Position numbers and translations under genes: made by a program
The notes under the pieces: model-generated
What the model was told of the DNA's origin: nothing
Seen by the model: only the letters and a program-made list of their open reading frames with translations
Databases searched by the model: none
Part shown: positions 1 to 64,000 of the stretch, one piece after another
Layout: the number at the start of each line of letters is the position of its first letter
Position numbering within the stretch: position 1 is the stretch's first letter
Source of the DNA: a virus
Lineage: Duplodnaviria > Heunggongvirae > Uroviricota > Caudoviricetes
Direction: 5' to 3' (one strand)
Virus record (IMG/VR): IMGVR_UViG_3300013285_000009
Location: 12,984 to 76,983 of that record
DNA: 64,000 bases

Positions 1-66
1 CATGCTATTCAATCTTCTTCAGAGGAAGAAGTAGTTCCTCGTCGTACTAACTCACTCGAACGGGTT

Positions 67-2073
67 ATGAATCGTAGTGTAACTCAAGTATTATTTACTG
101 GTCGCCGACAAGTAACGACCGCAGACTTGTACCTAAGCATTGCATCTGAAAGCAACTCACACGCTCACTATTTCATGTTGAAATTCGGTATTAACAAGAC
201 CGAGTTCATTCAGCACTGGCAGAAAACGTACAAGGGTAATGAGGCAGTAACTCGTATATCTGAAAGTCAAGCAGAAGAAATTCTGGAAGAGTACACTGTT
301 AATCTGACTGAATTGGCACGTTCAGGTAAGCTTGAGCCGATGATCGGTCGTAGCAAAGAAATGGACGATATCGTTAACGTTCTAGCTAAACGATTCAAGT
401 CTAACGTATTGATGGTAGGTGATCCTGGTGTGGGTAAGACTGCTATTGCAGAAGGCTTGGCTCAAGCAATCGTTGATAAGACTATCCCTGCTTTCTTGTA
501 TGGTCACGAACTATACTCATTAGAAATTGGCAGCTTGCTTGCAGGTTCTAAGTATCGCGGTGACTTTGAAGAAAAAGTTAAGTCAGTATTAGAAGCATTG
601 AACACCAAGAAAAAGTCTATCTTGTTCATTGACGAAGCACATACTATGCAAGGCGCAGGTGGCTCTTCTACTGGATCAGTTGACTTTGCAAACATGATTA
701 AGCCTGCTATCACTAAAGGAACATTGAAAGTCATCGCAAGTACTACTTGGGAAGAGTTCTATGAATCATTCGAAAAGGATCGTGCATTGATGCGTCGATT
801 CTATCGTGTTGCAGTTGATGAGCCTTCGAATGAAGCTACTATTCATATCCTCAACGGACTGAGTAATAGATTAAGTGACTTCCATGAAGTCGAAATCACA
901 GAAGATGCAGTTATTGCAGCAGTTGATTCAGCAGCCCGCTATATCCATGATCGTAAGAATCCTGATAAGTCTATCGACTTGTTGGATGCAGCTTGTGCTA
1001 AGCAACGAGTTGATGGTAACGCGGGTGCGGTCATCACAAAAGAAATGATTCATGATCAAGTGGAACGTATGACAGGTGTACCTGCTGATAAGCTTAACGG
1101 TGATAACTATGATAGAATTTCCACATTGGAAATGAATGTCAAGGGTAAACTATACGGTCAGGATGCAACAGTCGAAAAAGTGCTTGAGCGTATCTATGTC
1201 AGTTTTGCAGGTATTGGTAATGAAACAAAGCCGACTGCTAGTTTCATCTTCTTAGGCCCAACTGGTACCGGTAAAACTGAATTAGCCAAGTTGTTGTCTA
1301 AGAATCTTGATATGCCATTGCTAAAGTATGATATGTCAGAATACGGTGAAAAGCATAGTGTATCGAGTTTAATCGGACCTCCTCCTGGCTACATCGGCTT
1401 CGGCGATAGTCAAGTTGGTGGCGGACGGCTTATCAGCGACTTGTCTAAAAATCCTCACTCAATTTTATTGTTTGACGAAGTTGAAAAGGCTCACCCTGAT
1501 GTGTTCAACATTTTCTTGCAATTGCTTGATGAAGGTCGGGTAACTGGTTCTAACGGTAAATCTGTTAGCTGCAAAAACTGTATCATTATCTTGACAAGTA
1601 ACTTAGGTTCAGCAGATAGTGAACGTAGTAATATCGGTTTTGGTAGTCAAGAAAAGACTGGTGAAGATGAAAAGGCATTGAAAGAATTCTTCAAGCCTGA
1701 ATTCAGAAACCGTATTGACTTGATTTGCAAGTTCTCCAAATTGGATATGCTAGCTATTAAGAAAATTGTTATTAAGTTCGCCGAAGACTTGAAGAAGAGT
1801 CTGTTGGACAAGCACAATATTTCATTGAATCTATCTGAGCCGGTAGTAGAATTCTTAGCTGAACAGGGGTATGATCCTAAGATGGGCGCACGTCCTCTAG
1901 CACGTAAGATTGATGAATTGATTCGTGTCCCTCTCAGCAAAAAAGTTTTGTTTGAGCGTATCAAGAATGCAACAATTGGTGCGGTAATGGTAGACGGCGC
2001 GATTTCATTCAATATCGTGCAAAAAGCGGCTGCAAGAATCGGAGATGACGGTGTCATTACCCTTGAAAGTTGA
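67..2073 (+). CDS. ClpA/ClpB-family AAA+ chaperone ATPase with two nucleotide-binding modules
   Basis: 668 aa; Walker A GDPGVGKT (D1) and GPTGTGKT (D2); Walker B LFIDEAH and LLFDEVEKAH; Clp_N-like N-terminal repeats. Confidence 0.8.
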   Translation: MNRSVTQVLFTGRRQVTTADLYLSIASESNSHAHYFMLKFGINKTEFIQHWQKTYKGNEAVTRISESQAEEILEEYTVNLTELARSGKLEPMIGRSKEMDDIVNVLAKRFKSNVLMVGDPGVGKTAIAEGLAQAIVDKTIPAFLYGHELYSLEIGSLLAGSKYRGDFEEKVKSVLEALNTKKKSILFIDEAHTMQGAGGSSTGSVDFANMIKPAITKGTLKVIASTTWEEFYESFEKDRALMRRFYRVAVDEPSNEATIHILNGLSNRLSDFHEVEITEDAVIAAVDSAARYIHDRKNPDKSIDLLDAACAKQRVDGNAGAVITKEMIHDQVERMTGVPADKLNGDNYDRISTLEMNVKGKLYGQDATVEKVLERIYVSFAGIGNETKPTASFIFLGPTGTGKTELAKLLSKNLDMPLLKYDMSEYGEKHSVSSLIGPPPGYIGFGDSQVGGGRLISDLSKNPHSILLFDEVEKAHPDVFNIFLQLLDEGRVTGSNGKSVSCKNCIIILTSNLGSADSERSNIGFGSQEKTGEDEKALKEFFKPEFRNRIDLICKFSKLDMLAIKKIVIKFAEDLKKSLLDKHNISLNLSEPVVEFLAEQGYDPKMGARPLARKIDELIRVPLSKKVLFERIKNATIGAVMVDGAISFNIVQKAAARIGDDGVITLES

Positions 2074-2785
2074 GATAGATCCCAGGGGAGAATTGTACTA
2101 CAATAAGTACAAGTATCGGGTACGGTTCACTTTACGCGGGGTGAACCGTACCTATCATACACGAACCTTTACTAGTTTTCTTAAAAAACTAGATCAAATT
2201 TTGACGGCAACGGAATCAACTTCAGTATGGGATTCGTCCTATCAACGACAAAACAAGACTGATATTTTGTCATATGATATGGACAGTCTTGAGAGATTTT
2301 TTATATGGCAGACTGTCCGGTCACAAGACAAGGTTGATAAGAACTTTCGATTACGAATTGAGGGTAATACCTGCGGAGTATTTAGTAACGACTTGGCATT
2401 ATTACAGACAGTCGAAGCTATTGATCCTACTGCGGTAGTTACATATTCTCAGATTGATATATCGATTCCACTAGGTATAAAGTACTTCCTGAAAGAGCCG
2501 AAGAATAAGTACCGGGTGTACTTAAAGTCAAAGACTATTTCAGATATATTGCACCGGGATATAAAGGATTTTATAGATCGCTATTCTGCATCTACTTCTA
2601 CCACAGTGGTTGTCCCCTCCGGTTCTCTTGTAAATTGGTTAACCACACCGAGTACTTGGCGGCGCCGCTACTGCTATTCAACTTACTTTATTGACTATGA
2701 CGAAGAAACAACATTCACATTAATGTCGTTATTTTTTGGTGAGTTGATCAAGACAAAATTCAAGCTAGAAAAACGTCCCGCATAA
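2045..2785 (+). CDS. hypothetical protein
   Basis: 246 aa ORF on the coding strand; short overlap with upstream gene; no recognisable motif. Confidence 0.35.
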   Translation: MTVSLPLKVEIDPRGELYYNKYKYRVRFTLRGVNRTYHTRTFTSFLKKLDQILTATESTSVWDSSYQRQNKTDILSYDMDSLERFFIWQTVRSQDKVDKNFRLRIEGNTCGVFSNDLALLQTVEAIDPTAVVTYSQIDISIPLGIKYFLKEPKNKYRVYLKSKTISDILHRDIKDFIDRYSASTSTTVVVPSGSLVNWLTTPSTWRRRYCYSTYFIDYDEETTFTLMSLFFGELIKTKFKLEKRPA

Positions 2786-2824
2786 GATTGTAAATGATAA
2801 ATACTCTATAATGGAGCATTTATC

Positions 2825-2992
2825 ATGGCACAAATAGTAGAAGACGTAATCGTAATTAAATTCAGTAAGATCGTTAAGAACGGTGAAGCGGAAGACGCGG
2901 GTATTGCAAATAGCGATATCCTTGCCGCTTTGGAACAAGTAGCCCAGGAATTAGTCGGTGGTTCAGTTGTAGTTGAGGTGGAACGAGCATAA
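2825..2992 (+). CDS. small hypothetical protein (55 aa)
   Basis: ATG ORF filling the gap before the 2994 gene; below the ORF-track cutoff. Confidence 0.2.
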   Translation: MAQIVEDVIVIKFSKIVKNGEAEDAGIANSDILAALEQVAQELVGGSVVVEVERA

Positions 2993-2993
2993 C

Positions 2994-3362
2994 ATGTCAC
3001 AGTCTACTACCTTAATCTTATTGCCACAGACTGCATATGACGGTGGCGCAAACAGTGCAGTTTATACTGTTATCGGCAACTCACAACCAGCAGCCGGATA
3101 TTATATAGGTAATAGAGACTTGCAAACAGTCAACATTAAACTTTCTAACGTTACCGGTAACATCATCATTGAAGCAAGTCTTGCTACTACTCCGCAAGCT
3201 GCGGACTGGTTTAGTGTTTATGAATTGCAAGCAAATAACAATTCAAACGTAAATTCAAATGCTTCTATCTATACAAATGTTGTAGGTAATTTTGTTCACA
3301 TACGAGCAAAGATACAGGATTTTGATAATGGTATTGTTAACTTCGTAAAGTTATCTTACTAA
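2994..3362 (+). CDS. hypothetical protein
   Basis: in-frame ATG (MSQSTT..) 1 nt after the upstream stop; ORF track's 2973 start lies inside the upstream ORF. Confidence 0.4.
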   Translation: MSQSTTLILLPQTAYDGGANSAVYTVIGNSQPAAGYYIGNRDLQTVNIKLSNVTGNIIIEASLATTPQAADWFSVYELQANNNSNVNSNASIYTNVVGNFVHIRAKIQDFDNGIVNFVKLSY

Positions 3363-3363
3363 A

Positions 3364-4641
3364 ATGAAAACAATTGTAATAATGCCCGGTGGCTTTCACC
3401 CATTTCATGCAGGTCATGCTGCACTATATCAAAGTGCTGTAAAAGCATTTCCTGGTGCTGATGTATACGTGGCTGCAACTAACGATACGAAAACAAGACC
3501 CTTCCCCTTTGCTATTAAAGAAAAGTTAGCTAAGCTAGCAGGTGTGGCACCTGGTCACTTCATTCAAGTTAAGAGTCCCTTCAAGGCAGAAGAAATCACT
3601 AGTCATTACAATCCTGATGAAGATGTGTTGATCTTTGTTCGTAGTGAGAAAGATAGAACAGAACAGCCTAAACCAGGTGGAATAAAGAAAGACGGCACCC
3701 CGGCTTACTTTCAGCCATACACCGGTAAAGGTATGCAATCGTTTAATAAACATGCATACATGGCTTATCTACCTACTGTAGAGTTTGGTCCTGGCATTAA
3801 AAGCGCAACAGAGATTCGCAATGCTTGGCCCACACTAGATGAACGCCGCAAGACAGCATTAGTTATGAGTTTATATCCAGTAACACAGAAGAATCCTAAG
3901 CTAGCTGCTAACGTAGTTAAGATGTTAGACATGGGCATGGGCGACGGCGGCGATGTTGTGGCAGAAGGTGCAGAAGAAGCATTGCAGTATGCTACTCAAG
4001 CACATGCCGGACAAACTAGATCCGGTGGTGAACCATATATTACCCATCCAATGCGTGTTGCTGATTCTATTAAACAATATAAGCAGTCACATAACCTAGA
4101 TGCTATTATTAGTGCTGCATTATTGCACGATACAGTTGAAGACACTGATACCACACATGAAGCATTACATGATCTGTTTGGTGGATTAGTTGCGTCATTG
4201 GTACAAGAACTTACTAGCAATCCTGAAGAAATCAAACGAGTGGGCAAGGCGGCTTACCTAGCACACAAAATGGCTGCAATGAGTAGCTATGCACTTGTGA
4301 TTAAACTTGCTGATAGATTGGATAATGTACAAGATATTGCAACTGCTAAGACTCCGCAGTGGAGAGCTAAGTATGCAGCAGAAACTAATCAAATTTTAAA
4401 CTACATTGAAAAAACTCGCGCATTGACCGGAACACATAGCAAATTGATTAGTTTGATTCGCGCCAAGTTGGCAGAAATTGATCATCCGCAGCAGGATGTG
4501 GCCGAGAATCTTGGATTAAACTATCCGGGTACATATGAACAAGAGCATGGTTCTGCAAATAATAAATCTTCTCGACACATAGTAAATATGACTACCGAAA
4601 GCAATGTAACCGAAAGTACTGATTATCTGTCGGAAAAATAA
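3364..4641 (+). CDS. fusion protein: N-terminal NMNAT/cytidylyltransferase-like (HxGH) domain plus C-terminal RelA/SpoT-type HD (p)ppGpp-hydrolase domain
   Basis: N-terminus MPGGFHPFHAGH resembles the NadM/NatV motif FQPFHTAH at 53207-54226; C-terminus has HAGQTRSGGEPYITHP, AALLHDTVEDT and KLADRLDN, the SpoT/Mesh1 hydrolase signature. Confidence 0.7.
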   Translation: MKTIVIMPGGFHPFHAGHAALYQSAVKAFPGADVYVAATNDTKTRPFPFAIKEKLAKLAGVAPGHFIQVKSPFKAEEITSHYNPDEDVLIFVRSEKDRTEQPKPGGIKKDGTPAYFQPYTGKGMQSFNKHAYMAYLPTVEFGPGIKSATEIRNAWPTLDERRKTALVMSLYPVTQKNPKLAANVVKMLDMGMGDGGDVVAEGAEEALQYATQAHAGQTRSGGEPYITHPMRVADSIKQYKQSHNLDAIISAALLHDTVEDTDTTHEALHDLFGGLVASLVQELTSNPEEIKRVGKAAYLAHKMAAMSSYALVIKLADRLDNVQDIATAKTPQWRAKYAAETNQILNYIEKTRALTGTHSKLISLIRAKLAEIDHPQQDVAENLGLNYPGTYEQEHGSANNKSSRHIVNMTTESNVTESTDYLSEK

Positions 4642-4695
4642 TTTGACGAGCTCCTCGTGATGTAAATAATTATATCATTAACACACAAGGATAAC

Positions 4696-5592
4696 ATGAC
4701 AAAGAAAACTCAAGAACCTAAAACTGTCCCGGTTGAAAAGGTTATCGAAATCGCTGAACAAGCGGCTGCTGAATCACAAACTCCACAAGCACCCCCTGCC
4801 CCAGGTACTGTTCAAGTGAATGTTGATTTCTTAAAGACTACTCGCGTACACATTGCAATGCCATGTTACGGTGGTATGCTTACTGAATCAACATTCATGA
4901 GCTTTATCAAATGGGCTAATACAGCACGTCAATTAGGTATCGATTGGACATTAGAAACAATGGTCAACGAAAGTCTTATTTCCCGCGCACGTAATACATT
5001 AACAGCTAAGTTCTTAGATATGCCTGATGCAACGCATTTGTTTTTCGTTGACGCAGACATTGGTTGGGAGCCATGGCACTTGTTAGTATTGCTAAACCGT
5101 GACGTTGACGTTATCGGTGGATTGTACCCAATGAAGACTATGCCAATCAAGTGGGTCGTCAATGGATTTGAGGGCGCAGAAGAAGGCCCTGATCAATTGC
5201 AAGAAGTCTCCAAAGCAGGCACCGGTTTCTTATTGATGAAGAAACATGTATTTGAAAAGTTGAAATCTCACCCTGCAGTTAAGCAATACAAGAATGATAT
5301 CGGACTTGATCCTAAGTTCGACCAACACTTGAAAACATACTTTGACACAGCAGTTCGTCAAGGCCGTTACTACAGTGAAGATTGGACATTCTGCGAAAAC
5401 TGGCGCGATATCGGTGGTCGTATTTGGATGGACAAACGAGTTCTGTTACGTCATACCGGTACATATACATTCTGTATGGAAAATCAAGAACATTTGATGA
5501 ACACAATCGGACCTATGTACGTTGAGCAGCAAGCTGCATTGGCAGCTGCTTCGGCTCCAGGTGCCGAAGGTAATGTTACTTTGACAACCTAA
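4696..5592 (+). CDS. hypothetical protein; possible GT-A type glycosyltransferase
   Basis: 298 aa; DxD-like FFVDADIGW segment; Ala/Pro-rich N-terminus; weak similarity only. Confidence 0.3.
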   Translation: MTKKTQEPKTVPVEKVIEIAEQAAAESQTPQAPPAPGTVQVNVDFLKTTRVHIAMPCYGGMLTESTFMSFIKWANTARQLGIDWTLETMVNESLISRARNTLTAKFLDMPDATHLFFVDADIGWEPWHLLVLLNRDVDVIGGLYPMKTMPIKWVVNGFEGAEEGPDQLQEVSKAGTGFLLMKKHVFEKLKSHPAVKQYKNDIGLDPKFDQHLKTYFDTAVRQGRYYSEDWTFCENWRDIGGRIWMDKRVLLRHTGTYTFCMENQEHLMNTIGPMYVEQQAALAAASAPGAEGNVTLTT

Positions 5593-5606
5593 ATAGTACT
5601 ATATAT

Positions 5607-5633
5607 AAAAAGCTGCTTCGGCAGCTTTTTTGT
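5607..5633 (+). terminator. rho-independent terminator
   Basis: AAAAAGCTGC-TTCG-GCAGCTTTTTTGTT hairpin plus U-run directly after the 4696-5592 gene. Confidence 0.7.
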
Positions 5634-5672
5634 TGGGTTTTTATAACTACAGCATAACACGATAAATACACT

Positions 5673-6911
5673 ATGAACTCCAAAGAATTAAACTCGTTTA
5701 GACTATCAGATGCTGTGACTTTTCATGATGAATTAAACCCTAAACTATTTCGTGGACAGAATCTTCAACCTAATATTGATAAGCAACTAATTGAAATTGC
5801 CAATGACTTTTTAGAAGAATTGGGAATTGACGGATTGAAAGTAGAAGATATAACCATCTCCGGTAGTAACGCAGCTTACAGCTATACAGATCATAGTGAT
5901 TTGGATTTGCACATTCTAGTTGATATGTCCAAGCTACCAAACGATGAAGTATACTGTGAATTGTTTGATGCTAAGAAAACGATTTACAATGAAAATCATG
6001 ACATCTTTTTAAACAAAATCCCGGTAGAATTGTACATACAAGATACAAATGACCCGGTAACTAGTGTCGGTGAGTACAGTGTATTGCACAACAAATGGAT
6101 TAAAATTCCATCAAAACGTCGAGCAAATTTTGATCAGAATGCATCAAGTGCCAAGTACGAAAAGCTTGATAAACTAATTAAATTAGGTTTAAAATCAAAT
6201 GACTTGAAGAAAGTCATTACTCTGATAAAAACACTGCATCGTTATAGACAAGCAGGATTAGATAAAGGTGGTGAGTTTTCTCCTGAGAATTTAGTTTACA
6301 AAGCGTTACGAACTCACGGATTGATCACTAAGTTATATGATCTTAGGAACAAGTTACACAGCAAGCGATTGAGTATTGAGGGTCAATACTCGCAACTTAG
6401 TGAGACAAGGTCATCTCTTCCTGAAGTATTATACCATGTAACTCCGGCAAAAAATCTAAGAAGTATTATGCGTCAAGGACTTGTACCCGGCATAGGTGGA
6501 AGATCATCTCAAGTATACGGTGAACAATCCGGCATTTACTGTTTTCCTAGTAAAGAAGATGTTGAAAATGCGCTAATGAATTGGTTGGGCGATCAGTTTG
6601 ATGAAGACGAACAGTTAGCATTACTTGCCATTGATTCTACTGGTCTGAGTGGTGCTTATACTCCCGGTGCAGAATATGAAGTAGTAATCACCTCATCAAT
6701 TCCAGTAGGTAATATAAGAGTCGAATCAAAAGATATCGACACTATTTTTGAGTGTGCCAGCGGGTACATTCCAAGTAACGCAGAAAAGAACGATCCTAGA
6801 TTTGTTAAAGCGTTATCAATAGATGTTAATCCGTATACTATGCAGAAAAATGCCAAGAAATTCGGTTGGAAAATATCACGAGCCGGCATTCCGCCCCTAC
6901 TACGCTCATAG
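5673..6911 (+). CDS. Pol-beta-type nucleotidyltransferase fused to a C-terminal ART-fold (Tpt1/KptA- or DarT-like) domain
   Basis: N-terminus ISGSNAAYSYTDHSDLDLHILVD (GS..D.D NTase motif); C-terminus LYHVTPAKNLRSIMRQGLVPG..IYCFPS resembles the LYH[GF]T..L.SI...GL opening of Tpt1/KptA and DarT. Confidence 0.5.
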   Translation: MNSKELNSFRLSDAVTFHDELNPKLFRGQNLQPNIDKQLIEIANDFLEELGIDGLKVEDITISGSNAAYSYTDHSDLDLHILVDMSKLPNDEVYCELFDAKKTIYNENHDIFLNKIPVELYIQDTNDPVTSVGEYSVLHNKWIKIPSKRRANFDQNASSAKYEKLDKLIKLGLKSNDLKKVITLIKTLHRYRQAGLDKGGEFSPENLVYKALRTHGLITKLYDLRNKLHSKRLSIEGQYSQLSETRSSLPEVLYHVTPAKNLRSIMRQGLVPGIGGRSSQVYGEQSGIYCFPSKEDVENALMNWLGDQFDEDEQLALLAIDSTGLSGAYTPGAEYEVVITSSIPVGNIRVESKDIDTIFECASGYIPSNAEKNDPRFVKALSIDVNPYTMQKNAKKFGWKISRAGIPPLLRS

Positions 6912-6945
6912 TGATAAATAATATATCTAGACGGAATAACTCAAA

Positions 6946-8208
6946 ATGAAAATATCACAACTATTAGAAACAGATGCAGGGACCACATCATCAGGCTCAG
7001 TTGCCCCTGTATCGCAAGTACTATCCACTACGCAAAAAAGAACTAATCCAAGTATTTATAAAGGTGATAAAGTTGGAAGTTTGTTTAAAGGCAAGCAAAC
7101 AGATAAGCCATTTGCTAATAGTATCAGTGAAGGTATTGAGCAAGGTGTAGCGGAGGGCTCCAGTGAGATTAAGATTCCAACAGAAGATGGTATCACTATG
7201 CAGGATATTCGCTTGATGGCAGGCGAAGGTAAACTAACTAGAAAAACAGTACTACAAGCGATTGATATCATTCGCAAACAGCGTAAAGAGCAAGGTGTAG
7301 AAGAATCTACTGAGCAAGGCCAAAAGCCAACAACTTGGTACAAAGACAATAAGCCATTCTCGCTAACACGAGATGGCTCAAACTTTCATCTAGTGGACCA
7401 ATCAGGAAACATAGTCAGAAATTTAAGAATCCCCCCTCGTTATATTCCTATGAATTTGGAAGACGAGGGCTATAAAATGAGTAATACAGGTCGCGAGTAC
7501 TACAAGAATCCAAATTGGTTCAAACTTGACGAAACAAGTGAAGATGAATTAGATGAAAAGGCAGTAAGCAAGCAACAACAGAAATTCTTCGGTATGGCAC
7601 ATGCTATGCAACAGGGTAAGAAAATCAAGGGTGCTAGTCCGGAGCTAAAGAACGTTGCAAAGACAATGAGCAAGCAAGATGTTAAAGACTTTGCTTCAAC
7701 CAAGCAAAAAAGTCTACCTAAAACTGTCGAGGAATCAGAAATCAACGAAGAAGACGTGATCATGGTTCCGGGCAAAGGTCATAGATTAAATCCAGGGTTG
7801 CTACATAAGCCGGAAGTTTCTATCAACCCGACTGATACTGTTAAGGTAGATATTCCCCTTTTAATTAGACTATTGGAATACGCACGTGAAGATGCCACCG
7901 GCGATCTAGACTTGCATGACCTAGCAGAAAAACTAGTTGCACTGAGTGATCGAGGCCGCACTTTAACAATGCGTGACTATGAGCGTTTAGCTGACTCTAT
8001 GCCGAGCGCGACTGAAGTAGACGAGTCGGCAGGTGATACGGTTGCGAAGACATGGGATCAAATGACATCGAAAGAAAAGATTTCAGGCGTAAAGGGTCGT
8101 ACAGTGTGGAATGACAAGACTCGCAAGTACTATACCGTATTTGATATTCCGACTGGTGCTCAAGTTGAGAAATCCGATAGTGCTATCATGTCCGGTTTGA
8201 CTAAATAA
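6946..8208 (+). CDS. hypothetical Lys/Glu-rich protein
   Basis: 420 aa ORF; charged, low-complexity stretches. Confidence 0.4.
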   Translation: MKISQLLETDAGTTSSGSVAPVSQVLSTTQKRTNPSIYKGDKVGSLFKGKQTDKPFANSISEGIEQGVAEGSSEIKIPTEDGITMQDIRLMAGEGKLTRKTVLQAIDIIRKQRKEQGVEESTEQGQKPTTWYKDNKPFSLTRDGSNFHLVDQSGNIVRNLRIPPRYIPMNLEDEGYKMSNTGREYYKNPNWFKLDETSEDELDEKAVSKQQQKFFGMAHAMQQGKKIKGASPELKNVAKTMSKQDVKDFASTKQKSLPKTVEESEINEEDVIMVPGKGHRLNPGLLHKPEVSINPTDTVKVDIPLLIRLLEYAREDATGDLDLHDLAEKLVALSDRGRTLTMRDYERLADSMPSATEVDESAGDTVAKTWDQMTSKEKISGVKGRTVWNDKTRKYYTVFDIPTGAQVEKSDSAIMSGLTK

Positions 8209-8212
8209 TAAT

Positions 8213-8653
8213 ATGTTATCAGATAACTTAAAAATATTGCTTGCGACAACAAACGTATTGTCGATTAAAGCACAAAATTTTCACTGGAATGTTGAAGGAG
8301 ATAACTTTCCTCAGTACCACGCATTCTTTGATAGTTACTATACAGAAGTATATGCATCAGTTGACAGAGTTGCAGAGTATATACGCACTTTGGATTCCTA
8401 CGCACCAGGTAGCTTAACGCGATATGCAGAGTTAAGTGTGATTCAAGATCAAGTCAAGATACCTCGTGCTGAATTAATGTTTCAAGAATTATTTCAAGAC
8501 AATGCTACTATGATTGAATTACTAGATAGTGTATTTAAATCAGCAACTGAAGAAAACAAACAAGGTATTGCTAATTTCATTGCAGAGAGAATAGATGCTC
8601 ATAATAAGCACGCCTGGATGATAAGAAGTATACTTAAAAAAGAACGTGCATAG
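8213..8653 (+). CDS. dps: Dps-like ferritin (DNA protection during starvation family)
   Basis: KAQNFHWNVEGDNFPQYHAFFDSYY matches the Dps ferroxidase-site region (HWNV.G..F...H). Confidence 0.6.
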   Translation: MLSDNLKILLATTNVLSIKAQNFHWNVEGDNFPQYHAFFDSYYTEVYASVDRVAEYIRTLDSYAPGSLTRYAELSVIQDQVKIPRAELMFQELFQDNATMIELLDSVFKSATEENKQGIANFIAERIDAHNKHAWMIRSILKKERA

Positions 8654-8656
8654 TAT

Positions 8657-9079
8657 ATGAGCTATTGGCTAACTTATGTTAAACATAGCTATGAAGTTAT
8701 ATTGGAAGCCGAAGCAAAATTATGTATCAACTTGGAACATCATACCGAGGCATACATGGTGCATCTATTCGCACGATACTTAGATAAACCGTTATTGAAC
8801 TCAGAACCGATTTGTATTAGAATGATGCAAGGAATCAATCTACCAAAAAATCAAAAAAGAAATGCTCTGACTTCAATCGCAGAAGAATGTTTATTGATAA
8901 ATGGATTAGAGTTGGCAAAAAATAAGTGGCCTACCTCAACCTACTACTCAGAAATGGGAAGTATGGCGTTCGATCAAATCGCGTATGTTGATTCCCCGGT
9001 CGATAAATTTTATATCAGTTTAGCAAAAAACTTTAAGTTATTGAGCAAGGTGTTAAATACTTGTAGAGCACCACTATGA
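8657..9079 (+). CDS. hypothetical protein
   Basis: 140 aa ORF packed 3 nt after dps. Confidence 0.4.
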   Translation: MSYWLTYVKHSYEVILEAEAKLCINLEHHTEAYMVHLFARYLDKPLLNSEPICIRMMQGINLPKNQKRNALTSIAEECLLINGLELAKNKWPTSTYYSEMGSMAFDQIAYVDSPVDKFYISLAKNFKLLSKVLNTCRAPL

Positions 9080-9262
9080 AATCACGTAATAATGAATACC
9101 CGGTATATCCGGAAGAAGACGGGTATGACAGGTTTAAAAACCCATATAGCCCCGTATAAAAAGAACACACCTTAGGACCGTTTCATTACGGAATGTGTGG
9201 GCGGCTACTGCCCTGGACGGCCCAATTCGCTACTGGGAATCCAAAAGTGTAGCCCTTTTATA

Positions 9263-9310
9263 TAATAATTGATTGACATTAAATTCAATATTTGATATAA
9301 TCAATTATTA
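9263..9310 (+). promoter_or_regulatory. sigma70-like promoter (TTGACA 9273-9278, N17, TATAAT 9296-9301) embedded in an inverted repeat AATTGAT..ATCAATT
   Basis: family promoter copy; flanking dyad symmetry overlaps both hexamers. Confidence 0.55.
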
Positions 9311-9322
9311 ACAGGAATCAAA

Positions 9323-9610
9323 ATGACCACAGAAGATAATACTCTACCGGAAGAAGCAACTGATGAAGAAATGGAAGAGTTTGAGCATAGTATTGAACTT
9401 GCAAGCGCCTTCTTAGATCAATTAATTCTTCCCCTTTTGGATAAGTTCGAAGAATCAAATAGTGATCAGGATTATATCGAGGGCGCGGCGACACACGGGT
9501 TGTTTATCTCAATAATTCAGCGTATGTCTGAGATGGGATACACCGAAGAAGACCTAGTTAATGAAATCAAAACATATACTAATGCTTCGGCAGGTCAAGT
9601 TCTGCACTAG
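9323..9610 (+). CDS. hypothetical acidic protein
   Basis: 95 aa; Glu/Asp-rich; follows the promoter at 9273. Confidence 0.4.
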   Translation: MTTEDNTLPEEATDEEMEEFEHSIELASAFLDQLILPLLDKFEESNSDQDYIEGAATHGLFISIIQRMSEMGYTEEDLVNEIKTYTNASAGQVLH

Positions 9611-9633
9611 GAGCTATTATCAAAGTATGGTTC

Positions 9634-10068
9634 ATGTATCAAGGTGATGATTATGACTTATCACGAGAAATAATAATCACCAAGTTGTGTGAAGCCGCAT
9701 CTGATATAATCGAATTACCAGATGAACTAATAATACGTATTGCCTGGTTAGGTGAATCAGTATACGGTAATACTGCTGTTGAGTATAGATTCAAAAATAG
9801 AATTAGTATTAATAGTATCCTCTCACTAGCTGAAATCCCAATTGTGTTAATACACGAGTTAATACATGCCAGTCAAATACACACCGGTTTATTAAGCGTT
9901 TCTAGACGAGGCGCATATATTTGGAATAAGGTTCGATATAATGTACCCGAATCTTTGAATATGGAGCAGTACATGCAGCTTCCCTGGGAGGCAGATGTTG
10001 CAGAAAAACAACAAAAAATCTTGGAAGAAACTTTGGCCCACGCCATGAAAAGGCTTGACATTAAATGA
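9634..10068 (+). CDS. hypothetical protein with HExxH zinc-metallopeptidase motif
   Basis: IVLIHELIHASQIH; 144 aa. Confidence 0.4.
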   Translation: MYQGDDYDLSREIIITKLCEAASDIIELPDELIIRIAWLGESVYGNTAVEYRFKNRISINSILSLAEIPIVLIHELIHASQIHTGLLSVSRRGAYIWNKVRYNVPESLNMEQYMQLPWEADVAEKQQKILEETLAHAMKRLDIK

Positions 10069-10083
10069 TTTCGGGAGTATAAT
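10055..10083 (+). promoter_or_regulatory. family promoter (TTGACA-N17-TATAAT)
   Basis: GCTTGACATTAAATGATTTCGGGAGTATAAT; overlaps the stop of the upstream gene. Confidence 0.6.
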
Positions 10084-10115
10084 AGACTCTTAGACAGTAA
10101 AGAAAAGGATTAAAA

Positions 10116-10268
10116 ATGCAGTTCACGTTGATTACGGCTAAAGGTCAAGTCATGCAATTTTTTATCAAAGCAGTAGCAGATTTGTACTGCAATCTTTACG
10201 GTGGTGTTGTTGTCACGAACGATATCTTGAATGAAGTACGGGAAGTATCCGATCAAGTTAGTGCATAA
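10116..10268 (+). CDS. small protein (50 aa), paralog of minus-strand 57321-57467
   Basis: MQFTLITAKGQVMQFFIKAVADLYCNLYGGVVVTN versus MKYTLITSKGKVYTFFIKAVADTYQQAYGGVVITQ; starts about 30 nt after the promoter. Confidence 0.45.
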   Translation: MQFTLITAKGQVMQFFIKAVADLYCNLYGGVVVTNDILNEVREVSDQVSA

Positions 10269-10275
10269 ATACTGC

Positions 10276-10632
10276 ATGAACCCAAACGAAATACAACCTG
10301 ATGCTCATCGAGTAGCTGCCGCGCGAAAGCGCCGCACTGATAGAAATCATGCAATTTATGTTATCACCAATGTGCTAACAGAGGAGCAGTACGTGGGTTT
10401 AGCTGTGATTAGTTCCACAGTTAAAGCTGCGTTAAAACGTCGAATCCAAAAGCACGTGCAACGTGCAAGTGCTGAGGATAAAGACTGGGGATTGTGCAAC
10501 AATATACGTGAATACGGTGTTGAAGCATTCACTTATGGTTTGTTAGAAATAGTGCGAGGGAAAGGTCCTGCGCATCTTCGTGAGTTAGAATATATTAGGC
10601 AGTATCATCCTGCATTGAACACATTTAGATAA
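10276..10632 (+). CDS. GIY-YIG nuclease-domain protein (short)
   Basis: AIYVITNVLTEEQYVGLA..R..H..REYGVEAFTYGLLE..ELEYIRQY matches the GIY-YIG core; no DNA-binding extension. Confidence 0.55.
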   Translation: MNPNEIQPDAHRVAAARKRRTDRNHAIYVITNVLTEEQYVGLAVISSTVKAALKRRIQKHVQRASAEDKDWGLCNNIREYGVEAFTYGLLEIVRGKGPAHLRELEYIRQYHPALNTFR

Positions 10633-10816
10633 TTGGACACATTATGTGGGTAGCCTCAGGCTTTTGTAAAATGATAATTCGTGTTATACTCGTCATTGCA
10701 ATAGTGATACTGTTGCTATTTTGGTTGGAAGTGCCAGAAGATGATTTAGCCGATTCGATAAGTACAGAAACATTTGCACCGCAAGAGTCGGTTATTAAAC
10801 ACACGAAAGAAAATGA

Positions 10817-11107
10817 ATGAATGATATTTTAATTGGAATCGGCAATTGGATTAAAGAGGATTATAAAACACATCCTCTTCGATTCTGTGTCGAGATCCTA
10901 GCTTGGGCAATTAGTATTAGCTGTAGTATTACTATGGCTCTTACAGTTCCCAATCCTCCCCTTTTGTATATGTATCCAGTGTGGATTACTGGTTGCGCCT
11001 TATATGCCTGGGCAGCTTATACAAGAAAAAGCTTCGGTATGATTGCTAACTATGCACTGCTGGTTACGATTGATTGTATCGGTTTGGTCCGTATGTTAAC
11101 ACACTGA
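10817..11107 (+). CDS. small membrane protein
   Basis: 96 aa; two to three hydrophobic helices. Confidence 0.45.
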   Translation: MNDILIGIGNWIKEDYKTHPLRFCVEILAWAISISCSITMALTVPNPPLLYMYPVWITGCALYAWAAYTRKSFGMIANYALLVTIDCIGLVRMLTH

Positions 11108-11115
11108 GATTTAAA

Positions 11116-11583
11116 ATGAATACTTATACACTTGAAGTCCAAGAAGATACAGAAGGCGAATTGTTTCTAGAGTTTCCGGAAGACTTGCTTGCGCAAGTTG
11201 GATGGGAAACTGGCGACACGCTTGTTTGGACAGACCTCAAAGACGGTAGCTGGTCGCTGACTAAAGCGATTGAAAAACCGGAAACTCAATGGGTTCTCGT
11301 AGAAGCAGTATCGACGTTCCGCGAACGTTATATGGTTGAAGTACCAATCGGTACTGATGCATATGGTAAAGATAAAGCAACGTGGGCACTTGATACAGTC
11401 ACTATGAATGAGGCTGAACAGTTCAGTTCAGAACATTTAGGTGAACAAATTGTATCACACCGTGTAGTAACTAAAGAAGAAGCATTGGAGCTGTGTGACA
11501 ACGACAATGATTACACTAATTCTTGGGACGAAGAAACAAAAATGAAAAACTTTTTTACACCTTGGAAAGAACAAAATGCTTAA
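11116..11583 (+). CDS. hypothetical protein
   Basis: in-frame ATG; ORF track's 11074 start is TTG inside the upstream gene. Confidence 0.45.
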   Translation: MNTYTLEVQEDTEGELFLEFPEDLLAQVGWETGDTLVWTDLKDGSWSLTKAIEKPETQWVLVEAVSTFRERYMVEVPIGTDAYGKDKATWALDTVTMNEAEQFSSEHLGEQIVSHRVVTKEEALELCDNDNDYTNSWDEETKMKNFFTPWKEQNA

Positions 11584-11875
11584 TCCCACAGTAGACTGGT
11601 CTGACAAAGAATGGGCAGTAGCCGAGACATGGATTCGAGGGGTGTTGCATACTCATAAAGTAACCGTAACCTTCACTAAGAAAGACGGTGAGGAACGGGT
11701 GATGAATTGCACACTGAATCCTGAGTTTCTTCCTGTAGTTCCCGTTACAGAAGCAGTATCAGAAAAGCCTGAGCGTAAACAATCTACAACCAGTATTGTA
11801 GTGTATGACTTGGATCTCCAAGCATGGCGCAGCTTTACGACTAAGAATGTGACAAAAGTTTCGCTTGACTTTTAA
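11576..11875 (+). CDS. hypothetical protein
   Basis: 99 aa; ATGCTTAA overlap with upstream gene. Confidence 0.4.
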   Translation: MLNPTVDWSDKEWAVAETWIRGVLHTHKVTVTFTKKDGEERVMNCTLNPEFLPVVPVTEAVSEKPERKQSTTSIVVYDLDLQAWRSFTTKNVTKVSLDF

Positions 11876-11893
11876 TCATTTTGGTGTTATAAT
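11865..11893 (+). promoter_or_regulatory. family promoter (TTGACT-N17-TATAAT)
   Basis: CGCTTGACTTTTAATCATTTTGGTGTTATAAT. Confidence 0.55.
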
Positions 11894-11902
11894 ATACTCA
11901 TT

Positions 11903-12058
11903 ATGAAAAAACAAATTCTCTCATTCATTGTACAAGCACCCAAAACACGGGCACACTATGCACTGTTTGCAGAGAACACACCTTTTAAACCAAAGGTAGT
12001 TGCTCCTAAAAACAAGTATCAGCGCAAGCCTAAACATTGCAAAACTGACGATCAATGA
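11903..12058 (+). CDS. small basic protein (51 aa)
   Basis: ATG 10 nt after the -10 region; Lys-rich. Confidence 0.25.
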   Translation: MKKQILSFIVQAPKTRAHYALFAENTPFKPKVVAPKNKYQRKPKHCKTDDQ

Positions 12059-12076
12059 CAACTTGTTTGGGGTAAT

Positions 12077-12205
12077 ATGAAAGAATTTGTAGATTTCATC
12101 GAACCGTTCATATACGGATTTATAATAGGCTTCTTTTGGTATCCGGTATGGAAAATCTTAAAGAAGATTTGCTCTGAGGCTAAAAAAGCGCGTGAAGAAT
12201 GGTGA
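12077..12205 (+). CDS. small membrane protein (42 aa)
   Basis: single hydrophobic helix FIYGFIIGFFWYPVW. Confidence 0.25.
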   Translation: MKEFVDFIEPFIYGFIIGFFWYPVWKILKKICSEAKKAREEW

Positions 12206-12206
12206 C

Positions 12207-12235
12207 TTGACATTAAATGGATTTGGGTATATAAT
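12207..12235 (+). promoter_or_regulatory. family promoter (TTGACA-N17-TATAAT)
   Basis: CTTGACATTAAATGGATTTGGGTATATAAT. Confidence 0.6.
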
Positions 12236-12264
12236 ATAGACTTAAACAACACCGAAACTTGTAT

Positions 12265-13818
12265 ATGAAAAAGCTAACAGCAGTATCGTCACTTTTTCTA
12301 ATTATATTAGCCGCATGCGGTGGGGGCGACTTAGCGATATCAGGTACAACCGATCCACTCGCAAGTCACCCCGCTAATTTTTCAGGAAATATATACTCAC
12401 GTACTCATAGCACATTTTCCAACTCGATTGATGTATATTCAACCCCGTTGGCCGATGCTACTATTAGTTTGGGTACTCAAACTATAAATGCAGATGGCAT
12501 GGGTAATTTTGTCGGAACTGTTCCTACAGTGGTGCTAGCATCTGATACAGTCAACATCACCAAATCCGGATATATTCCGATCAACATTGCAAGATCATTG
12601 ATTGACTCGGCTTCTACTAATATAGGACTATACAGTACATCGAGTGTTAATAGTAGACCGGGATTTATCGGCGGAGTATTTACAATGGACGCCGGTGGCT
12701 ACTTGAATATGATATACAAGCGCAACCTTTTCAACTCTACTTACGATAGAATCAAAACTCAAACAGGAGCTAACTTAGTTGCATCATCTGACCCGGTATG
12801 GGTTGAATCATACGATGTGCAGGCCGGGACGGTAAGTATGAGTAGCACCTCGCAAATACCCATGATGACTAGACAGCAGTACACTACCTTAGTAGGATTG
12901 GCTCATAGTCAGAATATGCAATATATGATGCAGTTGGGGGTTTATCCTGCAGGAAGTCTTCAGATGCCATGGACTGTTCCCGCAAACAATACAGTATTTT
13001 GGACTGCTTGGTTTGCTGCATACAAAGAGATTGTTATTCAATATGCACAGATTGCAACAGACTTAAACATTGAATATATTTCACTTGGAATGAATCATGG
13101 GTTTATGAGTGCATTGCCAGTATCATACTGGAGTGACTTAGTTATCTCAGTCAGAAATACCGGGTATACCGGAAAAATTGTTTATCAAGCAATGATGAAG
13201 CCCGGAGTGTGGTCAGAGACTGACGGTTTCAATACGGCGGCAACTGGTAATCTCACTACTAGGCAGAAAAATTTACAATTTGTTAAACTTTTCGACTATA
13301 TAGTGCTAGACATATATAACATTGTAGGAAACGCTGATTCAAATACTAGTGCACCACGCAGTGATATGCGTAAATCATTTGCGACTATGTTACATAGTTT
13401 CACTGACTATCCGGTTCCACTCATGGTACAAATAGGAACACCGTCTATTCGCGGTGGCTCGGTAATTACTGATTACGTTGAACCGTGTATCGTATGTGTT
13501 TCAATCGCGCCGACTAAGACGATGGATTTGATGGAGCAAGCAGACGTATATCAAACTATAGGTGAAGTAATTAATGCAACACCAACCGGTAATGGTAATG
13601 TTATGGGGTTGATAAGCTGGGGCTATTGGTTTACTGATAATTTCAGAACAAATGTAACCCGCAAATCAACGGGTATAAATTCAGATGGTACACTTGTTGA
13701 TTCTACTGTCGCTATCGGGAATCAAAACTTAATATCAGCATACGACAAGTCAGCAAGTATTCGAGGGAAACCCGCTGAATCAGTATTTGGGTGGTGGATT
13801 AATAAATTCGCTCAGTAA
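12265..13818 (+). CDS. lipoprotein, function unknown
   Basis: signal peptide with lipobox ILAAC; 517 aa; Ser/Thr/Asn-rich. Confidence 0.5.
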   Translation: MKKLTAVSSLFLIILAACGGGDLAISGTTDPLASHPANFSGNIYSRTHSTFSNSIDVYSTPLADATISLGTQTINADGMGNFVGTVPTVVLASDTVNITKSGYIPINIARSLIDSASTNIGLYSTSSVNSRPGFIGGVFTMDAGGYLNMIYKRNLFNSTYDRIKTQTGANLVASSDPVWVESYDVQAGTVSMSSTSQIPMMTRQQYTTLVGLAHSQNMQYMMQLGVYPAGSLQMPWTVPANNTVFWTAWFAAYKEIVIQYAQIATDLNIEYISLGMNHGFMSALPVSYWSDLVISVRNTGYTGKIVYQAMMKPGVWSETDGFNTAATGNLTTRQKNLQFVKLFDYIVLDIYNIVGNADSNTSAPRSDMRKSFATMLHSFTDYPVPLMVQIGTPSIRGGSVITDYVEPCIVCVSIAPTKTMDLMEQADVYQTIGEVINATPTGNGNVMGLISWGYWFTDNFRTNVTRKSTGINSDGTLVDSTVAIGNQNLISAYDKSASIRGKPAESVFGWWINKFAQ

Positions 13819-13839
13819 TTCAATTTATAGCAAGGATTT

Positions 13840-13858
13840 GCCCCATATGGGGCTTTCC
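13840..13858 (+). terminator. hairpin GCCCCATATGGGGC followed by TTTCC; weak terminator and part of the repeated hairpin-TTCCTACGGTTGA unit
   Basis: seen directly; a decayed promoter remnant follows (TTGAG-TATATAAT with collapsed spacer). Confidence 0.4.
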
Positions 13859-13888
13859 TACGGTTGAGTATATAATGATAAATACATT

Positions 13889-14299
13889 ATGTCACTGATA
13901 GAAACTCCGGAACAAAAGATAATACGAGAAAACTCCACAGTCAGGTTCATGACTAATGTGGTGTTCGATGGACTTACTGATGTAACTGTCACTGATTCTA
14001 TCTTATCTAAACAGATTGATTTAGTGTTCGATGTGCCTACATATGAAAAATCATTTGAAATCGAAGATATATCAATCAATCCTAACTCAAGTGTCGTGGT
14101 TACTTACATAGGTAATCCCACAGCAGGTAATGATATAGATGAAGTAGAATTTGATAAATTCAATATAGTTGCAACACCGTATACAGTTACTTATCCGTAT
14201 GCAGTTGCAGTTCCTCACAACGGTGGTATGACTTTATATGTTGCTGCCGTTCCTGGCCCTGTATACGGGTCTTATAAATTTTCTTACACAATAACATAA
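13889..14299 (+). CDS. hypothetical protein adjacent to tail fibre
   Basis: 136 aa ORF immediately upstream of the collagen-like fibre gene. Confidence 0.4.
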
Positions 14300-14300
14300 T

Positions 14301-16253
14301 ATGGCAATCATCCGCGATCCAATCGACCCGACTAATATTCTTAACGTCAACGCAGACGGCTCCGTCAACGTGGAGATTAGTAATTGGCCACCATCTGTAC
14401 CCGGTCCCCAGGGCTCTACCGGTGAGCAAGGTTTGACCGGTGAGCAAGGTTTGACCGGTCCCCGGGGTCTTACTGGCCCTATAGGTTTGCAAGGCGCGAC
14501 AGGCCAAACTGGCATTCAAGGTCTAGTGGGTCCGGCCGGCACAGGTGCTACTGGTCTAACAGGAGCTGCTTCTACTGTAGTTGGGCCCACTGGCCCAACT
14601 GGCCCCATCGGTTTAACGGGGGCGACTGGCCTAACTGGTGCTGCATCTACTATTGCTGGACCAACAGGTGCAACAGGTGCTGCAGGATCGTTCGGCGGCG
14701 CAGCATTTGACTATATGTATAGTAGTTCAGTTACCGGAATAGCTGACCCGGGCAGCTATAGCTTTAACAATATGAATTTAACGTTAGCGACTATGATGTA
14801 TATCAACAACATAGACGAGAACGGAGTGTTAACAACTAACTTCTTAGAGACAATTGATAGCTCAACTTCGGCGATTAAGGGCCACTTTAGTGTATCAGAT
14901 GAAGCCAACACAGTTGCATTTACGCTATTTGCCATCATCGGCTCACACACATTGAGTAACAATGTTTATGCAATCCCGATTGCATGGTTGGCGGGAGTAA
15001 CATCAATTCCTGATGCAAATCATAGTATTATAACCTTTGCTAGAACGGGAGATAAAGGAGATACCGGAGTCACTGGTGCTAAAGGGACAACCGGTAATAC
15101 AGGTGCGACTGGCGCACAAGGCAACACCGGATTAACCGGATTAACCGGTGCTGCATCTACTATCTCCGGGCCCCCGGGAGCAACGGGATCTATTGGCGCG
15201 GCCGGCCCGATCGGTAACATTGGGCCGGCCGGCCCAATGGGGCCTAGCAGCGGAGGTACTTCAGTTACCACCTTCTATGACAGCACACAGTCAAACAATA
15301 TTAAATATTCTCATAGCAGCAACAATCAACTGATCTCCGGGGCAGCTATCACTACTGACTTGGCCGGCACATACCGTACTGAATTCAATGCAGAATATTA
15401 TTGCACTCCTTCTATAGTATCTGCACAGTGTGCTACTGATTTGTCTTTGTTGGTTTCGACGCTCAACTCACTACCATCAACCGGTGTCCACGCAGCAGCA
15501 TTCGGCGCGGGCGAAACACTGGCTCCCGGTGTATACACGGTAGCAGGTGCAAGCACACAGGGCGGCAACTTAGCGTTTGACGGCCAAAACAATCCAAACT
15601 CAGTTTGGGTCATTCGAGTTAATGCAGCATTTGCTACGGCAGCAGGCGCAACGATGTCGTTGATTAACGGAGCACGAGCTGCAAACATCTTCTGGATAAT
15701 TAACGGCGCACCGACGTTCGGTGCTCAAGGTGTATTTAAAGGTACATTGATTGCCATTGCAGCAGCAATAACAACCGGTGACACTATTGACTTAGAAGGA
15801 AGATTTTTTAGCACAACTGGTGCAATTGCTACTACTAATGCTACATTAAATGTACCATTTGGTCCATCTGTAATTAATTTAGGTTCATTACAAAACTTTG
15901 TACTGTTTACTGCACTCGGTGCAGTGGGCAACACTGGTTCTATTGCTTGCCTAGGCGATATTAGTACAGGCGGTGGCGCAATTGCCGGCTACACCGGTTC
16001 TGTCGGAAGTATCTATGTACCAACTGATACCGGTACTCGTGCAACGTTTGGCATATATGTCAACGGAAGTCTAATTGCAAACTCAACACGCCTAGGACAG
16101 AGTATCCCTAACACACCGGGATTTGGCAAAGCAGCCGTACTATCCGGAATTGTACCGACTACTGCGGGACAGACAATTGAAGTTCGAATCAAGGTTGATG
16201 TTGGTGTATTTAACATCACGTCAATGAATCTTTACACCGTCAAGATTGCATAA
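14301..16253 (+). CDS. tail fibre or receptor-binding protein with collagen-like G-x-T triplet repeats
   Basis: [37 protein letters not shown].. and a second Gly-X-Y block [28 protein letters not shown]; Ala/Gly/Thr-rich C-terminal domain. Confidence 0.65.
14421..14456 (+). repeat. 18-bp perfect tandem duplication GGTGAGCAAGGTTTGACC x2 within the collagen-like region
   Basis: seen directly; encodes GEQGLT x2. Confidence 0.8.
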
Positions 16254-16261
16254 AAAGTAAC

Positions 16262-16287
16262 GGAATGCCCCTTAACCGGGGCATTCC
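16262..16287 (+). terminator. hairpin GGAATGCCCC-TTAACC-GGGGCATTCC, 3' of the tail fibre gene, followed by TTCCTACGGTTGACATTAAAT
   Basis: 10-bp perfect stem; same hairpin-promoter unit as at 13840 and 57874. Confidence 0.5.
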
Positions 16288-16292
16288 TACGG

Positions 16293-16321
16293 TTGACATT
16301 AAATCATTTTGGGTGTATAAT
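16293..16321 (+). promoter_or_regulatory. family promoter (TTGACA-N17-TATAAT)
   Basis: GGTTGACATTAAATCATTTTGGGTGTATAAT followed by conserved leader AGACTCATAGACAGCAACAAACAGG. Confidence 0.65.
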
Positions 16322-16355
16322 AGACTCATAGACAGCAACAAACAGGCGATGAAAA

Positions 16356-16586
16356 ATGGAAAAAGTTCAGATCACGGTGTTCGGTAAGCAAGCGATGGTT
16401 GATCAAGATATGGTCAAAAAGATGCTTAAAAAGAGCGAATTGGTAGCCGGAGCTATGCGTTTACAAGCAGTCATGAACGCGGTTCCCCGCGAAGCTGAAC
16501 CCATTTTGCAAAAACAACTCCAGGAAATAGCAAGCAAGATCATCCGCTTGAATCGTACAATCCGCAAAAACGTTCAGTTCATCTAA
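16356..16586 (+). CDS. hypothetical small protein
   Basis: 76 aa following promoter plus leader. Confidence 0.4.
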   Translation: MEKVQITVFGKQAMVDQDMVKKMLKKSELVAGAMRLQAVMNAVPREAEPILQKQLQEIASKIIRLNRTIRKNVQFI

Positions 16587-16595
16587 AGAAAACGG

Positions 16596-16624
16596 TTGAC
16601 ATTAAATGAGTTTGGTGTTATAAT
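16596..16624 (+). promoter_or_regulatory. family promoter
   Basis: GGTTGACATTAAATGAGTTTGGTGTTATAAT. Confidence 0.6.
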
Positions 16625-16654
16625 AGTATCTTAAACAGTCAAAAGGAATACATC

Positions 16655-16828
16655 ATGGCAGGCAAAGCAAAATCGGTCTATCTCACAGTCATCCCAAAGG
16701 GAACACTGTCGAGCGTGTTTCGCAAGGTGTTCTTCGATGCCAAGGCATTCAGCGACTACGTGAAATCCGAAGAATTCATGACAAAGTACCCATCTGAGCA
16801 ATTTCAAATCCTCAAAGAAGTTTACTAA
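16655..16828 (+). CDS. small hypothetical protein (57 aa)
   Basis: ATG about 25 nt after the -10; RBS AAAGGAA. Confidence 0.35.
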   Translation: MAGKAKSVYLTVIPKGTLSSVFRKVFFDAKAFSDYVKSEEFMTKYPSEQFQILKEVY

Positions 16829-16832
16829 ACAG

Positions 16833-16861
16833 TTGACATTAAATAGTTTTGGGTGTATAAT
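16833..16861 (+). promoter_or_regulatory. family promoter
   Basis: AGTTGACATTAAATAGTTTTGGGTGTATAAT. Confidence 0.6.
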
Positions 16862-16894
16862 ACATACATAAACAGTTAATTAAAGGACTCGAAA

Positions 16895-17188
16895 ATGGCT
16901 TACATTCTTTTCAACGTTGACACTACTAAAATCGTTCGTATCATGCGCAACGGCTATTGGCAAGATGCTAGATTTTCAACTGAAAGTGCAGCAAAAGCAG
17001 GTGCAACACGTCTTGCTAAAGCTGGTAAGCTAGTTCTCGAAGACCACTCAATTATGGAATCAAGCGAGTTCAATCAGATTGAGAAGACCGAAACCGTGAT
17101 AAATCTTATGTCGGGCAAGTCGGTTGTGCAGTCAGTTAACACACCACGCTCATGTGATGTATCATCCGAACTGTACTGGAGCATGTAA
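16895..17188 (+). CDS. hypothetical protein
   Basis: 97 aa. Confidence 0.4.
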   Translation: MAYILFNVDTTKIVRIMRNGYWQDARFSTESAAKAGATRLAKAGKLVLEDHSIMESSEFNQIEKTETVINLMSGKSVVQSVNTPRSCDVSSELYWSM

Positions 17189-17325
17189 TGTCAGAGTTTC
17201 ATAAAATGGTACTACAGGCTCTAAGTAAACAAGAAGATTGGATTTCTACTCTCACTCCTTCCCAACAAGCGGAAACTCGGGTGCGGATGGCCCTAATTGA
17301 ACTGGCTATTATAGATCAGCAATAA
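17188..17325 (+). CDS. small hypothetical protein (45 aa)
   Basis: TAATG overlap with upstream stop. Confidence 0.25.
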   Translation: MSEFHKMVLQALSKQEDWISTLTPSQQAETRVRMALIELAIIDQQ

Positions 17326-17331
17326 TTTTGG

Positions 17332-17360
17332 TTGACGTTAAATGGTTTCGGGTGTATAAT
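17332..17360 (+). promoter_or_regulatory. family promoter (TTGACG variant)
   Basis: GGTTGACGTTAAATGGTTTCGGGTGTATAAT plus leader AGAATCTTAAACAGCAACAAGTAGGA. Confidence 0.6.
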
Positions 17361-17392
17361 AGAATCTTAAACAGCAACAAGTAGGACTTTAA

Positions 17393-17629
17393 ATGCAAGC
17401 AACACAAGTATCTGAAACAGTAGAAATCATCAGTTTCTCTACCGGCTCATTGGCAGTTTATGTGAGTAGCGAAGGTCACATGCTTCCGGCAGGCACTGAC
17501 GTTGATATCTATACGTATGCACAGGGTCGTGATTTGTTTGTGAAAGTTTGTGCATTAAGCATTGATGCAAAACCGGTATATTTGCCCTTCTACGATACAA
17601 ACGTAGAATGGTTGTTGGGTCAGGAGTAA
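17393..17629 (+). CDS. hypothetical protein
   Basis: 78 aa. Confidence 0.4.
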   Translation: MQATQVSETVEIISFSTGSLAVYVSSEGHMLPAGTDVDIYTYAQGRDLFVKVCALSIDAKPVYLPFYDTNVEWLLGQE

Positions 17630-17633
17630 TATC

Positions 17634-17762
17634 ATGAGAAACTTTTTAATTGGCACCGTATTCGGTATTGTAATTGCTACCGTGGGATTTAGTGGCATCG
17701 CAAAAATGCTTGACAACGGACTAGCTAAAACAAAAGAAATCGCAATTGAAGGAGCTAAGTAA
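17634..17762 (+). CDS. small membrane protein (42 aa)
   Basis: hydrophobic helix FLIGTVFGIVIATVGF. Confidence 0.3.
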   Translation: MRNFLIGTVFGIVIATVGFSGIAKMLDNGLAKTKEIAIEGAK

Positions 17763-18169
17763 TGGGACTTGACATGTACGCATACGTGGCTTTTAAAGCC
17801 GGACAACGTGATGAATATTATGATGGTGCAGAATGGGATGTAGAAGATAAGCAATTTGTTAATCCTAGGGTAAAGGCTCCCCGTGAAATTGCTTACTGGC
17901 GCAAGCATCCTGACTTGCATGGTTATATGCACAAGCTATGGGAGAGTAAGGGCAACGAAGGTAGCTTTAATGGGGATGAACTAGAACTCACATACGAAGA
18001 CCTGGAAGACTTGGAACGTGCTATCACGCATACACAACTTCCGCGTACCGAGGGATTCTTCTTTGGTGTAAGTAGTATAGACCGGCGTGATGGTGATCTG
18101 GCTTTTGTAGCTAGCGCAAAGGCAGAAATCTTTCTAGGCTTTAAAGTATTTTATAATTCAAGTTGGTAA
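17762..18169 (+). CDS. hypothetical protein
   Basis: 135 aa; TAATG overlap. Confidence 0.4.
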   Translation: MGLDMYAYVAFKAGQRDEYYDGAEWDVEDKQFVNPRVKAPREIAYWRKHPDLHGYMHKLWESKGNEGSFNGDELELTYEDLEDLERAITHTQLPRTEGFFFGVSSIDRRDGDLAFVASAKAEIFLGFKVFYNSSW

Positions 18170-18170
18170 T

Positions 18171-18551
18171 ATGACTACGCTAGACAAAATGATTGAGTTT
18201 GATACCAGTGATTTGGGTAACATGGGAATGGAAGTTCCTATGCATACTCAGGAAGCAATCACCGGATATTTGATTCGCGGTTGGAAGCCGGGTGGATTCT
18301 TGACTGCTATGCTTGCAGGTGATTTGTTTCGTGCAGTCGATTCGGCTGATACTGCAAACCGTCAAATGATGTGGGCTATCAGTAGATTCATTACGACCAG
18401 TCTGCCTGTGGGTAGTTGGGGAGACTATGAAAGTGTGCATAATTGGAGCACTGATAAGAACAACATTCGAACTGAATACGTCACTGACCTAGAAAAGAAT
18501 TATATCTGGCAAACCCTTAAGGGCGAAACCCAATACAAGGTAAACATGTAA
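18171..18551 (+). CDS. hypothetical protein
   Basis: 126 aa. Confidence 0.4.
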   Translation: MTTLDKMIEFDTSDLGNMGMEVPMHTQEAITGYLIRGWKPGGFLTAMLAGDLFRAVDSADTANRQMMWAISRFITTSLPVGSWGDYESVHNWSTDKNNIRTEYVTDLEKNYIWQTLKGETQYKVNM

Positions 18552-18847
18552 TGGCAAGCCTTGCAGAATATTTTAAAGCAAACAGGTACACCGGCAAATA
18601 CCAAATTGGTGATCGAGTGTTCGGCCATTGGAATAAAATCCCGTTCGTTGGTAGCGTTGGTAATGATAGCGTAGTCAGTGAACTAGAAGGCCCTCGAATC
18701 ACAATTCATTTAGACTTGCCCATTAAGTTTGCAGATGCGGTAAATCATGTTATAATCGTGAAACATAAAGATATTAAACGACTAGTAGATATCTTCCCTG
18801 AAGAAATTGTTAAAAAAACGAAAGCGACTAAAAATGATCACTATTAA
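18551..18847 (+). CDS. hypothetical protein
   Basis: 98 aa. Confidence 0.4.
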   Translation: MASLAEYFKANRYTGKYQIGDRVFGHWNKIPFVGSVGNDSVVSELEGPRITIHLDLPIKFADAVNHVIIVKHKDIKRLVDIFPEEIVKKTKATKNDHY

Positions 18848-19442
18848 AGATTTTATGGAAACCATTGATTACAAGATCACTGAGGGTTCTGATTACGGTT
18901 GGCGATGTTATGGGCCTGATGCTCATACGATGGATAGTTGGAACGGTATGCATGATGACACCGGCTACAGTATCAGTATGGTATTTGATACCAAAACCCA
19001 AGTGGTCTATCAAATGGAAGCATGGGACTACGGTACTGAACGTGAGTATCGTTGGATCAACCCTGACTTCATTGAAGCGCATATTGCAGAAAGCAAGCGC
19101 CGCGGATTTTCATTTACAGAATCACTTGATGATCGTAAATTCATTGATCTAGAAACGGAAGAAGATATGTTGGAAAAAGCCCGCGCTATTGTACTTGGCG
19201 AAGAGTATGATACCCGCATTCAAGTCCCGCTTGAAATGCCGGAGCATGAGATTTTTGCGCTGATGAAGTTGGCGCATGAACAGGACATTACTTTCAATCA
19301 ACTTATCATTAATGTGCTAACAGCCAAGATTGAAGAATTTGAACATGATATGCTTGTTGATGAGATTCAAGAACTAGCGGCCGCACTTAATGATATGGAA
19401 GATTATTTTTACGATCTCGACTTTGAAGACGAGGAAGAATGA
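18834..19442 (+). CDS. hypothetical acidic protein
   Basis: in-frame ATG (MITIKDF..); Glu/Asp-rich C-terminus. Confidence 0.4.
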   Translation: MITIKDFMETIDYKITEGSDYGWRCYGPDAHTMDSWNGMHDDTGYSISMVFDTKTQVVYQMEAWDYGTEREYRWINPDFIEAHIAESKRRGFSFTESLDDRKFIDLETEEDMLEKARAIVLGEEYDTRIQVPLEMPEHEIFALMKLAHEQDITFNQLIINVLTAKIEEFEHDMLVDEIQELAAALNDMEDYFYDLDFEDEEE

Positions 19443-19645
19443 TTATGCATAAATTCATACTACACAAGGACGACTTGGTCACTATCAAGCAGTTTGTTGA
19501 TAAGTACCCTGATGTGGAGTATGTTACCCTTTCAGTAGATTCTTCATCAGGTATCGGTTCTATGATTGATGCTAATATCAGTACAGTAATTAATGGTGAT
19601 TCGGTAACTATCACTAAGAACATTGTGGATGAATCATCGTGGTAA
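19439..19645 (+). CDS. hypothetical protein
   Basis: 68 aa. Confidence 0.35.
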   Translation: MIMHKFILHKDDLVTIKQFVDKYPDVEYVTLSVDSSSGIGSMIDANISTVINGDSVTITKNIVDESSW

Positions 19646-19872
19646 ATAGCGACACTTGCATTGTGAAAGCAGTTGCATCCGGTAAGTCATTGGATGCAGA
19701 AGTAATGGATTTTCACGATAAAAGAAACTTGACTGTTGCAGTAAATAAGTCAGTAAAATTGCTAATGTCTTGGAACGGTCGGTGCTATGAGGGTAGAGCA
19801 GCCGGGATGGACTTTGAAAGTGCCGGACCAAAGATGGTTGCAAAATATAATTCCCCTAGGGGTAGTTACTAG
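19639..19872 (+). CDS. hypothetical protein
   Basis: 77 aa. Confidence 0.35.
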   Translation: MVNSDTCIVKAVASGKSLDAEVMDFHDKRNLTVAVNKSVKLLMSWNGRCYEGRAAGMDFESAGPKMVAKYNSPRGSY

Positions 19873-19886
19873 TTCGGAGTTAAAGG

Positions 19887-20111
19887 ATGATTACTTTTGC
19901 ATTAGTCACATTAATGCTAACTACTACGATGGTGGATGGGGCAGAAACACAATCTGTAGTATGGAACCCCGTGCCACTAAGTGTACATGCTACATTTAAG
20001 GATTGTGAAAATGCATATAACGATATATCAGGCTTCCCTCGGCGACCGAACGATATAGGTTGGCCGCAGTATAACCCTATGTTAGGGTGTAAGAGAGTAA
20101 ATCAAAAATGA
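19887..20111 (+). CDS. small secreted protein
   Basis: N-terminal signal-like MITFALVTLMLTTTMVDGA. Confidence 0.35.
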   Translation: MITFALVTLMLTTTMVDGAETQSVVWNPVPLSVHATFKDCENAYNDISGFPRRPNDIGWPQYNPMLGCKRVNQK

Positions 20112-20347
20112 CAAAAGAAGCCACTCCTGAATTTGACAATTCAGTATATGATAACGAACGCCTTGTCTCAAACTTTGACAAGATAGTTCCTATTGCCGAA
20201 CAGGATCTAGTCTATCGTTTGCGTAAGCGGGCGGAGATCCGCAGACAAATTAGTTCACGCAAGAGTGTCCAAGAAGGCAAGAACGACCGGATTGCTGACC
20301 TGTTGGAAGAAGCAGCAAACGAAATTGACCGTTTAAAATTGCAATGA
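20108..20347 (+). CDS. hypothetical protein
   Basis: 79 aa. Confidence 0.35.
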   Translation: MTKEATPEFDNSVYDNERLVSNFDKIVPIAEQDLVYRLRKRAEIRRQISSRKSVQEGKNDRIADLLEEAANEIDRLKLQ

Positions 20348-20469
20348 AACGGGCACTGCAGGTACTGCATCAGTTTGCCTGGCAGTTTGGCTATGAGATT
20401 GGTCTACTGTTTGGCTACCTGATCAGACTGCTCAATTACATCATGTTCCCCTTCAATAAACCTTTTTAA
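20344..20469 (+). CDS. small hypothetical protein (41 aa)
   Basis: ATGA overlap with upstream stop. Confidence 0.25.
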   Translation: MKRALQVLHQFAWQFGYEIGLLFGYLIRLLNYIMFPFNKPF

Positions 20470-20474
20470 AACGG

Positions 20475-20503
20475 TTGATAGTAAATCATTTTGGTGTTAT
20501 AAT
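20475..20503 (+). promoter_or_regulatory. family promoter (TTGATA variant)
   Basis: GGTTGATAGTAAATCATTTTGGTGTTATAAT plus leader AGATACTTAAACAGCAACAAACAGGAG. Confidence 0.55.
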
Positions 20504-20536
20504 AGATACTTAAACAGCAACAAACAGGAGAACAAT

Positions 20537-20803
20537 ATGGAACGATATGAACAAGTTATTCGCATCCAGCGTTGCATCCTGGGCGATGTAGAGCACGAAG
20601 TAACTGTTCGCAATATCAACGGTAAGTATCACTGCCGTGTGTTGGTGAACGGTGAAGTCAATCAAGAGGCAGTTTGCGCAGGCAAGCGTGACATTGGTTA
20701 CACTTGCCGCAGTCTCCTGCGTTGGGAAGATAAGTGCGGTAACTGGAGCGACTTTGCAATAGCTGCACGTAAACGTTTGAACGAACAATGGAGCACTATA
20801 TGA
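20537..20803 (+). CDS. hypothetical protein
   Basis: 88 aa. Confidence 0.4.
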   Translation: MERYEQVIRIQRCILGDVEHEVTVRNINGKYHCRVLVNGEVNQEAVCAGKRDIGYTCRSLLRWEDKCGNWSDFAIAARKRLNEQWSTI

Positions 20804-21153
20804 TGACCTTGGATACTTTGATTACTTGCCAAAGTAACAAGTGTCATTACTGCAATTGTGAAATGAATCGTGAGAAGAAGTCACTGCAATTGGCAACTGT
20901 TGAACATATTGTGGATAAGTGGTCGAGTCCAAAACACAGAAAAATAGAAGTTGCTTCCAATTTAGTTGCGGCTTGTTTTCAATGTAATAACACTCGCGGT
21001 GCAAAACGAAATCGTATTGCCCGAAGTTATTATAAAGCACAGTCAACCAAGCGCGGCATCAAACTTGCTGTTGCTTCAACGTCAAGTAAAGTTTTATATT
21101 CAATGTTTGGTTCAGTTCCACAACATCTCTTTAACGTAAAGGAAATTTTATGA
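20788..21153 (+). CDS. HNH endonuclease
   Basis: CHYCNCEM ... EHIVDKWSSPKH ... NLVAACFQCNNTRG (Cx2C ... H ... N ... Cx2C HNH core). Confidence 0.7.
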   Translation: MEHYMMTLDTLITCQSNKCHYCNCEMNREKKSLQLATVEHIVDKWSSPKHRKIEVASNLVAACFQCNNTRGAKRNRIARSYYKAQSTKRGIKLAVASTSSKVLYSMFGSVPQHLFNVKEIL

Positions 21154-21458
21154 CTCGTAAAATGGCAACGATTAGAAAAATTGATTCACTGCGTCCTATC
21201 CCGGGTGCTGATGCAATTGAATGCGCTATCGTAGGTGGATGGACCTGCGTGGTGAAGAAGGGTGAATACACAGCCGGAGACCTCGCGGTGTATTGTGAGA
21301 TTGATAGTTTTATCCCCACAGCCATCGCACCGTTCCTTACCAAGCCCGGGCACTATGCAAAGACTTTTGACGGCGTAGAAGGAGAAAGATTGAGAACTGT
21401 TTCTCTCAGAAAAACAGTCTCCCAGGGCCTGCTTCTACCACTTAAAAAGGTTGAATAA
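21150..21458 (+). CDS. hypothetical protein
   Basis: 102 aa. Confidence 0.4.
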   Translation: MTRKMATIRKIDSLRPIPGADAIECAIVGGWTCVVKKGEYTAGDLAVYCEIDSFIPTAIAPFLTKPGHYAKTFDGVEGERLRTVSLRKTVSQGLLLPLKKVE

Positions 21459-21515
21459 ACGAGTATTGGCATAAATAATAGTGACTACGCACAGTCAGAC
21501 TACGGAGACACTATT

Positions 21516-22409
21516 ATGCAAATATATCAGATACTAAACAAGATTACTGGAAAATCATATGTTGGTAAATCTAAGGATTACCAAAACAGATTTTTGAATC
21601 ACAAAAAGGCAGCACGAAATAAATGTAATCGCCGGCTATACGATTCTATGAATCATCACGGAATTGAAAATTTTGAACTAATTTTGTTAGAAGATTTGGG
21701 CAATGTAACCAGACAGGAAGCAAGTGATAAAGAAACATTTTGGGTAGCAAAGTTAAACACAATGATACCAAATGGATACAATATGACTCCTGGCGGCGAT
21801 GGTGGAAATACTATTGAATTTTGGAGCGATGCTGATAAGAAGAAGTTATGGGAACAACAAGCAAAAACTAGGACTGGAGGCAAAAGGACTGAATTGGCAA
21901 AAAAGAAAATGTCAATAGCCGCCGGTATCAGAGAAGCGAACAAGACTGTTGACGAAAAAAGAATCATAGCCGAGAAGATTAGCAATACCAACAAAGAAAA
22001 AGGTATTAGTCCGCCCGAGCATACTAAATGGAAAAAAGGTCAGGCTGGTACCAGAACTGGAATTCTGCATAACCAAGCCACTAAAGAAAAACTTAGTAAG
22101 TTTCGATCTGGTAAAACATATGAAGAAATACTCGGAGTTGAACAAGCACAACTAGAAAAGGCAAAACGAAGCGACAAATGGAAAGGTGATAAAAATCCTA
22201 GATATGTCGAATTCCCTAAAGAACAAAAACAGCAAGTAATTGGTATCTTACAAACTAAAAAAATGAAGATGTATGAAATTGTTGCTCTATTAAAGTTGAG
22301 AAAATTTAGAGAATGGTTACGAGAAATAAATGTAACCAACTATCAAGTAATGTATAATACACTAACTGATGAACAGTGGTGTTTGTTTTGGAAGAATATA
22401 AAATTATGA
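21516..22409 (+). CDS. GIY-YIG homing endonuclease (I-TevI/Seg-like)
   Basis: MQIYQILNKITGKSYVGKSKDYQNRFLNHKK.. canonical GIY-YIG; long Lys-rich C-terminal DNA-binding region. Confidence 0.8.
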   Translation: MQIYQILNKITGKSYVGKSKDYQNRFLNHKKAARNKCNRRLYDSMNHHGIENFELILLEDLGNVTRQEASDKETFWVAKLNTMIPNGYNMTPGGDGGNTIEFWSDADKKKLWEQQAKTRTGGKRTELAKKKMSIAAGIREANKTVDEKRIIAEKISNTNKEKGISPPEHTKWKKGQAGTRTGILHNQATKEKLSKFRSGKTYEEILGVEQAQLEKAKRSDKWKGDKNPRYVEFPKEQKQQVIGILQTKKMKMYEIVALLKLRKFREWLREINVTNYQVMYNTLTDEQWCLFWKNIKL

Positions 22410-22663
22410 ACGAAGATTATCCATTTGTAGTGAACATTCCCCGTCCATATCCAGGAACTGATGAGAACGAACGCATTATCAAATATATCGAACCATTGCG
22501 GGAATCAAAGTTGGTATTAGTATCAGGGGCATACGGTTTTAATCTTGGACAGTATGAAAAGGGTGAAGAATGTAGTCTGAGTCCGGGATTTAAGTATATG
22601 TTTTGGTTCAGGACAGAACAGGAACTTGACGGATTCGCCAAACATTTTGGAGTTGACAAATAA
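22406..22663 (+). CDS. hypothetical protein
   Basis: ATGA start/stop overlap with the endonuclease gene. Confidence 0.4.
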   Translation: MNEDYPFVVNIPRPYPGTDENERIIKYIEPLRESKLVLVSGAYGFNLGQYEKGEECSLSPGFKYMFWFRTEQELDGFAKHFGVDK

Positions 22664-22681
22664 TCAGTTTGGTGTTATAAT
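22653..22681 (+). promoter_or_regulatory. family promoter
   Basis: AGTTGACAAATAATCAGTTTGGTGTTATAAT. Confidence 0.55.
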
Positions 22682-22711
22682 ATACACTAGACAAACAAAC
22701 GAGAAGATACG

Positions 22712-23458
22712 ATGAAATATGTATTAGCACTAGCAGATGGCACCGAAGTTGAAGTTGTAGAAGGACAAGATGTTAGCGACCTTCTGAATATTAAACGCTG
22801 GGTTGCTGAAATCCCTGCATCGCTTGCCGGCGAAGTCAAGGGTATGTTCCCGTCAATTATCCCAAAGACTGATCAAGAGCGTATTCAAAACTTGTCAGTT
22901 GAATTAGAAGAATGGAAGTCGCAGGGACTGACTTGGGAAATTACTGAAAAGTTAGATGGCTCTTCAATGACTGTTTACGTGATGGGCGGTGAGGTCGGAG
23001 TTTGCTCACGTAATCTTGACCTCAAGCATAACGTTGATAACTCATTGTGGCGTGCCGCATACAAGTATGAACTGCCTACTAAGTTAGCTAACATTGGGCG
23101 CAACATTGCTATCCAAGGTGAACTGATTGGCAACGGCATTCAAGGTAACATGTACAAGATGCGTGACCAAGACTTTTACGTATACGACATTTACGACATT
23201 GATGCAGGACGTTACTTTACCCCTGCGGAACGTAAAGCGTTTGTAACAGAGTACAAGTTGAATCACTGCCCTGTATTTAAGTCTGATTTTATGCTTACTA
23301 ATGAGTCCGTTGCTGACTTGCTAAAACGGGCAGAAGCAAAGTCTGTAATGGGTGATATCAACGGCCCGGAGCAAGAAGGTCTTGTATATAAGTGTAACGA
23401 GCGTGAAGTGTCCTTCAAGGCAATTTCTAATAAGTTTTTGCTCAAGGTCGGCGAATAA
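22712..23458 (+). CDS. ATP-dependent RNA ligase-like nucleotidyltransferase (Rnl1-type KxDGS motif)
   Basis: EKLDGSSMTVYV motif I lysine; 248 aa. Confidence 0.5.
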   Translation: MKYVLALADGTEVEVVEGQDVSDLLNIKRWVAEIPASLAGEVKGMFPSIIPKTDQERIQNLSVELEEWKSQGLTWEITEKLDGSSMTVYVMGGEVGVCSRNLDLKHNVDNSLWRAAYKYELPTKLANIGRNIAIQGELIGNGIQGNMYKMRDQDFYVYDIYDIDAGRYFTPAERKAFVTEYKLNHCPVFKSDFMLTNESVADLLKRAEAKSVMGDINGPEQEGLVYKCNEREVSFKAISNKFLLKVGE

Positions 23459-23488
23459 GTTTTGTGTTAGTTTTTATAAAGGAAATTT

Positions 23489-23740
23489 ATGTTTAAAGAT
23501 ATTAGAGTTCAAGCGGCAATCCAAACTTTGCTTATTATTGTTTTGGGCCTTATTGCGATGTTCAGCGTAGCATACATAATCCATATTGTACCGGGCGAGA
23601 TTCTTTGGTATGTATTCTTTGTGGGTTGGGCGGTGTTTATGACCAACCTCTTGTATGGTATGGTTAGGGACAATCTAGTGATTAAAGCAGCTATCAAGGC
23701 TAGTGAGGCGCATGACGATAGCCTTCGAGCCGGGCAGTGA
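23489..23740 (+). CDS. small membrane protein
   Basis: two hydrophobic helices. Confidence 0.4.
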   Translation: MFKDIRVQAAIQTLLIIVLGLIAMFSVAYIIHIVPGEILWYVFFVGWAVFMTNLLYGMVRDNLVIKAAIKASEAHDDSLRAGQ

Positions 23741-23855
23741 AATACTACATTGCCAATAAGGCTGGTACTGTATTCCTCCCGTACGAAGAAGGAATGATTG
23801 AATGGTTGCAAGAGAACTATCCGCACAGTGAATATAAAATTATTGAGGTTGAATC

Positions 23856-24125
23856 ATGAGTGCGAAAGAATGCAAACAACTGGCACCACGCGATGTTATT
23901 ATCTTGGCACATGAGTTATCAGGAGTCATCGTTGATGTGGAGCAAGGTCCGGGGTTTGATTCAATATGCCTGGATACTATCAAACGTGTCCAGGCATCCT
24001 TGTTTGATCTGGCAGAAGAGTTGCGCATGATTCGTGCTAGTGAACATGAAGGTTGGCGCTATAGTAACGAACTAGAACAAGAGCGAGTCCGGCTCAACGC
24101 AATCATAAATTCCGAAAGCAAATAA
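23856..24125 (+). CDS. hypothetical protein
   Basis: 89 aa. Confidence 0.4.
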   Translation: MSAKECKQLAPRDVIILAHELSGVIVDVEQGPGFDSICLDTIKRVQASLFDLAEELRMIRASEHEGWRYSNELEQERVRLNAIINSESK

Positions 24126-24128
24126 AAC

Positions 24129-24157
24129 TTGACGTTAAATGGTTTTGGGTGTATAAT
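24129..24157 (+). promoter_or_regulatory. family promoter (TTGACG variant)
   Basis: CTTGACGTTAAATGGTTTTGGGTGTATAAT. Confidence 0.6.
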
Positions 24158-24186
24158 AAATTCTTTACACACCCCGGAGATAGTTA

Positions 24187-24723
24187 ATGAGCAAAGTCCT
24201 ACTTGGCATAACCTGCACTGCATTGGTTGCGGTTCTAGGGGTTCAGCAATATCAACTAACTACTATCGCCGAAGATGTGGCGGAAATCAAGCAGGCGTTT
24301 GTCACACAAACTAATGAACAAATGTCGTATACTGTTACAGATGAAAAATGTTTAGCCAAAAATATCTATTACGAAGCGGGTATTGAAAGTGATAGGGGCA
24401 AGTATGCAGTCGCCCAAGTCACTATTAATCGATTGAAGTCTGGTAAGTGGGGCGATAGTATTTGCAGTGTAGTCCATGCTAAAAGTCAATTCTCTTGGAC
24501 TCTGAAAAAGAAACTAGAAACACCGAGTGGTAATGCATGGGCTGATAGTCAATGGATTGCCCATCGAGTGTTACAAGGTGATCGGGTCGCCCAACTTGAC
24601 AAAGCAATGTTCTACCATGCTGAATACGTCAGCCCAAAGTGGCGTGATCCTGTTGCAAAAATACAACAGATTGGTCAACATATTTTCTACACTAAAGCAA
24701 AGATGAAAGTAACTGACATTTGA
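24187..24723 (+). CDS. SleB/CwlJ-like cell-wall hydrolase (Hydrolase_2) with N-terminal membrane anchor
   Basis: NIYYEAGIESDRGKYAVAQVTINRLKSGKWGDSICSVVHAKSQFSW matches the SleB catalytic-domain pattern. Confidence 0.65.
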   Translation: MSKVLLGITCTALVAVLGVQQYQLTTIAEDVAEIKQAFVTQTNEQMSYTVTDEKCLAKNIYYEAGIESDRGKYAVAQVTINRLKSGKWGDSICSVVHAKSQFSWTLKKKLETPSGNAWADSQWIAHRVLQGDRVAQLDKAMFYHAEYVSPKWRDPVAKIQQIGQHIFYTKAKMKVTDI

Positions 24724-24748
24724 CATTAAATGGCTTTGGGTGTATAAT
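24720..24748 (+). promoter_or_regulatory. family promoter
   Basis: TTTGACATTAAATGGCTTTGGGTGTATAAT; -35 overlaps the stop of the wall hydrolase gene. Confidence 0.6.
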
Positions 24749-24780
24749 ACACACATAAACTGTTAAACAAAGGCTAAAAA

Positions 24781-24945
24781 GTGAAATTCTTAGAACAAGG
24801 TAAAATCCCCGCACATACAGTATGTCCGTTTCGTATTGCTTGCCCTGCCGCACTAAACAATCAGTGCTCACACAAAGGGGTAGAGCACCCGGTACCGTTT
24901 AGCTGCGGCCTCGCCCGCGCATTTGAACTATTTGGAGCTAACTAA
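24781..24945 (+). CDS. small Cys-rich protein (54 aa, GTG start)
   Basis: RBS AAAGG 7 nt upstream; 7 Cys. Confidence 0.3.
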   Translation: MKFLEQGKIPAHTVCPFRIACPAALNNQCSHKGVEHPVPFSCGLARAFELFGAN

Positions 24946-25112
24946 TGGACGCACCCGAATTGTATTTTTTCAAAGTATTTGCTGATGAAATGTTTCCGGG
25001 GTATGAGAATGATATTACTATCTTTGCAGAAGCGAAGGCCGCATGGACTAAATCAGATATACTAGCAAGTAAAGTAGAAATTATAATCGGGTGGGAAAAT
25101 GATACGATTTGA
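24945..25112 (+). CDS. small hypothetical protein (55 aa)
   Basis: TAATG overlap; overlaps 25099 gene by 14 nt. Confidence 0.25.
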   Translation: MDAPELYFFKVFADEMFPGYENDITIFAEAKAAWTKSDILASKVEIIIGWENDTI

Positions 25113-25431
25113 ACATATTGGTTGGCAGAGAAATGTAAAATCTAATACTGACAAAGTATGGGGAATTATTCTTTTGCGAAATGACGCAATGGATTTCGGC
25201 ACCGGCAACTATGGTTACGTAGATAACACGTACCTTTCATTCTGGGGTAGACGTGGTGCCAAGCTACAGACCAAAGTATTTAAAGATAGTGCCCGGGGCG
25301 CATCCCAAATGTTCAATAAGAAAACTAGCAGCGGCTACAAAGAAGTAGATAAAGATATGCTAGACGAGGTGTATCCAGATTTTCAGCAAGACTTGGAAAA
25401 GACTGCATTCTGGGCCACATTAAAACTTTAA
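25099..25431 (+). CDS. hypothetical protein
   Basis: 110 aa. Confidence 0.4.
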   Translation: MIRFEHIGWQRNVKSNTDKVWGIILLRNDAMDFGTGNYGYVDNTYLSFWGRRGAKLQTKVFKDSARGASQMFNKKTSSGYKEVDKDMLDEVYPDFQQDLEKTAFWATLKL

Positions 25432-25462
25432 TATATGAAACAAATTCAACAAGGATATAAAA

Positions 25463-25618
25463 ATGCGTAACCTAGTCATTGCACGAATCACTGAACTTTG
25501 GACGCCGGACAGCGAGGAAGAATTAGATTTGCACTTGCGCGAACTACCCGAACTGTCCAATAAAGAATTACTGCAAGTCTTGGAAGAAATGATTGAACTG
25601 ATTGGTCTGCATGACTAA
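25463..25618 (+). CDS. small acidic protein (51 aa)
   Basis: RBS AAGGAT; ATG 25463. Confidence 0.3.
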   Translation: MRNLVIARITELWTPDSEEELDLHLRELPELSNKELLQVLEEMIELIGLHD

Positions 25619-25856
25619 AGAAGTACCCGTCCATAAAGACATCCTGGATAGACCGGTCAACGTGGATGATGTGGTTGCCTTTTCGAATCATAACTCACTT
25701 GAGATTGGTAAGATTATTAAGATGACAAACAAACAAATTCGTGTTGTTCCTGTGCTAGGACGATATCGATCAGATACCGGTTACTTGAAATACAGTGCCC
25801 AGTGTGTGTTAGTGGGTGGCCCCGAGCTTACAATGTGGATGCTGAAAAAGACTTGA
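25611..25856 (+). CDS. hypothetical protein
   Basis: in-frame ATG (MTKEVPV..) with ATGACTAA overlap. Confidence 0.35.
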   Translation: MTKEVPVHKDILDRPVNVDDVVAFSNHNSLEIGKIIKMTNKQIRVVPVLGRYRSDTGYLKYSAQCVLVGGPELTMWMLKKT

Positions 25857-25881
25857 CATTAAATCGTTTTGGGTGTATAAT
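25853..25881 (+). promoter_or_regulatory. family promoter whose -10 abuts the next gene's start codons
   Basis: CTTGACATTAAATCGTTTTGGGTGTATAAT then ATGACTATGAAA; no conserved leader. Confidence 0.55.
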
Positions 25882-25887
25882 ATGACT

Positions 25888-26289
25888 ATGAAACAAACTA
25901 AGACCCAGAACATATTCTCTGCTGAGGCACCATACGCTAATTCGTTTCAGACAAGTGCAAAGCGTTTATTGTTTGTATGTTCAGTTGGTATGTTACGCAG
26001 TCCGACAGCCCAAATGGTTGCCTCACAAAATGGACACAATGCCCGCGCATGCGGATCTGATGTTGACATTGCATTGATTCCACTCAGTTGCAACCTAATC
26101 AATTGGGCCGACAAAATCGTCTTTATGAACCCGGACAATTTTGATCAGGCGAAGCAAGTATTTGACCCGGTAGGGTACAAAGAGGATATCGAAGCCAAAG
26201 CGATTGTATGGAACATCATTGATGATTACTCTTGGGGTGACAACGTCCTGTGGAACATCCTATACACTAAAATGAAGATGTTTGACTGA
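25888..26289 (+). CDS. low-molecular-weight protein-tyrosine-phosphatase/ArsC-like protein (CX5R-S P-loop)
   Basis: LLFVCSVGMLRSPTAQ resembles the LMW-PTP motif V-C-x-G-N-x-C-R-S; start uncertain (25882 or 25888; 25873 GTG lies inside the -10). Confidence 0.4.
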   Translation: MKQTKTQNIFSAEAPYANSFQTSAKRLLFVCSVGMLRSPTAQMVASQNGHNARACGSDVDIALIPLSCNLINWADKIVFMNPDNFDQAKQVFDPVGYKEDIEAKAIVWNIIDDYSWGDNVLWNILYTKMKMFD

Positions 26290-26299
26290 TACCCAGAGG

Positions 26300-26328
26300 T
26301 TGACGTTAAATCATTTTGGGTGTATAAT
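26300..26328 (+). promoter_or_regulatory. family promoter (TTGACG variant)
   Basis: GGTTGACGTTAAATCATTTTGGGTGTATAAT plus leader AGTTTCTTAGACAGCAACAATTAGGAG. Confidence 0.6.
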
Positions 26329-26362
26329 AGTTTCTTAGACAGCAACAATTAGGAGAGCTAAA

Positions 26363-26524
26363 ATGTTTGTAGTCAAAAGATGCGTAAACGATTTTGGTGA
26401 TGTGTGGAAATGGCCAGTACTCGAATTTGCTACAGAAGCAGAAGCTAACGAGTTTGCTGCACAAGAGACCCGCAGCAACCAAAATCAGTCCGACCCTGTT
26501 TGGTTTGAAGTAGACGAGGAGTAA
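26363..26524 (+). CDS. small hypothetical protein (53 aa)
   Basis: ATG 8 nt after AGGAG. Confidence 0.35.
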   Translation: MFVVKRCVNDFGDVWKWPVLEFATEAEANEFAAQETRSNQNQSDPVWFEVDEE

Positions 26525-26527
26525 TAT

Positions 26528-26728
26528 ATGATGGTTGTAGTAGCAAAAATGACAGACGGTAGAGTGGTTGAAGTCGTCCGTGTCGCTGAAACAGTTGGCT
26601 TCTCCACTGACAAAGATTGGGTGATGATCTGTTTTGACTTTGAAAAGATCAACCGCAAGCGTGAGCAATTTAAGTGGGTTCCCGCAACGACCCGGTTCGA
26701 CTGGGTCCGAGAATTCTCTTTCGGTTGA
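26528..26728 (+). CDS. hypothetical protein
   Basis: 66 aa. Confidence 0.35.
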   Translation: MMVVVAKMTDGRVVEVVRVAETVGFSTDKDWVMICFDFEKINRKREQFKWVPATTRFDWVREFSFG

Positions 26729-26753
26729 CATTAAATGGATGGTGTGTTATACT
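26725..26753 (+). promoter_or_regulatory. family promoter (TTGACA-N17-TATACT)
   Basis: GGTTGACATTAAATGGATGGTGTGTTATACT. Confidence 0.5.
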
Positions 26754-26783
26754 GTAAGTACAGTAAAAGAAAGAGCACAGATT

Positions 26784-27227
26784 ATGAAAAAAGGTCACAT
26801 GTTAGCTACGATGTTAGTCATTGCTACTAACGCCCATGATGGTCAATACGACAAAGGTGGCGCACCTTATATTCTGCATCCCTTGAAAGTCATGCACTAT
26901 CTAAAGTCCGATGATGAGGAACTACTGTGCATGGCTCTTGGTCATGATGTTATTGAAGACACCTCAGTTACTTACAAGGATCTGCGTGATGCAGGTATCT
27001 CTGAAAGAGTTATCAACGGTATCTGGAGACTTACAAAACAACCCGGTCAAACACTTGACGAATACAAAGCAGGTGTCTTTGAAAATGTTGATGCAATGAA
27101 AGTCAAAATGGCTGATTTGCGACACAACACCGATATTCGCCGGCTGAAAGGTGTGACTGAAAAAGACATTGCTAGGATGGCCAAATATCATCTTTTTTAC
27201 ATGGAAATCAAAGCAAGATTAGGTTGA
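26784..27227 (+). CDS. small alarmone hydrolase (SAH; stand-alone RelA/SpoT HD domain)
   Basis: NAHDGQYDKGGAPYILHP..ALGHDVIEDT..MADLRHN HD-hydrolase signature; 147 aa; RBS AAAGAAAGAG. Confidence 0.7.
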   Translation: MKKGHMLATMLVIATNAHDGQYDKGGAPYILHPLKVMHYLKSDDEELLCMALGHDVIEDTSVTYKDLRDAGISERVINGIWRLTKQPGQTLDEYKAGVFENVDAMKVKMADLRHNTDIRRLKGVTEKDIARMAKYHLFYMEIKARLG

Positions 27228-27252
27228 CATTAAATGCTTTTGGTGATATAAT
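27224..27252 (+). promoter_or_regulatory. family promoter
   Basis: GGTTGACATTAAATGCTTTTGGTGATATAAT. Confidence 0.6.
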
Positions 27253-27281
27253 AGACACATAGATTAACAAATAGGAATAAA

Positions 27282-29426
27282 ATGATTCTGAATTCTGCTC
27301 CCCAAGATCAAGCTGTTCTGTCTAATGTAGGACAGATCGGTGAGTTCCGCATTCGTAATAGTGCGAAGGCATTCTCTATTCTTTCTTCGGGTCTTTACGC
27401 AAATAAAGTTCGTGCTATCATTCGTGAACTTTCGTGCAATGCGATTGACTCGCATACCGCAGCCGGTAAAAGTTCTACCCCGTTCGATGTTCACCTGCCA
27501 AATTCACTTGAAGCATGGTTCTCTATTCGTGACTATGGTACTGGACTATCGCACGATCAGGTTACTAGCATCTACACCACGTACTTTGAAAGTACCAAAA
27601 CTAATTCGAACGAATTCATCGGTGCACTGGGTCTAGGTAGCAAGTCTCCCTTCTCTTACACTGACAACTTCACGGTTACTGCTATTCAAAATGGCCGTAA
27701 GGGTGTGTACACTGCATTCATTAATGAACACGGTGTACCCTCTATCGCCCAAATGATGGAAGAAGAAACCACTGACCCAAGCGGTGTTGAAGTTAAGTTC
27801 TCGGTTAACGACCGTTACGACTTTGATAAGTTTCGGCAAGAGGCTCGGCAAGTTTACACACACTTCAAACAGCGCCCTGTAGTGTCCGGGGCACATGATT
27901 TCAAATTCATTGATACTGATTACCTTGAAAGAGATATCATCCCCGGTGTCCATACTGTCAGTGATTCGCGTAGCAGCTATGCGGTCATGGGTAATATTGC
28001 ATATCCAATTGATGTGCCTAGGGCAGACTCCACGATCAACGAAGCAATGAAGGCAATGCTGCAATGCGGCCTGGTGATTGAATTCAGTATCGGTGATCTT
28101 GACTTTCAAGCATCACGTGAAGGTCTGTCTTATGTACCGATGACTATCGCAAGCATCAAACGCAAGTTGGAAGAACTAACTGCTCAATTGTCAATTCACA
28201 TTGCGGTTGAAGCTGACAAAATTGATAACTTGTGGGAACGTGCTGTTTATCTGGCAAAGCGTAAGGGTGAAGCATTGTGGTCACAGGCTGTCGTTAAGTA
28301 CGTAACCGACACTAAGTTTCCTTTGCTGGACGCGGTAAGTCCACGCTATCGTTATGATCAACTGAAAAAGTTCAAACTGACTGTCGCGGATCTAGCATCC
28401 AAGTATAACATTGTGTTGAAGGGCTTTAGTCGTAGTCGCGGTGTGCAAGTTGCTTACAACTTGAAAAGTAATAGTGAGTATGATCAGGCTACCAACAAGC
28501 ATGTTGCGTACTGGGGTATCACTGTTAGCACGGATGCATTCTTTGTGTTCAACGATACAAAGACCGGAGCACTGGAGCGTAGTAAGTTTCACTGGAAGAA
28601 TGCTACTATGAATAGTCACAGTGAAGTGATCTATGTCATTGAAGCAGCCGATAAGAGTAAGCCGGTGCAGAAGGATTTGTTCTTGAAGGACATCATGAAT
28701 CCTCCTGAAAGTAAGATTCTGAAGGCAAGTGATTTGCGGATGCGCGAACGTGCAGCTAACATGGGCAAGAATGTAACTATTCTGCAACTTACCTCACGCT
28801 CACGTGGATACAACTCTACAATGGTTTGGGCAGACGCGGGTAAAGCTGATACGTTTGACAAGTCTACAACTTTTTACTATCTTCCTCTGAGCGGCTTCTC
28901 TTCATTGGGTAAGGTCAATGACGTAAAAGTATTGCATGAAAATCTGAATAACAGCAACCTGTTCACCGGTACTATATACGGTGTTCGTAAGGCTGATATG
29001 GATTTTATTCTGACTCAAAAGAATTGGGTCAACATTGATACAATGATTACAGGGAAATTGACTAAGTTGGGTCAGGCCGATGTGATGGGAATGGTCAAAC
29101 AGGCTATTGACTTTAAAGAGTTTTTTCAGTATAATGTGTGTAAGCTGATCAAGAAAGATAGTCCATACAAGGTGTTGCATGAGACTTTCAAGGACGTGAA
29201 AGTTACAGATCCAAAGCAGCGACACAGTTTGGAATTTTTGTGCAATGCATACAACGTAACTACTCAGGCAAATATTGACCCAAGTAAGTTGATTGCTAAG
29301 TATAAAGATGACATTAATGCACTTAAAAAACGTTACCCGTTAATTAAGGTAGTGAGTAAGTACAGCGTAGAAGATGCCGATTTGGCCGAATATATTAATT
29401 TGATTGACAACAGTAAAGGTATTTAA
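27282..29426 (+). CDS. Hsp90/HtpG-like GHKL ATPase
   Basis: N-box IRELSCNAIDS (compare HtpG LRELISNASDA), G1 IRDYGTGLS, G2 IGALGLGSKSPF; 714 aa. Confidence 0.5.
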   Translation: MILNSAPQDQAVLSNVGQIGEFRIRNSAKAFSILSSGLYANKVRAIIRELSCNAIDSHTAAGKSSTPFDVHLPNSLEAWFSIRDYGTGLSHDQVTSIYTTYFESTKTNSNEFIGALGLGSKSPFSYTDNFTVTAIQNGRKGVYTAFINEHGVPSIAQMMEEETTDPSGVEVKFSVNDRYDFDKFRQEARQVYTHFKQRPVVSGAHDFKFIDTDYLERDIIPGVHTVSDSRSSYAVMGNIAYPIDVPRADSTINEAMKAMLQCGLVIEFSIGDLDFQASREGLSYVPMTIASIKRKLEELTAQLSIHIAVEADKIDNLWERAVYLAKRKGEALWSQAVVKYVTDTKFPLLDAVSPRYRYDQLKKFKLTVADLASKYNIVLKGFSRSRGVQVAYNLKSNSEYDQATNKHVAYWGITVSTDAFFVFNDTKTGALERSKFHWKNATMNSHSEVIYVIEAADKSKPVQKDLFLKDIMNPPESKILKASDLRMRERAANMGKNVTILQLTSRSRGYNSTMVWADAGKADTFDKSTTFYYLPLSGFSSLGKVNDVKVLHENLNNSNLFTGTIYGVRKADMDFILTQKNWVNIDTMITGKLTKLGQADVMGMVKQAIDFKEFFQYNVCKLIKKDSPYKVLHETFKDVKVTDPKQRHSLEFLCNAYNVTTQANIDPSKLIAKYKDDINALKKRYPLIKVVSKYSVEDADLAEYINLIDNSKGI

Positions 29427-29427
29427 A

Positions 29428-30438
29428 ATGAGCTATCCATATTTGATTCAAGGTGCTAACATCACCGTTGTGATTGGTAACGTCCCTCACACAATCAGCA
29501 AAACCCATCTGACCTACGAACAGGTTAAAGATGCTATTAAAGCCGGCGACTGGGAAACAGTCAAAGACATTATCGAACCTAAGAAAGTTATTCTGAATTA
29601 TGGTCGTGGTAATGTAAGTGTCCAAGGCGATCAATTGTTCTGGAAGGGCAAGGAATTTCACAGTGCATTGGCAAGTCGTATGATTGCAATGTTGCAAGAA
29701 GGCTTCACTATTGAGCCCATGGTTGAATTCATGGAAAACTTGATGACTAACCCTTCGCGTCAAGCTGTCAATGAACTGTACGGCTTCTTGGAAAAGAACA
29801 ACTTGCCCATCACCCCCGATGGTTGCTTCTTGGCTTACAAGAAAGTGCGTGACAACTATTTCGACGTGCATTCTGGCACGATGGATAATAGTCTCGGCAA
29901 TGTGGTTTCTATGGAACGTAACGAAGTTGATGACAATCGCAACAACACTTGTTCGGCTGGCCTGCACTTTTGCGCACAAAACTATTTGAAGTCATTCGGT
30001 GGTGAACGTGTCGTGATTGTTAAAATCAATCCTCGCGATGTAGTCTCTATTCCAACTGACTACAATGAAGCTAAGGGTCGTGCTTGTCAGTATGAAGTGA
30101 TCGGTGAAGTTGGTTCTTCGGAAGATGACACCAATGCTGCATTCAGCAAGCCTGTTCAATCGAATGCTAGCAACAATACTTTCGTTCGTGCAAATACTGA
30201 ACCAAAGTTGGGTTCATCTGACTTCTATCGTGGTTACTCTGATGGATTCTGTGGTAGTTCGTACAATCTTCAAGTAGCCAATGCACTGCATTATCGTGAA
30301 GGTTACGAAAAGGGTGAAGATGCTTCTCGGAATGATTCGGTCGAAGTGTATCGTTTTGTTGCATCCGTGACTAAAACAGCAGGTAATGCCCCGTCTTACT
30401 GGGACGGTGGTTCTTGGCCTCTTTCAGGTAAGTTCTAA
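29428..30438 (+). CDS. hypothetical protein
   Basis: in-frame ATG 1 nt after upstream stop; ORF-track start 29404 is TTG. Confidence 0.4.
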   Translation: MSYPYLIQGANITVVIGNVPHTISKTHLTYEQVKDAIKAGDWETVKDIIEPKKVILNYGRGNVSVQGDQLFWKGKEFHSALASRMIAMLQEGFTIEPMVEFMENLMTNPSRQAVNELYGFLEKNNLPITPDGCFLAYKKVRDNYFDVHSGTMDNSLGNVVSMERNEVDDNRNNTCSAGLHFCAQNYLKSFGGERVVIVKINPRDVVSIPTDYNEAKGRACQYEVIGEVGSSEDDTNAAFSKPVQSNASNNTFVRANTEPKLGSSDFYRGYSDGFCGSSYNLQVANALHYREGYEKGEDASRNDSVEVYRFVASVTKTAGNAPSYWDGGSWPLSGKF

Positions 30439-30445
30439 ATAGTGC

Positions 30446-30474
30446 TTGACTTTAATCTTGAATGGTGATATAAT
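30446..30474 (+). promoter_or_regulatory. family promoter, divergent variant
   Basis: GCTTGACTTTAATCTTGAATGGTGATATAAT. Confidence 0.5.
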
Positions 30475-30506
30475 ATGTTATCATTTAAGATAAAGTAGAG
30501 TACAAA

Positions 30507-30986
30507 ATGGCATTTATTCAAAATTGCGCAGCAAGCGACATTCAATCGGGGCTTTTCTATAAAGATCCGGGTACTAACAGTATGCTGATTAGTATCACTG
30601 ATCCTGCAGGATGGTCTCCCGAGGCAATGCCCAACTTCAGTGAACGTCATAACTTTGAGTTCCTTGACATTGAAAAAGATGATATCGTATTCGATGAAGA
30701 ATGCCGAGTAAGTGATGCACAGGCTGCTGAACTTGTTCGATTGCTTCAATACGCCATGTCTAATGACATGAACGTTATCGTGCATTGCACTGCCGGAATC
30801 TGTCGCAGTGGTGCAGTGACTGAGATTGGTGTTCAGTTGGGCTTTGCTGATACTAAAAGATATCGTCAACCCAATTTGCTTGTCAAACATAAGATGTCGA
30901 AGTGTCTGGGTTGGACCTACGACGAAGACGAAGTGTCCGCGCCAATTAATATGAGCGCACAATTTGATTGGGAAGGTGATATCTAA
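30507..30986 (+). CDS. dual-specificity/cysteine phosphatase (HCX5R-S)
   Basis: VIVHCTAGICRSGAVT P-loop; 159 aa. Confidence 0.65.
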   Translation: MAFIQNCAASDIQSGLFYKDPGTNSMLISITDPAGWSPEAMPNFSERHNFEFLDIEKDDIVFDEECRVSDAQAAELVRLLQYAMSNDMNVIVHCTAGICRSGAVTEIGVQLGFADTKRYRQPNLLVKHKMSKCLGWTYDEDEVSAPINMSAQFDWEGDI

Positions 30987-31447
30987 TGTCTAAGTGTTAT
31001 CAATTGGTTGGAGTACCTGCTGCAGGTAAGTCTACTTGGGTTAAGGACCAATCTTGGGCCAAAGATTATGTTCATGTATCAACCGACATGTGGGTTGACA
31101 TGGAAGCCGAACGTCAGGGTAAGACCTACAACGAAGTGTTCAAAGACTATATGCCTCATGCTGTAAAGCTAATGGCTATCCAAGTTGAAAATTCCCGTGA
31201 ATTAGGATTGGACATTATCTGGGACCAAACATCTACAACGGTGAACAGTCGTAAAAAGAAGTTCCTGATGTTACCTGACTATGAGCATATTGCGGTTGTG
31301 TTTGCAACCCCTGAACTTAAAGAATTGAATCGTCGGTTGAAGTCTCGTCCTGGAAAGGACATCCCTTCATACGTGATGGTTCAAATGATCAAGGGATTTC
31401 AAATGCCTACCCTTGACGAAGGCTTTTCTACAGTGATGAAAGTATAA
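30986..31447 (+). CDS. polynucleotide 5'-kinase (T4 Pnk kinase-domain-like P-loop kinase)
   Basis: LVGVPAAGKSTW (compare T4 Pnk IGCPGSGKSTW) and ELNRRLKSRPGKDIPSYVMVQMIKGF (compare T4 [25 protein letters not shown]). Confidence 0.7.
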   Translation: MSKCYQLVGVPAAGKSTWVKDQSWAKDYVHVSTDMWVDMEAERQGKTYNEVFKDYMPHAVKLMAIQVENSRELGLDIIWDQTSTTVNSRKKKFLMLPDYEHIAVVFATPELKELNRRLKSRPGKDIPSYVMVQMIKGFQMPTLDEGFSTVMKV

Positions 31448-31529
31448 TTATGTTATTCCTATCATCACTTACGGAGAGTACGGTGTTTTGTGTTATCGTA
31501 TGCGTGACTACTATCGTAAATCGTTTCGC

Positions 31530-31558
31530 TTGACACTAAACAAATATTATGTTATACT
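31530..31558 (+). promoter_or_regulatory. family promoter, divergent variant (TTGACA-N17-TATACT)
   Basis: GCTTGACACTAAACAAATATTATGTTATACT. Confidence 0.45.
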
Positions 31559-31583
31559 GAGTTTTTAATTTAAAGGAAATAAA

Positions 31584-32435
31584 ATGTTTTTGATTATGAT
31601 TGGTTTGGTTTTTGGTATCGCTATTGCAGTTGCTTGCAGTGTCGCACTCAAGCAGACATTCATTGGCATCGTAGCCGGCGCCGCATTCTTTGTTGCTGCA
31701 CTTGGGTTCTCTACCGTGACAGTAATTACTGCAGGCCATACAGGTGTGCAAGTTACATTGGGTGAAGTTAATCCTGTCCCGCTGACTGAAGGTGTTCACT
31801 TTGTGAATCCAATTAGTCATGTTACCGATGTTGATGTGCGCTTACAGAAGGCGGAGCTTAAAGCTGCCCAAGCAGGCACTAAAGACTTGCAGGTTGTGCA
31901 TACTGACATCGTAGTCAACTTCCGACTTGATCCACAAAAGGTCCCGCATATCTATAAAGAGTATGGTATCAACGTAGATGAAAAGGTTCTTGGCCCTGGT
32001 ATTAATGAAGCATTCAAATCTGTTACTGGTCATTATACTAGTGAAGAATTGGTTACTAAACGTGATCTAGTCAGCACTGAAATTTTACAGCACTTGATTG
32101 CCAAGATGGCGCCGTTCAATATCACTGTAAGCAACATCAGCTTGGTTAACTTTGGCTTCAGTCCGGCGTATCAAGCAGCAATCGAAGCAAAGGTTATTGC
32201 AACTCAACAAACTGCCAAAGCAGAACAAGACTTGGCTCGTATCAAGGTGGAAGCCGCAAGTCGTGTTGCACAGGCTAAGGGTGAGGCAGAGGCCATCAGC
32301 ATCCAAGCACAAGCTATCCAAAGTAACGGTGGACAGAATTATGTTCAACTGCAATGGATCGGCAAGTGGGATGGAAAGCTACCGACTACAGTACTCGGTG
32401 GTGATAGCAAGACATTGATGAACATCGGTAAGTAA
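31584..32435 (+). CDS. SPFH/band-7 (prohibitin/HflK-like) membrane protein
   Basis: N-terminal TM; GHTGVQVTLGEVNPVPLTEGVHFVNPISHV..QVVHTDIVVNFRLDP SPFH core; Ala/Gln-rich coiled-coil tail. Confidence 0.75.
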   Translation: MFLIMIGLVFGIAIAVACSVALKQTFIGIVAGAAFFVAALGFSTVTVITAGHTGVQVTLGEVNPVPLTEGVHFVNPISHVTDVDVRLQKAELKAAQAGTKDLQVVHTDIVVNFRLDPQKVPHIYKEYGINVDEKVLGPGINEAFKSVTGHYTSEELVTKRDLVSTEILQHLIAKMAPFNITVSNISLVNFGFSPAYQAAIEAKVIATQQTAKAEQDLARIKVEAASRVAQAKGEAEAISIQAQAIQSNGGQNYVQLQWIGKWDGKLPTTVLGGDSKTLMNIGK

Positions 32436-32443
32436 TATTACTC

Positions 32444-32482
32444 CAGAATTCGGTTGACATTAAATCCGAATTCTGCTATAAT
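32444..32482 (+). promoter_or_regulatory. family promoter with its -35 in the loop of a 10-bp hairpin (CAGAATTCGG ... CCGAATTCTG)
   Basis: seen directly: CCAGAATTCGGTTGACATTAAATCCGAATTCTGCTATAAT. Confidence 0.55.
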
Positions 32483-32614
32483 ACATACATAGACAGCAAC
32501 ACACTGGAGCACACAATGACAAGATTCATCCGCATTAGCCCAACTAGACTCCTAGTACGCCGTGTCCAAAACGGGTTCATTCGTCTTACAGTAATTCGCA
32601 ACTAAGGACACAAG

Positions 32615-32776
32615 ATGAAGCGCACTAGAGAACAGTTGGTCGAAGAGATCATACGCTTGGAGATCGAGTGTAGCAAGATCGTGGCTCAAGCGGGTGGCAC
32701 AATATACGGCAGCGACCTGTTCCCCAAGTACTTAAAAGTCAGTCGCAAGGTTCAGAAACTACAGGCTCAATTATGA
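32615..32776 (+). CDS. small hypothetical protein (53 aa)
   Basis: RBS AAGGACACAAG; ATGA overlap with next gene. Confidence 0.35.
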   Translation: MKRTREQLVEEIIRLEIECSKIVAQAGGTIYGSDLFPKYLKVSRKVQKLQAQL

Positions 32777-33006
32777 ACGAACGAATCAAAGCACTTTGTG
32801 CTCAAGTCAAAGCTGACATTTTTAAAGACATGGACGCACCAGAGACGACCGAGTTTGGAAGTAAAAGTGCAAATGACTGGGCTGAATTGTATAATACAAG
32901 ATTCGCCGAGATGATCGTCAATGCAACCTGTAACATTATCCTACACTATGACAATGTTGATGAAGGTGTTGCAGTGGCTAAGAAACATTTTGGGATTGAA
33001 GAATGA
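32773..33006 (+). CDS. MNERIK small-protein family member a
   Basis: MNERIKALCAQ..FAEMIV..HFGIEE; paralog of 33003, 49206 and 52190. Confidence 0.5.
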   Translation: MNERIKALCAQVKADIFKDMDAPETTEFGSKSANDWAELYNTRFAEMIVNATCNIILHYDNVDEGVAVAKKHFGIEE

Positions 33007-33233
33007 ACAAAGAACTAATCCAAAAATTGTTTAGTAAGTCCTGCTGGGACGAGCAAGCAGAAGTAGACATTGAAGATTTTATCAGTGTCAAAAAGTTCGC
33101 CGAGTTGATTGTTAAGGAATGTGCCGATATCTGTATGGAACTTGCTGCAAAGTGTGCAGGGTTACCGAATGAAGGTGCATTAGCAGTAGATTGTGCTAAT
33201 TTAATTAAACAAGATTTCGGAGTTGACGAATGA
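33003..33233 (+). CDS. MNERIK small-protein family member b
   Basis: MNKELIQKLFSK..FAELIV..DFGVDE. Confidence 0.5.
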   Translation: MNKELIQKLFSKSCWDEQAEVDIEDFISVKKFAELIVKECADICMELAAKCAGLPNEGALAVDCANLIKQDFGVDE

Positions 33234-33427
33234 CCGAAGATGAAGATGCACGTGTAGAAAAGATTTTTGAACTACAGCAAGAGATAATTAGGTTGCGTGG
33301 TCAGATAACATATCTTCAGGAAGAACTTTCTAGCGTAGAAGACGAGATGGATAAAAAAACTGATCGGTATGAAAGACAAGTTGCCGATCTTGAACAACAA
33401 TTGGGCGATGCCCTATACAGGAGTTAA
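33230..33427 (+). CDS. small coiled-coil protein
   Basis: 65 aa; heptad-like LQQEIIRLRGQITYLQEEL. Confidence 0.4.
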   Translation: MTEDEDARVEKIFELQQEIIRLRGQITYLQEELSSVEDEMDKKTDRYERQVADLEQQLGDALYRS

Positions 33428-33429
33428 AA

Positions 33430-33762
33430 ATGTTTGATTGGTTTAAGCGCCCAAAGTTCGTAGAGCAAACTACAGCAACAGATGATATGATGCTAGGTGA
33501 TCATGAATCATCGGCACTGCCGTTATCAAACGTAATGCCGTTTATGCCAAAAGTAGTTGCCCCAAGAGATACTACAAACGACGATGCAATGTACACCATT
33601 GGTCGCAATGATGCAGGGAGAATTCAACTGCGTATGAACGGTGGAGGTTACGGTTATAGTTCCCTTACATTAACAATGAATGAATCCGCAGTGCGGTCTC
33701 TGATTCGCCAGCTTGAAGCAGCATTGCCTGAAGAGGAGGAGGAAGAAGATGATCTATCTTAG
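33430..33762 (+). CDS. hypothetical protein
   Basis: 110 aa; acidic tail EEEEEDD. Confidence 0.4.
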   Translation: MFDWFKRPKFVEQTTATDDMMLGDHESSALPLSNVMPFMPKVVAPRDTTNDDAMYTIGRNDAGRIQLRMNGGGYGYSSLTLTMNESAVRSLIRQLEAALPEEEEEEDDLS

Positions 33763-34045
33763 TTTTAGTATTAGTAACCCCTTCAAAAAACGATTTGAAA
33801 ACGTGTATTCCAAATCAGGGCAGATCACTGAATACAAGTGTTATGAATTTGAAGTGACACGCAATAGTGAAATTATCAGTGGCCACATTAGTCTGACAGC
33901 CCGGCAAAGCCATGCAGGTTTGGACATTTCAGTTAGTCTATTCAGCTGGGAAGTTTCATTTAATATATGTGATTCTAGGCATTGGGACCATTCTAAGAAT
34001 GCATGGGAAGTATACGATCCTAGGACATACGACCCCAGAGACTGA
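33749..34045 (+). CDS. hypothetical protein
   Basis: ATG preceded by strong SD GAGGAGGAGGAAG. Confidence 0.4.
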   Translation: MIYLSFSISNPFKKRFENVYSKSGQITEYKCYEFEVTRNSEIISGHISLTARQSHAGLDISVSLFSWEVSFNICDSRHWDHSKNAWEVYDPRTYDPRD

Positions 34046-34059
34046 CATTGAAATAACGG

Positions 34060-34088
34060 TTGACATTAAATCATTTTGGTGCTATAAT
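34060..34088 (+). promoter_or_regulatory. family promoter
   Basis: GGTTGACATTAAATCATTTTGGTGCTATAAT plus leader AGATTCTTAAACAGCAACAAACAGGAAG. Confidence 0.6.
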
Positions 34089-34122
34089 AGATTCTTAAAC
34101 AGCAACAAACAGGAAGAACGAA

Positions 34123-34497
34123 ATGGCACGTAAGACTAAAGCAGAAATGGCTCTTGAATTGGCAAATCAAAATGCCTATCTTGAAGCAACGGCAGCAGCA
34201 ACGTACCTTAGTCGTTTGATGGCGGCGCTGGAGGAAGCGACACGCAATAGCAACTATGAACTCACCGTTCATGATAGCATGTTTGTATTGTATGACCGTA
34301 CTGAAAGCGAATTTTTTGCTGACTTGAATCCGGAATACAACAAAATGACTGACGCATCTTTGGATCAGTTGGAAAACGAACTTCGTTGGAAAGCAACCCA
34401 ACGTGCCGAAGCAAGTGCAAAAGCACTTGCCCGGAGCACTGCGCTTGCAAAGTTGACCAAGGAAGAGCGCGAATTGTTGGCATTGCCCAACTATTAA
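34123..34497 (+). CDS. hypothetical protein
   Basis: 124 aa. Confidence 0.45.
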   Translation: MARKTKAEMALELANQNAYLEATAAATYLSRLMAALEEATRNSNYELTVHDSMFVLYDRTESEFFADLNPEYNKMTDASLDQLENELRWKATQRAEASAKALARSTALAKLTKEERELLALPNY

Positions 34498-34501
34498 ACG
34501 G

Positions 34502-34530
34502 TTGACATTAAATGGTTTCGGGTGTATAAT
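34502..34530 (+). promoter_or_regulatory. family promoter
   Basis: GGTTGACATTAAATGGTTTCGGGTGTATAAT plus leader AGAATCTTAAACAGCAACAAATAGGAA. Confidence 0.65.
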
Positions 34531-34562
34531 AGAATCTTAAACAGCAACAAATAGGAATCAAT

Positions 34563-34835
34563 ATGACTTTGCAAGAACTCAATCTCGCTATTCTCTCTGG
34601 TACTTTCTCTAACGAAGACCTGAATTCGATCACTGATGCAGTCAAGTTTGTCCGCGCCCAGCTTGCAAGTAAGGCTAAATGTACCCTGACTGTCGGCTCC
34701 AATGTGAAATTTACGAATACCCGGACTGGTAGCCTGGTTATCGGGACAGTCAACAAGGTCAATCGTAAATTCATCATCGTCAAGTCAGGACTGACTAACT
34801 GGCGCGTCCCGGCAAACATGTTGGTTGCTGCTTAA
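34563..34835 (+). CDS. hypothetical protein
   Basis: 90 aa. Confidence 0.45.
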   Translation: MTLQELNLAILSGTFSNEDLNSITDAVKFVRAQLASKAKCTLTVGSNVKFTNTRTGSLVIGTVNKVNRKFIIVKSGLTNWRVPANMLVAA

Positions 34836-34858
34836 TTTTTAAACTCTAAGGAAAAATC

Positions 34859-35071
34859 ATGGAAAAAGCTATCGTTGTTTTGGGTACTATCGTTGTTGGC
34901 TTTGTTGGCCTTCTGTTCATTGGCTTTCTGCTCTCATGGCCTGTCTATATGCTATGGAATGGTTGCTTGGTTGGTGCAGTCGATGGCGTCAAGGAAATCA
35001 CTTGGATGCAAGCTTGGGGCATCAACGTTCTTTGTTCAATTTTATTCAAAACAACAGTGTCAAAAAGCTAA
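34859..35071 (+). CDS. small membrane protein
   Basis: two hydrophobic helices; RBS AAGGAAA. Confidence 0.4.
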   Translation: MEKAIVVLGTIVVGFVGLLFIGFLLSWPVYMLWNGCLVGAVDGVKEITWMQAWGINVLCSILFKTTVSKS

Positions 35072-35078
35072 AAAAAGG

Positions 35079-35107
35079 TTGACATTAAATGGTTTTGGTG
35101 ATATAAT
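35079..35107 (+). promoter_or_regulatory. family promoter
   Basis: GGTTGACATTAAATGGTTTTGGTGATATAAT plus leader AGATACTTAGACAGCAACAAATAGGAA. Confidence 0.65.
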
Positions 35108-35140
35108 AGATACTTAGACAGCAACAAATAGGAACACAAA

Positions 35141-35551
35141 ATGGCTTACATGAATCAAGAACGCAAAGCAGAACGTGCCCCCGCTATCAAAGCTATTCTG
35201 AAAAAGTACAATGTCAAGGGCTCACTTGCAGTGCGTAATCACATGACTTTGGTTCTTAACATCAAGTCCGGTTCTATCGATTTTGTTGACAACTTCAACA
35301 AAACAGTTGCTGCCGATCATTATCTATCTGCTCGTGGCTTTACTCCAGCAGAAAAATCTATCCAAGTAAATCCGTATCACTATGAAAACCATTTCAGCGG
35401 TGATGCAAAGTCATTCATGCAAGAAGTTTTTGCAGTGCTGAACGGCGGCAATCATAACAACTCGGATATTCAATCTGACTATTTTGATGTGGGCTGGTAC
35501 ACTGACGTTAACATCGGTGCTTGGGACAAACCTTATACAGTGAGTATCTAA
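35141..35551 (+). CDS. hypothetical protein
   Basis: 136 aa. Confidence 0.45.
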   Translation: MAYMNQERKAERAPAIKAILKKYNVKGSLAVRNHMTLVLNIKSGSIDFVDNFNKTVAADHYLSARGFTPAEKSIQVNPYHYENHFSGDAKSFMQEVFAVLNGGNHNNSDIQSDYFDVGWYTDVNIGAWDKPYTVSI

Positions 35552-35555
35552 TACT

Positions 35556-35780
35556 ATGAACAAAATTACACTTACCAATCTAACACAATATCAAGTAGAA
35601 ATGCTGGACATGATGTGGAGTCTGGATTCATTTGAAGAATTCACTGAATGGCAAGATAGTCTGGATGCTGAGGATAAACAACTCTCACAATCCCTAGCTG
35701 ATGCAGTGCGCCAGTCTGCAATGGATGAAATTATCGACTGTACCGAGGCTAATCAGGTCCTTGCTCAGTTTCGTCTGTAA
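35556..35780 (+). CDS. hypothetical acidic protein
   Basis: 74 aa. Confidence 0.4.
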   Translation: MNKITLTNLTQYQVEMLDMMWSLDSFEEFTEWQDSLDAEDKQLSQSLADAVRQSAMDEIIDCTEANQVLAQFRL

Positions 35781-35813
35781 TCAAATTTAACCAAATTCTT
35801 ATGATAGAAATGC

Positions 35814-35842
35814 TTGACAATAGTGTCCGTTTCTGTTATAAT
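35814..35842 (+). promoter_or_regulatory. family promoter, divergent variant
   Basis: GCTTGACAATAGTGTCCGTTTCTGTTATAAT. Confidence 0.5.
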
Positions 35843-35898
35843 AATAACTGTGCTGAATAATCAGCATTTATCTAACTTAGCTAATCAAAGGAAACATC

Positions 35899-36297
35899 AT
35901 GGCTAATCTTACACAAGTCTTCAAAGTCGCTGGCATCACTACTCACGGTGATTCCACTAAAGTTCGTTTTACTGATGACCTCGTTCGTCGTATTAAACAG
36001 TTCTCTAAAGGTGGGGCATCACGCATTGATCTTATGGAGTTGCCTACAGCAATGACTAAGATTGAGGCACTCAAGTATATGCAAGCTCATGCAGACTTTC
36101 AAAGTCCAAGTGACCAAGCGACTATTGCTGATTCTTTGGAAGATCGTACTAAGGAATCCAAGAAAGGCGAAGTTAAAGTATCTAAGTCAACTGCCCCTAC
36201 CCTCGACGCTATCAAGGCCCGCGGCAAGGTAGCCCGTAAAGATGTCACTGCTGCTGACATCCTCGCGGCTACAATGCACAACGTAGATCCTGCATAA
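35899..36297 (+). CDS. hypothetical protein
   Basis: 132 aa; RBS AAAGGAAA. Confidence 0.45.
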   Translation: MANLTQVFKVAGITTHGDSTKVRFTDDLVRRIKQFSKGGASRIDLMELPTAMTKIEALKYMQAHADFQSPSDQATIADSLEDRTKESKKGEVKVSKSTAPTLDAIKARGKVARKDVTAADILAATMHNVDPA

Positions 36298-36336
36298 AAG
36301 AAGATACACATCTCTTAATCCTATAGGAAATAAAAT

Positions 36337-36549
36337 ATGACCACACCTTATCTGCTGTCATCGTACAAGCAAACTCAGCGTAAATTTAATCCTGCTGACA
36401 AGCAAGACTTGCTGGAACTGAAGTTTTTCAAAGATAATAACAAGTGGAAAAATAAATGTCCATTCACGTTGACGTTTCCTTATATTGAGGTGCCTATCAT
36501 GTGCAATGCTCTGTACACGGATCATATGCTATCAAAGATTAAAGTGTGA
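36337..36549 (+). CDS. hypothetical protein
   Basis: 70 aa; RBS TAGGAAA. Confidence 0.4.
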   Translation: MTTPYLLSSYKQTQRKFNPADKQDLLELKFFKDNNKWKNKCPFTLTFPYIEVPIMCNALYTDHMLSKIKV

Positions 36550-36564
36550 TGCGCCACGTCGTGG

Positions 36565-36592
36565 AAAAGCCCCTAAATTAGGGGCTTTTTTA
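36565..36592. terminator. bidirectional rho-independent terminator at the convergence point of plus- and minus-strand blocks
   Basis: AAAAGCCCCT-AAATT-AGGGGCTTTTTT with A-run and T-run on either side. Confidence 0.75.
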
Positions 36593-36606
36593 ATGGCTAA
36601 AATTTG

Positions 36607-37050
36607 TTAAATGTTTGCAGTCAGTGACATGTAATAAGTCACACCGCGTATTACGATTGGTATTTTGAATGCAATAACATTGTCAATTGCAGCGACCGGT
36701 GAACTACCTGTGATTGTGATATTAGCCGGAAGAATCACGCTGCTTGAGATTGATACGTTTTGCAATACACCGGTTGATGTAATGTTTGGCTGGGCGCCGG
36801 CGGTCACAGTTCCTGCAACTATTGCCACCTGAGCAGTATCTGAAGATACTGCATGAACGGCATTTGCTGCTGAACTAAATAGTGAGCCACCCGCACCTGA
36901 CAGAATCATGTTACCGATAACTTGTAAATTTGCACTTACTGTAGTCGGCACACCTGTCATAGTAACTACCGGTACTAGGGTGTTGTATGATATTCCTGCC
37001 TGCGTACTTTGCACGAGGTTGGTTATTTTAATACTGGTACTTGTCGTCAT
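36607..37050 (-). CDS. tail-fibre-associated protein (Gly/Ser/Thr/Val-rich)
   Basis: 147 aa; composition like the adjacent fibre protein. Confidence 0.4.
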   Translation of the reverse strand: MTTSTSIKITNLVQSTQAGISYNTLVPVVTMTGVPTTVSANLQVIGNMILSGAGGSLFSSAANAVHAVSSDTAQVAIVAGTVTAGAQPNITSTGVLQNVSISSSVILPANITITGSSPVAAIDNVIAFKIPIVIRGVTYYMSLTANI

Positions 37051-37065
37051 TTAAATTTCTTTCTA

Positions 37066-38190
37066 TTAAGCAAACACTGCCCCGTTGTTTCCAACGCAGA
37101 ACCATTTGCTACTCATGTATTGTAATGTACAGCCTGCACCTATTGTGCCGAATGTCATGGTGCCGGCACCGGACGCTTTCCAGCCTGCGTTAGTAACGGT
37201 GATAACCATGTTACCAGCGGAGATACTATTAGCCATGAACGTTTTAATTTGGCCCGACACACCTGCTGCTAGTGTTGCAGTTTCTGCTGCTGCTGTTGTG
37301 AAGTAACTCGCGGTCGTTGCTAAACTGACTGCTGCCAAGTTTGCAAGGTCTTCGCCGCCGTTGAAGGACACGCGGCCCGTAGTTAGTAAATTACCACCGG
37401 TGATGTTGCCTGCGATTACCAAGTCATTTGGCAAATCAACTGTGATTGTACCTGACGATGATATTGGACTACCTGTGATTACCAATGAAGTGCTGCTTGT
37501 CACCGCAACACTGGTGACACCTGATAGTTGAGTCGCATTGATAGTTACGTTGCCGTTGCCACCGCTAACTGATATACCTGTACCTGCATTGATACGAGTC
37601 ACACCGGTGTTGATTATGTTGATGTTACCGGATGACGTGACCGGGCTACCCGTAACTTGAATACCGGCACCGGGTGTTACACCAACATAAGTTACAGTGC
37701 CGGCTGATGCAGCACTAGCGATATTTGCTACTCTACCGTATGAGTCTACCGTCAATGTGGGGTAAGTGTATGTACCCGGTATTAAATTGGGGATAGTAGC
37801 TAGATCGATACTAATGTTACCGCTTGTAACTAGCGGTGAGCCGGTTACTACCAATCGATTTGCACCGGGTAATAACCCGACGCTTGTAATACCCGCGCCG
37901 TTGCCGCTACCAGTAGATGATATCGTAACATTACCGTTTGAACTATCAATTACGATGTTGTCACCGGCAATGATATTTACCACGCCCGTGTTTGTTATGT
38001 CTAGTGTGCCGGCTGATGCATTATTTGCAACTGAAATACCGGTGTTGCCAGTGAATGTATTGTACGGACTAGCGTTTGAGAATAATATAGTAAAATTGGT
38101 GTTTGCCTTAGTGAATGCAGAGAATAGTGAGTCACTTCCTACTGATTCATTTGGTAACCCGATGTTTATTACCTGAATGCCTGATATCAT
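37066..38190 (-). CDS. tail fibre or receptor-binding protein with internal sequence repeats
   Basis: repeats VTGSPLVTSGNISIDL / VTGSPVTSSGNINII / ITGSPISSSGTITVDL; Gly/Ser/Thr/Asn-rich. Confidence 0.55.
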   Translation of the reverse strand: MISGIQVINIGLPNESVGSDSLFSAFTKANTNFTILFSNASPYNTFTGNTGISVANNASAGTLDITNTGVVNIIAGDNIVIDSSNGNVTISSTGSGNGAGITSVGLLPGANRLVVTGSPLVTSGNISIDLATIPNLIPGTYTYPTLTVDSYGRVANIASAASAGTVTYVGVTPGAGIQVTGSPVTSSGNINIINTGVTRINAGTGISVSGGNGNVTINATQLSGVTSVAVTSSTSLVITGSPISSSGTITVDLPNDLVIAGNITGGNLLTTGRVSFNGGEDLANLAAVSLATTASYFTTAAAETATLAAGVSGQIKTFMANSISAGNMVITVTNAGWKASGAGTMTFGTIGAGCTLQYMSSKWFCVGNNGAVFA

Positions 38191-38214
38191 GATTTAATCC
38201 TTATATAGTATTTA

Positions 38215-38544
38215 TCAAAATGGATTAAATGAACTCCCGCATCCGCAAGTAGTTTGGGCCTGTGGATTGCTAATCTTAAAGCTTGCACCCATCAAGTTTT
38301 CTACGTAATCTACACTCGCATTCAGTAAGTATTGAGCACTCAGACTATCAACTAGTATGACGGTATCACCTGAGGACACTTCAAAATCATCTTCATTTTT
38401 CTCATCATCCATAGCAAAGCCGTAGCTCATTCCACTACAGCCCCCACCTTGCACATACATACGCAAACGTACTGCGGGATTATTTTCTTCTAATAAAAGT
38501 TCTGCTATTTTATCGGTAGCGTTTTGTGTAATAGTAATGTTCAT
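38215..38544 (-). CDS. erpA: A-type iron-sulfur cluster carrier ErpA/IscA (HesB family)
   Basis: near-collinear with E. coli ErpA: RLRMYVQGGGCSGMSYGF ... VDYVENLMGASFKISNPQAQTTCGCGSSF (three conserved Cys). Confidence 0.9.
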   Translation of the reverse strand: MNITITQNATDKIAELLLEENNPAVRLRMYVQGGGCSGMSYGFAMDDEKNEDDFEVSSGDTVILVDSLSAQYLLNASVDYVENLMGASFKISNPQAQTTCGCGSSFNPF

Positions 38545-38556
38545 GTCTATATTTAG

Positions 38557-39318
38557 CTATGACAGGTCTTGTGTAATTCTTTTATGCAGGATTTCAGCGA
38601 GGCCCTTGCTAGATTCTATACCTTGATGATATAAGTCTCTTGAGAAGTCTATCTTCTTAAATTCAATTTCAGTATCACTTCCGATAGTATCATCAATTAC
38701 GATATTATATACAGGACAAGTAAGTACTGTCTTTAGGAGCTTTGTGGCAAGGAATCGACGTGTTTGAAACAATTGCACGTCATCACCTGCCATGATTAAA
38801 TCATGTATGGGTCTAAACTCTGACCAAATACCAGAGATTGCTAGGTCGCGGACTGGACGCATCTTGTGTAGGCCTCTAGTTGTGTAATTCGTGACAAATC
38901 GATTATAGTCGGGCCAGTGTATTATGACAGCTTTTGGTTTCTTTTGGGCAACCGACATCCAGTTGACGATATTGTACATGAGTACGTCAACACCCGAGCC
39001 ACTAACACCTAGATTATAATAATCACATCCCACCAATTTACTTGTCATTGCAGCATATGATAAATCTAGTTCAAGTCCGGCGCCAAAGGATGCACTTGCG
39101 CCGGCAAATAATATGTAATTGTCAAAGTCAATATCACTTATTTCCTTACTGCGGTGACCATGAGAATTCAATGAGTATTTAACCTCATGGTTACGATAAT
39201 ACCAATCTTGGGGTTGTGTTAGTAGACTTGCTGCAAATAACTTATCAGTATCAATTGCTATGTGATCTAGTACAATTGATGAGGCATCATCCCCTATAAA
39301 ATTATCATAGAAATTCAT
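38557..39318 (-). CDS. hypothetical protein, tandem paralog 1 (possible SGNH-type hydrolase)
   Basis: MNFYDNFIG.. N-terminus and NLGVSGSGVDVLMYNIVNW shared with 39305-39826. Confidence 0.4.
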   Translation of the reverse strand: MNFYDNFIGDDASSIVLDHIAIDTDKLFAASLLTQPQDWYYRNHEVKYSLNSHGHRSKEISDIDFDNYILFAGASASFGAGLELDLSYAAMTSKLVGCDYYNLGVSGSGVDVLMYNIVNWMSVAQKKPKAVIIHWPDYNRFVTNYTTRGLHKMRPVRDLAISGIWSEFRPIHDLIMAGDDVQLFQTRRFLATKLLKTVLTCPVYNIVIDDTIGSDTEIEFKKIDFSRDLYHQGIESSKGLAEILHKRITQDLS

Positions 39319-39826
39319 TTAATACTCCGGTAATATTATCAGTGACGTAATGCACGGGACAGTCACACACGCTTGCTATTAATTTCTTAGCAAGTAATTC
39401 TCGGCATTCAAAGTACTGGGTAATTTCGCCGGCAGTGATAACATCACTAATTACGGAATCTCTCTTATCCACTGGACCGAATGATACTATATCACATTTT
39501 TCTTTAATCTTGGCCCGCTTGGTATCAGTTGATGCAAAGATATTGGGATTGGGTAACCGAATTATTAATGCTTTGGGAGGTCGAGTAACAGTATAGAACC
39601 ATGCAATTACGTTGTGTAGTACAATATCAACACCCGATCCATCAACTGATAAGTTATAGTGCGGGGTCTCACTGAGTGCATCTGAAAACTCTCTTGAGTC
39701 GCCACCTACATATAAAATGTAGTCAGACTGTACAACAGTTTCAATTTCTTCACATAAGTGACCATTGGAGTTGAATCCACGTAGATTGCTTTCGTTGCTA
39801 CCTATAAAATTATTGTAGAACTTCAT
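39305..39826 (-). CDS. hypothetical protein, tandem paralog 2
   Basis: MKFYNNFIG..; VGGDSREF (GDS-like); NLSVDGSGVDIVLHNVIAWF. Confidence 0.4.
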   Translation of the reverse strand: MKFYNNFIGSNESNLRGFNSNGHLCEEIETVVQSDYILYVGGDSREFSDALSETPHYNLSVDGSGVDIVLHNVIAWFYTVTRPPKALIIRLPNPNIFASTDTKRAKIKEKCDIVSFGPVDKRDSVISDVITAGEITQYFECRELLAKKLIASVCDCPVHYVTDNITGVLNEFL

Positions 39827-40041
39827 TATCGTCTCCTCGTGATCCGGCCTTTAGTAAGATCATACGGTGAGAATTCTACTTCTACCGTATCACCTAGTAA
39901 TATTTTAATTGCATGTTGTCGCATCTTACCGGAGATGTGACCTACTATTTTTGCCCCGGATTCTAATGTAATACGGAATGTGGCATTCGATAACACATCA
40001 GTTACCTTGCCGTCCATTTTAATGCCTTCTTCTTTTGCCAT
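39826..40041 (-). CDS. infA: translation initiation factor IF-1
   Basis: [71 protein letters not shown], about 60% identical to E. coli IF1 along the full length. Confidence 0.9.
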
Positions 40042-40058
40042 TTAGTTTAGTATTTCCC

Positions 40059-40382
40059 TTAATTAACTTCTCGGGCTTGCAACTTTGCCCACATGAATTC
40101 TTTCATTTCTGCCTCATCGTTAGTAACATATCCGTAACGACCAAACTCGGTGCGATCTTTAATGATCTTAACACCACCCTTAGGTCCTTGACACCAAATT
40201 TTATTACTGAGTTCACCGTATCCGCGCACAAGTCGCTGACCTCGCAGAAGGTTAATTCGGTATACGCAAGCCGGGATTCCCGCGAAGTCTCGTTCAATGA
40301 CACAATAATAAGTACCTGTTTTATCCACGGCGCATCCTGGCAATATCAATTGCATCCTGATCACAGAACACCGGCACTGCAT
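40059..40382 (-). CDS. hypothetical protein
   Basis: 107 aa; overlaps 40321-40716 by 62 nt in another frame. Confidence 0.3.
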   Translation of the reverse strand: MQCRCSVIRMQLILPGCAVDKTGTYYCVIERDFAGIPACVYRINLLRGQRLVRGYGELSNKIWCQGPKGGVKIIKDRTEFGRYGYVTNDEAEMKEFMWAKLQAREVN

Positions 40383-40716
40383 TGCTCTTGTGCAGTTGGC
40401 TGATGCCTAGCATTTTTGTGCCAGTGTATTGTGGTGAGGGTTTGTGAGTCACAGCACCCGCTTCTCCTGTATTACGAGAAGGGATATGTTTAGTAGAGCG
40501 TCCTTCAGGCACAGTCAATGAATATTGAAGCGTTTCCGCCCGACTTGCGCACCTGCGTTTATTTTCTTCCTGCTCAACGCCCCACTTATTCTGCAATTCT
40601 TTCCAAGAGGCGGCAAGCTCTCGCGCTCTTTGTGCCTCTGCTGAACTCTTGAATTTCTGCTTACCCTTTAACTTGCCGGACGTGGTTAATGCCGGATGTG
40701 ATAGGTGCATTGTCAT
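40321..40716 (-). CDS. hypothetical basic protein
   Basis: 131 aa; Lys/Arg-rich. Confidence 0.35.
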   Translation of the reverse strand: MTMHLSHPALTTSGKLKGKQKFKSSAEAQRARELAASWKELQNKWGVEQEENKRRCASRAETLQYSLTVPEGRSTKHIPSRNTGEAGAVTHKPSPQYTGTKMLGISQLHKSNAVPVFCDQDAIDIARMRRG

Positions 40717-40780
40717 ATGGTAATATTGTACATTGTTGAACAGATTATAGTATACTATATTTATGCTTGCAAGTCAATCA

Positions 40781-41218
40781 TTATCTTTTCAAAATTGCCC
40801 AAACTTTCTCTTTTTCAATGATCTCTTTTTCTAGTTCTAGGTAGGCTTCGCGCAATCCCCGTAGATTTTCCCATTTTTCTTCTAGCTCTGGGTTTGGATG
40901 AAGGATAGCTAGCCGTTTCTCAATATTTTCTAAAACCTCTGACAACTTCTTGCCCTTAATAGTAATCTCACCGGAGAATGAAGCATTGCCTTGCACATCT
41001 AAAGTCGTGGGGTTATGATGCGTGGAGGCCGACACAGTACCCACCGTACCAAGCATTGAACTACCTGATATATTAACAGTAGGCCAAGCACCGGCATTTG
41101 ATCCGGCTAGGGATCCCGATGCTAATGTAGTTATTGTATTCGAGCCGCCGGCGATACCGATACCCTGCATGGTAGTATATATACTTTCTTTTATGGTAGG
41201 ATCAAGATATAGTGACAT
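40781..41218 (-). CDS. hypothetical Gly/Ser-rich protein with C-terminal coiled coil (structural or fibre-associated?)
   Basis: 145 aa. Confidence 0.3.
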   Translation of the reverse strand: MSLYLDPTIKESIYTTMQGIGIAGGSNTITTLASGSLAGSNAGAWPTVNISGSSMLGTVGTVSASTHHNPTTLDVQGNASFSGEITIKGKKLSEVLENIEKRLAILHPNPELEEKWENLRGLREAYLELEKEIIEKEKVWAILKR

Positions 41219-41408
41219 TGTTGTCCTTCTTATCGAGGATGTAGCGGCCCTGAGTATCTACCCCGAAGTCAATAGTATCTCCCTCTTTCCATCCTAGGAT
41301 TTCTAATAGGATAGGAGGGATTGGTAGTAAGATGTCACCTGTCTCCGGATCTTCTTGGGTGATTACTTCATATCGTTTGTTTTCTAATGCAGGATTTGGT
41401 TTAGTCAT
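41202..41408 (-). CDS. hypothetical protein
   Basis: 68 aa. Confidence 0.35.
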   Translation of the reverse strand: MTKPNPALENKRYEVITQEDPETGDILLPIPPILLEILGWKEGDTIDFGVDTQGRYILDKKDNNVTIS

Positions 41409-41409
41409 T

Positions 41410-41970
41410 TTAACTTTCTTGTCTAGCGTCGATATACGGGCGATAGATTTTTTCTAATTCTTGGATAGTGTGCTCTGTTGTACTATCATCGTGTTTTACT
41501 GCGATACCACCGTGGGCTGACCATGCATCCAAATACTTACCGAAGTCATCAACTAGCACGTTGGGTTGACCACCTTCAGTTGCATACTTATATTTGGCAG
41601 AAGTGAAAATAGCATCAGAACTGGTGCCCGGATTATGTGCATCTAACCATTCACGTTTGCCCTGTTTACTAGCCTCTCCCTGAATTCGAAGAGGTGCACT
41701 TAGTACAGTGTAAGGTATGTTATTATCACTCAGCCACTTGATTATAACTACTCCACCAGGAAGCGGGTTCAAGTCACGAAAGAAAGCATGTACATTTTCT
41801 GCACCAGTTGTGGCTAATTTGACAATTGATGCTTCATGGTCAGTGATATGCTTATAGTGATGCACGTTTTCAAACTCGGCCCAAGCTTGAAAAAAGTCAG
41901 CTTGAACTCCGTCCATGTCCAGGTACAAATGGGGAATTTTGTTGGGATATGTGATTTCAGTTGGTTTCAT
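41410..41970 (-). CDS. 5'(3')-deoxyribonucleotidase (HAD superfamily, NT5C-like)
   Basis: LYLDMDGVQADF DxDGV motif at the N-terminus; 186 aa. Confidence 0.7.
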   Translation of the reverse strand: MKPTEITYPNKIPHLYLDMDGVQADFFQAWAEFENVHHYKHITDHEASIVKLATTGAENVHAFFRDLNPLPGGVVIIKWLSDNNIPYTVLSAPLRIQGEASKQGKREWLDAHNPGTSSDAIFTSAKYKYATEGGQPNVLVDDFGKYLDAWSAHGGIAVKHDDSTTEHTIQELEKIYRPYIDARQES

Positions 41971-42088
41971 AATGTAATGATATAATTGTTGATGTAGCTC
42001 ACTTAAATATTATTATACACGTATTTAATTCGCAAGTCAATAGAGTGTGGGCAATAATACCAAGAGTAGTTTAAACTACCGAACCAAT

Positions 42089-42388
42089 ATGAAAAATGCA
42101 AAGCAGACTCCTATCCAACCATCACACCGGGTTAAACCCGGTTGGCCTCTGCACCGATGTATCTGCGTGATTGTGTTGGCGTTATCCAACACCTCTTTTG
42201 CATGGGATCAATATCCTCTCCCAATGGCCAATTACCAACACTGGACGAAGCTTGCAGAAATATGCGAAACACGAAGTCCCGTCAATGGAAAACCGGTAAC
42301 ATACGGTGCGAATGAGTTCGTAAAGAGTAGGAACGGTACTACTTTTGTAATTTGTAGGTGGGCGTATGTTCCGCTTAATAGCAAATGA
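42089..42388 (+). CDS. small secreted or lipoprotein
   Basis: in-frame ATG; hydrophobic LHRCICVIVLALSNTSFA signal-like segment. Confidence 0.35.
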   Translation: MKNAKQTPIQPSHRVKPGWPLHRCICVIVLALSNTSFAWDQYPLPMANYQHWTKLAEICETRSPVNGKPVTYGANEFVKSRNGTTFVICRWAYVPLNSK

Positions 42389-42867
42389 TTGATCCATTCA
42401 CAGCCTTTGCTATGGCCCAGGGGGCCGTAAGGGGCATTAAAGCAGCTATGCAAATGGGCAAGGATGTTACCAGCTTGTATAGAGAATTCGGCACATTTTT
42501 TCAATCGGCTGATGCAGTGCATACGGCCAGTAGTAAAATGCGAATGGAAACTATCGGCAAAAGTGATGCTCAAATCAGTAATGATGCACTACAAGTTGCC
42601 ATGGCATCTAAAGCATTGCGCGATAGCGAACGCGAACTTAAAGACCTTCTCTACTGGACCGGCAATGCTACAGTATGGGAAGACATGATGAAAGAACGAG
42701 TCCGGATGATGAAGGCGCGAAACGCTGCTGAAGCAGCAGTTGCTAAATTGAAGCAACAGAAAAAAGAAGACATTGCGAACGGTATCCTTAACGGCATGAT
42801 ATTTTTAGGAGCATTCGGGGTAGTGATTCCTCTACTGACATTTACGTTTAAGATAATTGTTCGATGA
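42385..42867 (+). CDS. hypothetical protein with C-terminal transmembrane anchor
   Basis: 160 aa; C-terminus GMIFLGAFGVVIPLLTFTF. Confidence 0.4.
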   Translation: MIDPFTAFAMAQGAVRGIKAAMQMGKDVTSLYREFGTFFQSADAVHTASSKMRMETIGKSDAQISNDALQVAMASKALRDSERELKDLLYWTGNATVWEDMMKERVRMMKARNAAEAAVAKLKQQKKEDIANGILNGMIFLGAFGVVIPLLTFTFKIIVR

Positions 42868-43037
42868 TGTATACCCAATCACTTCAGCATATGTATCAAG
42901 CTTGGCAACAAGGTAATCCGGATTATATACAAGATTGGTATAGGTTTGTGCAGCTAGCTACTAAATGGCTTGGCGTCAATGAAGATGAGATTATGCAGAC
43001 ACTAAGTAAGTGCAGGTGGTTTCATCGCCGTTCATAA
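42864..43037 (+). CDS. small hypothetical protein (57 aa)
   Basis: ATGATG overlap with upstream stop. Confidence 0.3.
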   Translation: MMYTQSLQHMYQAWQQGNPDYIQDWYRFVQLATKWLGVNEDEIMQTLSKCRWFHRRS

Positions 43038-43799
43038 CCAAGTCAGTTTTTCCTTAAGGAATTTAGTTCTATTGTTCACGTATATGCGATAATTGTCTAT
43101 GATTGATTGGGTCGGGACTCTATTTGCAAACGCAGCTATCTTAGTCAGACCCACATAATGCTCCTGATTAGGTGTATATAATTCTGAATAAGGTAGCGCA
43201 AGTACTTGATACTGCATTGAAGCAGGAACAATCGGGGTTGCGAAATAATCTGAGGATGATTCACGTAACTGTCGTTGTAACTTTGCTGTTAGATATAGCC
43301 ACAGTCCGTGAATGTCATCCTTCGATAATGAACCCGTATACGGTTTACCAAATGCTTTTTGATAGTGTTTCAAAAAGTATTGATATGACATGGGTGTCAT
43401 ATCAATACCTGAAATCTGTGCCTCTACTGCTGCAATATGATTCTTGTATAGCGTGTTCGCTGCAATTTCAGGTAAATCGTCATTCGTGAACGTAATGATG
43501 ATAACTTTCACATCCGGCAGGTTGATTGCAATATGATCGTATCTAGGATAACGGTGACTGAATAAAACGCCCGGGCAAGTATTATCGATGAATCTGAATG
43601 TTTCATATATATCAGGAGCATGTATATCACCGTCTTTTATATACCCCCAGTTTTTTGAAAAATCAGTTCGACTATGCGATGAATTATATGTTGAGTACGT
43701 TACTTCCGTATTAGATTCAGTAAGCATATCCCATAGAACTCCTGACACGAATCTGCCCGATGCTCCACCAATAAAACTTACAATAAATTGTTCTTTCAC
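43032..43799 (-). CDS. hypothetical protein
   Basis: 255 aa; N-terminal SFIGGASGRF glycine-rich loop. Confidence 0.4.
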   Translation of the reverse strand: MKEQFIVSFIGGASGRFVSGVLWDMLTESNTEVTYSTYNSSHSRTDFSKNWGYIKDGDIHAPDIYETFRFIDNTCPGVLFSHRYPRYDHIAINLPDVKVIIITFTNDDLPEIAANTLYKNHIAAVEAQISGIDMTPMSYQYFLKHYQKAFGKPYTGSLSKDDIHGLWLYLTAKLQRQLRESSSDYFATPIVPASMQYQVLALPYSELYTPNQEHYVGLTKIAAFANRVPTQSIIDNYRIYVNNRTKFLKEKLTWL

Positions 43800-44548
43800 T
43801 AGTATGACTTTGCAATGTGGGTAGCTTCGGGAATGCGGGTACGTGTGTTCTTACTGCCCAACAATACTACGGTTCTAATCCCATTTATAGTATGGACCAT
43901 CATCACTATGCATCCGCCGCTTTTGTTGATGAACCCGGTCTTACTAACAATAAAGTCATATCCATGGCCTACTAAAGGATTTGTATTATGCAGTACGATC
44001 CATTTATTTTTCTTAATCGGAAGCTTGATGGCAGATATGTTACTTGCTGCAATTAATGCAGGGTATTTACTCGCGGCCCGCACCAACTTTAATAAGTCAG
44101 TGGGTGTACTAACATTTTCACTACGTAAGCCAGTTGGATCTAATAACCGAGTATCAAACATTTCCAATTCTTGTACCTTGCGATTCATCATGTGCAAGCA
44201 TTCATAGTATCCACCAGTGTACTGTTCACATAAAATCCTAGCAGCATTATTATCTGATTTTACGATAGCCATATCAATCAGCATCTGCCGCGTCAGTGGA
44301 GTACGGTAAAGTTTAGTAGGCATAATTTCATTAAGTGGTTGGTTACCATCGATCACAGTCATAACTGTGATTAACTTGGTAATGCTGGCTATAGAGCGAA
44401 CATCACTTGTATTCACTCCTTCTAGTACTCTACCATTTTCATCTGCTACCAACCATGCATGGGCCGTAATACGAGGCTCTGCTGCATGGAGGATAGATGA
44501 TAGTAACAGCAGCATTACTATAATAAATTTTCTAATCATTGTTTCCAT
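43799..44548 (-). CDS. D-alanyl-D-alanine carboxypeptidase/endopeptidase (peptidase S11, PBP5/PBP7-like) with signal peptide
   Basis: SxxK SIASITK, SxN SDNN, KTG VSKTGFINKSG; signal peptide MLLLLSSILHAAEP. Confidence 0.85.
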   Translation of the reverse strand: METMIRKFIIVMLLLLSSILHAAEPRITAHAWLVADENGRVLEGVNTSDVRSIASITKLITVMTVIDGNQPLNEIMPTKLYRTPLTRQMLIDMAIVKSDNNAARILCEQYTGGYYECLHMMNRKVQELEMFDTRLLDPTGLRSENVSTPTDLLKLVRAASKYPALIAASNISAIKLPIKKNKWIVLHNTNPLVGHGYDFIVSKTGFINKSGGCIVMMVHTINGIRTVVLLGSKNTRTRIPEATHIAKSY

Positions 44549-44742
44549 AACATAAAGTTTATGTAATCATATTCGGCCGTAAAGTGAAATTCGTATTTTC
44601 CGGGGCGTGACCCGGCGCTATCAATAACACAATAATCCCAGTGTTCAACACTATTTGCGTGGCACCAATTGATAACAGCAGTCAGATCACCAAACGCTAG
44701 TTCAATTATCGCAGTATAATTATACAGCGCACTTGTGGACAT
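44536..44742 (-). CDS. hypothetical protein
   Basis: 68 aa. Confidence 0.35.
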   Translation of the reverse strand: MSTSALYNYTAIIELAFGDLTAVINWCHANSVEHWDYCVIDSAGSRPGKYEFHFTAEYDYINFMLWKQ

Positions 44743-45238
44743 TCACACCACTCTTCTCTAAAAACTGTATCCCCGAAGTATCACGATAAGCATTGCGATA
44801 ATATACACTATTGATGCCGCTTTGATATATGAGTTTTGCACAATCGATACACGGAGCATGAGTAATAAAAATAGTAGCACCGTTACCAGACTCGGAACTA
44901 CGAGCAAGTTTAGAAATTGCGTTAGATTCTGCATGGAGTACCTCTGATTTAGTTTTTAGTCGATAGCGACCATGCATTAGATTACCATCTGCGTCTGTAT
45001 ACGTTCCTTCATATGGCCAGCCCTCTTCAATTTCTTCAGGACCCAACCATCCGCCAGCGCTGCACCACTGCACATCCTCACAATTGTTATCCCAACCTGC
45101 AGGCATCCCATTATAACCGATACTAATGATTCGGTCATCTTTAACAACGATGGCACCCACGTGTAATCTACGAGCATAGCTAAGTTCTGCGAAAGTCTCC
45201 GCAGTTTTCATGTATGCATCAATGAATTTTTGTTTCAC
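44720..45238 (-). CDS. dCMP deaminase
   Basis: HAESNAI ... PCIDCAKLI zinc-binding CDA motifs. Confidence 0.85.
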   Translation of the reverse strand: MKQKFIDAYMKTAETFAELSYARRLHVGAIVVKDDRIISIGYNGMPAGWDNNCEDVQWCSAGGWLGPEEIEEGWPYEGTYTDADGNLMHGRYRLKTKSEVLHAESNAISKLARSSESGNGATIFITHAPCIDCAKLIYQSGINSVYYRNAYRDTSGIQFLEKSGVNVHKCAV

Positions 45239-45441
45239 TTTTTACCCCAGGTGATGCTATTCCAAATTCTTTCATGAAGAAAATATAATATAGTATTCGC
45301 AGTTAATTGGATCGTTGCTATTGTGCCGGACACAAGTAAATTTCCTAATATAAAATATGATATGGCGAATGTGGACGCTGTGCCTATTATTCGCCAACTA
45401 ATAGTTTTTACTAAAGAACGATAACTCGAATCACGTGTCAT
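45235..45441 (-). CDS. small membrane protein
   Basis: 68 aa; two hydrophobic helices. Confidence 0.4.
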
Positions 45442-45761
45442 TCTTCTAACAAGTCAATCTTGTTGGGTTTGTTGTTCCACTCTTCGGCATCAGGCAGGGC
45501 AGCTTTCTGTTTAGTAATCAGCGGCCACTTATTAGACAGGCGCGTATTAAGATCAAACCAGAATGCTATATCGACTCCGGCTTCTTTATCTGACACAATT
45601 GCATTCACCGGACACTCGGGCACACATACGCCGCAATCGATACATTCATCAGGGTCGATAGATAAGAAGTTGGGTCCTTCGTGAAAGCAATCCACAGGAC
45701 AGACTGTAACGCAGTCAGTATGCTTACATTTAATACAGTTCTCGGTAACTAAAAATGTCAT
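45438..45761 (-). CDS. fdxA: 7Fe ferredoxin (FdxA type; 3Fe-4S plus 4Fe-4S)
   Basis: [43 protein letters not shown], near-identical spacing to Azotobacter FdI. Confidence 0.9.
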
Positions 45762-46000
45762 TTTATATAACCTATAGTGTTAATATGTTTCTTTGCGCTA
45801 TCAACTGATACTAGCACTGCTAGTACAAAATCAGTGATGGCGAATCGTTCGCAAAACGCAGCGCCGAATGACTCGTTACATAATTGAGCAAAGATATACT
45901 CTTTGCAAAATTGTTCATAGTCATGTTTAGATACATATTTCATGCCAGATCGTGAGGTCATTGTACTTAATTGGCTGGCTAGTTGTGCGAACGAATTCAT
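45758..46000 (-). CDS. hypothetical protein
   Basis: 80 aa. Confidence 0.35.
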
Positions 46001-46006
46001 CGTGAC

Positions 46007-46345
46007 TTATTTATTGATTGTAATACCGGACCATCGTTTAAGTTTGTCAAACTTATTTTGCTTGGCTTGTTCGATACCTTCTACTGTCGCACCGATATTC
46101 AAATCAGTAAGTAGTTCAACCATGGCAAAGAGATCGCCGATCTCTTCTTCCAACATATTCATATTAGTACAGGCCTTGCCCGGCTTGATCTGGTCTGGCC
46201 CAAAGCGCATACACTTACTAACTGCTTGGACAACCTCTGCACATTCTTCTTGCAGGATCAGTAAAATTTCTCTGGTTTCGTCGTTCATTGTAGTTGTTAT
46301 ATGTTTCAAAACATGCCGGGCTTTATTGTTCGGGTGCCCGGCCAA
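46007..46345 (-). CDS. MazG-like nucleoside-triphosphate pyrophosphohydrolase
   Basis: EECAEVVQAV and EEEIGDLFAMV (ExxE...ExxD metal-binding helices). Confidence 0.6.
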   Translation of the reverse strand: MAGHPNNKARHVLKHITTTMNDETREILLILQEECAEVVQAVSKCMRFGPDQIKPGKACTNMNMLEEEIGDLFAMVELLTDLNIGATVEGIEQAKQNKFDKLKRWSGITINK

Positions 46346-46379
46346 CCTATATAGTCTCGGAATGAGACTAGCGTACTAA

Positions 46380-46727
46380 TTAAATACCAGCGGCAATTGC
46401 ACGGTAGCCAGCAGCGACAACAGCGCGGCTTGGACGACCCAAACGATAACGAGTTTCAGTTTCGTTAACACGCTTATTAGCGTAAACAGCGTAGCCGCTA
46501 TTCAAACGCAATGCACTGATAGTAGCAGTTGGATTAGCAATGCTAAATCGTGCAGTGATTTGGGCAGCAGTCAATTGCTCACCGGTTGCGAGTGCTTCGA
46601 TCAAGAGTTCTTGTTTAGTCATTTTAGTAGTTGAAGTCATTTTAGTTTCCTTTAAGTTATTTCGCATAGAGAGAATCTCGCAGCGTGATACTATTATATC
46701 TGAATTAGTTTCTAGATGCAATAGCAT
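46380..46727 (-). CDS. hypothetical protein (start uncertain)
   Basis: 115 aa ORF; several internal Met candidates. Confidence 0.35.
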   Translation of the reverse strand: MLLHLETNSDIIVSRCEILSMRNNLKETKMTSTTKMTKQELLIEALATGEQLTAAQITARFSIANPTATISALRLNSGYAVYANKRVNETETRYRLGRPSRAVVAAGYRAIAAGI

Positions 46728-46752
46728 TCGGGAGTGAATTAACCCGAATGCT
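46700..46752. repeat. long imperfect inverted repeat (about 19-bp stem, 11-nt loop) between two minus-strand genes
   Basis: TCTAGATGCAATAGCATTCGGG-AGTGAATTAA-CCCGAATGCTATTGCTAGA; no U-tract. Confidence 0.6.
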
Positions 46753-46756
46753 ATTG

Positions 46757-47596
46757 CTAGATATCCAAAAACTTCAATTCAAACACATCAGCTTGTTCGT
46801 CGTGGCCTGCATAACCACGGGGGTTGCAAACCACGCGGGTCTCACCAACCATGTAGTCGAACGGATCATGGGTGTGACCATGCGTCCATAGTTTGATCTG
46901 AGGGCGATCCATAATGAATTCGCTCAAGTCACTACGATAGCCACCGTTCATCAAATACTGGTCTGCATACCGTTCATGGGTACTACCATATGTAGGACAG
47001 TGATGCCCAACGATAACACACTTCTGGTCTTTACGATCGGCTAGCACAATATCAAAGTATTGAACCGTTTTACGATGACGGCTCATGATGTGAGCAGGCC
47101 GTAACTTAGTAAACCCCAGATCATCATTGCGGATGATACGGAAGTCATTCATCATATCAGTCAATGCATGAAGTGTCAGTGGATCACCTTTGTTACAGTC
47201 AGTCCATAGTGTGGCACCGATGAAGGTAAAGTCATTGATGACCTTAAGGTCATTTTCAAGATAATACACGTTAGGGAACTTGGCACATTCGTCACGCAGG
47301 TGTTGAATGCTTGCGGTCCATCGCCCGTGGTAGAATTCGTGATTACCGGCGACATACACTACGTGCGGAAACTGAAAGCTACACCGTTTCAGAAAGTCAC
47401 GAAATTTCTGCGCACGAGCTTGTCCGTGCTGCAGGGCTTTGATTTCCAAATGACTGTAGTTTGTTTCAGGGTGAGAGTGCAAATCTTCGGCGATAAAGAT
47501 ATCACCGGATAGAATCAATACTTCGGCGCCTTCAGTATTTTGAAGGTTAATATCTTGAAATTCAAGATGGAGATCCGACGCTAGCGCAACTTTCAT
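46757..47596 (-). CDS. calcineurin-like metallophosphoesterase
   Basis: DLHLEF, ILSGDIF, VAGNHEF, GHHCP, THGHTH motifs. Confidence 0.7.
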   Translation of the reverse strand: MKVALASDLHLEFQDINLQNTEGAEVLILSGDIFIAEDLHSHPETNYSHLEIKALQHGQARAQKFRDFLKRCSFQFPHVVYVAGNHEFYHGRWTASIQHLRDECAKFPNVYYLENDLKVINDFTFIGATLWTDCNKGDPLTLHALTDMMNDFRIIRNDDLGFTKLRPAHIMSRHRKTVQYFDIVLADRKDQKCVIVGHHCPTYGSTHERYADQYLMNGGYRSDLSEFIMDRPQIKLWTHGHTHDPFDYMVGETRVVCNPRGYAGHDEQADVFELKFLDI

Positions 47597-47928
47597 GTTA
47601 TTTTTAAACTCACTAAATGTTTACATACACCTCGAAAACTATAGCCCGGGCACGTGCATGTTTTTTCTTCTGCATTAATAGAATAGACGGCGCCTTTGCT
47701 GCCCGCCACTTTAATAATTGTACTATCTTGTTTGCTCTGCTTGAATGGATTTACTTTCAGTGCGACAAACTTACGACCGCGTTTTTCAATTGTGATTGGA
47801 TTCTTGAAGTAGAAAGGGACAGTATCACCTTTCTTAATGAAAGCAATCATTTTGCTGCCATCTAGCAGATAGCTATGATTTGGTTGAATAGAACCAGACC
47901 ATTCAGTTGTTTCGATGACAGCTTCCAT
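47593..47928 (-). CDS. hypothetical protein
   Basis: 111 aa. Confidence 0.4.
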   Translation of the reverse strand: MEAVIETTEWSGSIQPNHSYLLDGSKMIAFIKKGDTVPFYFKNPITIEKRGRKFVALKVNPFKQSKQDSTIIKVAGSKGAVYSINAEEKTCTCPGYSFRGVCKHLVSLKIT

Positions 47929-48353
47929 TATGTAGCTTCCATTTCTTTGGTGAGAGCTTCACTCAATAGAGTCCATTCAGCGCCCTCAGACACGAACCAT
48001 ACACCGTCTTTCATCACGTAGAAATATTCAGCGTCAATGCCTTGAAACAATTCTTGGTCGTTGAAGAATGTGCTAAACTCGATACCAGTCTCGCCGCGAT
48101 CACGACCATAGAAACGACATTGAGTAGCGATGTTGTCACCTTCGTACACCATCCGGTCATCGAAATTGATTTTCTCGCCGATTTCTTTACCCAAGGCGCT
48201 CATGTCACCCATAGCTACTAAATGATTAGCCTTAGCTGAATCATAGTTAGCAAGCAGGACCTTGCCATTGTAGCTCAAGTAGCCGTCAGAATGACAGTAA
48301 ATTGCTTTACACACATCACCGTGCATCACACCAATTGCTGAACGAGTAGACAT
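47928..48353 (-). CDS. hypothetical protein
   Basis: 141 aa; preceded on the minus strand by the family promoter at 48383-48411. Confidence 0.45.
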   Translation of the reverse strand: MSTRSAIGVMHGDVCKAIYCHSDGYLSYNGKVLLANYDSAKANHLVAMGDMSALGKEIGEKINFDDRMVYEGDNIATQCRFYGRDRGETGIEFSTFFNDQELFQGIDAEYFYVMKDGVWFVSEGAEWTLLSEALTKEMEAT

Positions 48354-48382
48354 TTTGATTTCCTTGTTGCTGTTTAAGTATC

Positions 48383-48411
48383 TATTATATCACCAAAACG
48401 ATTAATTGTCA
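48383..48411 (-). promoter_or_regulatory. family promoter, minus orientation
   Basis: reverse complement GGTTGACAATTAATCGTTTTGGTGATATAAT plus leader AGATACTTAAACAGCAACAAGGAA. Confidence 0.6.
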
Positions 48412-48660
48412 ACCTTTTTCAACCAAAACATACCGACACTGAAAGGAAAATGAGTCTTTTTCATAGGTTGTGTCGTTTCCGTACTGCCCGTACCGAACAG
48501 CAACTTGTCCAAGTTCAGTTGGCCCGTACGGTTCTAGCTCTCGAATGACAACCGCCCGATCAGTTCCGTCAGCTTGCGCCCATTCTTGACCTACTTTAAG
48601 TTCTGATGCGGGAAAAATACCACAAAGCACTCGGCGGCCATTTAACATTTCGGTTCTCAT
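48409..48660 (-). CDS. hypothetical protein
   Basis: 83 aa. Confidence 0.35.
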   Translation of the reverse strand: MRTEMLNGRRVLCGIFPASELKVGQEWAQADGTDRAVVIRELEPYGPTELGQVAVRYGQYGNDTTYEKDSFSFQCRYVLVEKG

Positions 48661-48670
48661 ATCATTCTCC

Positions 48671-49036
48671 CTACAAACTGTAAAATTCTAATTCGTACCC
48701 TTGTGCTAATACAGCCGCGATCCACTCATCAACCTGTGTACATTCTTCTTTGCCAACGTTGATGGTCTTGTATCCAATTGGATCGTCACCGTAGATGTCA
48801 GATTCGTGATAGATGGCTTCCTGCTCATCCTCTGAAATGCTCATGATGTAAGCCTTGTACGCTTCAACTGGCAACGTAGCAGCCGGCGGCCTTGGCGCGG
48901 TCGGAGTTTGCCAAGGCTGATAGTCGCATTGCTGCGTTTCTACAACACCGGTCTTGTTCACAGTAATATCGCGTTTACCGCTGATGTAAAAATTCATGCT
49001 CATTTTGAAATCTTTCTTAAACTTGCTTCGTGCCAT
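48671..49036 (-). CDS. hypothetical protein
   Basis: 121 aa; start may be an internal Met. Confidence 0.35.
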   Translation of the reverse strand: MARSKFKKDFKMSMNFYISGKRDITVNKTGVVETQQCDYQPWQTPTAPRPPAATLPVEAYKAYIMSISEDEQEAIYHESDIYGDDPIGYKTINVGKEECTQVDEWIAAVLAQGYELEFYSL

Positions 49037-49203
49037 TCACGCAGATAAGCATTTTGGCTAGTAACATTGTCTTCGTAGAACTCGCGTTCACATGCCACAC
49101 GAACCATACGATACAGTTCTGTAATACGTTCGTAATGATCAAACCCTTGAATCACTTCCTTGCGGATGATACGCTTCATAATCCATTGTTCAATTCTAGT
49201 CAT
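49000..49203 (-). CDS. hypothetical protein
   Basis: 67 aa. Confidence 0.35.
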   Translation of the reverse strand: MTRIEQWIMKRIIRKEVIQGFDHYERITELYRMVRVACEREFYEDNVTSQNAYLREWHEASLRKISK

Positions 49204-49205
49204 TC

Positions 49206-49427
49206 TTATACTTTAAAGTGGTCTTTAATCGCTTCTTGATATATTTCTTCATCACCAAATGCTCTATCACTAGTATACGGGACTAATCTCAGTGTCTCGA
49301 TACATTCTCTCATGATCAACTCTGCGAATTCTTCTAATGTGGCCTTTTGCACTGGTCCAATATTAACCCAATCATTGAGGCGTTCAAAAACCGGTTGGGC
49401 TAAGATGTCTTTAATTCGGTCATTCAT
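49206..49427 (-). CDS. MNERIK small-protein family member d
   Basis: internal start MNDRIKDILAQ..FAELIM..DHFKV; upstream part of the ORF-track ORF is not conserved in paralogs. Confidence 0.45.
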   Translation of the reverse strand: MNDRIKDILAQPVFERLNDWVNIGPVQKATLEEFAELIMRECIETLRLVPYTSDRAFGDEEIYQEAIKDHFKV

Positions 49428-49538
49428 TGTCCGGCTCCTAGTAGGAAGTCCAATAGGTCTATATCCAGTTGCCAGCGACTGTCGTAGACTTGCGCCTCGA
49501 TCCAAAAAAGAAATTCATTACTCAATGTTTCATTCATA

Positions 49539-49769
49539 TTAATATTCTTTTTTGTCGCCGGCTTCTTCGTTGTAGTCATAACCTTCGTGATACAGTTCAA
49601 TTTCGTCCGGGCTCATAAGACTGATACCAATGTACGGACCGCTATCACCACCGACTCCGCCTAAGTGTGGATTGCGCGCCCGGCCATAGTAGCTGTCAGC
49701 AGATCCTCGATCAAATGCATTACCATGTTCGACTTTGAAAGTGCGACCGTTGTGTGTTGCTGTATACAT
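49539..49769 (-). CDS. hypothetical Gly/Tyr-rich protein
   Basis: 76 aa; directly downstream of the minus-strand family promoter 49803-49831. Confidence 0.45.
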   Translation of the reverse strand: MYTATHNGRTFKVEHGNAFDRGSADSYYGRARNPHLGGVGGDSGPYIGISLMSPDEIELYHEGYDYNEEAGDKKEY

Positions 49770-49802
49770 AATCTAACCCTACTTGTTGCTGTTTAAGATT
49801 CT

Positions 49803-49831
49803 ATTATACACCCAAAACCATTTAATGTCAA
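49803..49831 (-). promoter_or_regulatory. family promoter, minus orientation
   Basis: reverse complement GCTTGACATTAAATGGTTTTGGGTGTATAAT plus leader AGAATCTTAAACAGCAACAAGTAGGG. Confidence 0.65.
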
Positions 49832-50073
49832 GCAATATTCAGTTGAACTTGCAGACCTTCCCAGGTGCCACCGAGTCCGCTAGTACATTGATCGGCTGCG
49901 CCGATACCAGAGCGGATGCCTTCAAGTGCATCCAAAGCCTTTTGGGTAGCAGCATTGCACTTCATAAAGTCGCCGACGCCATTGCGAATCTGTTTTACAG
50001 TAGCATAGAAACATGCTTGACCAACGATAACACGGAATTTTTGAGTCTGTTTGAAACGCTTGATAACTAACAT
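49828..50073 (-). CDS. hypothetical protein (81 aa)
   Basis: start reset to the Met after promoter 50104-50132; ORF-track N-terminal extension reads through the promoter. Confidence 0.45.
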   Translation of the reverse strand: MLVIKRFKQTQKFRVIVGQACFYATVKQIRNGVGDFMKCNAATQKALDALEGIRSGIGAADQCTSGLGGTWEGLQVQLNIA

Positions 50074-50103
50074 GTTGCTGTCCTTTTTGCTGTTTAAGAG
50101 TCT

Positions 50104-50132
50104 ATTATACACCCAAAACCAATTAATGTCAA
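50104..50132 (-). promoter_or_regulatory. family promoter, minus orientation
   Basis: reverse complement GCTTGACATTAATTGGTTTTGGGTGTATAAT. Confidence 0.65.
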
Positions 50133-50428
50133 GCGATTTCTGCGAGGATCCGATTGTAAACATCAGCCTTAGCCATGTAATATTCGTAATCACGTTCGCC
50201 AGGACGAAAGTTTTTCCACTGATTCTGACCTGCATATGACAGGATATCTTGCTCCAAAGTACCATCAGAATAGGTGGAGATGAAACCGTATATGTCATAG
50301 TGTGCAATGAAGCCGTTGCACAGATACAAAAAGTTGTAACCAGTCTTGCTTAGGTTGTCAATGTTTTTGACTGCCTTAACCACGTTATTGACAATGAGAG
50401 TTTTCTGACGTTCAGTGAGTGCTTGCAT
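50129..50428 (-). CDS. hypothetical protein
   Basis: 99 aa. Confidence 0.45.
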   Translation of the reverse strand: MQALTERQKTLIVNNVVKAVKNIDNLSKTGYNFLYLCNGFIAHYDIYGFISTYSDGTLEQDILSYAGQNQWKNFRPGERDYEYYMAKADVYNRILAEIA

Positions 50429-50460
50429 TTTAAGTCCTAGTTGTTGCTGCCTATGAGTCT

Positions 50461-50489
50461 ATTATACACCCAAAACGATTTAATGTCAA
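50461..50489 (-). promoter_or_regulatory. family promoter, minus orientation
   Basis: reverse complement GGTTGACATTAAATCGTTTTGGGTGTATAAT plus leader AGACTCATAGGCAGCAACAACTAGGA. Confidence 0.65.
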
Positions 50490-50491
50490 CC

Positions 50492-50722
50492 TTAGGACCA
50501 GCGCAGTGCAAACACCATGGCATCTTTATGCTTGTTAAATTTGAAGTTAACATCTTGGTAACCCAACCGATGCGTCCATCCTGCCTTGGCATTCTTATTA
50601 CACCACACTTTCATAGCGTATATATCGTCATCCCATCCCCAAATAGTGCCGGTTGTCGGCCTCTTCAATTCAATTGAATGCGGGTGATTTCTCTCAGCTT
50701 GTCGCCGTTGCTTGCTGTTCAT
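50492..50722 (-). CDS. hypothetical protein
   Basis: 76 aa. Confidence 0.4.
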   Translation of the reverse strand: MNSKQRRQAERNHPHSIELKRPTTGTIWGWDDDIYAMKVWCNKNAKAGWTHRLGYQDVNFKFNKHKDAMVFALRWS

Positions 50723-51141
50723 ACAAGTTCCGATGGATAAAACATTGTTACAACTTTGTCTCTCTTCACTGCATAATCATGCGTGTACCATGTACCGCCC
50801 CTTGGTTGCCAAGTCATTTGTAGCGGTACTACAAGCAGGGAATCAGTACTATCCACGATAGCCCTATCACGTTGCAAGTAACCGGCTGGCTCACGTACCT
50901 CGTCGCCACCAAAGAAACCTTGTTGCTCAGTTGACTTAGGAGGATGACATACAATAATGTAACCTATTTCCTTAGCAATAGCAGCAGCCTCAACATCAAC
51001 ACCCCTGCAGTCACCGTGATGCAATTCCGGAGTGATGTTGTCTAACTGACACATGATCATTATACCGTTCAGAACGGCCTGAACTTCATTAGCTTGGTAA
51101 GGAGTCATGCCTTCACGTGTACCAGTGACACCGATCTTCAT
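50719..51141 (-). CDS. DUF2493/SLOG-family protein (YspA-like nucleotide-binding Rossmannoid)
   Basis: KIGVTGTRE..HHGDCRGVDVEAAAIAKEIGY..QRDRAIV..GGTWYT matches the GTGxR / GGxxGxD / RN / GGT pattern. Confidence 0.5.
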   Translation of the reverse strand: MKIGVTGTREGMTPYQANEVQAVLNGIMIMCQLDNITPELHHGDCRGVDVEAAAIAKEIGYIIVCHPPKSTEQQGFFGGDEVREPAGYLQRDRAIVDSTDSLLVVPLQMTWQPRGGTWYTHDYAVKRDKVVTMFYPSELV

Positions 51142-51719
51142 GCAAATTCTACCAAGGTAACTGAGCCACCCTTTTTACTAACATCTTCGGCAAAGAACTC
51201 AATCATTTGAATGATGGTATCCTTATGTCCACCGGCGAGTCCCATACCAATGTAGGGAAAACCGATTCGTTTGTCACCGTGTACAAACAATAACTTTTCC
51301 AAAATTAATTGAAATGCAGTGTACTCAAATACATCAGTGCCCTGACTCATATTGTATTGAGTGTATGCGTTGATGATGACAAATTTGCCGGTGAATTCGG
51401 TCCAATTGCCTAATTTCATATGGTCGCCGCGTTCGGTAAGTCTATCGATTTCTTGACACATGGGATAGCGTTCGGCAATTTCCCGTGCAATACCGCCTCC
51501 CATGGCACAGAAGCAATTACATCCCTGTACCACGATGTCGAACTCGCCAGCTTCTGCTAAGTCGAGCAAATTACCTTTGGTGTGTTTTAGCATAGAAGTA
51601 TTCATAGGAAAGTCAACGGGGTTATCTGTGTTTGTATAATGCGGCAGAACAACGCCGGCCTCCGCTGCCATTCGTAGTTTATCTGCTACTGTTACAAGTG
51701 TGTCGTTAGCCATTTGCAT
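51138..51719 (-). CDS. macro-domain protein (ADP-ribose binding or processing)
   Basis: FDIVVQGCNCFCAMGGGIAREI and IGFPYIGMGLAGG resemble macro motifs (a)IVNAAN..GGGVxxAI and (a)FPAIStGvyG. Confidence 0.6.
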   Translation of the reverse strand: MQMANDTLVTVADKLRMAAEAGVVLPHYTNTDNPVDFPMNTSMLKHTKGNLLDLAEAGEFDIVVQGCNCFCAMGGGIAREIAERYPMCQEIDRLTERGDHMKLGNWTEFTGKFVIINAYTQYNMSQGTDVFEYTAFQLILEKLLFVHGDKRIGFPYIGMGLAGGHKDTIIQMIEFFAEDVSKKGGSVTLVEFA

Positions 51720-51945
51720 AATCTTTCTTTAAAAGGTTTACTGTATGTTGATGACATTGGTTGATATAGAATTGTGCGACTCTCATCATAGCCTCTGCGT
51801 GTTCGTAGCTAGATGGAAGAACTACACACTCACCTCGGTGCAGTTCGTCTAGTTTAAGTCGGCATTCGTGGTCGGTGTATGGAATCATTTTTCTTTCTCC
51901 ATTTCTGTCACGATATCTTCGGCTTCTTTCAAGCCGCGTTCCCAT
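51706..51945 (-). CDS. hypothetical protein
   Basis: 79 aa. Confidence 0.35.
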   Translation of the reverse strand: MGTRLERSRRYRDRNGERKMIPYTDHECRLKLDELHRGECVVLPSSYEHAEAMMRVAQFYINQCHQHTVNLLKKDYANG

Positions 51946-52067
51946 CGTGCCATCATAGCACGGAACGCCGCAATATTAGCACGATTGTGAAACAAGTCAC
52001 CACTCCATACTGCGGCATCAATCTCGTCCATTGGACCGTCTTCTAAACGTTTGTAATGTTCGTTCAT
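51885..52067 (-). CDS. hypothetical protein (distant MNE-type small protein?)
   Basis: 60 aa; begins MNEHYKRLEDG. Confidence 0.3.
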   Translation of the reverse strand: MNEHYKRLEDGPMDEIDAAVWSGDLFHNRANIAAFRAMMARWERGLKEAEDIVTEMEKEK

Positions 52068-52189
52068 TCTTCAACTCCAAAACAACTTTTTAACAAAACC
52101 GAAAACGATCATAAAAATTGTAAAGTAAGCAGTCGCGCCTATCATCAATAGATATACAACCGCCCACCAACCTGCTCGATCCACTTCAC

Positions 52190-52411
52190 TCATTCTTCAA
52201 CTCCGAAATGTAATATACCATCAGTGGCGTTATCAAAGTGTTGTTCAATCCGCTGTGCATAATGATCACCTTCTTTGGTGCCATCCATAACAGCCTTAAC
52301 ACATTCAAATTTGATCAACTCGGCGAACTTTTCTTTGTCAAACATCTCTATGTCAGTATAGGTGTTGATGTAATAACACTGGTCGGCAAGTTGTTTAATT
52401 CGTTCATTCAT
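52190..52411 (-). CDS. MNERIK small-protein family member c
   Basis: MNERIKQLADQ..FAELIKFECV..HFGVEE. Confidence 0.5.
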   Translation of the reverse strand: MNERIKQLADQCYYINTYTDIEMFDKEKFAELIKFECVKAVMDGTKEGDHYAQRIEQHFDNATDGILHFGVEE

Positions 52412-52448
52412 TTTACGCTCCTAGAAAGTGTTTGTTTCTGTTGTATAC

Positions 52449-52477
52449 ATTATAGCATAGAAACCATTTTGTGTCAA
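52449..52477 (-). promoter_or_regulatory. family promoter, minus orientation, divergent
   Basis: reverse complement GCATTGACACAAAATGGTTTCTATGCTATAAT. Confidence 0.5.
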
Positions 52478-52523
52478 TGCTACAAATGTTGTATAATTTC
52501 GTAGTGATTAGATAAATAAATGT

Positions 52524-53210
52524 ATGAACTACCCTATTACTCAACTTCACCGGGATAACTTTAAGCCCACTTATCTGTATATCAAGCAGCATACAGAAAC
52601 GGGCAAACTCTATTTTGGAAAAACTACCAAAAAGAATGTTGAGAGGTATACTGGTTCTGGAATACATTGGGGCCGTCATATCAGTGCTCACGGGAAAGAC
52701 AAAGTAGTTACACTTTGGTATTGTTTATACACAGAGATCGAAATTTTAGTTGAAACTGCTTTGGCAATGTCGGCAATAATGGATATAACTGAATCAACTG
52801 ATTGGTTAAACTTTAAGCCAGAATCTGGATTAGATGGCGGCTCGTTTGTTGGGTTCAATGGATGGGCTGGTAAGAAACATTCTCCAGAGCACATCGAAAA
52901 ATTAAGAAAACTCGGAAGAGAACGCCCTGTTACTGAAAATATGCGGAATAGTTTTTTAAAGCGTGATTTTAATGGCGCTAAAAATGGCATGGCATTACAC
53001 ATAGATATTTTCGATGACACTGGATTGCTAAGATTTAAATGCCATGGAAATTTCGAGAAATTATGCATTGAAAATAATCTACCTATGGGACCGCTTAAGA
53101 TTTCGTATGCCAGAGGAGGAAAACCAATTTTTACATCAAAATCCACAGGTAGATTGAAAGATTTATCCATGTTAAAATATAAAAATTGGTTTGCTAAAAT
53201 AGCAGTTTAA
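52524..53210 (+). CDS. GIY-YIG-type homing endonuclease (Seg-like), plus-strand insertion
   Basis: YLYIKQHTETGKLYFGKTTKKNVERYTGSG variant GIY-YIG core; only plus-strand gene in this part of the minus block. Confidence 0.55.
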   Translation: MNYPITQLHRDNFKPTYLYIKQHTETGKLYFGKTTKKNVERYTGSGIHWGRHISAHGKDKVVTLWYCLYTEIEILVETALAMSAIMDITESTDWLNFKPESGLDGGSFVGFNGWAGKKHSPEHIEKLRKLGRERPVTENMRNSFLKRDFNGAKNGMALHIDIFDDTGLLRFKCHGNFEKLCIENNLPMGPLKISYARGGKPIFTSKSTGRLKDLSMLKYKNWFAKIAV

Positions 53211-54226
53211 TTACCAAGGAAGTGGGTCAGGATCTCATAATGATCTTCAAAGCATTCTTCACTACGAACTTCTGCGATAGGAACCCACCGTGCTTTTTCG
53301 GCATCGTCACTGCCTTTTACTTTTGGCAGTTCACCATCGGGCAACTGAATATAAAATGCATGTGTGATGATACGACCACGCGGGCTCCGATCCACAGCAT
53401 CAAATACCTTGCTTCGTACAATAGATCCACGCAACACAGGACCGGGTACTTTGATCAATGTTTCTTCACGCAATTCACGGATAGCAGCATCTTCCACATT
53501 CTTGTCAGTCTGTGCATTTACATAGCCACCGGGCAATGCCCACAATCCCTTACCTGGTTCAGCGCGGCGCTTAATCATCAGCACATGCCCACTTTGGATA
53601 ACAACTGCGTCAGCAGTAACAAAGATTGGAGGATACTTCAAACTAGCGTACTGCTTTGCATTTTCAATCAAGAATTCACGTTCACGGATAATTTGTTCGT
53701 ACTCAGGGGTCTCTTTAAATTGATCCAAGAAGTCAAACGTAGTCTTTGGAACAACGTTCTTAATGAAGTTCATATTTACATCACGTTTGAAATACAAGTT
53801 ACGAATGTCAGTCGCATCCAGTGGCTCCAGCAGTTCAACTTCTTCAAAGCCCCATTGCGGAAACGTATCAAGATAGAAACTTGACGGGTCTTTCTTGTGA
53901 CCAATAATGCCAATCTTTTCGCCAGGGACAGTATGCTTGGCAACTAGTGCTTGCACACGAACAGCCCAGGCTTGGTCATTGTAGATAGTATCGGGATTTG
54001 CTTCCACGTGAATAGACAAGTCAAGTCCGCCAGTGGCATACTTGATCATTTTGTAACGTTCATCAAACGTGAACGGGTTCTTGTAAGTGCGAGGCTGATT
54101 AGCTGACCCGCAAATAAAGATTAGTTTTTTGCAATTTGCAGTGGCACGATGCGCCAAGAGTAAGTGAGCAGTGTGGAACGGTTGAAAACGTCCGATTAGG
54201 ACAAGTGTATCGTATTTTTTAGACAT
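53207..54226 (-). CDS. natV: bifunctional NMN adenylyltransferase / Nudix ADP-ribose pyrophosphatase (NatV/NadM-Nudix)
   Basis: N-terminus LIGRFQPFHTAHLLL (HxGH NMNAT); C-terminal Nudix box GGYVNAQTDKNVEDAAIRELREETL. Confidence 0.85.
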   Translation of the reverse strand: MSKKYDTLVLIGRFQPFHTAHLLLAHRATANCKKLIFICGSANQPRTYKNPFTFDERYKMIKYATGGLDLSIHVEANPDTIYNDQAWAVRVQALVAKHTVPGEKIGIIGHKKDPSSFYLDTFPQWGFEEVELLEPLDATDIRNLYFKRDVNMNFIKNVVPKTTFDFLDQFKETPEYEQIIREREFLIENAKQYASLKYPPIFVTADAVVIQSGHVLMIKRRAEPGKGLWALPGGYVNAQTDKNVEDAAIRELREETLIKVPGPVLRGSIVRSKVFDAVDRSPRGRIITHAFYIQLPDGELPKVKGSDDAEKARWVPIAEVRSEECFEDHYEILTHFLGN

Positions 54227-54227
54227 A

Positions 54228-54554
54228 TTAATAACCTCGAATCAATTTGAATGCAGTGAGAGTAGAAGCAATGTCCAATCCATGTTCGTCACAATGGCAG
54301 ATCATTTTCTGTGCTTTTTTCAAATACTCACTGTGGGCGTGACTTGTCCAGTCGTCTTTTTTGTTTTTGACTTCATAATGCCAACCGCAACCATCTGTGT
54401 GGTTGTGAGTGCAGAGCATACCGTGCAACTCTTTGGCAAGTTGATGATCTGGTGATTCGAGTTTAGCCGCAATCAGTTGGGCTTGCAAGTCTTTGAGACC
54501 TTGCTCATGTTGTTTGATTTGTTCTTCGATAGCGAAGAGAGTTAATTTTGACAT
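54228..54554 (-). CDS. small Cys/His-rich protein
   Basis: 108 aa; CTHNHTDGCGWH..HAHSE..CHCDEHG. Confidence 0.4.
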   Translation of the reverse strand: MSKLTLFAIEEQIKQHEQGLKDLQAQLIAAKLESPDHQLAKELHGMLCTHNHTDGCGWHYEVKNKKDDWTSHAHSEYLKKAQKMICHCDEHGLDIASTLTAFKLIRGY

Positions 54555-54613
54555 TGAAAAATCCTTTCAATTAATGTCAGTAGAAAGTCTATCTCTCTAC
54601 AGTTTATAATTAC

Positions 54614-54642
54614 ATTATAGCATGACCTGTATTAAAAGTCAA
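54614..54642 (-). promoter_or_regulatory. family promoter, minus orientation, divergent
   Basis: reverse complement GCTTGACTTTTAATACAGGTCATGCTATAAT. Confidence 0.5.
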
Positions 54643-54657
54643 GCTATAATTTTTGCA

Positions 54658-55710
54658 TTAAAATGCATCGTAGTTGAAGGTATGTTGCTTGATTCTAGTC
54701 AAAGTCAAGCGTGTACCATTGTCTTCAAACACGAACTTACCGTCCACAGCGCTGATAGAAACCAGTGCCTCAGTGCTGAAAGTCTGACTCTTCCATTCAC
54801 CGTCGTCATTTTCGGGTTCTGGATCAAATCCGACTGAAATGCCCTTTTGTTGCAGAGGATTGCCGTCAAACACACTAGGGTTCACGCCTTCTACATCAAC
54901 ACCATTGAACACAACCTTCACATCGTACTTTGTGCCGCCGTCAAATTCTGGCTTAGCATTAAGCATACGCAATGATTCCTGCGGGCTTTCATTGTAGCGA
55001 TTCATTTCTTCAACCAATGCCTTAAGCATATCAAAGTTGAATTCGGCGAACAAGCTAGCGATAGAGCAAATCTTTTCAATGTGATGCTTTGCATCCAAAT
55101 TGTCATTGCAGTATTCAGTAATGAATTCGGCACCAAGTCCCTTGAAGTCAATCATGTAGTAGATACGACCTGGACGATTGCGCATATGTTGGTCAACACG
55201 CCACTTGTCATTACAAGTCAATGCATACAGTTTCTTAGAACCAAATACACCGTCAAGCAAAGTCAAGATAGATTCTTGTTCGTCACGGTCATACACCTTC
55301 TCGAATTCGTCAAACAGAACCATGCACGGCTGTTCAATGTCTTGCAACAGTTTGTTGAAGTTGTCGCCATGCCATGGGCTATTGATAACGATAGTAGGTA
55401 CACCTTGCTCAGCCAACTCAATAGCGATATTCTTAGCAAGCAATGTTTTACCAGAACCCTTTTCACCGTTCAGCATGATACCGGTTGAAACGGTACGCTC
55501 TGTGAAAGTGCGGATAATACGGTCAGTGTTCTTGAAAGTATCACCGTACAGCTTTGATGGCTTCACAAAACTTTCAATTTGTTCCAGATATAGATTACCA
55601 AACGGATCAGCCTTGATGATGTAATTACCGGCGGGTAATTTTTCATGCAAGTCGAGGGAGTCCTTTGTGGACACTTTGAAGCTAGAACCAGATTTCAGAA
55701 AGTAAGTCAT
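54658..55710 (-). CDS. AAA+ ATPase of unknown function
   Basis: Walker A LNGEKGSGKTLLAKN; Walker B CMVLFDEFEK; about 130-aa N-terminal domain and about 100-aa C-terminal domain. Confidence 0.55.
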   Translation of the reverse strand: MTYFLKSGSSFKVSTKDSLDLHEKLPAGNYIIKADPFGNLYLEQIESFVKPSKLYGDTFKNTDRIIRTFTERTVSTGIMLNGEKGSGKTLLAKNIAIELAEQGVPTIVINSPWHGDNFNKLLQDIEQPCMVLFDEFEKVYDRDEQESILTLLDGVFGSKKLYALTCNDKWRVDQHMRNRPGRIYYMIDFKGLGAEFITEYCNDNLDAKHHIEKICSIASLFAEFNFDMLKALVEEMNRYNESPQESLRMLNAKPEFDGGTKYDVKVVFNGVDVEGVNPSVFDGNPLQQKGISVGFDPEPENDDGEWKSQTFSTEALVSISAVDGKFVFEDNGTRLTLTRIKQHTFNYDAF

Positions 55711-55783
55711 ATTTTATCGCGTTGTTTTAATGTATGATTATTATATCAGGGATGCGACCCAATGTCAACATCCCTGATACTTT

Positions 55784-57220
55784 TTATTTACGAGCGTTTG
55801 CCCGAACTTCTTCAAAGGTGATTTCTTTTACAAGCACTCCATCACGAAATACTTCATTCAGCACATTAGTCCAACCACCGGTGCCTTTGTCAGTCCATCC
55901 CATTGGCTGAGTTACTGCTGACTGATATTCACCACCTGATTCCCAAAGAGTAACACGACCACGCTTGCTACGCTTACCACTATCAGTGATAGGGTCTTTG
56001 TAAACATCGCGCCACACCAAACTTTTGAAAGGACCGTGATCACGTTCAGTAGAATATTCACGAACACCAATCGCGCTACACTTCATTGCCCACTGCATTG
56101 TGTCACGATCCACACGTTGCAGCAATGCACCACCTTGACCAAACGCCACGTTGTCTGCACTGAATCCTGCAATTTCCATACAGAACAAGATGCTGTGGAT
56201 GCTTGCTTGATCAATACCATCACCTTGGATGATACGCACTGCTGGGTTTAGAACACGATAGCCTTTAGCGTTGACAGTTGAACCAAAGTGTTTTTCAAGA
56301 ATGTACAAACACTTTACAACCACGTCAGAGGGGTTGCCCGAGTCCGGGCGGACGACCAAAGTTGCGCCACTGTCAAGGACGTCTTGTTTAAGGACTGTGC
56401 CCCAGAGTTCACAGGCTTTGTAAATGTCGTAGCTGTCCGAGACGCAAGCGAAGATGCCCCCTGCTTTTGCGTTTTGCTTGACCATGTTGCGGTACGAGTC
56501 AACTTCATTTTCTTTACCCCAAGATGTTACAGTAGAGTGTTCCATAGCTGGAATACTGAACCCAGCAATGCCAGCGTTATAATACTCCCGAGCGTAAAGA
56601 ATGCCCGAAACAGTATCCGACCCCATAAAGTTGACGAGATGGGCAGCGCCGCCAATTGCAGCAGATTCGAGACTAGATACACCACGAGCACCAAAGTCAT
56701 GAAGTTTGAAATCGATAGTAGATGGGTCACCAGTTTTTTCCAATGCAGCAAGAATGATTTTTTTAGATTCGTAGCTGTTAGTTGCTACTGTAGTAGGATA
56801 CCAAATTGCGCGGAGCAATGCAGTTTCTAGGAACGAGGTGAGCCAGAAGCAGTTGGGATCCGTGTTCTCAATAGTTGCCAATACATTTTTAATAGGGACA
56901 AGTGTGCCTTCAGGAACAGCTTTGATAACGACAGGAAGTTTACCTCCGTGTACCCGTAGAATGTATTCCCATCCTTCTCTGTTGAAAGGTTCTCCGTGAG
57001 CAGTGATGATCGCATCAGCAAGATCAATGTCGGCTTGAACGATTGGCTCAATTAGATACTCCTTAATAAATGCTTGTAATCCGAAGAAAACAGTATCATT
57101 CCATTTACCACCGCGTGATTCAATGTATGAATAAACGTATTCAGTACCAGGGGGATACTGATTAAATTGACTGAATTTGTAACTATCCGAATTGAGAATG
57201 ATGTTTTTAAAACTTGACAT
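55784..57220 (-). CDS. nadV: nicotinamide phosphoribosyltransferase (NadV/NAMPT)
   Basis: collinear NAMPT hallmarks: NSDSYKFSQ, IKAVPEGTLVP, TDPNCFWLTSFLET, KLHDFGARGVSS, GGAAHLVNFMGSDT, RPDSGNP, IQGDGID, SGKRSKRGR. Confidence 0.95.
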   Translation of the reverse strand: MSSFKNIILNSDSYKFSQFNQYPPGTEYVYSYIESRGGKWNDTVFFGLQAFIKEYLIEPIVQADIDLADAIITAHGEPFNREGWEYILRVHGGKLPVVIKAVPEGTLVPIKNVLATIENTDPNCFWLTSFLETALLRAIWYPTTVATNSYESKKIILAALEKTGDPSTIDFKLHDFGARGVSSLESAAIGGAAHLVNFMGSDTVSGILYAREYYNAGIAGFSIPAMEHSTVTSWGKENEVDSYRNMVKQNAKAGGIFACVSDSYDIYKACELWGTVLKQDVLDSGATLVVRPDSGNPSDVVVKCLYILEKHFGSTVNAKGYRVLNPAVRIIQGDGIDQASIHSILFCMEIAGFSADNVAFGQGGALLQRVDRDTMQWAMKCSAIGVREYSTERDHGPFKSLVWRDVYKDPITDSGKRSKRGRVTLWESGGEYQSAVTQPMGWTDKGTGGWTNVLNEVFRDGVLVKEITFEEVRANARK

Positions 57221-57279
57221 ATAAAAATCCTTTATATAAAATGTCTATAAGAGTCTATCTCTTACTTTCTATTTAGTCT

Positions 57280-57307
57280 ATTATAACAGATTATTTATAT
57301 TTTTCAA
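57280..57307 (-). promoter_or_regulatory. sigma70-like promoter for nadV (TTGAAA-N16-TATAAT), relative of the family
   Basis: reverse complement TTGAAAAATATAAATAATCTGTTATAATAGACT; leader ATAGACTCTTATAGAC resembles the family leader. Confidence 0.45.
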
Positions 57308-57320
57308 CTAAATTGGGTAA

Positions 57321-57467
57321 TTAAGCGGTGACTGTCTCGACCGTTTGGGTTTCGAGAATTTGTTGTGTAATAACAACACCACCGTATGCTTGCTGATAGG
57401 TGTCAGCGACTGCCTTGATGAAGAATGTGTAAACTTTACCCTTTGATGTAATCAATGTGTACTTCAT
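57321..57467 (-). CDS. small protein (48 aa), paralog of plus-strand 10116-10268
   Basis: MKYTLITSKGKVYTFFIKAVADTYQQAYGGVVITQQILETQTVETVTA; about 30 nt after the promoter. Confidence 0.45.
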   Translation of the reverse strand: MKYTLITSKGKVYTFFIKAVADTYQQAYGGVVITQQILETQTVETVTA

Positions 57468-57496
57468 TCTGAATCCCTTTGTCTGTTTAAGTATCT

Positions 57497-57525
57497 ATTA
57501 TAACACCAAACCCATTTAATGTCAA
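57497..57525 (-). promoter_or_regulatory. family promoter, minus orientation
   Basis: reverse complement GGTTGACATTAAATGGGTTTGGTGTTATAAT plus leader AGATACTTAAACAGACAAAGGGA. Confidence 0.6.
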
Positions 57526-57806
57526 CCGACTTGTTTGTCGATGATACGAACCAGATCCTCTACGAATACATCGGATACTTTGGTATCAACTTTGACTTCT
57601 AGATTACGGATACGGAAGAATTCGATATCGTACAGATCAGTTCCTTCATTGTAAATGATGTTGACTTGACCCTTCCAACGAGTCATTCCACTAGATTTGA
57701 ACTGCAATCCCTTGCCTGTGTTGACAAGGTCCTTAGCACCCCAGGCAAACATCGCTCTTGGGTCAAGATTCTTGATTTGGGAGAGAATTACTTGTGCTGT
57801 GTTCAT
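57522..57806 (-). CDS. hypothetical protein
   Basis: 94 aa. Confidence 0.45.
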   Translation of the reverse strand: MNTAQVILSQIKNLDPRAMFAWGAKDLVNTGKGLQFKSSGMTRWKGQVNIIYNEGTDLYDIEFFRIRNLEVKVDTKVSDVFVEDLVRIIDKQVG

Positions 57807-57838
57807 TTGTAGTCCTATTTGTTGCTGTCTATGAGTCT

Positions 57839-57867
57839 ATTATACACCCAAAATGATTTAATGTCAA
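57839..57867 (-). promoter_or_regulatory. family promoter, minus orientation
   Basis: reverse complement GGTTGACATTAAATCATTTTGGGTGTATAAT plus leader AGACTCATAGACAGCAACAAATAGGA. Confidence 0.65.
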
Positions 57868-57873
57868 CCGTAG

Positions 57874-57897
57874 GAAAGCCCCTTTCGGGGCTTTCTT
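57874..57897 (-). terminator. terminator hairpin GAAAGCCCC-TTTC-GGGGCTTTC, immediately 5' (minus sense) of the promoter; third copy of the hairpin-TTCCTACGGTTGACATTAAAT unit
   Basis: seen directly; follows the stop of 57914-58171. Confidence 0.6.
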
Positions 57898-57913
57898 TGA
57901 CTGTCAAATATTG

Positions 57914-58171
57914 TTACTTTTTGGGTGTGCCTGCGTTAACAAACGCATACATACGCTCGGCGGCTTCGAGAATTGCATCCAATCCCGGGACTGAAGGCAT
58001 TCCGACTGTAGTAATAATCTGTCCGTTTGACTGACGGTTGCTAATTTCCCAGCCTGCGAACTTATGAGCATATTCAGACATGGTGGCATCTTTGGCCAAT
58101 GCTAGAATATCTGATCGGATCTCGTAACCGTTTTTGTTGAACTTAACTTCAGGTGCTTTAAAATTTGTCAT
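57914..58171 (-). CDS. hypothetical protein
   Basis: 85 aa. Confidence 0.4.
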   Translation of the reverse strand: MTNFKAPEVKFNKNGYEIRSDILALAKDATMSEYAHKFAGWEISNRQSNGQIITTVGMPSVPGLDAILEAAERMYAFVNAGTPKK

Positions 58172-58249
58172 AATGTTTCCTTTTTATTAATGTGTATGTC
58201 TCTGTGTACCTATGTTCAGTACAGTTTATTATATCTATTTTTAGAATTT

Positions 58250-58816
58250 CTAGCTAGTGAGTTTGGTCACGAATGTCCACGGCAATACTGCACGTTTACC
58301 CATATAGTCTAAAATTGCTAGGCTGCTATCAGTGGCTTCTTGCATGTATGTGCTAGGCCCCGGTTGTTCAAGTTCAACATTAGCTGATGTTTCACCGTGC
58401 TCTGTTGTAAAGTGAATACCGTTCTTTGTGCATAAATGTCTAATTGCTTTGTTGTGACTTAAACATACCATACAACCTTTAAAAATGCCATGAGTACGAC
58501 ACCACTGGATACAACGATTCATAAGTGCATCACCCATGCCACGCCCTTGATGTTCTTTTAAAACAGAGAATGCTAGTTCCATGCCCGGTGAATTTGCGAT
58601 ATGTCCTATTGCAATAAAGTCTAGCTTATCATCTTCGATACAAAACAAAATATGATGCTCTGGGTCTTTTTCGAATCCATCGCAAATATTGTTTATCATA
58701 TAATCGCTCATGGTGATACCGAATCTAAGTGATCGACTTTCATCATCTAGTGCTAGCAAGTGAGTGCGATACTTGACCAACTCAGACGGTAGAACCTTGC
58801 GTACTATGTGTGACAT
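58250..58816 (-). CDS. GNAT-family N-acetyltransferase
   Basis: HQGRGMGDALMNRCIQW (motif A Q/R-x-x-G-x-G/A). Confidence 0.5.
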   Translation of the reverse strand: MSHIVRKVLPSELVKYRTHLLALDDESRSLRFGITMSDYMINNICDGFEKDPEHHILFCIEDDKLDFIAIGHIANSPGMELAFSVLKEHQGRGMGDALMNRCIQWCRTHGIFKGCMVCLSHNKAIRHLCTKNGIHFTTEHGETSANVELEQPGPSTYMQEATDSSLAILDYMGKRAVLPWTFVTKLTS

Positions 58817-58938
58817 GATTTACTTTGCTGCTAGAATTGCTTTCGCTGAGGCATGATCGCCCATTCTTGCAAAATGTGTTGCGGCACGAATTCGACCGAA
58901 ATCTTCAAGTAATTGGTAGAGTGTATTCATTATAGATT

Positions 58939-59127
58939 TCATAGTGCCCATCCTGCAGTTGATCGTTTAGCTTGCAATCGGTCGAATTGACGTGTGTAGT
59001 GGTCAATATCGCAAGAGCTAGTGGGGTTGTGAGAAACAATATATGCTTCCAATGCAGAGCCGTAAGTCTGTGGAGTTTGGTATGATTTGAATAGGCTTTT
59101 AACCCATTCGGTAATTGATTTTAACAT
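58939..59127 (-). CDS. hypothetical protein
   Basis: 62 aa. Confidence 0.3.
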   Translation of the reverse strand: MLKSITEWVKSLFKSYQTPQTYGSALEAYIVSHNPTSSCDIDHYTRQFDRLQAKRSTAGWAL

Positions 59128-59186
59128 TAAATTTTCCTGTGTATGTGTGTTCGGGTTTTTAACAGTCCCCGAAACTGTACTATTAT

Positions 59187-59321
59187 TTATGCAAGGCCAT
59201 GTACTTCATAATACTTTTCCATAGCCTTTAATCTAGCAATCAATAGTCTGTATTTGACATAATCCGATATACCTTCTTCGTCATCTTCTATTAGCGTAGG
59301 CCGACGATATACCGTATGCAT
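59187..59321 (-). CDS. small hypothetical protein (44 aa, internal Met of the 59187-59465 ORF)
   Basis: the longer ORF overlaps the better-supported 59371-59595 gene by 95 nt. Confidence 0.2.
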   Translation of the reverse strand: MHTVYRRPTLIEDDEEGISDYVKYRLLIARLKAMEKYYEVHGLA

Positions 59322-59370
59322 GTCAAGTTCATCTGGCCCTGACGGACCATCTTGACTGTTGATACCAAAT

Positions 59371-59595
59371 TTATTTAGCTGATGAAGCAGACGCTGCTGG
59401 GACTTTGACAGCAGGCGTTGCGCTTTTTGCAGGCGTTGCCTTCTTAACGACCTTCTTAGGGGCAAGCTTAATTACCGAAGTTGCTACAGGTGCAGTTGCG
59501 ACAACTGGTGCCTTTGTGGGTGCCTTAGCAACTTCGGTTGCGAACACTGATGATACTGCCAAAACAGATGCCAAGATTACGATTGCTGATTTCAT
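59371..59595 (-). CDS. secreted Ala/Pro/Lys-rich small protein
   Basis: signal peptide MKSAIVILASVLAVSSVFA; repetitive APTKAPVVATAPVAT; RBS AAAGGAAA. Confidence 0.5.
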   Translation of the reverse strand: MKSAIVILASVLAVSSVFATEVAKAPTKAPVVATAPVATSVIKLAPKKVVKKATPAKSATPAVKVPAASASSAK

Positions 59596-59679
59596 TTTAG
59601 TTTCCTTTAAGTTAATGAAGTGATGAGATTTTTTTTATCTCTATATATATAACGCGATAGACCGCATTCCGGTTGACAT

Positions 59680-60132
59680 TTATTTGTGTTGTTTACCCAA
59701 ACTAGCCACCGGGATAGAGTCTAGGTATTCTCTGATGTTTCCGTACAGTCCTATTAGTAATGCAACTTTGCTATCATACACTCTAATGAACGGATCGTTC
59801 TTTGTTCCGGGTACTTTGGTAACACCCAGATAATATGGGCACTTTATTTTCTTACTGACTTCTGCTACAAAACTATAATAGCTACCGTCTGTTATCGTAC
59901 CCATTGGGCAACTGAAAAATTCGATAGATGCAGTTCTGAATGCAAGATCACCTGCGTCAGTTAAGCGCATACCTGCTTGTCTATTAGTCATCCACCACTT
60001 AGATATAACTTGATCAATTGGGGTATCTTGCTCCATAGCAAGGCTCTCCGGCATCTGCGCAAGTACTATTTCAGTGGTGATTTGCTTTTGAGATTTTCGT
60101 TCAGACATCCGGATATACTTGCCGGCCATCAT
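59680..60132 (-). CDS. hypothetical protein
   Basis: 150 aa. Confidence 0.4.
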   Translation of the reverse strand: MMAGKYIRMSERKSQKQITTEIVLAQMPESLAMEQDTPIDQVISKWWMTNRQAGMRLTDAGDLAFRTASIEFFSCPMGTITDGSYYSFVAEVSKKIKCPYYLGVTKVPGTKNDPFIRVYDSKVALLIGLYGNIREYLDSIPVASLGKQHK

Positions 60133-60394
60133 GCAAGAATATAACAGTGAATTTATCTGTCTTAAATTGAATATTCAATTTCTTGCAAAGATTTCTTGCA
60201 TGGCCGGGGTTTGAAAAACTAGTCTTTTTATATTTAGGTACTGCTTCACTATCTAAGTAGTGCTGAGATTTTAGGTTGATAGGCTGGGAGTCAAAGTACA
60301 CTGCCCATATGCCGGCGGCTGCTATAATTTGATCACAGTTGTATGTCACTTTGTTTACAAGTTCCATTAATACAGTTGGTCGTGTCCGGCTCAT
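60101..60394 (-). CDS. hypothetical protein
   Basis: 97 aa. Confidence 0.35.
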   Translation of the reverse strand: MSRTRPTVLMELVNKVTYNCDQIIAAAGIWAVYFDSQPINLKSQHYLDSEAVPKYKKTSFSNPGHARNLCKKLNIQFKTDKFTVIFLHDGRQVYPDV

Positions 60395-60600
60395 TAAAAT
60401 TTACTACCTGTTATTTCTACTTGAATTATCGATTCACTCTGAACCGGCACTTTCGTAGACATTAATTCATAATTGTGAGCTAATAGCTTACTCAATTCGT
60501 CACGAAGGCCCCTTGCGTCCGTGATAGGCATAACCACATCTTTACCATTACGTCCTTCTACTTGTGAAATCCGGTCGATAAATCTCTTGATATGAATCAT
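60394..60600 (-). CDS. hypothetical protein
   Basis: 68 aa. Confidence 0.35.
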   Translation of the reverse strand: MIHIKRFIDRISQVEGRNGKDVVMPITDARGLRDELSKLLAHNYELMSTKVPVQSESIIQVEITGSKF

Positions 60601-60616
60601 TGTTATCTATTTATCA

Positions 60617-61066
60617 TTAAATAACGGTATCAGCTTCAGTTTTCGTCTTAAAAGGACCACTATACGGATATCTTTGAATAAAGATATACTTGGGACAGAA
60701 CACAGATACGAATTCATTCCCTTGTTTAACAGAGAACCAGCCGGCTGCATGATAGCACTTACTCTTCTCCGCAGTGGTGAACAAATGCAAGCCACGCTTA
60801 ATATCTAAGATTGAATTGTAAACAGTACCTTCTGTTGGATAGACCGCAAATGGTAATTGCTTTTTAATAGTACTAGGTCTAATCTTTTGAAATTCAATGT
60901 GGGCAAGTTTCTGAATAGATTTGGTAGTCTTGAAGTTAGTCTTCTCACCATTCAACTTTACTTCGTATTCAGATCCTGTGGCGATGATGTTGCCGACTTT
61001 TTCTTTACCATCAGTGACAATCCAAAACTCTTTAGTGACTGGTTTCGCAATTAATGAGTTAATCAT
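60617..61066 (-). CDS. hypothetical protein
   Basis: 149 aa. Confidence 0.4.
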   Translation of the reverse strand: MINSLIAKPVTKEFWIVTDGKEKVGNIIATGSEYEVKLNGEKTNFKTTKSIQKLAHIEFQKIRPSTIKKQLPFAVYPTEGTVYNSILDIKRGLHLFTTAEKSKCYHAAGWFSVKQGNEFVSVFCPKYIFIQRYPYSGPFKTKTEADTVI

Positions 61067-61461
61067 TTGGTTTCCACTCCGGCTTCATAATGATCAGTCA
61101 TGTCTTCTACCTCAGGATTACCCATTCGGTCTAACCACATTCCCCATGTGTACATAGCATCACCATTGAATCCAGGATGACCTACTAGTTCATACACTCG
61201 GCCCGAACGTGTAACACCACGCATAGTACTAGGATCATATGTCTGTACCGGACTACAAACTCGACCCTCATATCCTGCGTAGCCGACAAAGTGAATGGTG
61301 TCAGCACCGTCAATATCACCCTTTACTTTTAGTACTCGCCATTGAGTCAAGTGGGTTTCTGGTTCTTGTGTCACAGAAGCTGGGCGCCAGATACTAGCCG
61401 CAATCGCTATTTCGGCAAGCTTTGATAAATCAGATAAATCGTTAATTTTAATTGGTGTCAT
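61063..61461 (-). CDS. hypothetical protein
   Basis: 132 aa. Confidence 0.4.
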   Translation of the reverse strand: MTPIKINDLSDLSKLAEIAIAASIWRPASVTQEPETHLTQWRVLKVKGDIDGADTIHFVGYAGYEGRVCSPVQTYDPSTMRGVTRSGRVYELVGHPGFNGDAMYTWGMWLDRMGNPEVEDMTDHYEAGVETK

Positions 61462-61909
61462 TATTTTCTTTCGTTAATTGGTATACTAGCATGAAATGCT
61501 CATACGCTTTTTTTACTGCAGGTACTGACAGCATTTTGTCTGCTTCTTCCTGCATTGCTACTACTGCTGCATCAGCCGCATCTTGTGCTGCGGGCCAGGT
61601 CAGTTGATAAATTTCATCACCAAACTCCATGGCCAATTTATGCCATGCATCACGCTGACCTTGAGTAAGTGGCGTACTACTTGGGCGCATACTGAGCGAG
61701 CCGCGTATAGAGGTAATAACGGCATCCTTGCCGTAACGCCCTGCTGCAATCATAGGTGCAAATGCAGGCTCAACTTTCTGACGGCTTGATCCATTCTCGT
61801 AAATGGATAGCAAGTGATCACCGTAACCTAGACTTGATGAAAAATCATTATCGTATTCAGATACAGGCAAGTACTTGCGGCCAACTTTTTCGTAGAAGAT
61901 TTTCTTCAT
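61448..61909 (-). CDS. hypothetical protein
   Basis: 153 aa. Confidence 0.4.
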   Translation of the reverse strand: MKKIFYEKVGRKYLPVSEYDNDFSSSLGYGDHLLSIYENGSSRQKVEPAFAPMIAAGRYGKDAVITSIRGSLSMRPSSTPLTQGQRDAWHKLAMEFGDEIYQLTWPAAQDAADAAVVAMQEEADKMLSVPAVKKAYEHFMLVYQLTKENNDTN

Positions 61910-61994
61910 ATTTGTTCCTATTTAATATAGCTAATCATCATCAGATAAATGTATGAATCTATTTATTACACAAATACCGAGCGACACTAAGTAT

Positions 61995-62840
61995 TCAAGT
62001 CCATAAGCTATCCCTCGCACGTACCAGTCTGATCATCATAGCTTCATCTTCATCGGCATATGCTTTTTCGATTTTGCTAGATAATGCTAATGCTTTCTTG
62101 GTTTCCTTCTTCTCAGCCGGAGTACGGTCATTCCACATGAAGCCATCTTCTTTGTGAGTTTCGCGGCGTGATTCGCAAATGGCACTCCATCCACTCACAT
62201 CATATGCATCAGGACGATTAGGATATACTTGTGTCCACCAGATGTAAAGTTCTTTAAGTTCTTTAGCACGAAGGGCTTGTCCGGTAGGTTTACCGAAGTT
62301 TTTGTCATCTTTGCTGATACCAAAGTCTTCGCCCATTGTCAATGTCATTGCCCAATCAAGATGATCTAATCCTGCTTGTGCGCTACGCCATGATCGCCAG
62401 CGGAACCAACCTGTTGCCCAGAACGGAGCTTCATATTTTGCACGATCTTCCTTGTTGCCCCATGCAATATGACTCCACGCTGATTCAACTTCGATGAAAT
62501 CTACGAGTTCATTAAATAAGCAAGGTAAAAACCGATTACCAACATCACACCACTTACCGGGTGTAATATCACGATGGTGAGCAGTAAGAGAATGAGTGCG
62601 AGTAACGTAGCGATTATTAATATAATACTTGAGGTCATGGATTTTCCTAATGGGATATGTCACAAAGTCTTGAACATTACCGAGCCCCTCTTCAACAATC
62701 CAATAACGAATGGGATTCGATGCTACAGCAGCTTTTTCCCATTCGTACCATTCCTTGCTTGTGCCGGCGCCTAATTTACTTGTGCCGCGCAGCCAATCTG
62801 CAAACTTAGAGCAAGACCAGTAGTGTGTATGTTGTGCCAT
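61995..62840 (-). CDS. hypothetical protein
   Basis: 281 aa; Trp-rich. Confidence 0.4.
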   Translation of the reverse strand: MAQHTHYWSCSKFADWLRGTSKLGAGTSKEWYEWEKAAVASNPIRYWIVEEGLGNVQDFVTYPIRKIHDLKYYINNRYVTRTHSLTAHHRDITPGKWCDVGNRFLPCLFNELVDFIEVESAWSHIAWGNKEDRAKYEAPFWATGWFRWRSWRSAQAGLDHLDWAMTLTMGEDFGISKDDKNFGKPTGQALRAKELKELYIWWTQVYPNRPDAYDVSGWSAICESRRETHKEDGFMWNDRTPAEKKETKKALALSSKIEKAYADEDEAMMIRLVRARDSLWT

Positions 62841-62906
62841 TGTTATCCTTTAATATACGTATATTATACTATTATTGTTCCAATAGTGCAAGTGAAATGG
62901 GTAAGA

Positions 62907-63476
62907 TTATTTTTCGGATGCTTCTTTGCAAACCGGGCATCTAGTGCTAACCCAACCATCGGCACTACTAGTTTCAGCAGATGCACCGCATTCCTCGCAC
63001 GTGCAACCTGACATTGATTCTGCCATGCGAACCATACCACTAATCTCATCATCACCACCGCTGTAGTAGAAGCGTAGTGTACCAAACTTTTCTTTTACTT
63101 GATTAATCGTAACTTGCGGGCATTCATCAGGAACTTTACGTAGAGGTTCAATAAGCATTTCCTCACATCGTTTTTTAACATAATCTGCGCTAAGATTCTT
63201 GTCACCAAATTCTTCAGCACATAAATCTGCGAACAACTTGGCATTGCCAGTCTTGCCGGCTTCTGCTATTTTGTTGTACTTCGTAGCAGACTCCACTTGA
63301 CGCTCTCGCCAATCAATGTGATGCTGGATATTGGAACACAGTTGATTGATGATGTTATACCAACCATCACCATGTGAGAATCCCCAACACATACAAGTTT
63401 GACTCATTGGAGCATTACGATCCACAAACAGCTTTGGATAAGTGCTGCAAAGATATTCGTCTAGTTCTTGTCTCAT
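62907..63476 (-). CDS. hypothetical protein with C-terminal Cys cluster
   Basis: CTCEECG..CPVCKE putative zinc-ribbon. Confidence 0.4.
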   Translation of the reverse strand: MRQELDEYLCSTYPKLFVDRNAPMSQTCMCWGFSHGDGWYNIINQLCSNIQHHIDWRERQVESATKYNKIAEAGKTGNAKLFADLCAEEFGDKNLSADYVKKRCEEMLIEPLRKVPDECPQVTINQVKEKFGTLRFYYSGGDDEISGMVRMAESMSGCTCEECGASAETSSADGWVSTRCPVCKEASEK

Positions 63477-64000
63477 TATGATTCCTCTGTATTACGTAGC
63501 ACACCAGTGTAAGGTATGTTTAACCATCGGCTGTACATATCTGCTTGTTCGCCGATCTTAGTTAATTCAAACTTACCTGCAAATTTCATCAAATGCAATC
63601 CGACGCTTGGTACTGTAGTAGTGCGGACACCTGCACGAATATGACCATCAGTGCCTTCTTTAACATCATCGGGCTGAGCAGTCAAGTCAATGAGAATACG
63701 ATTACGTTCATAGTCATCACGTACACGATGTTCAACATCATTGTGATCCATCCAACGTTGCAGCATGAGATTATTCCACGAAAATCCTTGCTTTTCTCTG
63801 TCAGCATATGCCTCAGTCAATCCCACTTTATTCTTACTACCTTTAAGGCGCACTCCGGGAAAAGCAGAAAATACATTATCAGTACCATCACCCCGCATGC
63901 ACTTCTCAAAAAGTACAAATTGCGGATCGCCAAGCAACTTAGCTTCACTTACTTTAGTCTTCTTATCAATTACTTTTACTGCTTTGCCCTTGTCATCAAA
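63476..64000 (-). CDS. hypothetical protein, 5'-truncated by the window edge
   Basis: reading frame stays open to position 64000; ORF-track start at 63937 is a TTG. Confidence 0.4.
   Translation of the reverse strand, partial: FDDKGKAVKVIDKKTKVSEAKLLGDPQFVLFEKCMRGDGTDNVFSAFPGVRLKGSKNKVGLTEAYADREKQGFSWNNLMLQRWMDHNDVEHRVRDDYERNRILIDLTAQPDDVKEGTDGHIRAGVRTTTVPSVGLHLMKFAGKFELTKIGEQADMYSRWLNIPYTGVLRNTEES

Follow-up and report, generated by a model that had tools for sequence, protein, structure and literature searches.

A repeated sigma70-type promoter and translation-start cassette in a large uncultivated phage and its relatives

The DNA analysed here (the window, 64,000 nucleotides) is part of a 131,875-bp ENA contig from an uncultivated large phage, the relatives of which are represented by contigs of up to 364 kb. 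Genes in its flanks include a fragment of a DnaE-type polymerase as well as Clp, DnaJ and GroES, and the polymerase fragment and the Clp/DnaJ set suggest that the phage is probably not T4-like. A scan of the whole window for TTGACA-N16-18-TATAAT, allowing at most one mismatch in total, returned 38 sites, 34 of which precede genes, with 23 on the plus strand (9273 to 35814) and 11 on the minus strand (42040 to 57867). All 34 have the same orientation as the local genes, 23 match the hexamers at 12 of 12 positions, and the spacer is 17 bp long in 33 of them, the site at 57307 having 16 bp. A preliminary description of this sequence had counted 23 copies on the plus strand and nine on the minus strand; the scan reproduces these, adds 42040 and 57307 on the minus strand, and bears out that sigma70-type promoters stand ahead of many unrelated, mostly small genes.

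How alike are these sites? A 29-nt family core, at three or fewer mismatches, has 17 matches in the window against 0.00 expected from 100 shuffles. When graded against a 55-nt consensus with 53 specified positions, 12 copies carry six or fewer mismatches, about nine more are recognisable cassettes with 8–16 mismatches (some due to leader deletions of 1–3 nt), and about 12 have only the hexamers in common, accompanied in some cases by TTAAAT or part of the spacer. The earlier claim of more than 30 near-identical promoters therefore stands for the existence of the 34 sites but not for their near-identity, which is confined to about 12.

The cassette spans ~58 bp and has four parts. The first is a promoter of the host sigma70 type, GG-TTGACA-N17-TATAAT, with a family-specific spacer, and the second, also conserved, comprises the discriminator and the first eight transcribed bases, A(G)AnnC(A/T)TA(R)ACAG. 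These are followed by an A/C-rich leader of 23–28 nt without predicted structure and by an AGGA Shine-Dalgarno sequence positioned 6–9 nt 5' of the ATG. Among the window copies, per-position information is high from -37/-38 to about +20 and at background level outside, such that conservation does run past the -10, as first described, and the Shine-Dalgarno sequence marks the end of the conserved unit. In 24 of 33 window copies, 29–34 nt separate the -10 from the ATG.

Full family cassettes lie on the plus strand at 17332..17392 (three mismatches to the consensus), 20475..20536 (with TTGATA as -35), 26300..26362, 34060..34122, 34502..34562 (one mismatch, the copy closest to the consensus) and 35079..35140, and on the minus strand at 49770..49831 (two mismatches), 50074..50132 and 50429..50489. 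An upstream GC stem-loop is present in two intact copies and one degraded copy. At 16262..16355 (+), the hairpin (16262-16287) is followed by TACGG and a full family cassette with its -35 at 16293, forming a complete composite of stem-loop, promoter and Shine-Dalgarno sequence that resembles the promoter-early stem-loops (PeSLs) discussed below. The nearly identical copy at 57807..57894 (-) consists of a hairpin (~57875-57894), CCTACGG and a full family cassette with its -35 at 57867. In the degraded copy at 13840..13876 (+), the hairpin GCCCCATATGGGGC is followed by TTTCCTACGG and by TTGA joined directly to GTATATAAT, the spacer having been deleted.

Other copies vary in the leader. The cassettes at 10055..10115 (+), where the tail end of the preceding ORF contains the -35, and 16833..16894 (+) carry the dialects CAGTAAAGAAAAGGA and CAGTTAATTAAAGGA, the latter being dominant in other lineages, and the family promoter at 24720..24780 (+) has the leader variant CTGTTAAACAAAGGC. 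Shortened leaders occur in the cassettes at 16596..16654 (+) and 57468..57525 (-), both of the GGTGT spacer class, and at 48354..48412 (-). Divergent leaders follow the family promoters at 12207..12264 (+), before a 519-aa lipoprotein-like gene, and 24129..24186 (+), which has GGAG as its Shine-Dalgarno sequence and precedes a cell-wall hydrolase gene. Leaders rich in CAA are found behind the 12/12 promoters at 22653..22711 (+), which has a GGTGT spacer and precedes an RNA ligase gene, and 52412..52477 (-), with a GGAG Shine-Dalgarno sequence. A further family promoter, at 27224..27281 (+), precedes rIIA.

The remaining sites include two more 12/12 promoters on the plus strand, one at 9273..9322 with a non-family spacer and short leader before the gene at 9323..9610, and one at 35814..35898 with its own 56-nt leader, which contains a small hairpin and is conserved in orthologues. 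TTGACA-N17-TATACT is found at 26725..26783 (+), with TTAAAT present and its own leader, and at 31530..31583 (+), with a non-family spacer. TTGACT-N17-TATAAT occurs after rIIB at 30446..30506 (+), at 41971..42040 (-) with neither family spacer nor family leader, and at 54555..54642 (-) with a long non-family leader; the non-family site before the NAMPT gene, 57221..57307 (-), reads TTGAAA-N16-TATAAT. Inverted repeats surround the -35 of two 12/12 promoters, one of 10 bp (CAGAATTCGG/CCGAATTCTG) at 32454..32515 (+), where the family leader follows, and one of 9 bp (TCAGGGATG/CATCCCTGA) at 55711..55768 (-).

Across the clade, distances between the -10 and the ATG are two-peaked, with maxima at N6 and at 29–34 nt. 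The former represents a second class, TATAAT-N6-ATG, of leaderless genes with 66 sites, 62 of which open an ORF of at least 40 aa; one such ORF was also called independently, as a 5'-3' exonuclease gene. In the window, this class is represented by the family promoter at 25853..25887 (+), with the ATG at 25888, and a near-leaderless TTGACT-N17-TATAAT promoter at 11865..11902 (+) has 9 nt to its ATG, a spacing kept in orthologues at no fewer than 10 loci. The N6 class, which gives leaderless genes, lends indirect support to a predicted transcription start 7 nt after the -10, within the 7–8 nt first proposed.

More than 117 viral contigs of IMG/VR contain the core motif, which was not found in cultured phages or bacterial genomes. 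The 582 unique clade sites follow one consensus over -38..+8, and leaders from +9 (to +17) form lineage-specific dialects. In other lineages, the genes orthologous to 34563, 35141, 48353(-) and 50428(-) have CAGTTAA(C/T)TA(A/C)AGGA in place of CAGCAACAAAnAGGA, and orthologous cassettes are just 80% identical, compared with 72% for the downstream coding sequence. Moreover, contig L090 contains two adjacent transposed units with 100% identical promoters, and their window counterparts differ. Since orthologous genes in other lineages bear that lineage's leader, these comparisons indicate concerted evolution of the cassettes within genomes. The linkage between spacer and discriminator variants, detailed below, points the same way.

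A fundamental question is whether the leader is conserved for a function of the RNA. The preliminary description held that conservation into the leader implies such selection, naming an RNase processing site and a riboregulator among the candidates. The leader is always joined to a promoter; of the 13 window occurrences of CAGCAACAA, 11 lie immediately 3' of a family promoter. Leaders are 51% A, 23 of 28 having a predicted minimum free energy of 0, and promoter-led genes fold less around their starts (-3.1 kcal/mol) than internal genes do (-6.1; p=8e-5), random 60-mers folding at -9.6. Rfam gave no match for the leaders, and the intergenic DNA of the window holds no antisense or complementary copy, which together with the lack of structure argues against a riboregulator. 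The GGAG targets of the T4 endoribonuclease RegB lie in the Shine-Dalgarno regions of early genes, and the leaders resemble them in being a short motif that recurs near the translation starts of many early messages. However, the conserved Shine-Dalgarno sequence here is AGGA, and GGAG is present in just 5 of 28 leaders, so the analogy is not supported.

An alternative hypothesis is that a trans-acting regulator working on RNA keeps the leader uniform as its target (candidates being an endoribonuclease like RegB, a translational repressor like RegA, or a small RNA or RNA-binding protein of phage or host). It would shut off or process early messages coordinately, and the dialects would reflect co-evolution with this factor. 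Such co-evolution would also produce a +9..+17 segment that is uniform within a genome and different between lineages; CAG at +6..+8 and the Shine-Dalgarno position are conserved clade-wide, and the leader of the window lineage contains four successive A-R-N triplets (AAC AGC AAC AAA) that, by eye, are like Hfq distal-face sites. Nevertheless, dialects coexist in one genome, the copies at 10055, 16833 and 24720 being unlike the main type, and the CAGTTAATTAAAGGA dialect is without the A-R-N pattern. The identity of the adjacent L090 promoters extends to non-transcribed positions, which fits DNA-level copying better, and the scarcity of GGAG and the absence of structure, Rfam match and complement count against this regulator as well. 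We regard it as unlikely. With clade-wide conservation limited to -38..+8 and the Shine-Dalgarno sequence, and with orthologues carrying the dialect of their own genome, the case for selection on RNA is weakened and concerted evolution by recombination is favoured.

Could the cassettes then be selfish or neutral repeats spread by duplication, alike through recent descent and under selection only in the hexamers and the Shine-Dalgarno sequence? Variants are linked along the cassette, in that GGGTn spacers go with the discriminator AGAnTC and GGTGn spacers with AGATAC (p=1e-4, at an odds ratio of 9.6), and both the identical L090 copies and the degraded copy at 13840-13876 would be expected of such repeats. 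However, the -38..+8 consensus is unchanged in contigs whose common genes have 65–80% nucleotide identity, every copy is oriented like its genes, the spacing between -10 and ATG keeps within narrow limits, and inspection of the flanks revealed no terminal repeats or target duplications of the mobile-element type. For these reasons, neutral spread is very improbable as an account of the family. Whole-gene duplication does not explain the similarity either, in keeping with the initial observation that flanking genes are unrelated; the sole paralogous pair of downstream products is encoded at 10116..10268(+) and 57321..57467(-), with 64% amino-acid identity.

The spacer requires separate consideration. 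The canonical extended -10 consists of T-15 G-14, and sigma70 promoters are influenced by T-rich spacers and by bases at -18/-17. The preliminary description had recognised an extended -10 in the family. This is correct for the spacer class ending in TTTGGTGn before TATAAT, which accounts for 19 of 34 window sites and 174 of 582 clade sites (30%) and is the only class with T-15 G-14, as in extended -10 (TGn) promoters; it does not apply to the dominant class, TTTTGGGTG before TATAAT (GGGTG or GGGTA), which has G and T at -15/-14. Moreover, extended -10 promoters can manage without a -35, whereas the copies here carry one of consensus type. Because the dominant class lacks the canonical TGn, the GGG(T) block is not accounted for by an extended -10 contact, and the clade-wide conservation of TTAAAT...TTTTGGG, beyond known sigma70 contacts, could reflect an additional protein contact.

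One candidate for such a contact is a repressor, activator, nucleoid protein or polymerase-modifying protein, of phage or host, that would use the spacer (TTAAAT...TTTTGGGTG) and -6..+8 as its DNA site and switch the early promoters together. Spacer positions -29..-14 hold 0.45–1.0 bit each over the 582 sites from many lineages, more than sigma70 generically needs, and a few copies have an inverted repeat around the -35 in place of the spacer. On the other hand, the inspected consensus has no clear dyad symmetry in the conserved block, no candidate regulator was found among the window genes, and functional-looking 12/12 promoters in the same genome have unrelated spacers (9273, 35814, 52477 and 55768). 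The T-rich spacer and the -18/-17 bases could also act through sigma70 itself. On balance, we consider a dedicated DNA-binding protein unlikely. A phage-encoded sigma factor or polymerase with the same hexamer preference, reading the promoters instead of the host holoenzyme, could likewise have the extra conserved positions as its specificity determinants. Yet the hexamers and 17-bp spacing are the exact bacterial housekeeping consensus, and no sigma or polymerase gene was seen in the part of the 131,875-bp contig that was examined, the window and 20 kb of flanks. We consider this reading highly unlikely.

Conservation into the leader, initially described as unusual, has precedents in the PeSLs of T4-type phages (PMC2839356, PMC4122927) and in effects of the initially transcribed sequence (PMC5961368, PMC12464699). 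Output depends strongly on the first ~10 transcribed bp, and the T5 N25 promoter is escape-limited (PMC5961368, PMC12464699). Early T5 promoters such as PN25 share with the cassettes near-consensus hexamers, which make escape rate-limiting (PMC12464699; initially transcribed sequence effects in PMC5961368); for this reason, the transcribed segment +1..+10/+20 may be a sequence-constrained part of the functional promoter. In contrast to the cassettes, the T5 promoters have not been reported to form a family exceeding 30 copies in which a leader bearing a Shine-Dalgarno sequence recurs; there is no sequence similarity between the two, and an effect of the initially transcribed sequence on output is a prediction for the phage studied here.

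PeSLs, which drive early expression and the shuffling of genes, are known from the T4-type phages RB49/phi1, T4/PST and KVP40/nt-1 (Arbiol et al. 2010, PMC2839356; Comeau et al. 2014, PMC4122927) and are defined as a stem-loop, an AT-rich region, a sigma70 promoter, a Shine-Dalgarno sequence and an ATG (PMC4122927). Both families are repeated composites of a TTGACA-N17-TATAAT promoter, an A-rich upstream region, a Shine-Dalgarno sequence and a start codon, both are concentrated where small ORFan genes abound, and both include degraded copies. As with PeSL-associated ORFans (PMC2839356), 16 of 20 promoter-led proteins here have no Pfam hit. A hairpin of the GGGG...CCCC type lies upstream of three copies (16262, 57894 and 13840), but ~30 of 33 copies are without the stem-loop that forms part of the PeSL definition. 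The cassettes differ further in conservation through the spacer, the discriminator, the first eight transcribed bases and a lineage-specific leader, which the PeSL papers do not emphasise, and in belonging to a genome that is not recognisably T4-like.

PeSLs also sit where related phages differ by indels and exchanges, and the cassettes are alike in this. Relative to the window, collinear contigs show indels and transpositions that begin and end at cassettes, examples being the rIIA-rIIB block (27224-30503), 31428-34502, 48412-53229 and units from 16593 and 34057. The rIIA-rIIB block is missing from L068/L090, with its left edge at 27224..27281 and its right edge at 30446..30506; the units of the cassettes at 16596..16654 and 34060..34122 are transposed in L068/L090, and a 4.8-kb indel that distinguishes the window from contig L143 has its junction at the cassette 48354..48412. 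Of 70 junction ends, 20 lie within cassette zones, which make up 3.9% of the window. However, the enrichment is weaker with gene boundaries as the yardstick, given that ~22% of gene starts carry a cassette and indels of whole genes would frequently terminate there. The rIIA-rIIB indel left no hybrid cassette in L090.

We hypothesize that the cassettes are promoter and translation-start units for early genes that use host sigma70, analogous to PeSLs and kept alike by selection for strength together with recombination, and we judge this explanation probable on the sequence comparisons above. The host RNA polymerase holoenzyme would read them right after infection without phage factors and start 7 nt (sometimes 8–9 nt) past the -10. 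Conserved bases in the spacer and at the start of the transcript would tune an escape-limited consensus promoter toward maximal productive output, and the unstructured leader would leave the starts of many small, unrelated accessory genes uniformly open to ribosomes. Besides selection, recombination or gene conversion between copies may be a second cause of near-identity within a genome, and the same recombination would move, insert and delete promoter-plus-gene units, as in the PeSL cassettes of T4-type phages.

The promoter-leader family is a real and statistically overwhelming feature of the window. A search for TTGACA-N16-18-TATAAT that allowed no more than one mismatch overall returned 38 sites, 34 of which lie directly before genes and are co-oriented with them. 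These gene-linked promoters number 23 on the plus strand (9273 to 35814) and 11 on the minus strand (42040 to 57867), with clusters at 9.2-36 kb (+) and 48.3-57.9 kb (-). The spacer is 17 bp long in 33 of the 34 sites, the hexamers are perfect (12/12) in 23, and the 29-nt family core, with up to three mismatches, matches the window 17 times as compared with 0.00 expected in shuffles. Positions -37 to about +20 have a high information content and those outside are at background, and for this reason the repeat unit, referred to here as the cassette and named by its -35 coordinate, is a ~58-bp promoter-leader module and not a duplicated gene segment. Between -44 and -39, A is the commonest base, yet the information content is just 0.1-0.4 bit. 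AGGA occupies about +17 to +20, and ATG lies 29-34 nt past the -10 in most copies. The preliminary description had reported more than 30 near-identical promoters before unrelated genes. The family it described is real, at 34 sites, and the downstream proteins are indeed unrelated save for one paralogous pair, but near-identity was overstated: 12 copies fall within six mismatches of a 55-nt consensus, about nine others clearly belong to the cassette type (some with leader deletions of 1-3 nt), and about 12 have no more in common than the two hexamers and a portion of the spacer. Genes behind cassettes mostly encode 48-140 aa, and 16 of 20 promoter-led products are without a Pfam match. The only paralogous pair among them, 10116-10268 (+) and 57321-57467 (-), encodes proteins of 48-50 aa with 64% identity and is placed on opposite strands, one member in each promoter-rich block.

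What kind of genome carries these cassettes? The window corresponds to positions 27,490-91,489 of a 131,875-bp ENA metagenome contig, ERZ27247438 k141_226922. Genes point rightward to ~36.55 kb and leftward beyond, and a bidirectional terminator, GAAAAGCCCCTAAATTAGGGGCTTTTTT, is located exactly where the two blocks converge (36566-36596); a second strong terminator (5611-5636) follows the gene at 4696..5592. Window genes include rIIA, rIIB, NAMPT, an NMNAT-Nudix enzyme, an RNA ligase, a GIY-YIG homing endonuclease and many small ORFs, and those of the flanks include a helicase, a 5'-3' exonuclease, a DnaE-type polymerase fragment, GroES-like, DnaJ, ClpA/B, ClpP, ClpS and HSP20. The chaperone and protease set is extensive, with a ClpA/B-like ATPase of 756 aa as called; it is distributed over 67-2073 and the flanking loci L150 and L148, and these stretches also encode PhoH, a SprT-like protein and the polymerase fragment. 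Within the promoter-rich region, the product of 14301-16253 (+), 650 aa long, combines collagen triple-helix repeats with an ice-binding-like domain and is probably a fibre or adhesin; the gene is followed by a hairpin at 16262. The GIY-YIG gene (21516-22409, +) adjoins the RNA ligase gene (22712-23458) and is a potential further source of local plasticity. No match was obtained when 8 kb of the window were compared with cultured phages by megablast, and the closest cultured relatives share 30-51% amino-acid identity; therefore, the source is a large uncultivated phage without recognisable T4-like character. Against a T4-like genome, despite its rIIA/rIIB, NAMPT, NMNAT-Nudix, RNA ligase and GIY-YIG genes, speak these low identities and the DnaE-type polymerase fragment of the flanks, and no T4 core genes were seen in the 84 kb examined. 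A tRNA scan found none.

The exact 32-nt core of the cassette occurs in six IMG/VR contigs and a looser core, TTGACATTAAATnnnTTTGGnnnTATAAT, in more than 117 among the matches listed, some of them 230-364 kb long. The exact core had no match in GTDB species-representative genomes and thus provides no host or prophage lead. Comparison of a 70-nt consensus cassette with cultured phages by blastn gave nothing significant (matches with E≥2 only), and a literature search for the motif string found no paper. From 147 fetched loci, 582 unique -35/N17/-10 sites were assembled, with the consensus aa.GG TTGACA TTAAAT GG TTTT GGGTA TATAAT A.A..C(T/A)TA.ACAG. This shared consensus indicates clade-wide conservation of the spacer, the discriminator and bases +1 to +8 of the transcript. 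Conservation past the -10 had been considered unusual; a precedent exists, in that consensus promoters such as T5 N25 are escape-limited and output can vary by orders of magnitude with the first ~10 bp transcribed (PMC12464699, PMC5961368). The proposed extended -10 holds for a part of the family, as TGn is present in 19/34 window sites and 174/582 clade sites, and fails for the dominant GGGTG/GGGTA class, which has G-15 T-14; canonical TGn occurs in only 30% of clade sites. Conservation of the spacer across lineages (TTAAAT beside the -35, then TTTTGGG) exceeds the known requirements of sigma70, and an additional protein contact is possible.

Where does transcription begin? Distances between the -10 and the first ATG peak twice, at 29-34 nt (300 of 582 sites) and at exactly 6 nt. 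The TATAAT-N6-ATG arrangement is found at 66 clade sites, 62 of which open an ORF of at least 40 aa (median 112 aa). One such site, at 8935-8972 of L148 just right of the window, precedes the independently called gene for the 343-aa 5'-3' exonuclease, and the window has a plus-strand copy at 25853-25890. Leaderless messages require AUG at the 5' end. Since the N6 genes would be leaderless, the predicted +1 is the seventh base after TATAAT, in agreement with the start 7 nt after TATAAT that had been assumed, and by this placement the standard leader would be 23-28 nt long. A single promoter family with both 25-nt-leader and leaderless classes thus offers a comparative handle on the start site that is independent of wet-lab data. 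More examples of the leaderless class are seen in many IMG/VR loci (for example, L077 3735 and L010 3782). At 11865-11905 of the window, TATAAT-N9-ATG precedes a 51-aa gene, and orthologues in at least 10 loci keep this spacing.

A second motif, (G/C)ATAAATA, is found in sense orientation just upstream of genes without a family promoter, at 2797, 5662, 6914, 10265, 13878 and 21471 on the plus strand and at 38215, 40764, 46014, 59190, 60614 and 61966 on the minus strand; some copies are just 4-5 nt from ATG and are without an SD. Its total of 15 is not above the expectation from base composition, so that it is non-random in placement only. Judged by its resemblance to the T4 late motif TATAAATA, it may represent a second, middle or late, promoter class.

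A further question is whether the conserved leader acts as RNA. The leaders are 51% A, and no structure is predicted (MFE 0) in 23/28. Start regions (-25..+35) of promoter-led genes fold at -3.1 kcal/mol as compared with -6.1 for internal genes (p=8e-5; block-strand genes with ATG and a good SD only) and -9.6 for random 60-mers. The suggestion of a riboregulator or structured leader is not borne out by these predictions, nor by Rfam, which gave 0 matches at the gathering threshold. RegB-type processing likewise finds little footing, as just 5/28 leaders have GGAG and AGGA is the conserved SD. The evidence agrees with a translation-start region that is open and unstructured, and not with a structured riboregulator or a RegB-type site. 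The leader motif CAGCAACAA is never used apart from the promoter: it occurs 13 times, 11 of them behind a family promoter and the other two within coding sequence. An antisense regulator was rejected: no complementary leader copy is present in intergenic DNA of the window, and its reverse complement is found at a single place, within a coding region (31698), a match that was taken as chance. The NAD-capping promoter consensus, HRRASWW, is not a fit, as position -1 of the cassette is C/T. By inspection only, CsrA and Hfq motifs are not conserved across lineages' leaders.

From +9 to the SD, the leaders of the 582 clade sites are split into a few dialects, that is, lineage-specific sequences. 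Dialect CAGCAACAAAnAGGA is the main type of the window and its closest relatives, and CAGTTAATTAAAGGA is dominant in other lineages; others are CAGTAAAGAACAGGA, CAGTCAACAA... and GATTGATTAAAGGAG. Four observations suggest that the likeness of copies within one genome arose by concerted evolution at the DNA level. Orthologous genes carry the dialect of their own genome, such that orthologues of the genes behind cassettes 34502, 35079, 48412 and 50489 have CAGTTAA(C/T)TA(A/C)AGGA in other lineages. For this reason orthologous cassettes are merely 80% identical, as compared with 72% for the downstream coding sequence, and the notion that they are much better conserved than the genes was rejected, the differences being in the dialect region. 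In L090, a locus of a related contig, two adjacent units have 100% identical promoters, non-transcribed spacer positions included, and are orthologous to window units 16596 and 34060, whose two copies differ. Finally, variants are linked, spacers ending in GGGTn occurring with AGAnTC and those ending in GGTGn with AGATAC (odds ratio 9.6, p=1e-4). An alternative hypothesis is that the leader dialects and the conserved spacer are recognition codes for a co-evolving trans-acting factor encoded by the phage. This could be an RNA-binding regulator of the translational or nuclease type, or else a protein that binds DNA or associates with the polymerase. Such a factor would likewise yield dialects that are uniform within a genome. 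If true, the entire early regulon would be switched in concert, and the cassettes would belong to a new system of global early-gene control in an uncultivated large-phage clade instead of being a by-product of recombination; we regard this as improbable. Even the broader proposition, that either an extra spacer contact or a leader-coevolving factor exists, seems unlikely to us, though less so. The cassettes are best explained as early promoter-leader units read by the host, uniform by selection and recombination, and serving as shuffling handles. According to this mechanism, host RNA polymerase would presumably read them early in infection, selection for output together with recombination would keep the copies uniform, and the cassettes would serve as handles for gene shuffling.

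Comparison with relatives bears on the last of these steps. IMG/VR contig 3300047281_000061 (loci L143 and L068) and L090 are collinear with the window between 54.2 and 25.5 kb, with a nucleotide identity of 70-85%, and differ from it by cassette-bounded events. The rIIA-rIIB block (27224-30503), which lies between promoters 27224 and 30446, is missing at the collinear position of L068/L090, and two more segments, 31428-34502 and 48412-53229, are missing from the collinear relatives. Units 16593-16875 and 34057-34287 are transposed to just before promoter 35814 in the relatives. Junctions with respect to L068/L090/L143 are at 16593, 16875, 27223, 30504, 34057, 34502 and 48412. Cassette zones make up 3.9% of the window and contain 20 of 70 junction ends, a comparison to be read with the fact that ~22% of gene starts carry a cassette, so that an indel of whole genes is fairly likely to end at one. 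In L090, no hybrid cassette has been left by the rIIA-rIIB event.

A GC hairpin of the GGGG...CCCC type is found upstream of the promoter in three copies only, at 16262-16287, at ~57875-57894 and, degraded, at 13840-13853, and the linker TTCCTACGG is common to all three. The two intact hairpin-promoter-leader units, 16262-16355 (+) and 57807-57894 (-), are almost identical over 90 nt, inverted and 41 kb apart, and recombination between them would flip the whole segment in between. In the degraded cassette (13840-13876), hairpin GCCCCATATGGGGC is followed by TTTCCTACGG and by TTGA joined straight to GTATATAAT, the spacer having been deleted. Terminator-like sites are not enriched over shuffles (18 vs 14.8, 15 vs 13.8 and 11 vs 13.2), and with no such enrichment between units most cassettes are not terminator-promoter composites. 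A different structure, an inverted repeat of 8-10 bp with arms directly before the -35 and within the spacer, replaces the family spacer and places the -35 hexamer in a loop at 32442-32482 (+) and 55740-55780 (-), and is also seen in L127, L042, L090, L134 and other loci. With stems of at least 8 bp it is present at 26 of 582 sites (4.5%), as compared with 1.4% in mismatched controls, and at 2/33 window sites; it was rejected as a general family feature and is a real minority subclass. Arm sequences vary among copies (CAGAATTCGG, TCAGGGATG, AAACCTCATA, CACCCAATAC), and this variation looks compensatory.

The closest known counterparts are the PeSLs (promoter-early stem-loop cassettes) of T4-type phages. 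These unite a stem-loop and an AT-rich region with a sigma70-like promoter, an SD and a start codon; in hyperplastic regions they are enriched beside ORFans, and they have been linked to shuffling by recombination and to the formation of mini-circles (PMC2839356, PMC4122927). Both have the promoter, the SD/ATG end, and the association with ORFans and with rearrangement, and the degraded cassette at 13840-13876 resembles the "half PeSLs" of nt-1/PST. However, an upstream hairpin accompanies only two intact and one degraded cassette copies, and PeSLs reside in T4-type phages, whereas the 84 kb examined here is not recognisably T4-like. Because the stem-loop is mostly missing and the phage is probably not T4-like, we treat the family as PeSL-like in working and not as strict PeSLs.

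Unless a trans-acting factor is found, the cassettes add no new category of regulation. They do provide an unusually clean set of ~600 natural variants of a single optimised sigma70 promoter, covering the spacer, the discriminator and the initially transcribed bases, which could inform promoter models and synthetic-biology parts. Moreover, they carry the PeSL idea of early expression combined with recombination handles beyond T4-type phages, to a large uncultivated clade whose replication machinery is different, and the principle may thus be general among big phages.

Follow-up and report, generated by a model that had tools for sequence, protein, structure and literature searches.

The window, by which we mean the whole 64,000-nucleotide stretch of Caudoviricetes DNA analysed here, carries on one strand the genes of a putative RNA-repair set: an RNA ligase in two pieces, a homing endonuclease gene between them, and a cysteine phosphatase paired with a polynucleotide-kinase-family kinase. 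The features we assign are:

21150..21458, plus strand: N-terminal piece of a predicted Rnl5 ligase, 102 aa, covering most of the OB-like N domain that defines the clade (annotated at source as Pfam PF21189).
21516..22409, plus strand: GIY-YIG homing endonuclease gene, lying within the ligase gene as an insertion (Pfam GIY-YIG, E 1.7e-8; phrog_314 homing endonuclease, E 3.3e-27).
22406..22663, plus strand: small ORF that the source annotation calls as a gene (85 aa, start ATG at 22406).
22653..22681, plus strand: sigma-70-like promoter match just upstream of the C-terminal ligase piece, TTGACA-17-TATAAT with TG (12/12 matches, a consensus match only).
22712..23458, plus strand: C-terminal piece of the predicted Rnl5 ligase, 248 aa (PF09414; TIGR02306 positions 103-341, 101.8 bits; NgrRnl alignment).
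26739..27227, plus strand: stand-alone HD_4 hydrolase of the small-alarmone-hydrolase type (best solved relative 7smg, a (p)ppApp hydrolase, E 8.5e-24).
30446..30474, plus strand: sigma-70-like promoter match ahead of the phosphatase-kinase pair, TTGACT-17-TATAAT with TG (11/12 matches, a consensus match only).
30507..30986, plus strand: cysteine phosphatase, 159 aa, divergent DSP fold, predicted RNA 2'/3'-phosphomonoesterase (from family, fold and gene context).
30986..31447, plus strand: stand-alone polynucleotide-kinase-family P-loop kinase, 153 aa, predicted 5'-OH RNA kinase (AAA_33; profile search; NCBIfam).

An earlier note on this DNA had recognised a ligase in the ORF at 22712-23458, and both the motif I KLDGSS and a match to Pfam RNA_ligase (PF09414, E 3.5e-33) bear this out. 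That ORF is the C-terminal two thirds only of the enzyme. The N-terminal part, at 21150-21458, matches NCBIfam TIGR02306 (RNA_lig_DRB0094) over positions 2-96 with 93 bits and aligns to residues 4-103 of Naegleria NgrRnl, while the C-terminal piece supplies the last part of the N domain and all of the nucleotidyltransferase domain, including motifs I, III, IIIa, IV and V. Joined, the two pieces contain all the nucleotidyltransferase motifs, align end to end with NgrRnl (residues 4-336, E 6.6e-80) and sum to 194.8 bits for TIGR02306, against a cut-off of 151. The proposal that the ligase is Rnl1-like fails, with the T4 Rnl1 family PF09511 giving 18.8 bits, below its threshold of 28.3. By sequence it is instead a nick-sealing Rnl5 ligase of the Deinococcus DraRnl and Naegleria NgrRnl type, with their N-terminal OB-like domain and, like them, no C-terminal domain. 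Phage homologues of the Rnl5 family are already known (PMC4408790), and the physiological role of these ligases is described as uncharted (PMC5397189).

Unlike DraRnl and NgrRnl, the ligase in the window is encoded in two pieces, 1.25 kb apart, and is predicted to be made as two polypeptides because a variable loop of the N domain is interrupted by the endonuclease gene. The small ORF, for which a family search gave no match, also lies between the pieces, its start overlapping the endonuclease stop (ATGA); a search for a ribozyme at the split detected none. Among 17 related Rnl5 genes retrieved, 15 are intact, one is a fragment at a contig end, and one has the same split. This last contig (L176) has a copy of the endonuclease, 87% identical, at the same site, and at the position of the small ORF a different 85-aa ORF whose first and last residues are identical to those of ours. 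In T4-like phages, free-standing homing endonucleases make genes in pieces, as in the split NrdA of Aeromonas phage Aeh1. There too a GIY-YIG endonuclease gene lies within a coding sequence and leaves two ORFs with their own starts and stops; here, unlike in Aeh1, the interrupted gene is an RNA ligase, a predicted two-piece enzyme.

A ligase in two pieces may be inactive. The toolkit would then be partly dead, with an Rnl5 ligase inactivated by the insertion and both ORFs its decaying remnants, which we consider improbable. The cut, at the equivalent of NgrRnl residue 103, does fall in a domain that NgrRnl requires for adenylylation and nick sealing (PMC4408790), and most related genes are intact. 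However, both pieces are complete ORFs that retain every catalytic motif, the loop that is cut has anything from 9 to 25 residues in homologues that are intact, and the C-terminal piece has its own perfect promoter match. The split is also kept in L176 at 78-93% protein identity, with dN/dS of 0.10 for the N-terminal and 0.19 for the C-terminal piece. This argument from selection is weakened by the lower dS of the endonuclease (0.44, against about 0.74 for the ligase), which suggests that the endonuclease may have spread once the two lineages of the ligase had already separated.

The gene at 30986-31447 is a Pnk-type kinase, as had been claimed: GVPAAGKSTW and RRLKSRPGKDIPSYVMVQMIKGF both lie within it, and it matches Pfam AAA_33 (E 1.5e-15). 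A profile of 40 kinase homologues, run against 177,635 PDB sequences, matched polynucleotide or tRNA kinases only, among them the CthPnkp kinase (4gp7, 3.8e-6), 4xrp (2e-5), PSTK, Pnkp1, mammalian PNKP and T4 Pnk (1e-3), and the top NCBIfam matches were PNK-3'Pase and bacterial Pnkp. These profiles place the kinase in the polynucleotide-kinase family. Its close homologues are invariant in the P-loop, D34 (the Asp after strand 2), the DxT motif (D80, T82) and the lid arginines R117 and R121, and it shares P-loop, catalytic Asp, DxT motif and lid arginines with T4 Pnk. At the position of the acceptor-contacting arginines R38 of T4 Pnk and R41 of CthPnkp it has a valine, which counts against a role as an RNA-end kinase.

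Directly ahead of the kinase lies an HCX5R phosphatase, with VHCTAGICRSGA found in 30507-30986. The adjacency reported earlier stands; the 4-nt overlap does not, as stop and start share a single nucleotide (TAATG). Behind one promoter-like consensus match, the two genes would form a transcriptional pair. The signature, HCTAGICRSGA (HCX5RS), belongs to a family in which D54, C94, G97, R100 and S101 are invariant across 51 members with 32-55% identity to the window's protein. The phosphatase matches DSPc at E 1.1e-5 (25.7 bits, under the 33.5-bit cut-off), and is a very divergent DSP-fold protein whose family is found almost only in phages. Its matches to PF22784 ('Swiss Army Knife protein, DSP-PTPase phosphatase domain', E 0.0034) and PF22785 ('Tc-R-P', E 3.2e-5) are weak, below the 27-bit cut-offs. 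Unlike those families, its members are stand-alone proteins of about 135-160 aa; no fusion to a kinase, ligase or other domain was found among 457 family representatives, with domain scans of the 10 longest of the best 150.

In fold it comes nearest to protein DSPs, such as STYX, DUSP28, DUSP15, VH1 and OH1. RNA 5'-phosphatases of the same superfamily also appear among the fold matches (1yn9, 4mbb/4jmj, 2c46), ranking under the protein DSPs. A function like that of baculovirus BVP or PIR1/DUSP11, as an RNA 5'-tri/diphosphatase making 5'-monophosphate ends for the ligases, is very unlikely. Ligases do need a 5'-monophosphate, but the neighbouring kinase would already provide 5'-phosphates. Moreover, the RNA triphosphatase clade is not known to carry the general-acid Asp and has the loop HCTHGxNRTG, whereas this family has the invariant D54 and AGxCRSGA.

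The case for a role at nucleic-acid ends comes from gene context. The phosphatase family lies inside an RNA-repair gene cluster in more than 100 related viral contigs. In 66 of 80 kinase-anchored IMG/VR loci the phosphatase is on the same strand within 3.2 kb, in either order. Kinase-anchored loci with at least 4 kb of flank on each side contain the phosphatase in 84%, a metallophosphoesterase in 76% and Rnl1 in 48%, and phosphatase-anchored loci with the same flanks contain a small metallophosphoesterase in about 77%; all of this draws on related phages (proteins at least 50% identical), and shared ancestry inflates the co-occurrence. Unbiased clustering of neighbours ranks highest the phosphatase, an aq_1665-like metallophosphoesterase, the kinase, a 75-aa protein and an Rnl1-family ligase, together with a DUF2828/phrog_850 RNA-binding protein (TROVE-like), HD_4, Rnl5 and an RF-1-domain protein. 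These families are arranged in 78 different orders. In one contig (L181) Rnl5, phosphatase, kinase, metallophosphoesterase, Rnl1 and the TROVE-like gene are all contiguous, and Synechococcus phage BUCT-ZZ01, the sole cultured phage with a homologue, has Rnl5, phosphatase, metallophosphoesterase and kinase within 12 kb. This neighbourhood is real support for a nucleic-acid-end role of the phosphatase.

The same loci show that the idea of a cysteine phosphatase standing in for the HAD phosphatase was too simple. Since the phosphatase usually accompanies the metallophosphoesterase, it is not a simple replacement but an added component there; the window's phage and a few others are the only ones in which it adjoins the kinase and the cluster contains no such esterase. 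The esterase of the relatives is of a 196-aa, aq_1665-like family, and a search for it in 84 kb of the window's phage found none. The gene at 46757-47596 on the minus strand, once a candidate for the healing step, does encode a Metallophos protein, but one of an unrelated family (279 aa), encoded on the opposite strand as part of another gene cluster and without linkage comparable to the phosphatase's. Likewise, the second CX5R protein, of LMW-PTP fold and encoded at 25888-26289, has its CX5R-S motif and a start that agrees with 133-aa homologues, but is never near the phosphatase or kinase in other loci and so shows no linkage of that kind.

The presence of this unlinked LMW-PTP-fold protein means that protein dephosphorylation may matter to the phage. 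It is possible, though unlikely, that the cysteine phosphatase itself acts on pSer, pThr or pTyr, reversing what kinase-type toxins or defence signalling of the host do to translation factors or other proteins, and that its adjacency to the kinase reflects a shared translation-rescue theme or simple early-gene synteny rather than RNA-end chemistry. The nearest folds agree with this, as do the invariant Asp in the loop that carries the general acid in DSPs, the acidity of the family (median pI about 5.2), and two distant members (35-39% identity) whose surroundings, out to about 5 kb, contain neither kinase nor ligase nor esterase. Against it, the most constant neighbours, through many shuffled orders, are the metallophosphoesterase, the Pnk-family kinase and the Rnl1 and Rnl5 ligases, with no protein kinase or signalling gene among the annotated neighbour families.

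Another doubtful alternative is that the phosphatase works together with the alarmone-hydrolase-type HD protein and that its substrate is a nucleotide or small molecule carrying a phosphate, not the end of a polymer. Such a substrate could be a 3'-phosphorylated nucleotide, a product of alarmone breakdown, an ADP-ribose phosphate or a nucleotide used in defence signalling. The HD protein lies directly upstream of the pair in three loci (L005-L007), 33 related loci have an HD_4 protein in the cluster, NAD-salvage genes are also present in the window, and the fold matches include the non-protein cysteine phosphatases PTPMT1, PTP-like inositol phosphatases, PTEN-type lipid phosphatases and laforin. 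The HD linkage, at 13-32%, is much weaker than that of the metallophosphoesterase, kinase and Rnl1. The HD_4 protein is a possible associate of the RNA-repair module. Nor is this link an argument against an RNA substrate, because tRNA 3' ends can be substrates of alarmone hydrolases (10.1101/2021.04.30.441581).

We favour, at a probability of about 0.5, the reading that the region is a phage RNA-repair gene island in reduced form, with a split end-healing enzyme and Rnl5 sealing. In the two-gene unit at 30446-31447, the kinase would phosphorylate RNA 5'-OH ends and the phosphatase would strip a phosphomonoester from the 2' or 3' position by way of a phosphocysteine intermediate; C94 would be the nucleophile, R100 would bind the phosphate and D54 is the likely general acid. 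The Rnl5 ligase encoded 7.5 kb upstream, if its halves assemble, would then seal the healed 3'-OH/5'-PO4 ends. In the relatives, the likeliest split of work is that the metallophosphoesterase opens 2',3'-cyclic phosphates and the cysteine phosphatase clears the monoester. A separate monoesterase is not obviously needed beside that enzyme; the metallophosphoesterase of CthPnkp is described as performing both steps (PMC3675462).

The proposed set of ligase, kinase and paired phosphatase resembles T4 Pnkp and Rnl1, the classic phage tRNA healing-and-sealing pathway, in joining a Pnk-family P-loop kinase with a phosphomonoesterase and an ATP-dependent RNA ligase in a T4-like phage. T4 Pnkp combines kinase and HAD 3'-phosphatase, whereas here the two are separate and the phosphatase is a DSP-fold cysteine type, not a DxDxT acylphosphatase. 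The ligase differs from T4 Rnl1 as well, although relatives do have an Rnl1-family ligase beside the kinase; the anticodon nuclease that the earlier note inferred for the host would go better with an Rnl1 ligase than with the Rnl5 type. The closest solved kinase relatives, 4gp7 and 4xrp, are from bacterial Pnkp (Clostridium thermocellum) and Pnkp1-Rnl-Hen1 systems, and in most related viral contigs the kinase adjoins a calcineurin-type metallophosphoesterase and a ligase, as in bacterial Pnkp. In the phages these components are separate small proteins, the esterase is of the aq_1665-like family and there is an extra cysteine phosphatase; unlike Pnkp1-Rnl-Hen1, they have no Hen1 among the annotated neighbour families.

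A jumbo-phage review names HAD, calcineurin-like, HD, 2H and cRec phosphoesterases for phages, with no cysteine phosphatase, and treats the Swiss-army-knife family as RNA-repair phosphatases (PMC7824862), so the prediction of a DSP-type domain in an RNA-repair protein may not be new. Enzymes of the PTP fold that work on RNA ends have precedents in BVP, PIR1/DUSP11 and the metazoan capping-enzyme triphosphatase, members of the same superfamily with the same Cys-Arg P-loop chemistry. Those enzymes act on 5'-tri/diphosphates, whereas the invariant Asp of the window's family would suit monoesters, and in structure the family is no nearer to BVP/PIR1-type enzymes than to protein DSPs. Lying amid RNA ligases and other RNA-repair genes, the cysteine phosphatase is probably a new kind of RNA-end-healing enzyme, with an RNA 2'/3'-phosphatase role that we infer from its gene context.

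The gene neighbourhoods of related phages suggest that the 159-residue Cys-phosphatase encoded at 30507-30986 (+) works in RNA repair together with the 153-residue Pnk-family kinase at 30986-31447 (+). Healing and sealing of RNA is one of the chief ways in which phages counter host nucleases that cleave tRNA and rRNA. We fetched 80 IMG/VR loci anchored on the Cys-phosphatase and 80 anchored on the kinase. Around the kinase anchors the Cys-phosphatase lies on the same strand within 3.2 kb, upstream or downstream, in 66 of 80 loci; around the phosphatase anchors the kinase falls inside the available flank in 35 of 80. Either gene can come first where the two abut or overlap: the phosphatase leads in the window and the kinase in the related locus L002. 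The overlap in the window, which the earlier note put at 4 nt, is 1 nt long (TAATG, the phosphatase stop running into the kinase start). All same-strand ORFs lying up to 5 kb from the anchors were clustered without bias, and the families recovered are listed here.

Families recovered by neighbour clustering around the phosphatase and kinase anchors
Phosphatase (query family): 150 loci
Metallophosphoesterase of 196 aa ("esterase" below): 119 loci; phrog_547; homologue of Aquifex aq_1665, E 9e-12
Kinase (query family): 117 loci
75-aa protein: 93 loci; no identification
Ligase of about 300 aa: 54 loci; T4 Rnl1 family, PF09511 E 4.9e-12; phrog_562
DUF2828/DUF7788 protein ("TROVE-like" below): 43 loci; phrog_850, "RNA-binding protein"
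HD_4 protein: 33 loci; HD of alarmone-hydrolase type
Rnl5: 13 loci; ligase of DraRnl/NgrRnl type
RF-1-domain protein: 13 loci; PF00472

Genes of these families occur in 78 different orders, and one related locus (L181) holds an unbroken run of the 75-aa gene, Rnl5, phosphatase, kinase, esterase, Rnl1 and TROVE-like gene. Where at least 4 kb is available on both sides, the esterase accompanies 77% of the phosphatase-anchored loci, the kinase 45% and Rnl1 26% (n=31); the corresponding kinase-anchored loci (n=25) carry the esterase in 76%, the phosphatase in 84% and Rnl1 in 48%. A set of RNA-end enzymes that stays together while its gene order is shuffled is what a functional module usually looks like, and it is this context among related phages that leads us to propose the Cys-phosphatase as a candidate RNA end-healing enzyme.

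Three small observations belong to the same neighbourhoods. The 75-aa protein has a basic tail and almost always flanks the Cys-phosphatase in the 93 related loci that encode it (L181, 7091-13175; neighbour-ORF clusters C3 and C7). The phrog_850 DUF2828/DUF7788 protein carries a vWA domain and sits at the edge of the gene cluster in its 43 loci (also clusters C3 and C7). The window encodes a 71-aa IF1/eIF-1a-like protein (PF01176) at about 39826-40041 (-), and a small family related to it (cluster C17) lies within 5 kb of the phosphatase or the kinase in 20 related loci.

The Cys-phosphatase has the DSP/PTP fold and, judged by its sequence, is a divergent member of the DSP family, with a DSPc match below the Pfam gathering threshold (E 1.1e-5, 25.7 bits against 33.5) and a PHROG match to phrog_5614, labelled "unknown function". 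Its phosphate-binding loop HCX5R(S/T) reads HCTAGICRS, in which C94, G97, R100 and S101 do not vary among 51 diverse members. D54, three residues past the strand at 46-51, is also invariant, whereas HMMER places the MKP general acid at D59. A protein phosphatase, as the fold would permit, is an unlikely reading of a gene found so regularly among RNA-end enzymes. Fold comparison did not return the RNA 5'-triphosphatase clade (BVP, PIR1, Mce1), whose members lack the general-acid Asp, as the closest structural relatives, and a search by the same means for structural closeness to RNA phosphatases found none; that the protein might be a 5'-polyphosphatase is accordingly very improbable in our estimate.

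The family is compact and almost confined to phages. An exhaustive search of 1.84 billion representatives gave at least 457 clusters at 50% identity (E up to 1e-3), and metagenomic homologues fall into 1,417 clusters at 90% identity, many of them from contigs 100-360 kb long. Nearly all members are stand-alone proteins of 130-160 aa, and no extra Pfam domain is present in the 10 longest of the best 150 among the 457 representatives. One of 50,697 deposited phage records, Synechococcus phage BUCT-ZZ01, encodes a homologue. A scan of 185,579 species genomes produced seven loci, several with phage-type neighbours; all seven lie in metagenome-assembled genomes, and bacterial operons that could serve as an independent cellular context were not among them. 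The Cys-phosphatase also gives a weak match to PF22784, "Swiss Army Knife protein, DSP-PTPase phosphatase domain", a title which suggests that a DSP-type domain in an RNA-repair protein may already have been predicted.

The kinase matches AAA_33 (E 1.5e-15) and the Pnk PHROG (5e-8). As a single sequence against the PDB it retrieves, weakly, the mammalian PNKP kinase domain alone; a profile of 40 homologues retrieves polynucleotide or tRNA kinases exclusively, namely the kinase domain of the Clostridium thermocellum enzyme CthPnkp (E 3.8e-6), L-seryl-tRNA(Sec) kinase, Capnocytophaga Pnkp1, mammalian PNKP and T4 Pnk (E 1e-3). All the solved relatives found in this way act on RNA, DNA or tRNA-linked substrates. 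The P-loop GxxxxGK(S/T) reads GVPAAGKS, with G9, G14, K15 and T17 invariant in close homologues. The catalytic Asp that follows strand 2 (D35 in T4, D38 in CthPnk) corresponds to the invariant D34, within S-T-D. The same invariance and the same agreement with CthPnk hold for D80 and T82 of the DxT motif, for R89 and for the lid arginines R117 and R121. The acceptor-binding Arg that comes three residues behind this Asp (T4 R38, CthPnk R41) is not found in the kinase, where position 37 is an invariant Val; in the alignment mammalian PNKP likewise has no Arg there. We file the protein by sequence as a Pnk-family kinase, with its polynucleotide substrate a prediction.

The module resembles T4 Pnkp with its ligase, or bacterial Pnkp, in its logic, and differs in that the parts encoded in the window are separate small proteins. 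T4-type Pnkp carries a fused DxDxT (HAD) 3'-phosphatase, whereas the kinase here, as had been recognized earlier, is a 153-aa protein with a single AAA_33 domain and no such fusion; nor did any of the scanned or source-annotated genes, a subset of the ORFs in the 84 kb of window and flanks, give a HAD-family match. HAD, binuclear-metal and HD chemistries account for the 3'-end-healing enzymes known so far. A recent survey of RNA repair in phages describes HAD, "Swiss-army-knife" HAD, calcineurin-like, HD, 2H and cRec phosphoesterases and no Cys-phosphatase (PMC7824862). We infer a known pathway that has recruited a non-orthologous phosphatase family nearly confined to phages.

In the pathway that we propose, the kinase would place a phosphate on 5'-OH ends. 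The Cys-phosphatase would clear a phosphomonoester from the 2' or 3' position by way of a phosphorylated Cys94, with invariant D54 protonating the ribose oxygen, and the nick would be sealed by Rnl5 or, in relatives, by Rnl1. Where the metalloesterase exists, it would probably open the cyclic phosphate first. The Cys-phosphatase would then be the first phosphocysteine polynucleotide 2'/3'-phosphatase, a fourth end-healing chemistry after HAD, metallophosphoesterase and HD, acting downstream of a metalloenzyme of cyclic-phosphodiesterase type and in this phage with the kinase alone; we hold this reading tentatively, at a probability of roughly 0.4. Several points count against it. A metallophosphoesterase of CthPnkp type can carry out both hydrolytic steps alone (PMC3675462), so a second esterase is not obviously required. 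The family is acidic; as a clue to RNA binding, isoelectric point was uninformative. Its members show no informative fusions, and two distant ones stand in contexts without any of the RNA-repair neighbours. Activity on a nucleotide or another small molecule seems to us doubtful. Polynucleotide end healing is the reading that we carry forward.

The candidate sealing enzyme in the window is encoded in two pieces. The earlier note had placed ligase motif I in 22712-23458, and the assignment holds: the ORF matches PF09414 RNA_ligase (E 3.5e-33, 115.6 bits) and its motifs align with those of the Naegleria ligase NgrRnl. The likeness to T4 Rnl1 suggested at the same time does not extend to the family model, since PF09511 gives 18.8 bits against a cut-off of 28.3. 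PHROG 968 covers this 248-aa ORF from profile position 121 onward only, which directed the search upstream for the missing N-terminal domain, found in ORF 21150-21458 (102 aa). Joined, the pieces match the Naegleria gruberi RNA ligase 5cot over almost its whole length (residues 4-336 of 340, E 6.6e-80). An OB-like domain stands at the N terminus, the nucleotidyltransferase domain comes next, and nothing is appended at the C terminus. In alignment with NgrRnl, motifs I, III, IIIa, IV and V read KLDGSS, QGE, YDIYDI, EGLVYK and FKAISN, and the motif I lysine nucleophile (KxDG) is present in the C piece. On TIGR02306, the NCBIfam DraRnl model, the N piece covers positions 2-96 (93 bits) and the C piece 103-341 (101.8 bits); each alone is below the cut-off of 151.15 bits and their sum (194.8) above it, so that no single polypeptide of this two-ORF ligase reaches it. 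The joined sequence matches single uninterrupted genes in 339 phage records. Two ORFs lie between the pieces.

21516-22409, + strand: GIY-YIG homing endonuclease, 297 aa
22406-22663, + strand: small ORF whose ATG overlaps the endonuclease stop (ATGA)

A group I intron was considered and rejected. No Rfam family is found in the window at gathering thresholds, or in 20800-23600 at E up to 1, and the interval is nearly all coding, with its ATGA-coupled ORF; we therefore read Rnl5 as a gene in pieces produced by insertion of a free-standing endonuclease. The break falls in a loop that is 9 to 25 residues long among unsplit homologues. Related Rnl5 loci retrieved from IMG/VR number 17: in 15 the gene is unbroken, one is a contig-end fragment and one (L176) is identically split, with an endonuclease 87% identical to that of the window. 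A comparison of the window with L176 gives dN/dS values of 0.10 (N piece) and 0.19 (C piece), dS being about 0.74, and by this sequence measure both halves are under purifying selection. The endonuclease has dS 0.44 and may have spread later than the divergence of the ligase. A perfect TTGACA-17-TATAAT match lies 30 nt upstream of the C piece. NgrRnl without its N domain is crippled in adenylylation and nick sealing and spared in step 3 (PMC4408790); by itself the C piece is therefore likely to be a defective enzyme, and function would require it to assemble with the N piece. The nicks that Rnl5 enzymes seal in duplexes have 3'-OH/5'-PO4 ends, the 3'-OH strand being RNA. PMC5397189 describes the physiological role of these ligases as unknown. 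The two-piece Rnl5 is unreported; it amounts to a naturally occurring experiment on whether the N domain that defines the clade can work in trans. ORFs of some 80 aa that start MNERIK or MNKKIY and end HFG(V/I)(E/D)(E/K) form a recurrent family (32773-33006; L176 2264-2521; cluster C5); in L176 a member occupies the stretch behind the homing endonuclease, and window ORF 22406-22663 has the first and last residues alone in common with the family.

The island in this phage is a reduced one. The window and about 10 kb on each side contain no homologue of Rnl1, the 75-aa protein, the 196-aa esterase, the RF-1 protein or the TROVE-like protein, and the genes retained are the split Rnl5, an HD protein, the Cys-phosphatase and the kinase. 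The HD protein (26739-27227) is of small-alarmone-hydrolase type, its best solved relative being the (p)ppApp hydrolase 7smg (E 8.5e-24). The closest relatives (L005-L007) carry the HD, phosphatase and kinase genes side by side, whereas here rIIA and rIIB (27282-30438) separate the HD gene from the phosphatase-kinase pair, so that the rII pair looks inserted or relocated. Some alarmone hydrolases strip pyrophosphate put on tRNA 3' ends by toxSAS defence toxins (10.1101/2021.04.30.441581), and the HD gene may on that account fit a tRNA-rescue theme, although its linkage to the cluster is weak (4-32%). A second HD_4 protein of RelA/SpoT hydrolase type (3364-4641) is fused to an N-terminal HIGH-type cytidylyltransferase-like domain.

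Many of these genes may be transcribed from starts of their own. Perfect TTGACA-17-TATAAT matches lie at 22653-22681, 24720-24748, 25853-25881, 27224-27252 and 32454-32482, with promoter-like matches also at 30446-30474, ahead of the phosphatase-kinase pair, and 31530-31558; several 11/12 matches occur as well. Perfect and 11/12 matches stand directly upstream of plus-strand genes, and promoter-like sites number 44 against 27.7 +/- 5.7 in shuffles. From sequence this looks like a dense early-type promoter array in which many small genes have their own start. The downstream SPFH/Band-7 gene (31584-32435) has its own consensus match, and we dropped it as a conserved partner, no homologue (E 1e-5) lying near the pair in the 160 loci.

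The earlier note had proposed two further healing phosphatases. One, the 133-aa protein at 25888-26289, was described as LMW-PTP-like, and that description stands: its model (pLDDT 90.7) has YwlE and Wzb as top Foldseek matches (TM 0.57-0.63, E 7e-6), which confirms the fold at the level of a predicted structure. Its 147 homologue clusters form a small phage family, several members of which JGI names "predicted protein tyrosine phosphatase"; C31, R37, S38 and D112 are invariant, with CX5R(S/T) at the start of helix 1. The ORF (25873-26289) has no Pfam, PHROG or NCBIfam match, its profile reaches E 0.04-0.1 at best against the PDB, and the gene has its own perfect promoter match. The proposed tie to RNA repair falls away, since in none of the 160 loci is the gene found close to the phosphatase or the kinase, and we dropped it as a second healing phosphatase. 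The other candidate was a metallophosphoesterase.

46757-47596, - strand: 279-aa metallophosphoesterase, phrog_1649, among genes of nucleotide metabolism (MazG-like, ferredoxin, dCMP deaminase)

It is unrelated to the 196-aa esterase of the cluster. Eleven related loci place a homologue of it no more than 10 kb from the phosphatase or Rnl5, never adjacent.

The window is part of a metagenomic contig of 131,875 bp (ENA ERZ27247438 k141_226922). The phage is T4-like, encoding rIIA (phrog_612, E 1e-131) and rIIB (phrog_609, E 6e-82) in the PHROG scan, together with NAD-salvage genes for NAMPT and NMNAT-Nudix.

about 53207-54226, - strand: NMNAT-Nudix fusion, of the NAD+ salvage pair known from KVP40-like phages
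55784-57220, - strand: NAMPT, its partner in the pair

No close relative is present among the 50,697 deposited phage records, which give matches of 49-58 bp only. Every ORF and quoted motif named in the first reading is present in the window. The phage is rich in chaperones and proteases, with a ClpB-like protein at 67-2073 and DnaJ, Cpn10, HSP20, ClpS, ClpP and PhoH in the 10-kb flanks (L190 and L191). A 650-aa protein (14301-16253) with long collagen-like Gly-X-Y repeats and a local GC of 0.47, against about 0.41, is probably a fibre protein. A 412-aa protein (5673-6911) has a GS...D.D nucleotidyltransferase-like motif near residues 65-80 and no Pfam or NCBIfam match, and might be an RNA-end nucleotidyltransferase.

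If the proposed role is correct, a Cys-phosphatase regularly present in the RNA-repair islands of phages would bring a new class of enzyme into healing-and-sealing, and hundreds of phage genes labelled "hypothetical" or "predicted protein tyrosine phosphatase" would gain a function. The enzyme might also serve as a metal-independent 3'-phosphatase reagent. Moreover, with its TROVE-like protein, RF-1-domain protein, alarmone hydrolase and two ligase types, the cluster is a compact and testable counter-defence gene set.

Follow-up and report, generated by a model that had tools for sequence, protein, structure and literature searches.

The question raised by this locus is which nucleotide a small phage hydrolase would act on, and what a large phage might gain from carrying it. 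The stretch of viral DNA that was analysed (64,000 nt, referred to here as the window) holds, at 26784..27227 on the plus strand, a gene running from ATG to TGA that encodes a predicted HD-domain 3'-pyrophosphohydrolase of 147 aa. By sequence and modelled fold, the enzyme is placed among the small alarmone hydrolases (SAHs) of the Aph1/PbcSpo clade. Its sequence predicts a preference for adenosine 3'-pyrophosphates, not for their guanosine counterparts, and most of what follows concerns the evidence for this prediction and its consequences.

The Hydrolase Gene and Its Conservation

The ORF, its length of 147 aa and the three motifs quoted for it in the first-pass annotation were all confirmed on the plus strand: HDGQYDKGGAPYILHP at aa 18–33, ALGHDVIEDT at aa 51–60 and MADLRHN at aa 109–115. 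The description of the protein as a stand-alone single HD domain was likewise borne out: it is an HD hydrolase of the RSH type that has kept all its catalytic residues. The protein matches phrog_990 ("metal-dependent phosphohydrolase") with an E value of 8.7e-57 and TIGR00691 (RelA/SpoT, N-terminal part) with an E value of 3.7e-15. The Pfam HD_4 match covers aa 12–70 only and scores 23.1 bits, which is below the gathering score of 27.2. A search of a large protein collection returned 4157 homologues at E ≤ 1e-5, and the identity to the 147-aa protein was 83–99% among the 120 matches listed. The gene is under strong purifying selection, since a comparison with its homologue from a metagenomic contig of 358 kb gave a dN/dS of 0.06, with synonymous sites saturated. 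The profile matches, the homologues, this ratio and a confident AlphaFold2 model together establish that the ORF is a real gene and not a chance reading frame. A longer ORF that starts at TTG (26634..27227, 197 aa) was also considered as the gene and was rejected, because it encloses the promoter and because almost all of the homologues listed measure 143–151 aa.

A related contig (L001) has 13 genes with a match in the window, and of these the hydrolase gene shows the highest conservation (86%, against 34–73% for the others). At least 331 deposited phage records contain a member of the family. Beyond the point of specificity, the window protein is an ordinary member of a known and widespread phage Aph1/PbcSpo SAH family, already present in those records and in thousands of metagenomic proteins.

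Promoter and Translation Signals

The claim that the gene has a promoter of its own was upheld. A sigma70-type promoter, TTGACA-17-TATACT, is found at 26725..26753 on the plus strand, about 30 nt upstream of the ATG; it carries an extended −10 TG at 26745–26746, matches the consensus at 11 of 12 positions and overlaps with its −35 hexamer the stop codon of an upstream 66-aa ORF. This promoter is one of a stereotyped family, TTGACATTAAATnnTTTTGGGTGTATAAT, of which 36 members occur in the window where about one (0.99) would be expected by chance, and 35 of the 36 share the strand of the surrounding genes. The window promoter type can be written as TTGACATTAAAT...TATAAT. The next promoter, which serves rIIA and rIIB, is a perfect TTGACA-17-TATAAT with TG at 27224..27252 on the same strand; it overlaps the stop codon of the hydrolase gene and forms the 3' boundary of the cassette. 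The promoter type suggests that the hydrolase gene is transcribed early in infection by the host RNA polymerase.

The ribosome-binding site that had been ascribed to the gene was only partly recovered. A purine-rich, Shine-Dalgarno-like stretch, AAAAGAAAGAG, is present at 26765..26775 on the plus strand and ends 8 nt before the ATG, but it holds no GGAG, GAGG or AGGA core and, as read from the sequence, is weak. Such a core lies upstream of only 33 of the 107 ORFs of the window, and weak Shine-Dalgarno signals are common here.

Catalytic Residues, Fold and the Aph1-Type Signature

The catalytic and metal-binding set of the hydrolase (H32, H54-D55, E58-D59, D111 and N115) is intact and is invariant in an alignment with Aph1, Rel and phage SAHs. 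Loss of the His-Asp pair was the observation that the first-pass annotation had named as speaking against its assignment; the pair is kept as H54-D55, and all 150 cluster representatives have H54, D55, E58 and D59. By sequence, the closest solved relative is Aph1 of Bacteroides caccae (PDB 7SMG, E = 7.7e-24), while Rel and SpoT structures follow at about 1e-11 or weaker. The AlphaFold2 model of the protein has a mean pLDDT of 93.7 and consists of eight helices. It superimposes on 7SMG with a TM score of 0.86–0.90 and an rmsd of 1.6–1.9 Å over 138–143 columns, which is near the full length of both proteins. MESH1 and PaSAH come next, with target-normalised TM scores of 0.64–0.69; these two and Rel match the model less well and carry extra helices.

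The Aph1 family was collected by probing with the C-terminal ~53 residues, which are specific to the family and do not include the HD motif (PMC10083569). When the last 57 aa of the window protein were compared on their own with all PDB chains, 7SMG was the sole match (E = 1.6e-4), and no Rel, SpoT, MESH1 or PaSAH structure was matched. The Aph1 signature comprises D24, R96, D116, R119, K133 and Y134 (PMC10083569). Five of these six residues are found in the window protein, as D23, D117, R120, K134 and Y135, the counterparts of D24 and R119, which were shown to set specificity in Aph1, among them, and the sixth position, R96 in Aph1, is occupied by G97. These residues were counted in the top 150 representatives of clusters formed at 50% identity. 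The five shared positions were D in 140, D in 119, R in 142, K in 97 (with R in a further 26) and Y in 137 of the representatives. At the sixth position the clade varies (R in 54, G in 23 and K in 22 of 150), and in Aph1 R96 is located away from the active site (PMC10083569). The window protein also has the Aph-specific D-x-R-R-L insertion, and carries Asp (D23) where guanine-binding enzymes have Arg. The domain had been called SpoT-type in the first-pass annotation. This label has to be given up in favour of an Aph1-type (p)ppApp signature and fold, and belongs instead to another protein of the window, that of 3364..4641.

Comparison with Characterized Enzymes

Aph1 (adenosine 3'-pyrophosphohydrolase 1) is the founder of the monofunctional (p)ppApp hydrolase family, forms a tetramer and has no detectable ppGpp activity (PMC10083569). 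Each of the 12 homologues that were purified acted on ppApp, and modest ppGpp activity was seen in only two of them (PMC10083569). The words "tRNA" and "NADPH" are absent from the text of that paper, and neither is reported there as a substrate. Aph1 itself (BACCAC_01146) is encoded by a B. caccae prophage. Like the window protein as modelled, it consists of one eight-helix HD domain of about 145 aa, and neither 7SMG nor, it appears, the window model has the helices that are numbered 0 and 9 in Rel and PaSAH. The two proteins share 36–37% identity in structural alignments, the HD and ED motifs, and the Aph-specific C-terminal half. They differ in R96, which is Gly in the window protein, and in their setting, since no toxin partner of the window gene was found in the window and ~16 kb of flanks, and the gene has its own early-type promoter and lies in a large, apparently lytic phage. 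An arrangement that resembles that of Aph1 is seen in Streptococcus phage K13, where the portal gene is followed by a minor head protein, a small ORF and then the SAH.

A closer relative is gp220 of Salmonella phage PVP-SE1 (YP_004894027.1), a lytic myovirus whose lineage is unrelated to that of the window phage. The two proteins are 56% identical over 136 aa (E = 2e-54) and agree in every one of the six residues of the Aph1 signature (D, G, D, R, K, Y). As annotated, gp220 is 169 aa long, with a longer N-terminus than the window protein. Both genes stand alone with no toxin neighbour, but gp220 overlaps a gene annotated as thymidylate kinase, while the window gene has a private promoter upstream of rIIA. 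In 2020, phage SAHs were proposed to bypass toxSAS immunity, and two of them neutralised toxins on co-expression (PMC7229694). Jimmy et al. classed gp220 as PbcSpo and proposed that incoming phages bypass alarmone-mediated defence via such hydrolases (PMC7229694). In their assays gp220 neutralised all five toxSAS tested, namely CapRel, PhRel, PhRel2, FaRel2 and FaRel (PMC7229694, Table 1). Because this nearest tested PbcSpo member is 56% identical to it, the window protein very likely belongs to the PbcSpo subfamily, as judged by sequence. The suggestion that the hydrolase counters alarmone-based toxins, made before any of these comparisons, agrees with these experiments on gp220.

A mechanistic precedent is provided by C. 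marina ATfaRel, which like gp220 is a PbcSpo enzyme according to Jimmy et al. and which hydrolyses ppApp. ATfaRel also restores aminoacylation of tRNA that has been pyrophosphorylated by FaRel2 (preprint 10.1101/2021.04.30.441581). Unlike the window gene, it acts as the type IV antitoxin of FaRel and is encoded within a three-gene toxin-antitoxin operon. Besides ppApp it reportedly breaks down (p)ppGpp, so that membership of the PbcSpo clade is no guarantee of strict adenosine specificity. The SpoT/Rel domains and the MESH1/PaSAH type of SAH share with the window protein the HD superfamily and the metal-binding residues common to all of these enzymes. They differ from it in having Arg at the D23 position and one or two extra helices, and in lacking D-x-R-R-L and the KY pair.

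The Other Two Enzymes

The hydrolase had been counted together with two other ORFs as one of three alarmone-degrading enzymes. Both HD domains and the MazG-like ORF proved to be real, but the count is overstated, as no tie between the MazG-like protein and alarmones was found.

The first of the two is a 425-aa fusion encoded at 3364..4641 on the plus strand, a separate gene outside the cassette, in which an HxGH nucleotidyltransferase-like (NTase) N-terminal domain precedes an HD domain of the SpoT/Rel/Mesh1 type. The HD domain matches Pfam HD_4 with an E value of 2.8e-18 and shows the motifs GQTRSGGEPYITHP, HDTVEDT and ADRLDN. It has Arg where the Aph enzymes have Asp and does not contain the Aph-specific insertion. 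Its best PDB matches are Rel of M. tuberculosis (5XNX, E = 3.7e-17) and MESH1 (3NQW and 3NR1), with Aph1 reaching only 2.9e-8. By its sequence, this HD domain is of the SpoT/Rel type. In a BLASTP comparison of the two HD proteins, only the N-terminal halves align (41% identity over 64 aa). The AlphaFold2 model of the fusion is poor, with a mean pLDDT of 58.7 and values below 50 in the region 194–276. Because one enzyme is of the SpoT/Rel type while the other is of the Aph1 type, the two are probably complementary (guanosine versus adenosine) and not redundant.

The remaining ORF (46007..46345, minus strand; the plus frame has stop codons) encodes a MazG-like all-alpha NTP pyrophosphohydrolase of 112 aa. 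It has the EExxE and EExxD motifs, read as QEECAEV and EEEIGD in the translation, and matches Pfam MazG (26.9 bits against a cut-off of 22) and phrog_4856 (E = 7.5e-22). Similarity to solved structures is weak (E = 0.14–0.3), with YpjD (2GTA, E = 0.14), a house-cleaning type of enzyme, and 5IE9 as the matches. In a published study, a cyanophage MazG did not hydrolyse magic-spot nucleotides (PMC6850273). The occurrence of an SAH, a MazG-like gene and NAD-salvage genes together has already been described for the lytic phage Pakpunavirus Adele (PMC12846349).

Genomic Setting

The hydrolase gene sits among small early-type genes beside rIIA (27282..29426, plus strand), which lies downstream of it, and rIIB (29404..30438, plus strand), and outside any head-morphogenesis module. 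No nucleotide relative of the window was found among deposited phages, the sole matches being stretches of 49–58 bp within the SAH gene of Aeromonas phages, and the rIIA protein is only ~30% identical to its best deposited-phage match (PA5oct-type jumbo phages). The window comes from a metagenome contig of 131,875 bp (ENA ERZ27247438, k141_226922). The contigs related to the window reach 160–360 kb, and the window is therefore assigned to a large uncultured phage, which bears rIIA/rIIB and is apparently lytic.

In the related contexts (L001–L004, L011 and L013/L014), the gene is found amid differing small ORFs with no conserved neighbour, and a promoter-like element lies directly upstream of each copy, those of the homologues in L011, L013 and L014 included. 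The L001 copy has almost the same promoter and leader as the window gene but differs in its flanking genes. Since promoter and gene are kept together despite differing flanks, and since this is the best-conserved gene, it behaves as an autonomous early cassette. A functional tie between the SAH and rIIA/rIIB was also considered, and was dropped because the adjacency is missing in the three other related contexts.

Elsewhere in the window, candidate RNA-repair genes are found for an RNA ligase (21150..23458) and for a pair formed by a Cys-phosphatase and a P-loop kinase (30507..31447). Genes for NAMPT (55784..57220) and NadM-Nudix (NMNAT-Nudix; 53207..54226) lie 26–30 kb from the hydrolase gene on the opposite strand. 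ARAGORN detected no tRNA genes in the window, and an Rfam search of the whole window at gathering thresholds gave no match, and thus no riboswitch and no intron. Matches to the PADLOC models were confined to generic AAA+ ones on other proteins of the window, and there was none for the hydrolase, for the NTase-HD and MazG-like proteins, or for the kinase and the phosphatases.

Alternative Explanations

The enzyme could be a (p)ppGpp hydrolase that suppresses the stringent response of the host and so keeps transcription and translation high during infection. This corresponds to the control over host alarmones suggested in the first-pass annotation. It belongs to the RelA/SpoT hydrolase superfamily, as the TIGR00691 match indicates, and close homologues are named "guanosine-3',5'-bis(diphosphate) 3'-pyrophosphohydrolase" in source databases, although these names are automatic annotations and not tests. 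The (p)ppGpp activity of ATfaRel and the modest ppGpp activity of two of the 12 tested Aph1 homologues point the same way. The residues that would read the base, however, argue for adenosine: D23 stands where Rel and the other HD domain of the window have Arg, the D-x-R-R-L insertion is present, and Aph1 gains ppGpp hydrolysis only when D24R and R119A are combined in a double mutant (PMC10083569). Moreover, the phage already has a SpoT-type HD domain at 3364..4641. A (p)ppGpp hydrolase is, on this evidence, unlikely. It is less likely still that the substrate is some other phosphorylated adenosine compound, be it pAp, PAPS, or NADP(H) that would feed the NAD pool together with NAMPT and NMNAT-Nudix. 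MESH1 and XccSAH are NADPH phosphatases (PMC9765508), a complex of MESH1 with PAPS has been solved (9CHY), and the window does encode the two NAD genes. Yet MESH1-type structures fit the model clearly worse than Aph1 does, and the NAD genes are distant and on the opposite strand. With NADPH as substrate, XccSAH already falls ~40-fold short of Mesh1 in efficiency, and its authors put this down to the lack of an optimised nicotinamide-riboside motif (PMC9765508).

A different explanation concerns not the substrate but the toxin, namely that the protein is a type IV antitoxin-like immunity protein against a (p)ppApp synthetase toxin of the phage itself. The founding members work in this way, Aph1 against the MuF-fused Apk2 and ATfaRel against FaRel, and the homologue of Streptococcus phage K13 follows two genes after the portal and minor head protein genes (putatively MuF-type). 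The toxin was sought by running Pfam, for each half of the window, on the concatenated translations of those ORFs that lie on the prevailing coding strand and encode 65 aa or more, and neither a RelA_SpoT synthetase domain (PF04607) nor a MuF domain was found among them. Nor was an RSH synthetase or MuF found among the genes called in the adjoining parts of the source contig, which extend ~6.6 kb upstream and 9.5 kb downstream (~16 kb in all), so that the search for a toxin gene was negative over ~80 kb of contig. Further arguments against an immunity role are the private promoter, the absence of a conserved neighbour from four related contigs, and the position among early-type genes by rIIA/rIIB and not in a head-morphogenesis module. 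Proximity to a MuF or portal gene is in any case rare, applying to only 0.4% and 1.5% of the Aph homologues analysed (PMC10083569). As this search of the window and its flanks turned up neither a synthetase nor a MuF toxin, the hydrolase gene is regarded as a stand-alone gene and not as an immunity gene, a function for which we see little chance.

Proposed Role

The reading that we consider probable is that of an early adenosine-type 3'-pyrophosphohydrolase which counters host toxins that make (p)ppApp or pyrophosphorylate tRNA. The hydrolase would be a compact, metal-dependent HD enzyme of eight helices, transcribed early by the host RNA polymerase. It would remove the 3'-pyrophosphate from adenosine substrates, converting (p)ppApp to ATP, ADP or AMP and PPi, and a probable further substrate is tRNA with a pyrophosphorylated 3'-terminal A76. 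Specificity for adenosine 3'-pyrophosphates would fit both products of the toxSAS, (p)ppApp and tRNA A76-3'-PP. The enzyme could thereby cancel host toxSAS, both the (p)ppApp makers of the FaRel or Tas1/Apk type and the tRNA modifiers of the CapRel/PhRel/FaRel2 type, and so keep them from aborting the infection. Its activity on (p)ppGpp is probably low or absent, and these nucleotides are more plausibly left to the SpoT-type HD domain of 3364..4641. In the literature searched, no paper was found in which a phage SAH acts as a counter-defence in a real infection.

A more specific proposal can be put forward tentatively, and we rate it as possible rather than probable. The self-contained early cassette, kept by large uncultured phages in hypervariable early regions, might act as a tRNA 3'-end healing enzyme. 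It would remove the A76 pyrophosphate set by abortive-infection toxins of the CapRel/PhRel/FaRel2 type, working alongside the RNA ligase and the phosphatase and kinase, with the SpoT-type fusion taking the guanosine alarmones. If true, this would be a two-enzyme, base-specific counter-defence.

At the level of sequence, the refinement reaches beyond this phage. The common clade of phage SAHs, the PVP-SE1 enzyme included, bears the adenosine-specific Aph1 signature, so that "ppGpp pyrophosphohydrolase", the name usually given to its members, is probably a misnomer. With an adenosine-type and a guanosine-type HD hydrolase predicted in one phage, the window would offer a clean case for a division of labour between the two.

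Promoters and Gene Content of the Window

A highly stereotyped promoter, TTGACATTAAATnnTTTTGGGTGTATAAT, recurs throughout the window, with both hexamers and the spacer conserved. It was matched 36 times where about one match would be expected, and for 35 of these matches the surrounding genes are encoded on the same strand; examples are found at 24720..24748, 25853..25881, 27224..27252 and 49803..49831. Eleven variants of this promoter type occur within 12.4 kb of L001, a related 358-kb metagenomic contig that carries a homologue of the small alarmone hydrolase (SAH).

The SpoT-type HD domain of the window belongs to the 425-aa product of 3364..4641 (+), where it is fused to a nucleotidyltransferase-like (NTase) N-terminal domain with the HxGH sequence PGGFHPFHAGHAAL. 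The similarity of this N-terminal domain to PPAT or cytidylyltransferase is only distant. Among deposited phages, 69 records, mostly of jumbo phages, match the product, in each case through the HD part only, and none of the 69 reaches 80% query coverage. The NTase-HD fusion is common among metagenomic relatives, and copies of the N-terminal module that are 85–91% identical are also joined to other C-terminal parts, in proteins of 320–719 aa. The AF2 model of the product (pLDDT 58.7) was of insufficient quality for use.

A ClpB-like AAA+ protein is encoded at 67..2073 (+), in a gene that is truncated by the window start and specifies 756 aa in the contig. Just beyond the window (flanking loci L015 and L016), genes for DnaJ, PhoH, HSP20, ClpS and ClpP were found, together with a weak match to GroES-like Cpn10. 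With the ClpB-like gene, these flanking genes form a proteostasis set that is unusually full for a phage. Host-like auxiliary genes encode a ferritin/Dps-like protein (8213..8653, +), an IscA-type Fe-S assembly protein (38215..38544, -), an IF-1 translation initiation factor homologue (39826..40041, -) and a ferredoxin (45438..45761, -). An NAD salvage pair is also present at 53207..57220 (-). In order of coordinates, this region encodes a bifunctional NMN adenylyltransferase-Nudix protein (53207..54226, -), a 108-aa ORF (54228..54554, -), an AAA+ ATPase (54658..55710, -) and nicotinamide phosphoribosyltransferase (55784..57220, -), the first and last of which make up the pair. The 650-aa product of 14301..16253 (+) has both an ice-binding-like domain (PF11999, E 2.2e-25) and collagen-like Gly-X-Y repeats, and is taken to be a putative tail fibre or other virion fibre.

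Candidate RNA End-Repair Genes

An RNA ligase gene at 21150..23458 (+) appears to be split in two: between an OB-fold ORF with a PHA02142 domain (21150..21458, +) and an RNA_ligase nucleotidyltransferase ORF (22712..23458, +) lie one ORF for a GIY-YIG endonuclease (21516..22409, +) and another of 95 aa. The intron models of Rfam gave no match. Directly 3' of rIIB (29404..30438), a 159-aa Cys-phosphatase, behind its own promoter (30446..30474), and a 153-aa AAA_33 P-loop kinase are encoded at 30507..31447 (+), the stop codon of the former overlapping the start of the latter. The phosphatase is DSPc-like (E 1.1e-5), carries the motif VHCTAGICRSG and has a 65%-identical homologue in L001; the kinase weakly matches a polynucleotide kinase PHROG. 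The two may act as a kinase/phosphatase pair in end healing. Another ORF, at 25873..26289, has a CX5R-like motif (LFVCSVGMLRS), and a profile search with it returned no matches.

Homologues of the SAH (26784..27227, +) are found near tRNA-related genes in two cultured phages. In the jumbo Vibrio phage 2.275.O, a CCA-adding enzyme is encoded three genes upstream of the SAH and a Nudix protein two genes downstream; in Ralstonia phage RSP15, a cluster of four tRNA genes adjoins the SAH, as do genes for an ATPase and two phosphoesterases. Anecdotally, in these two genomes, such proximity fits a role at the tRNA 3' end.
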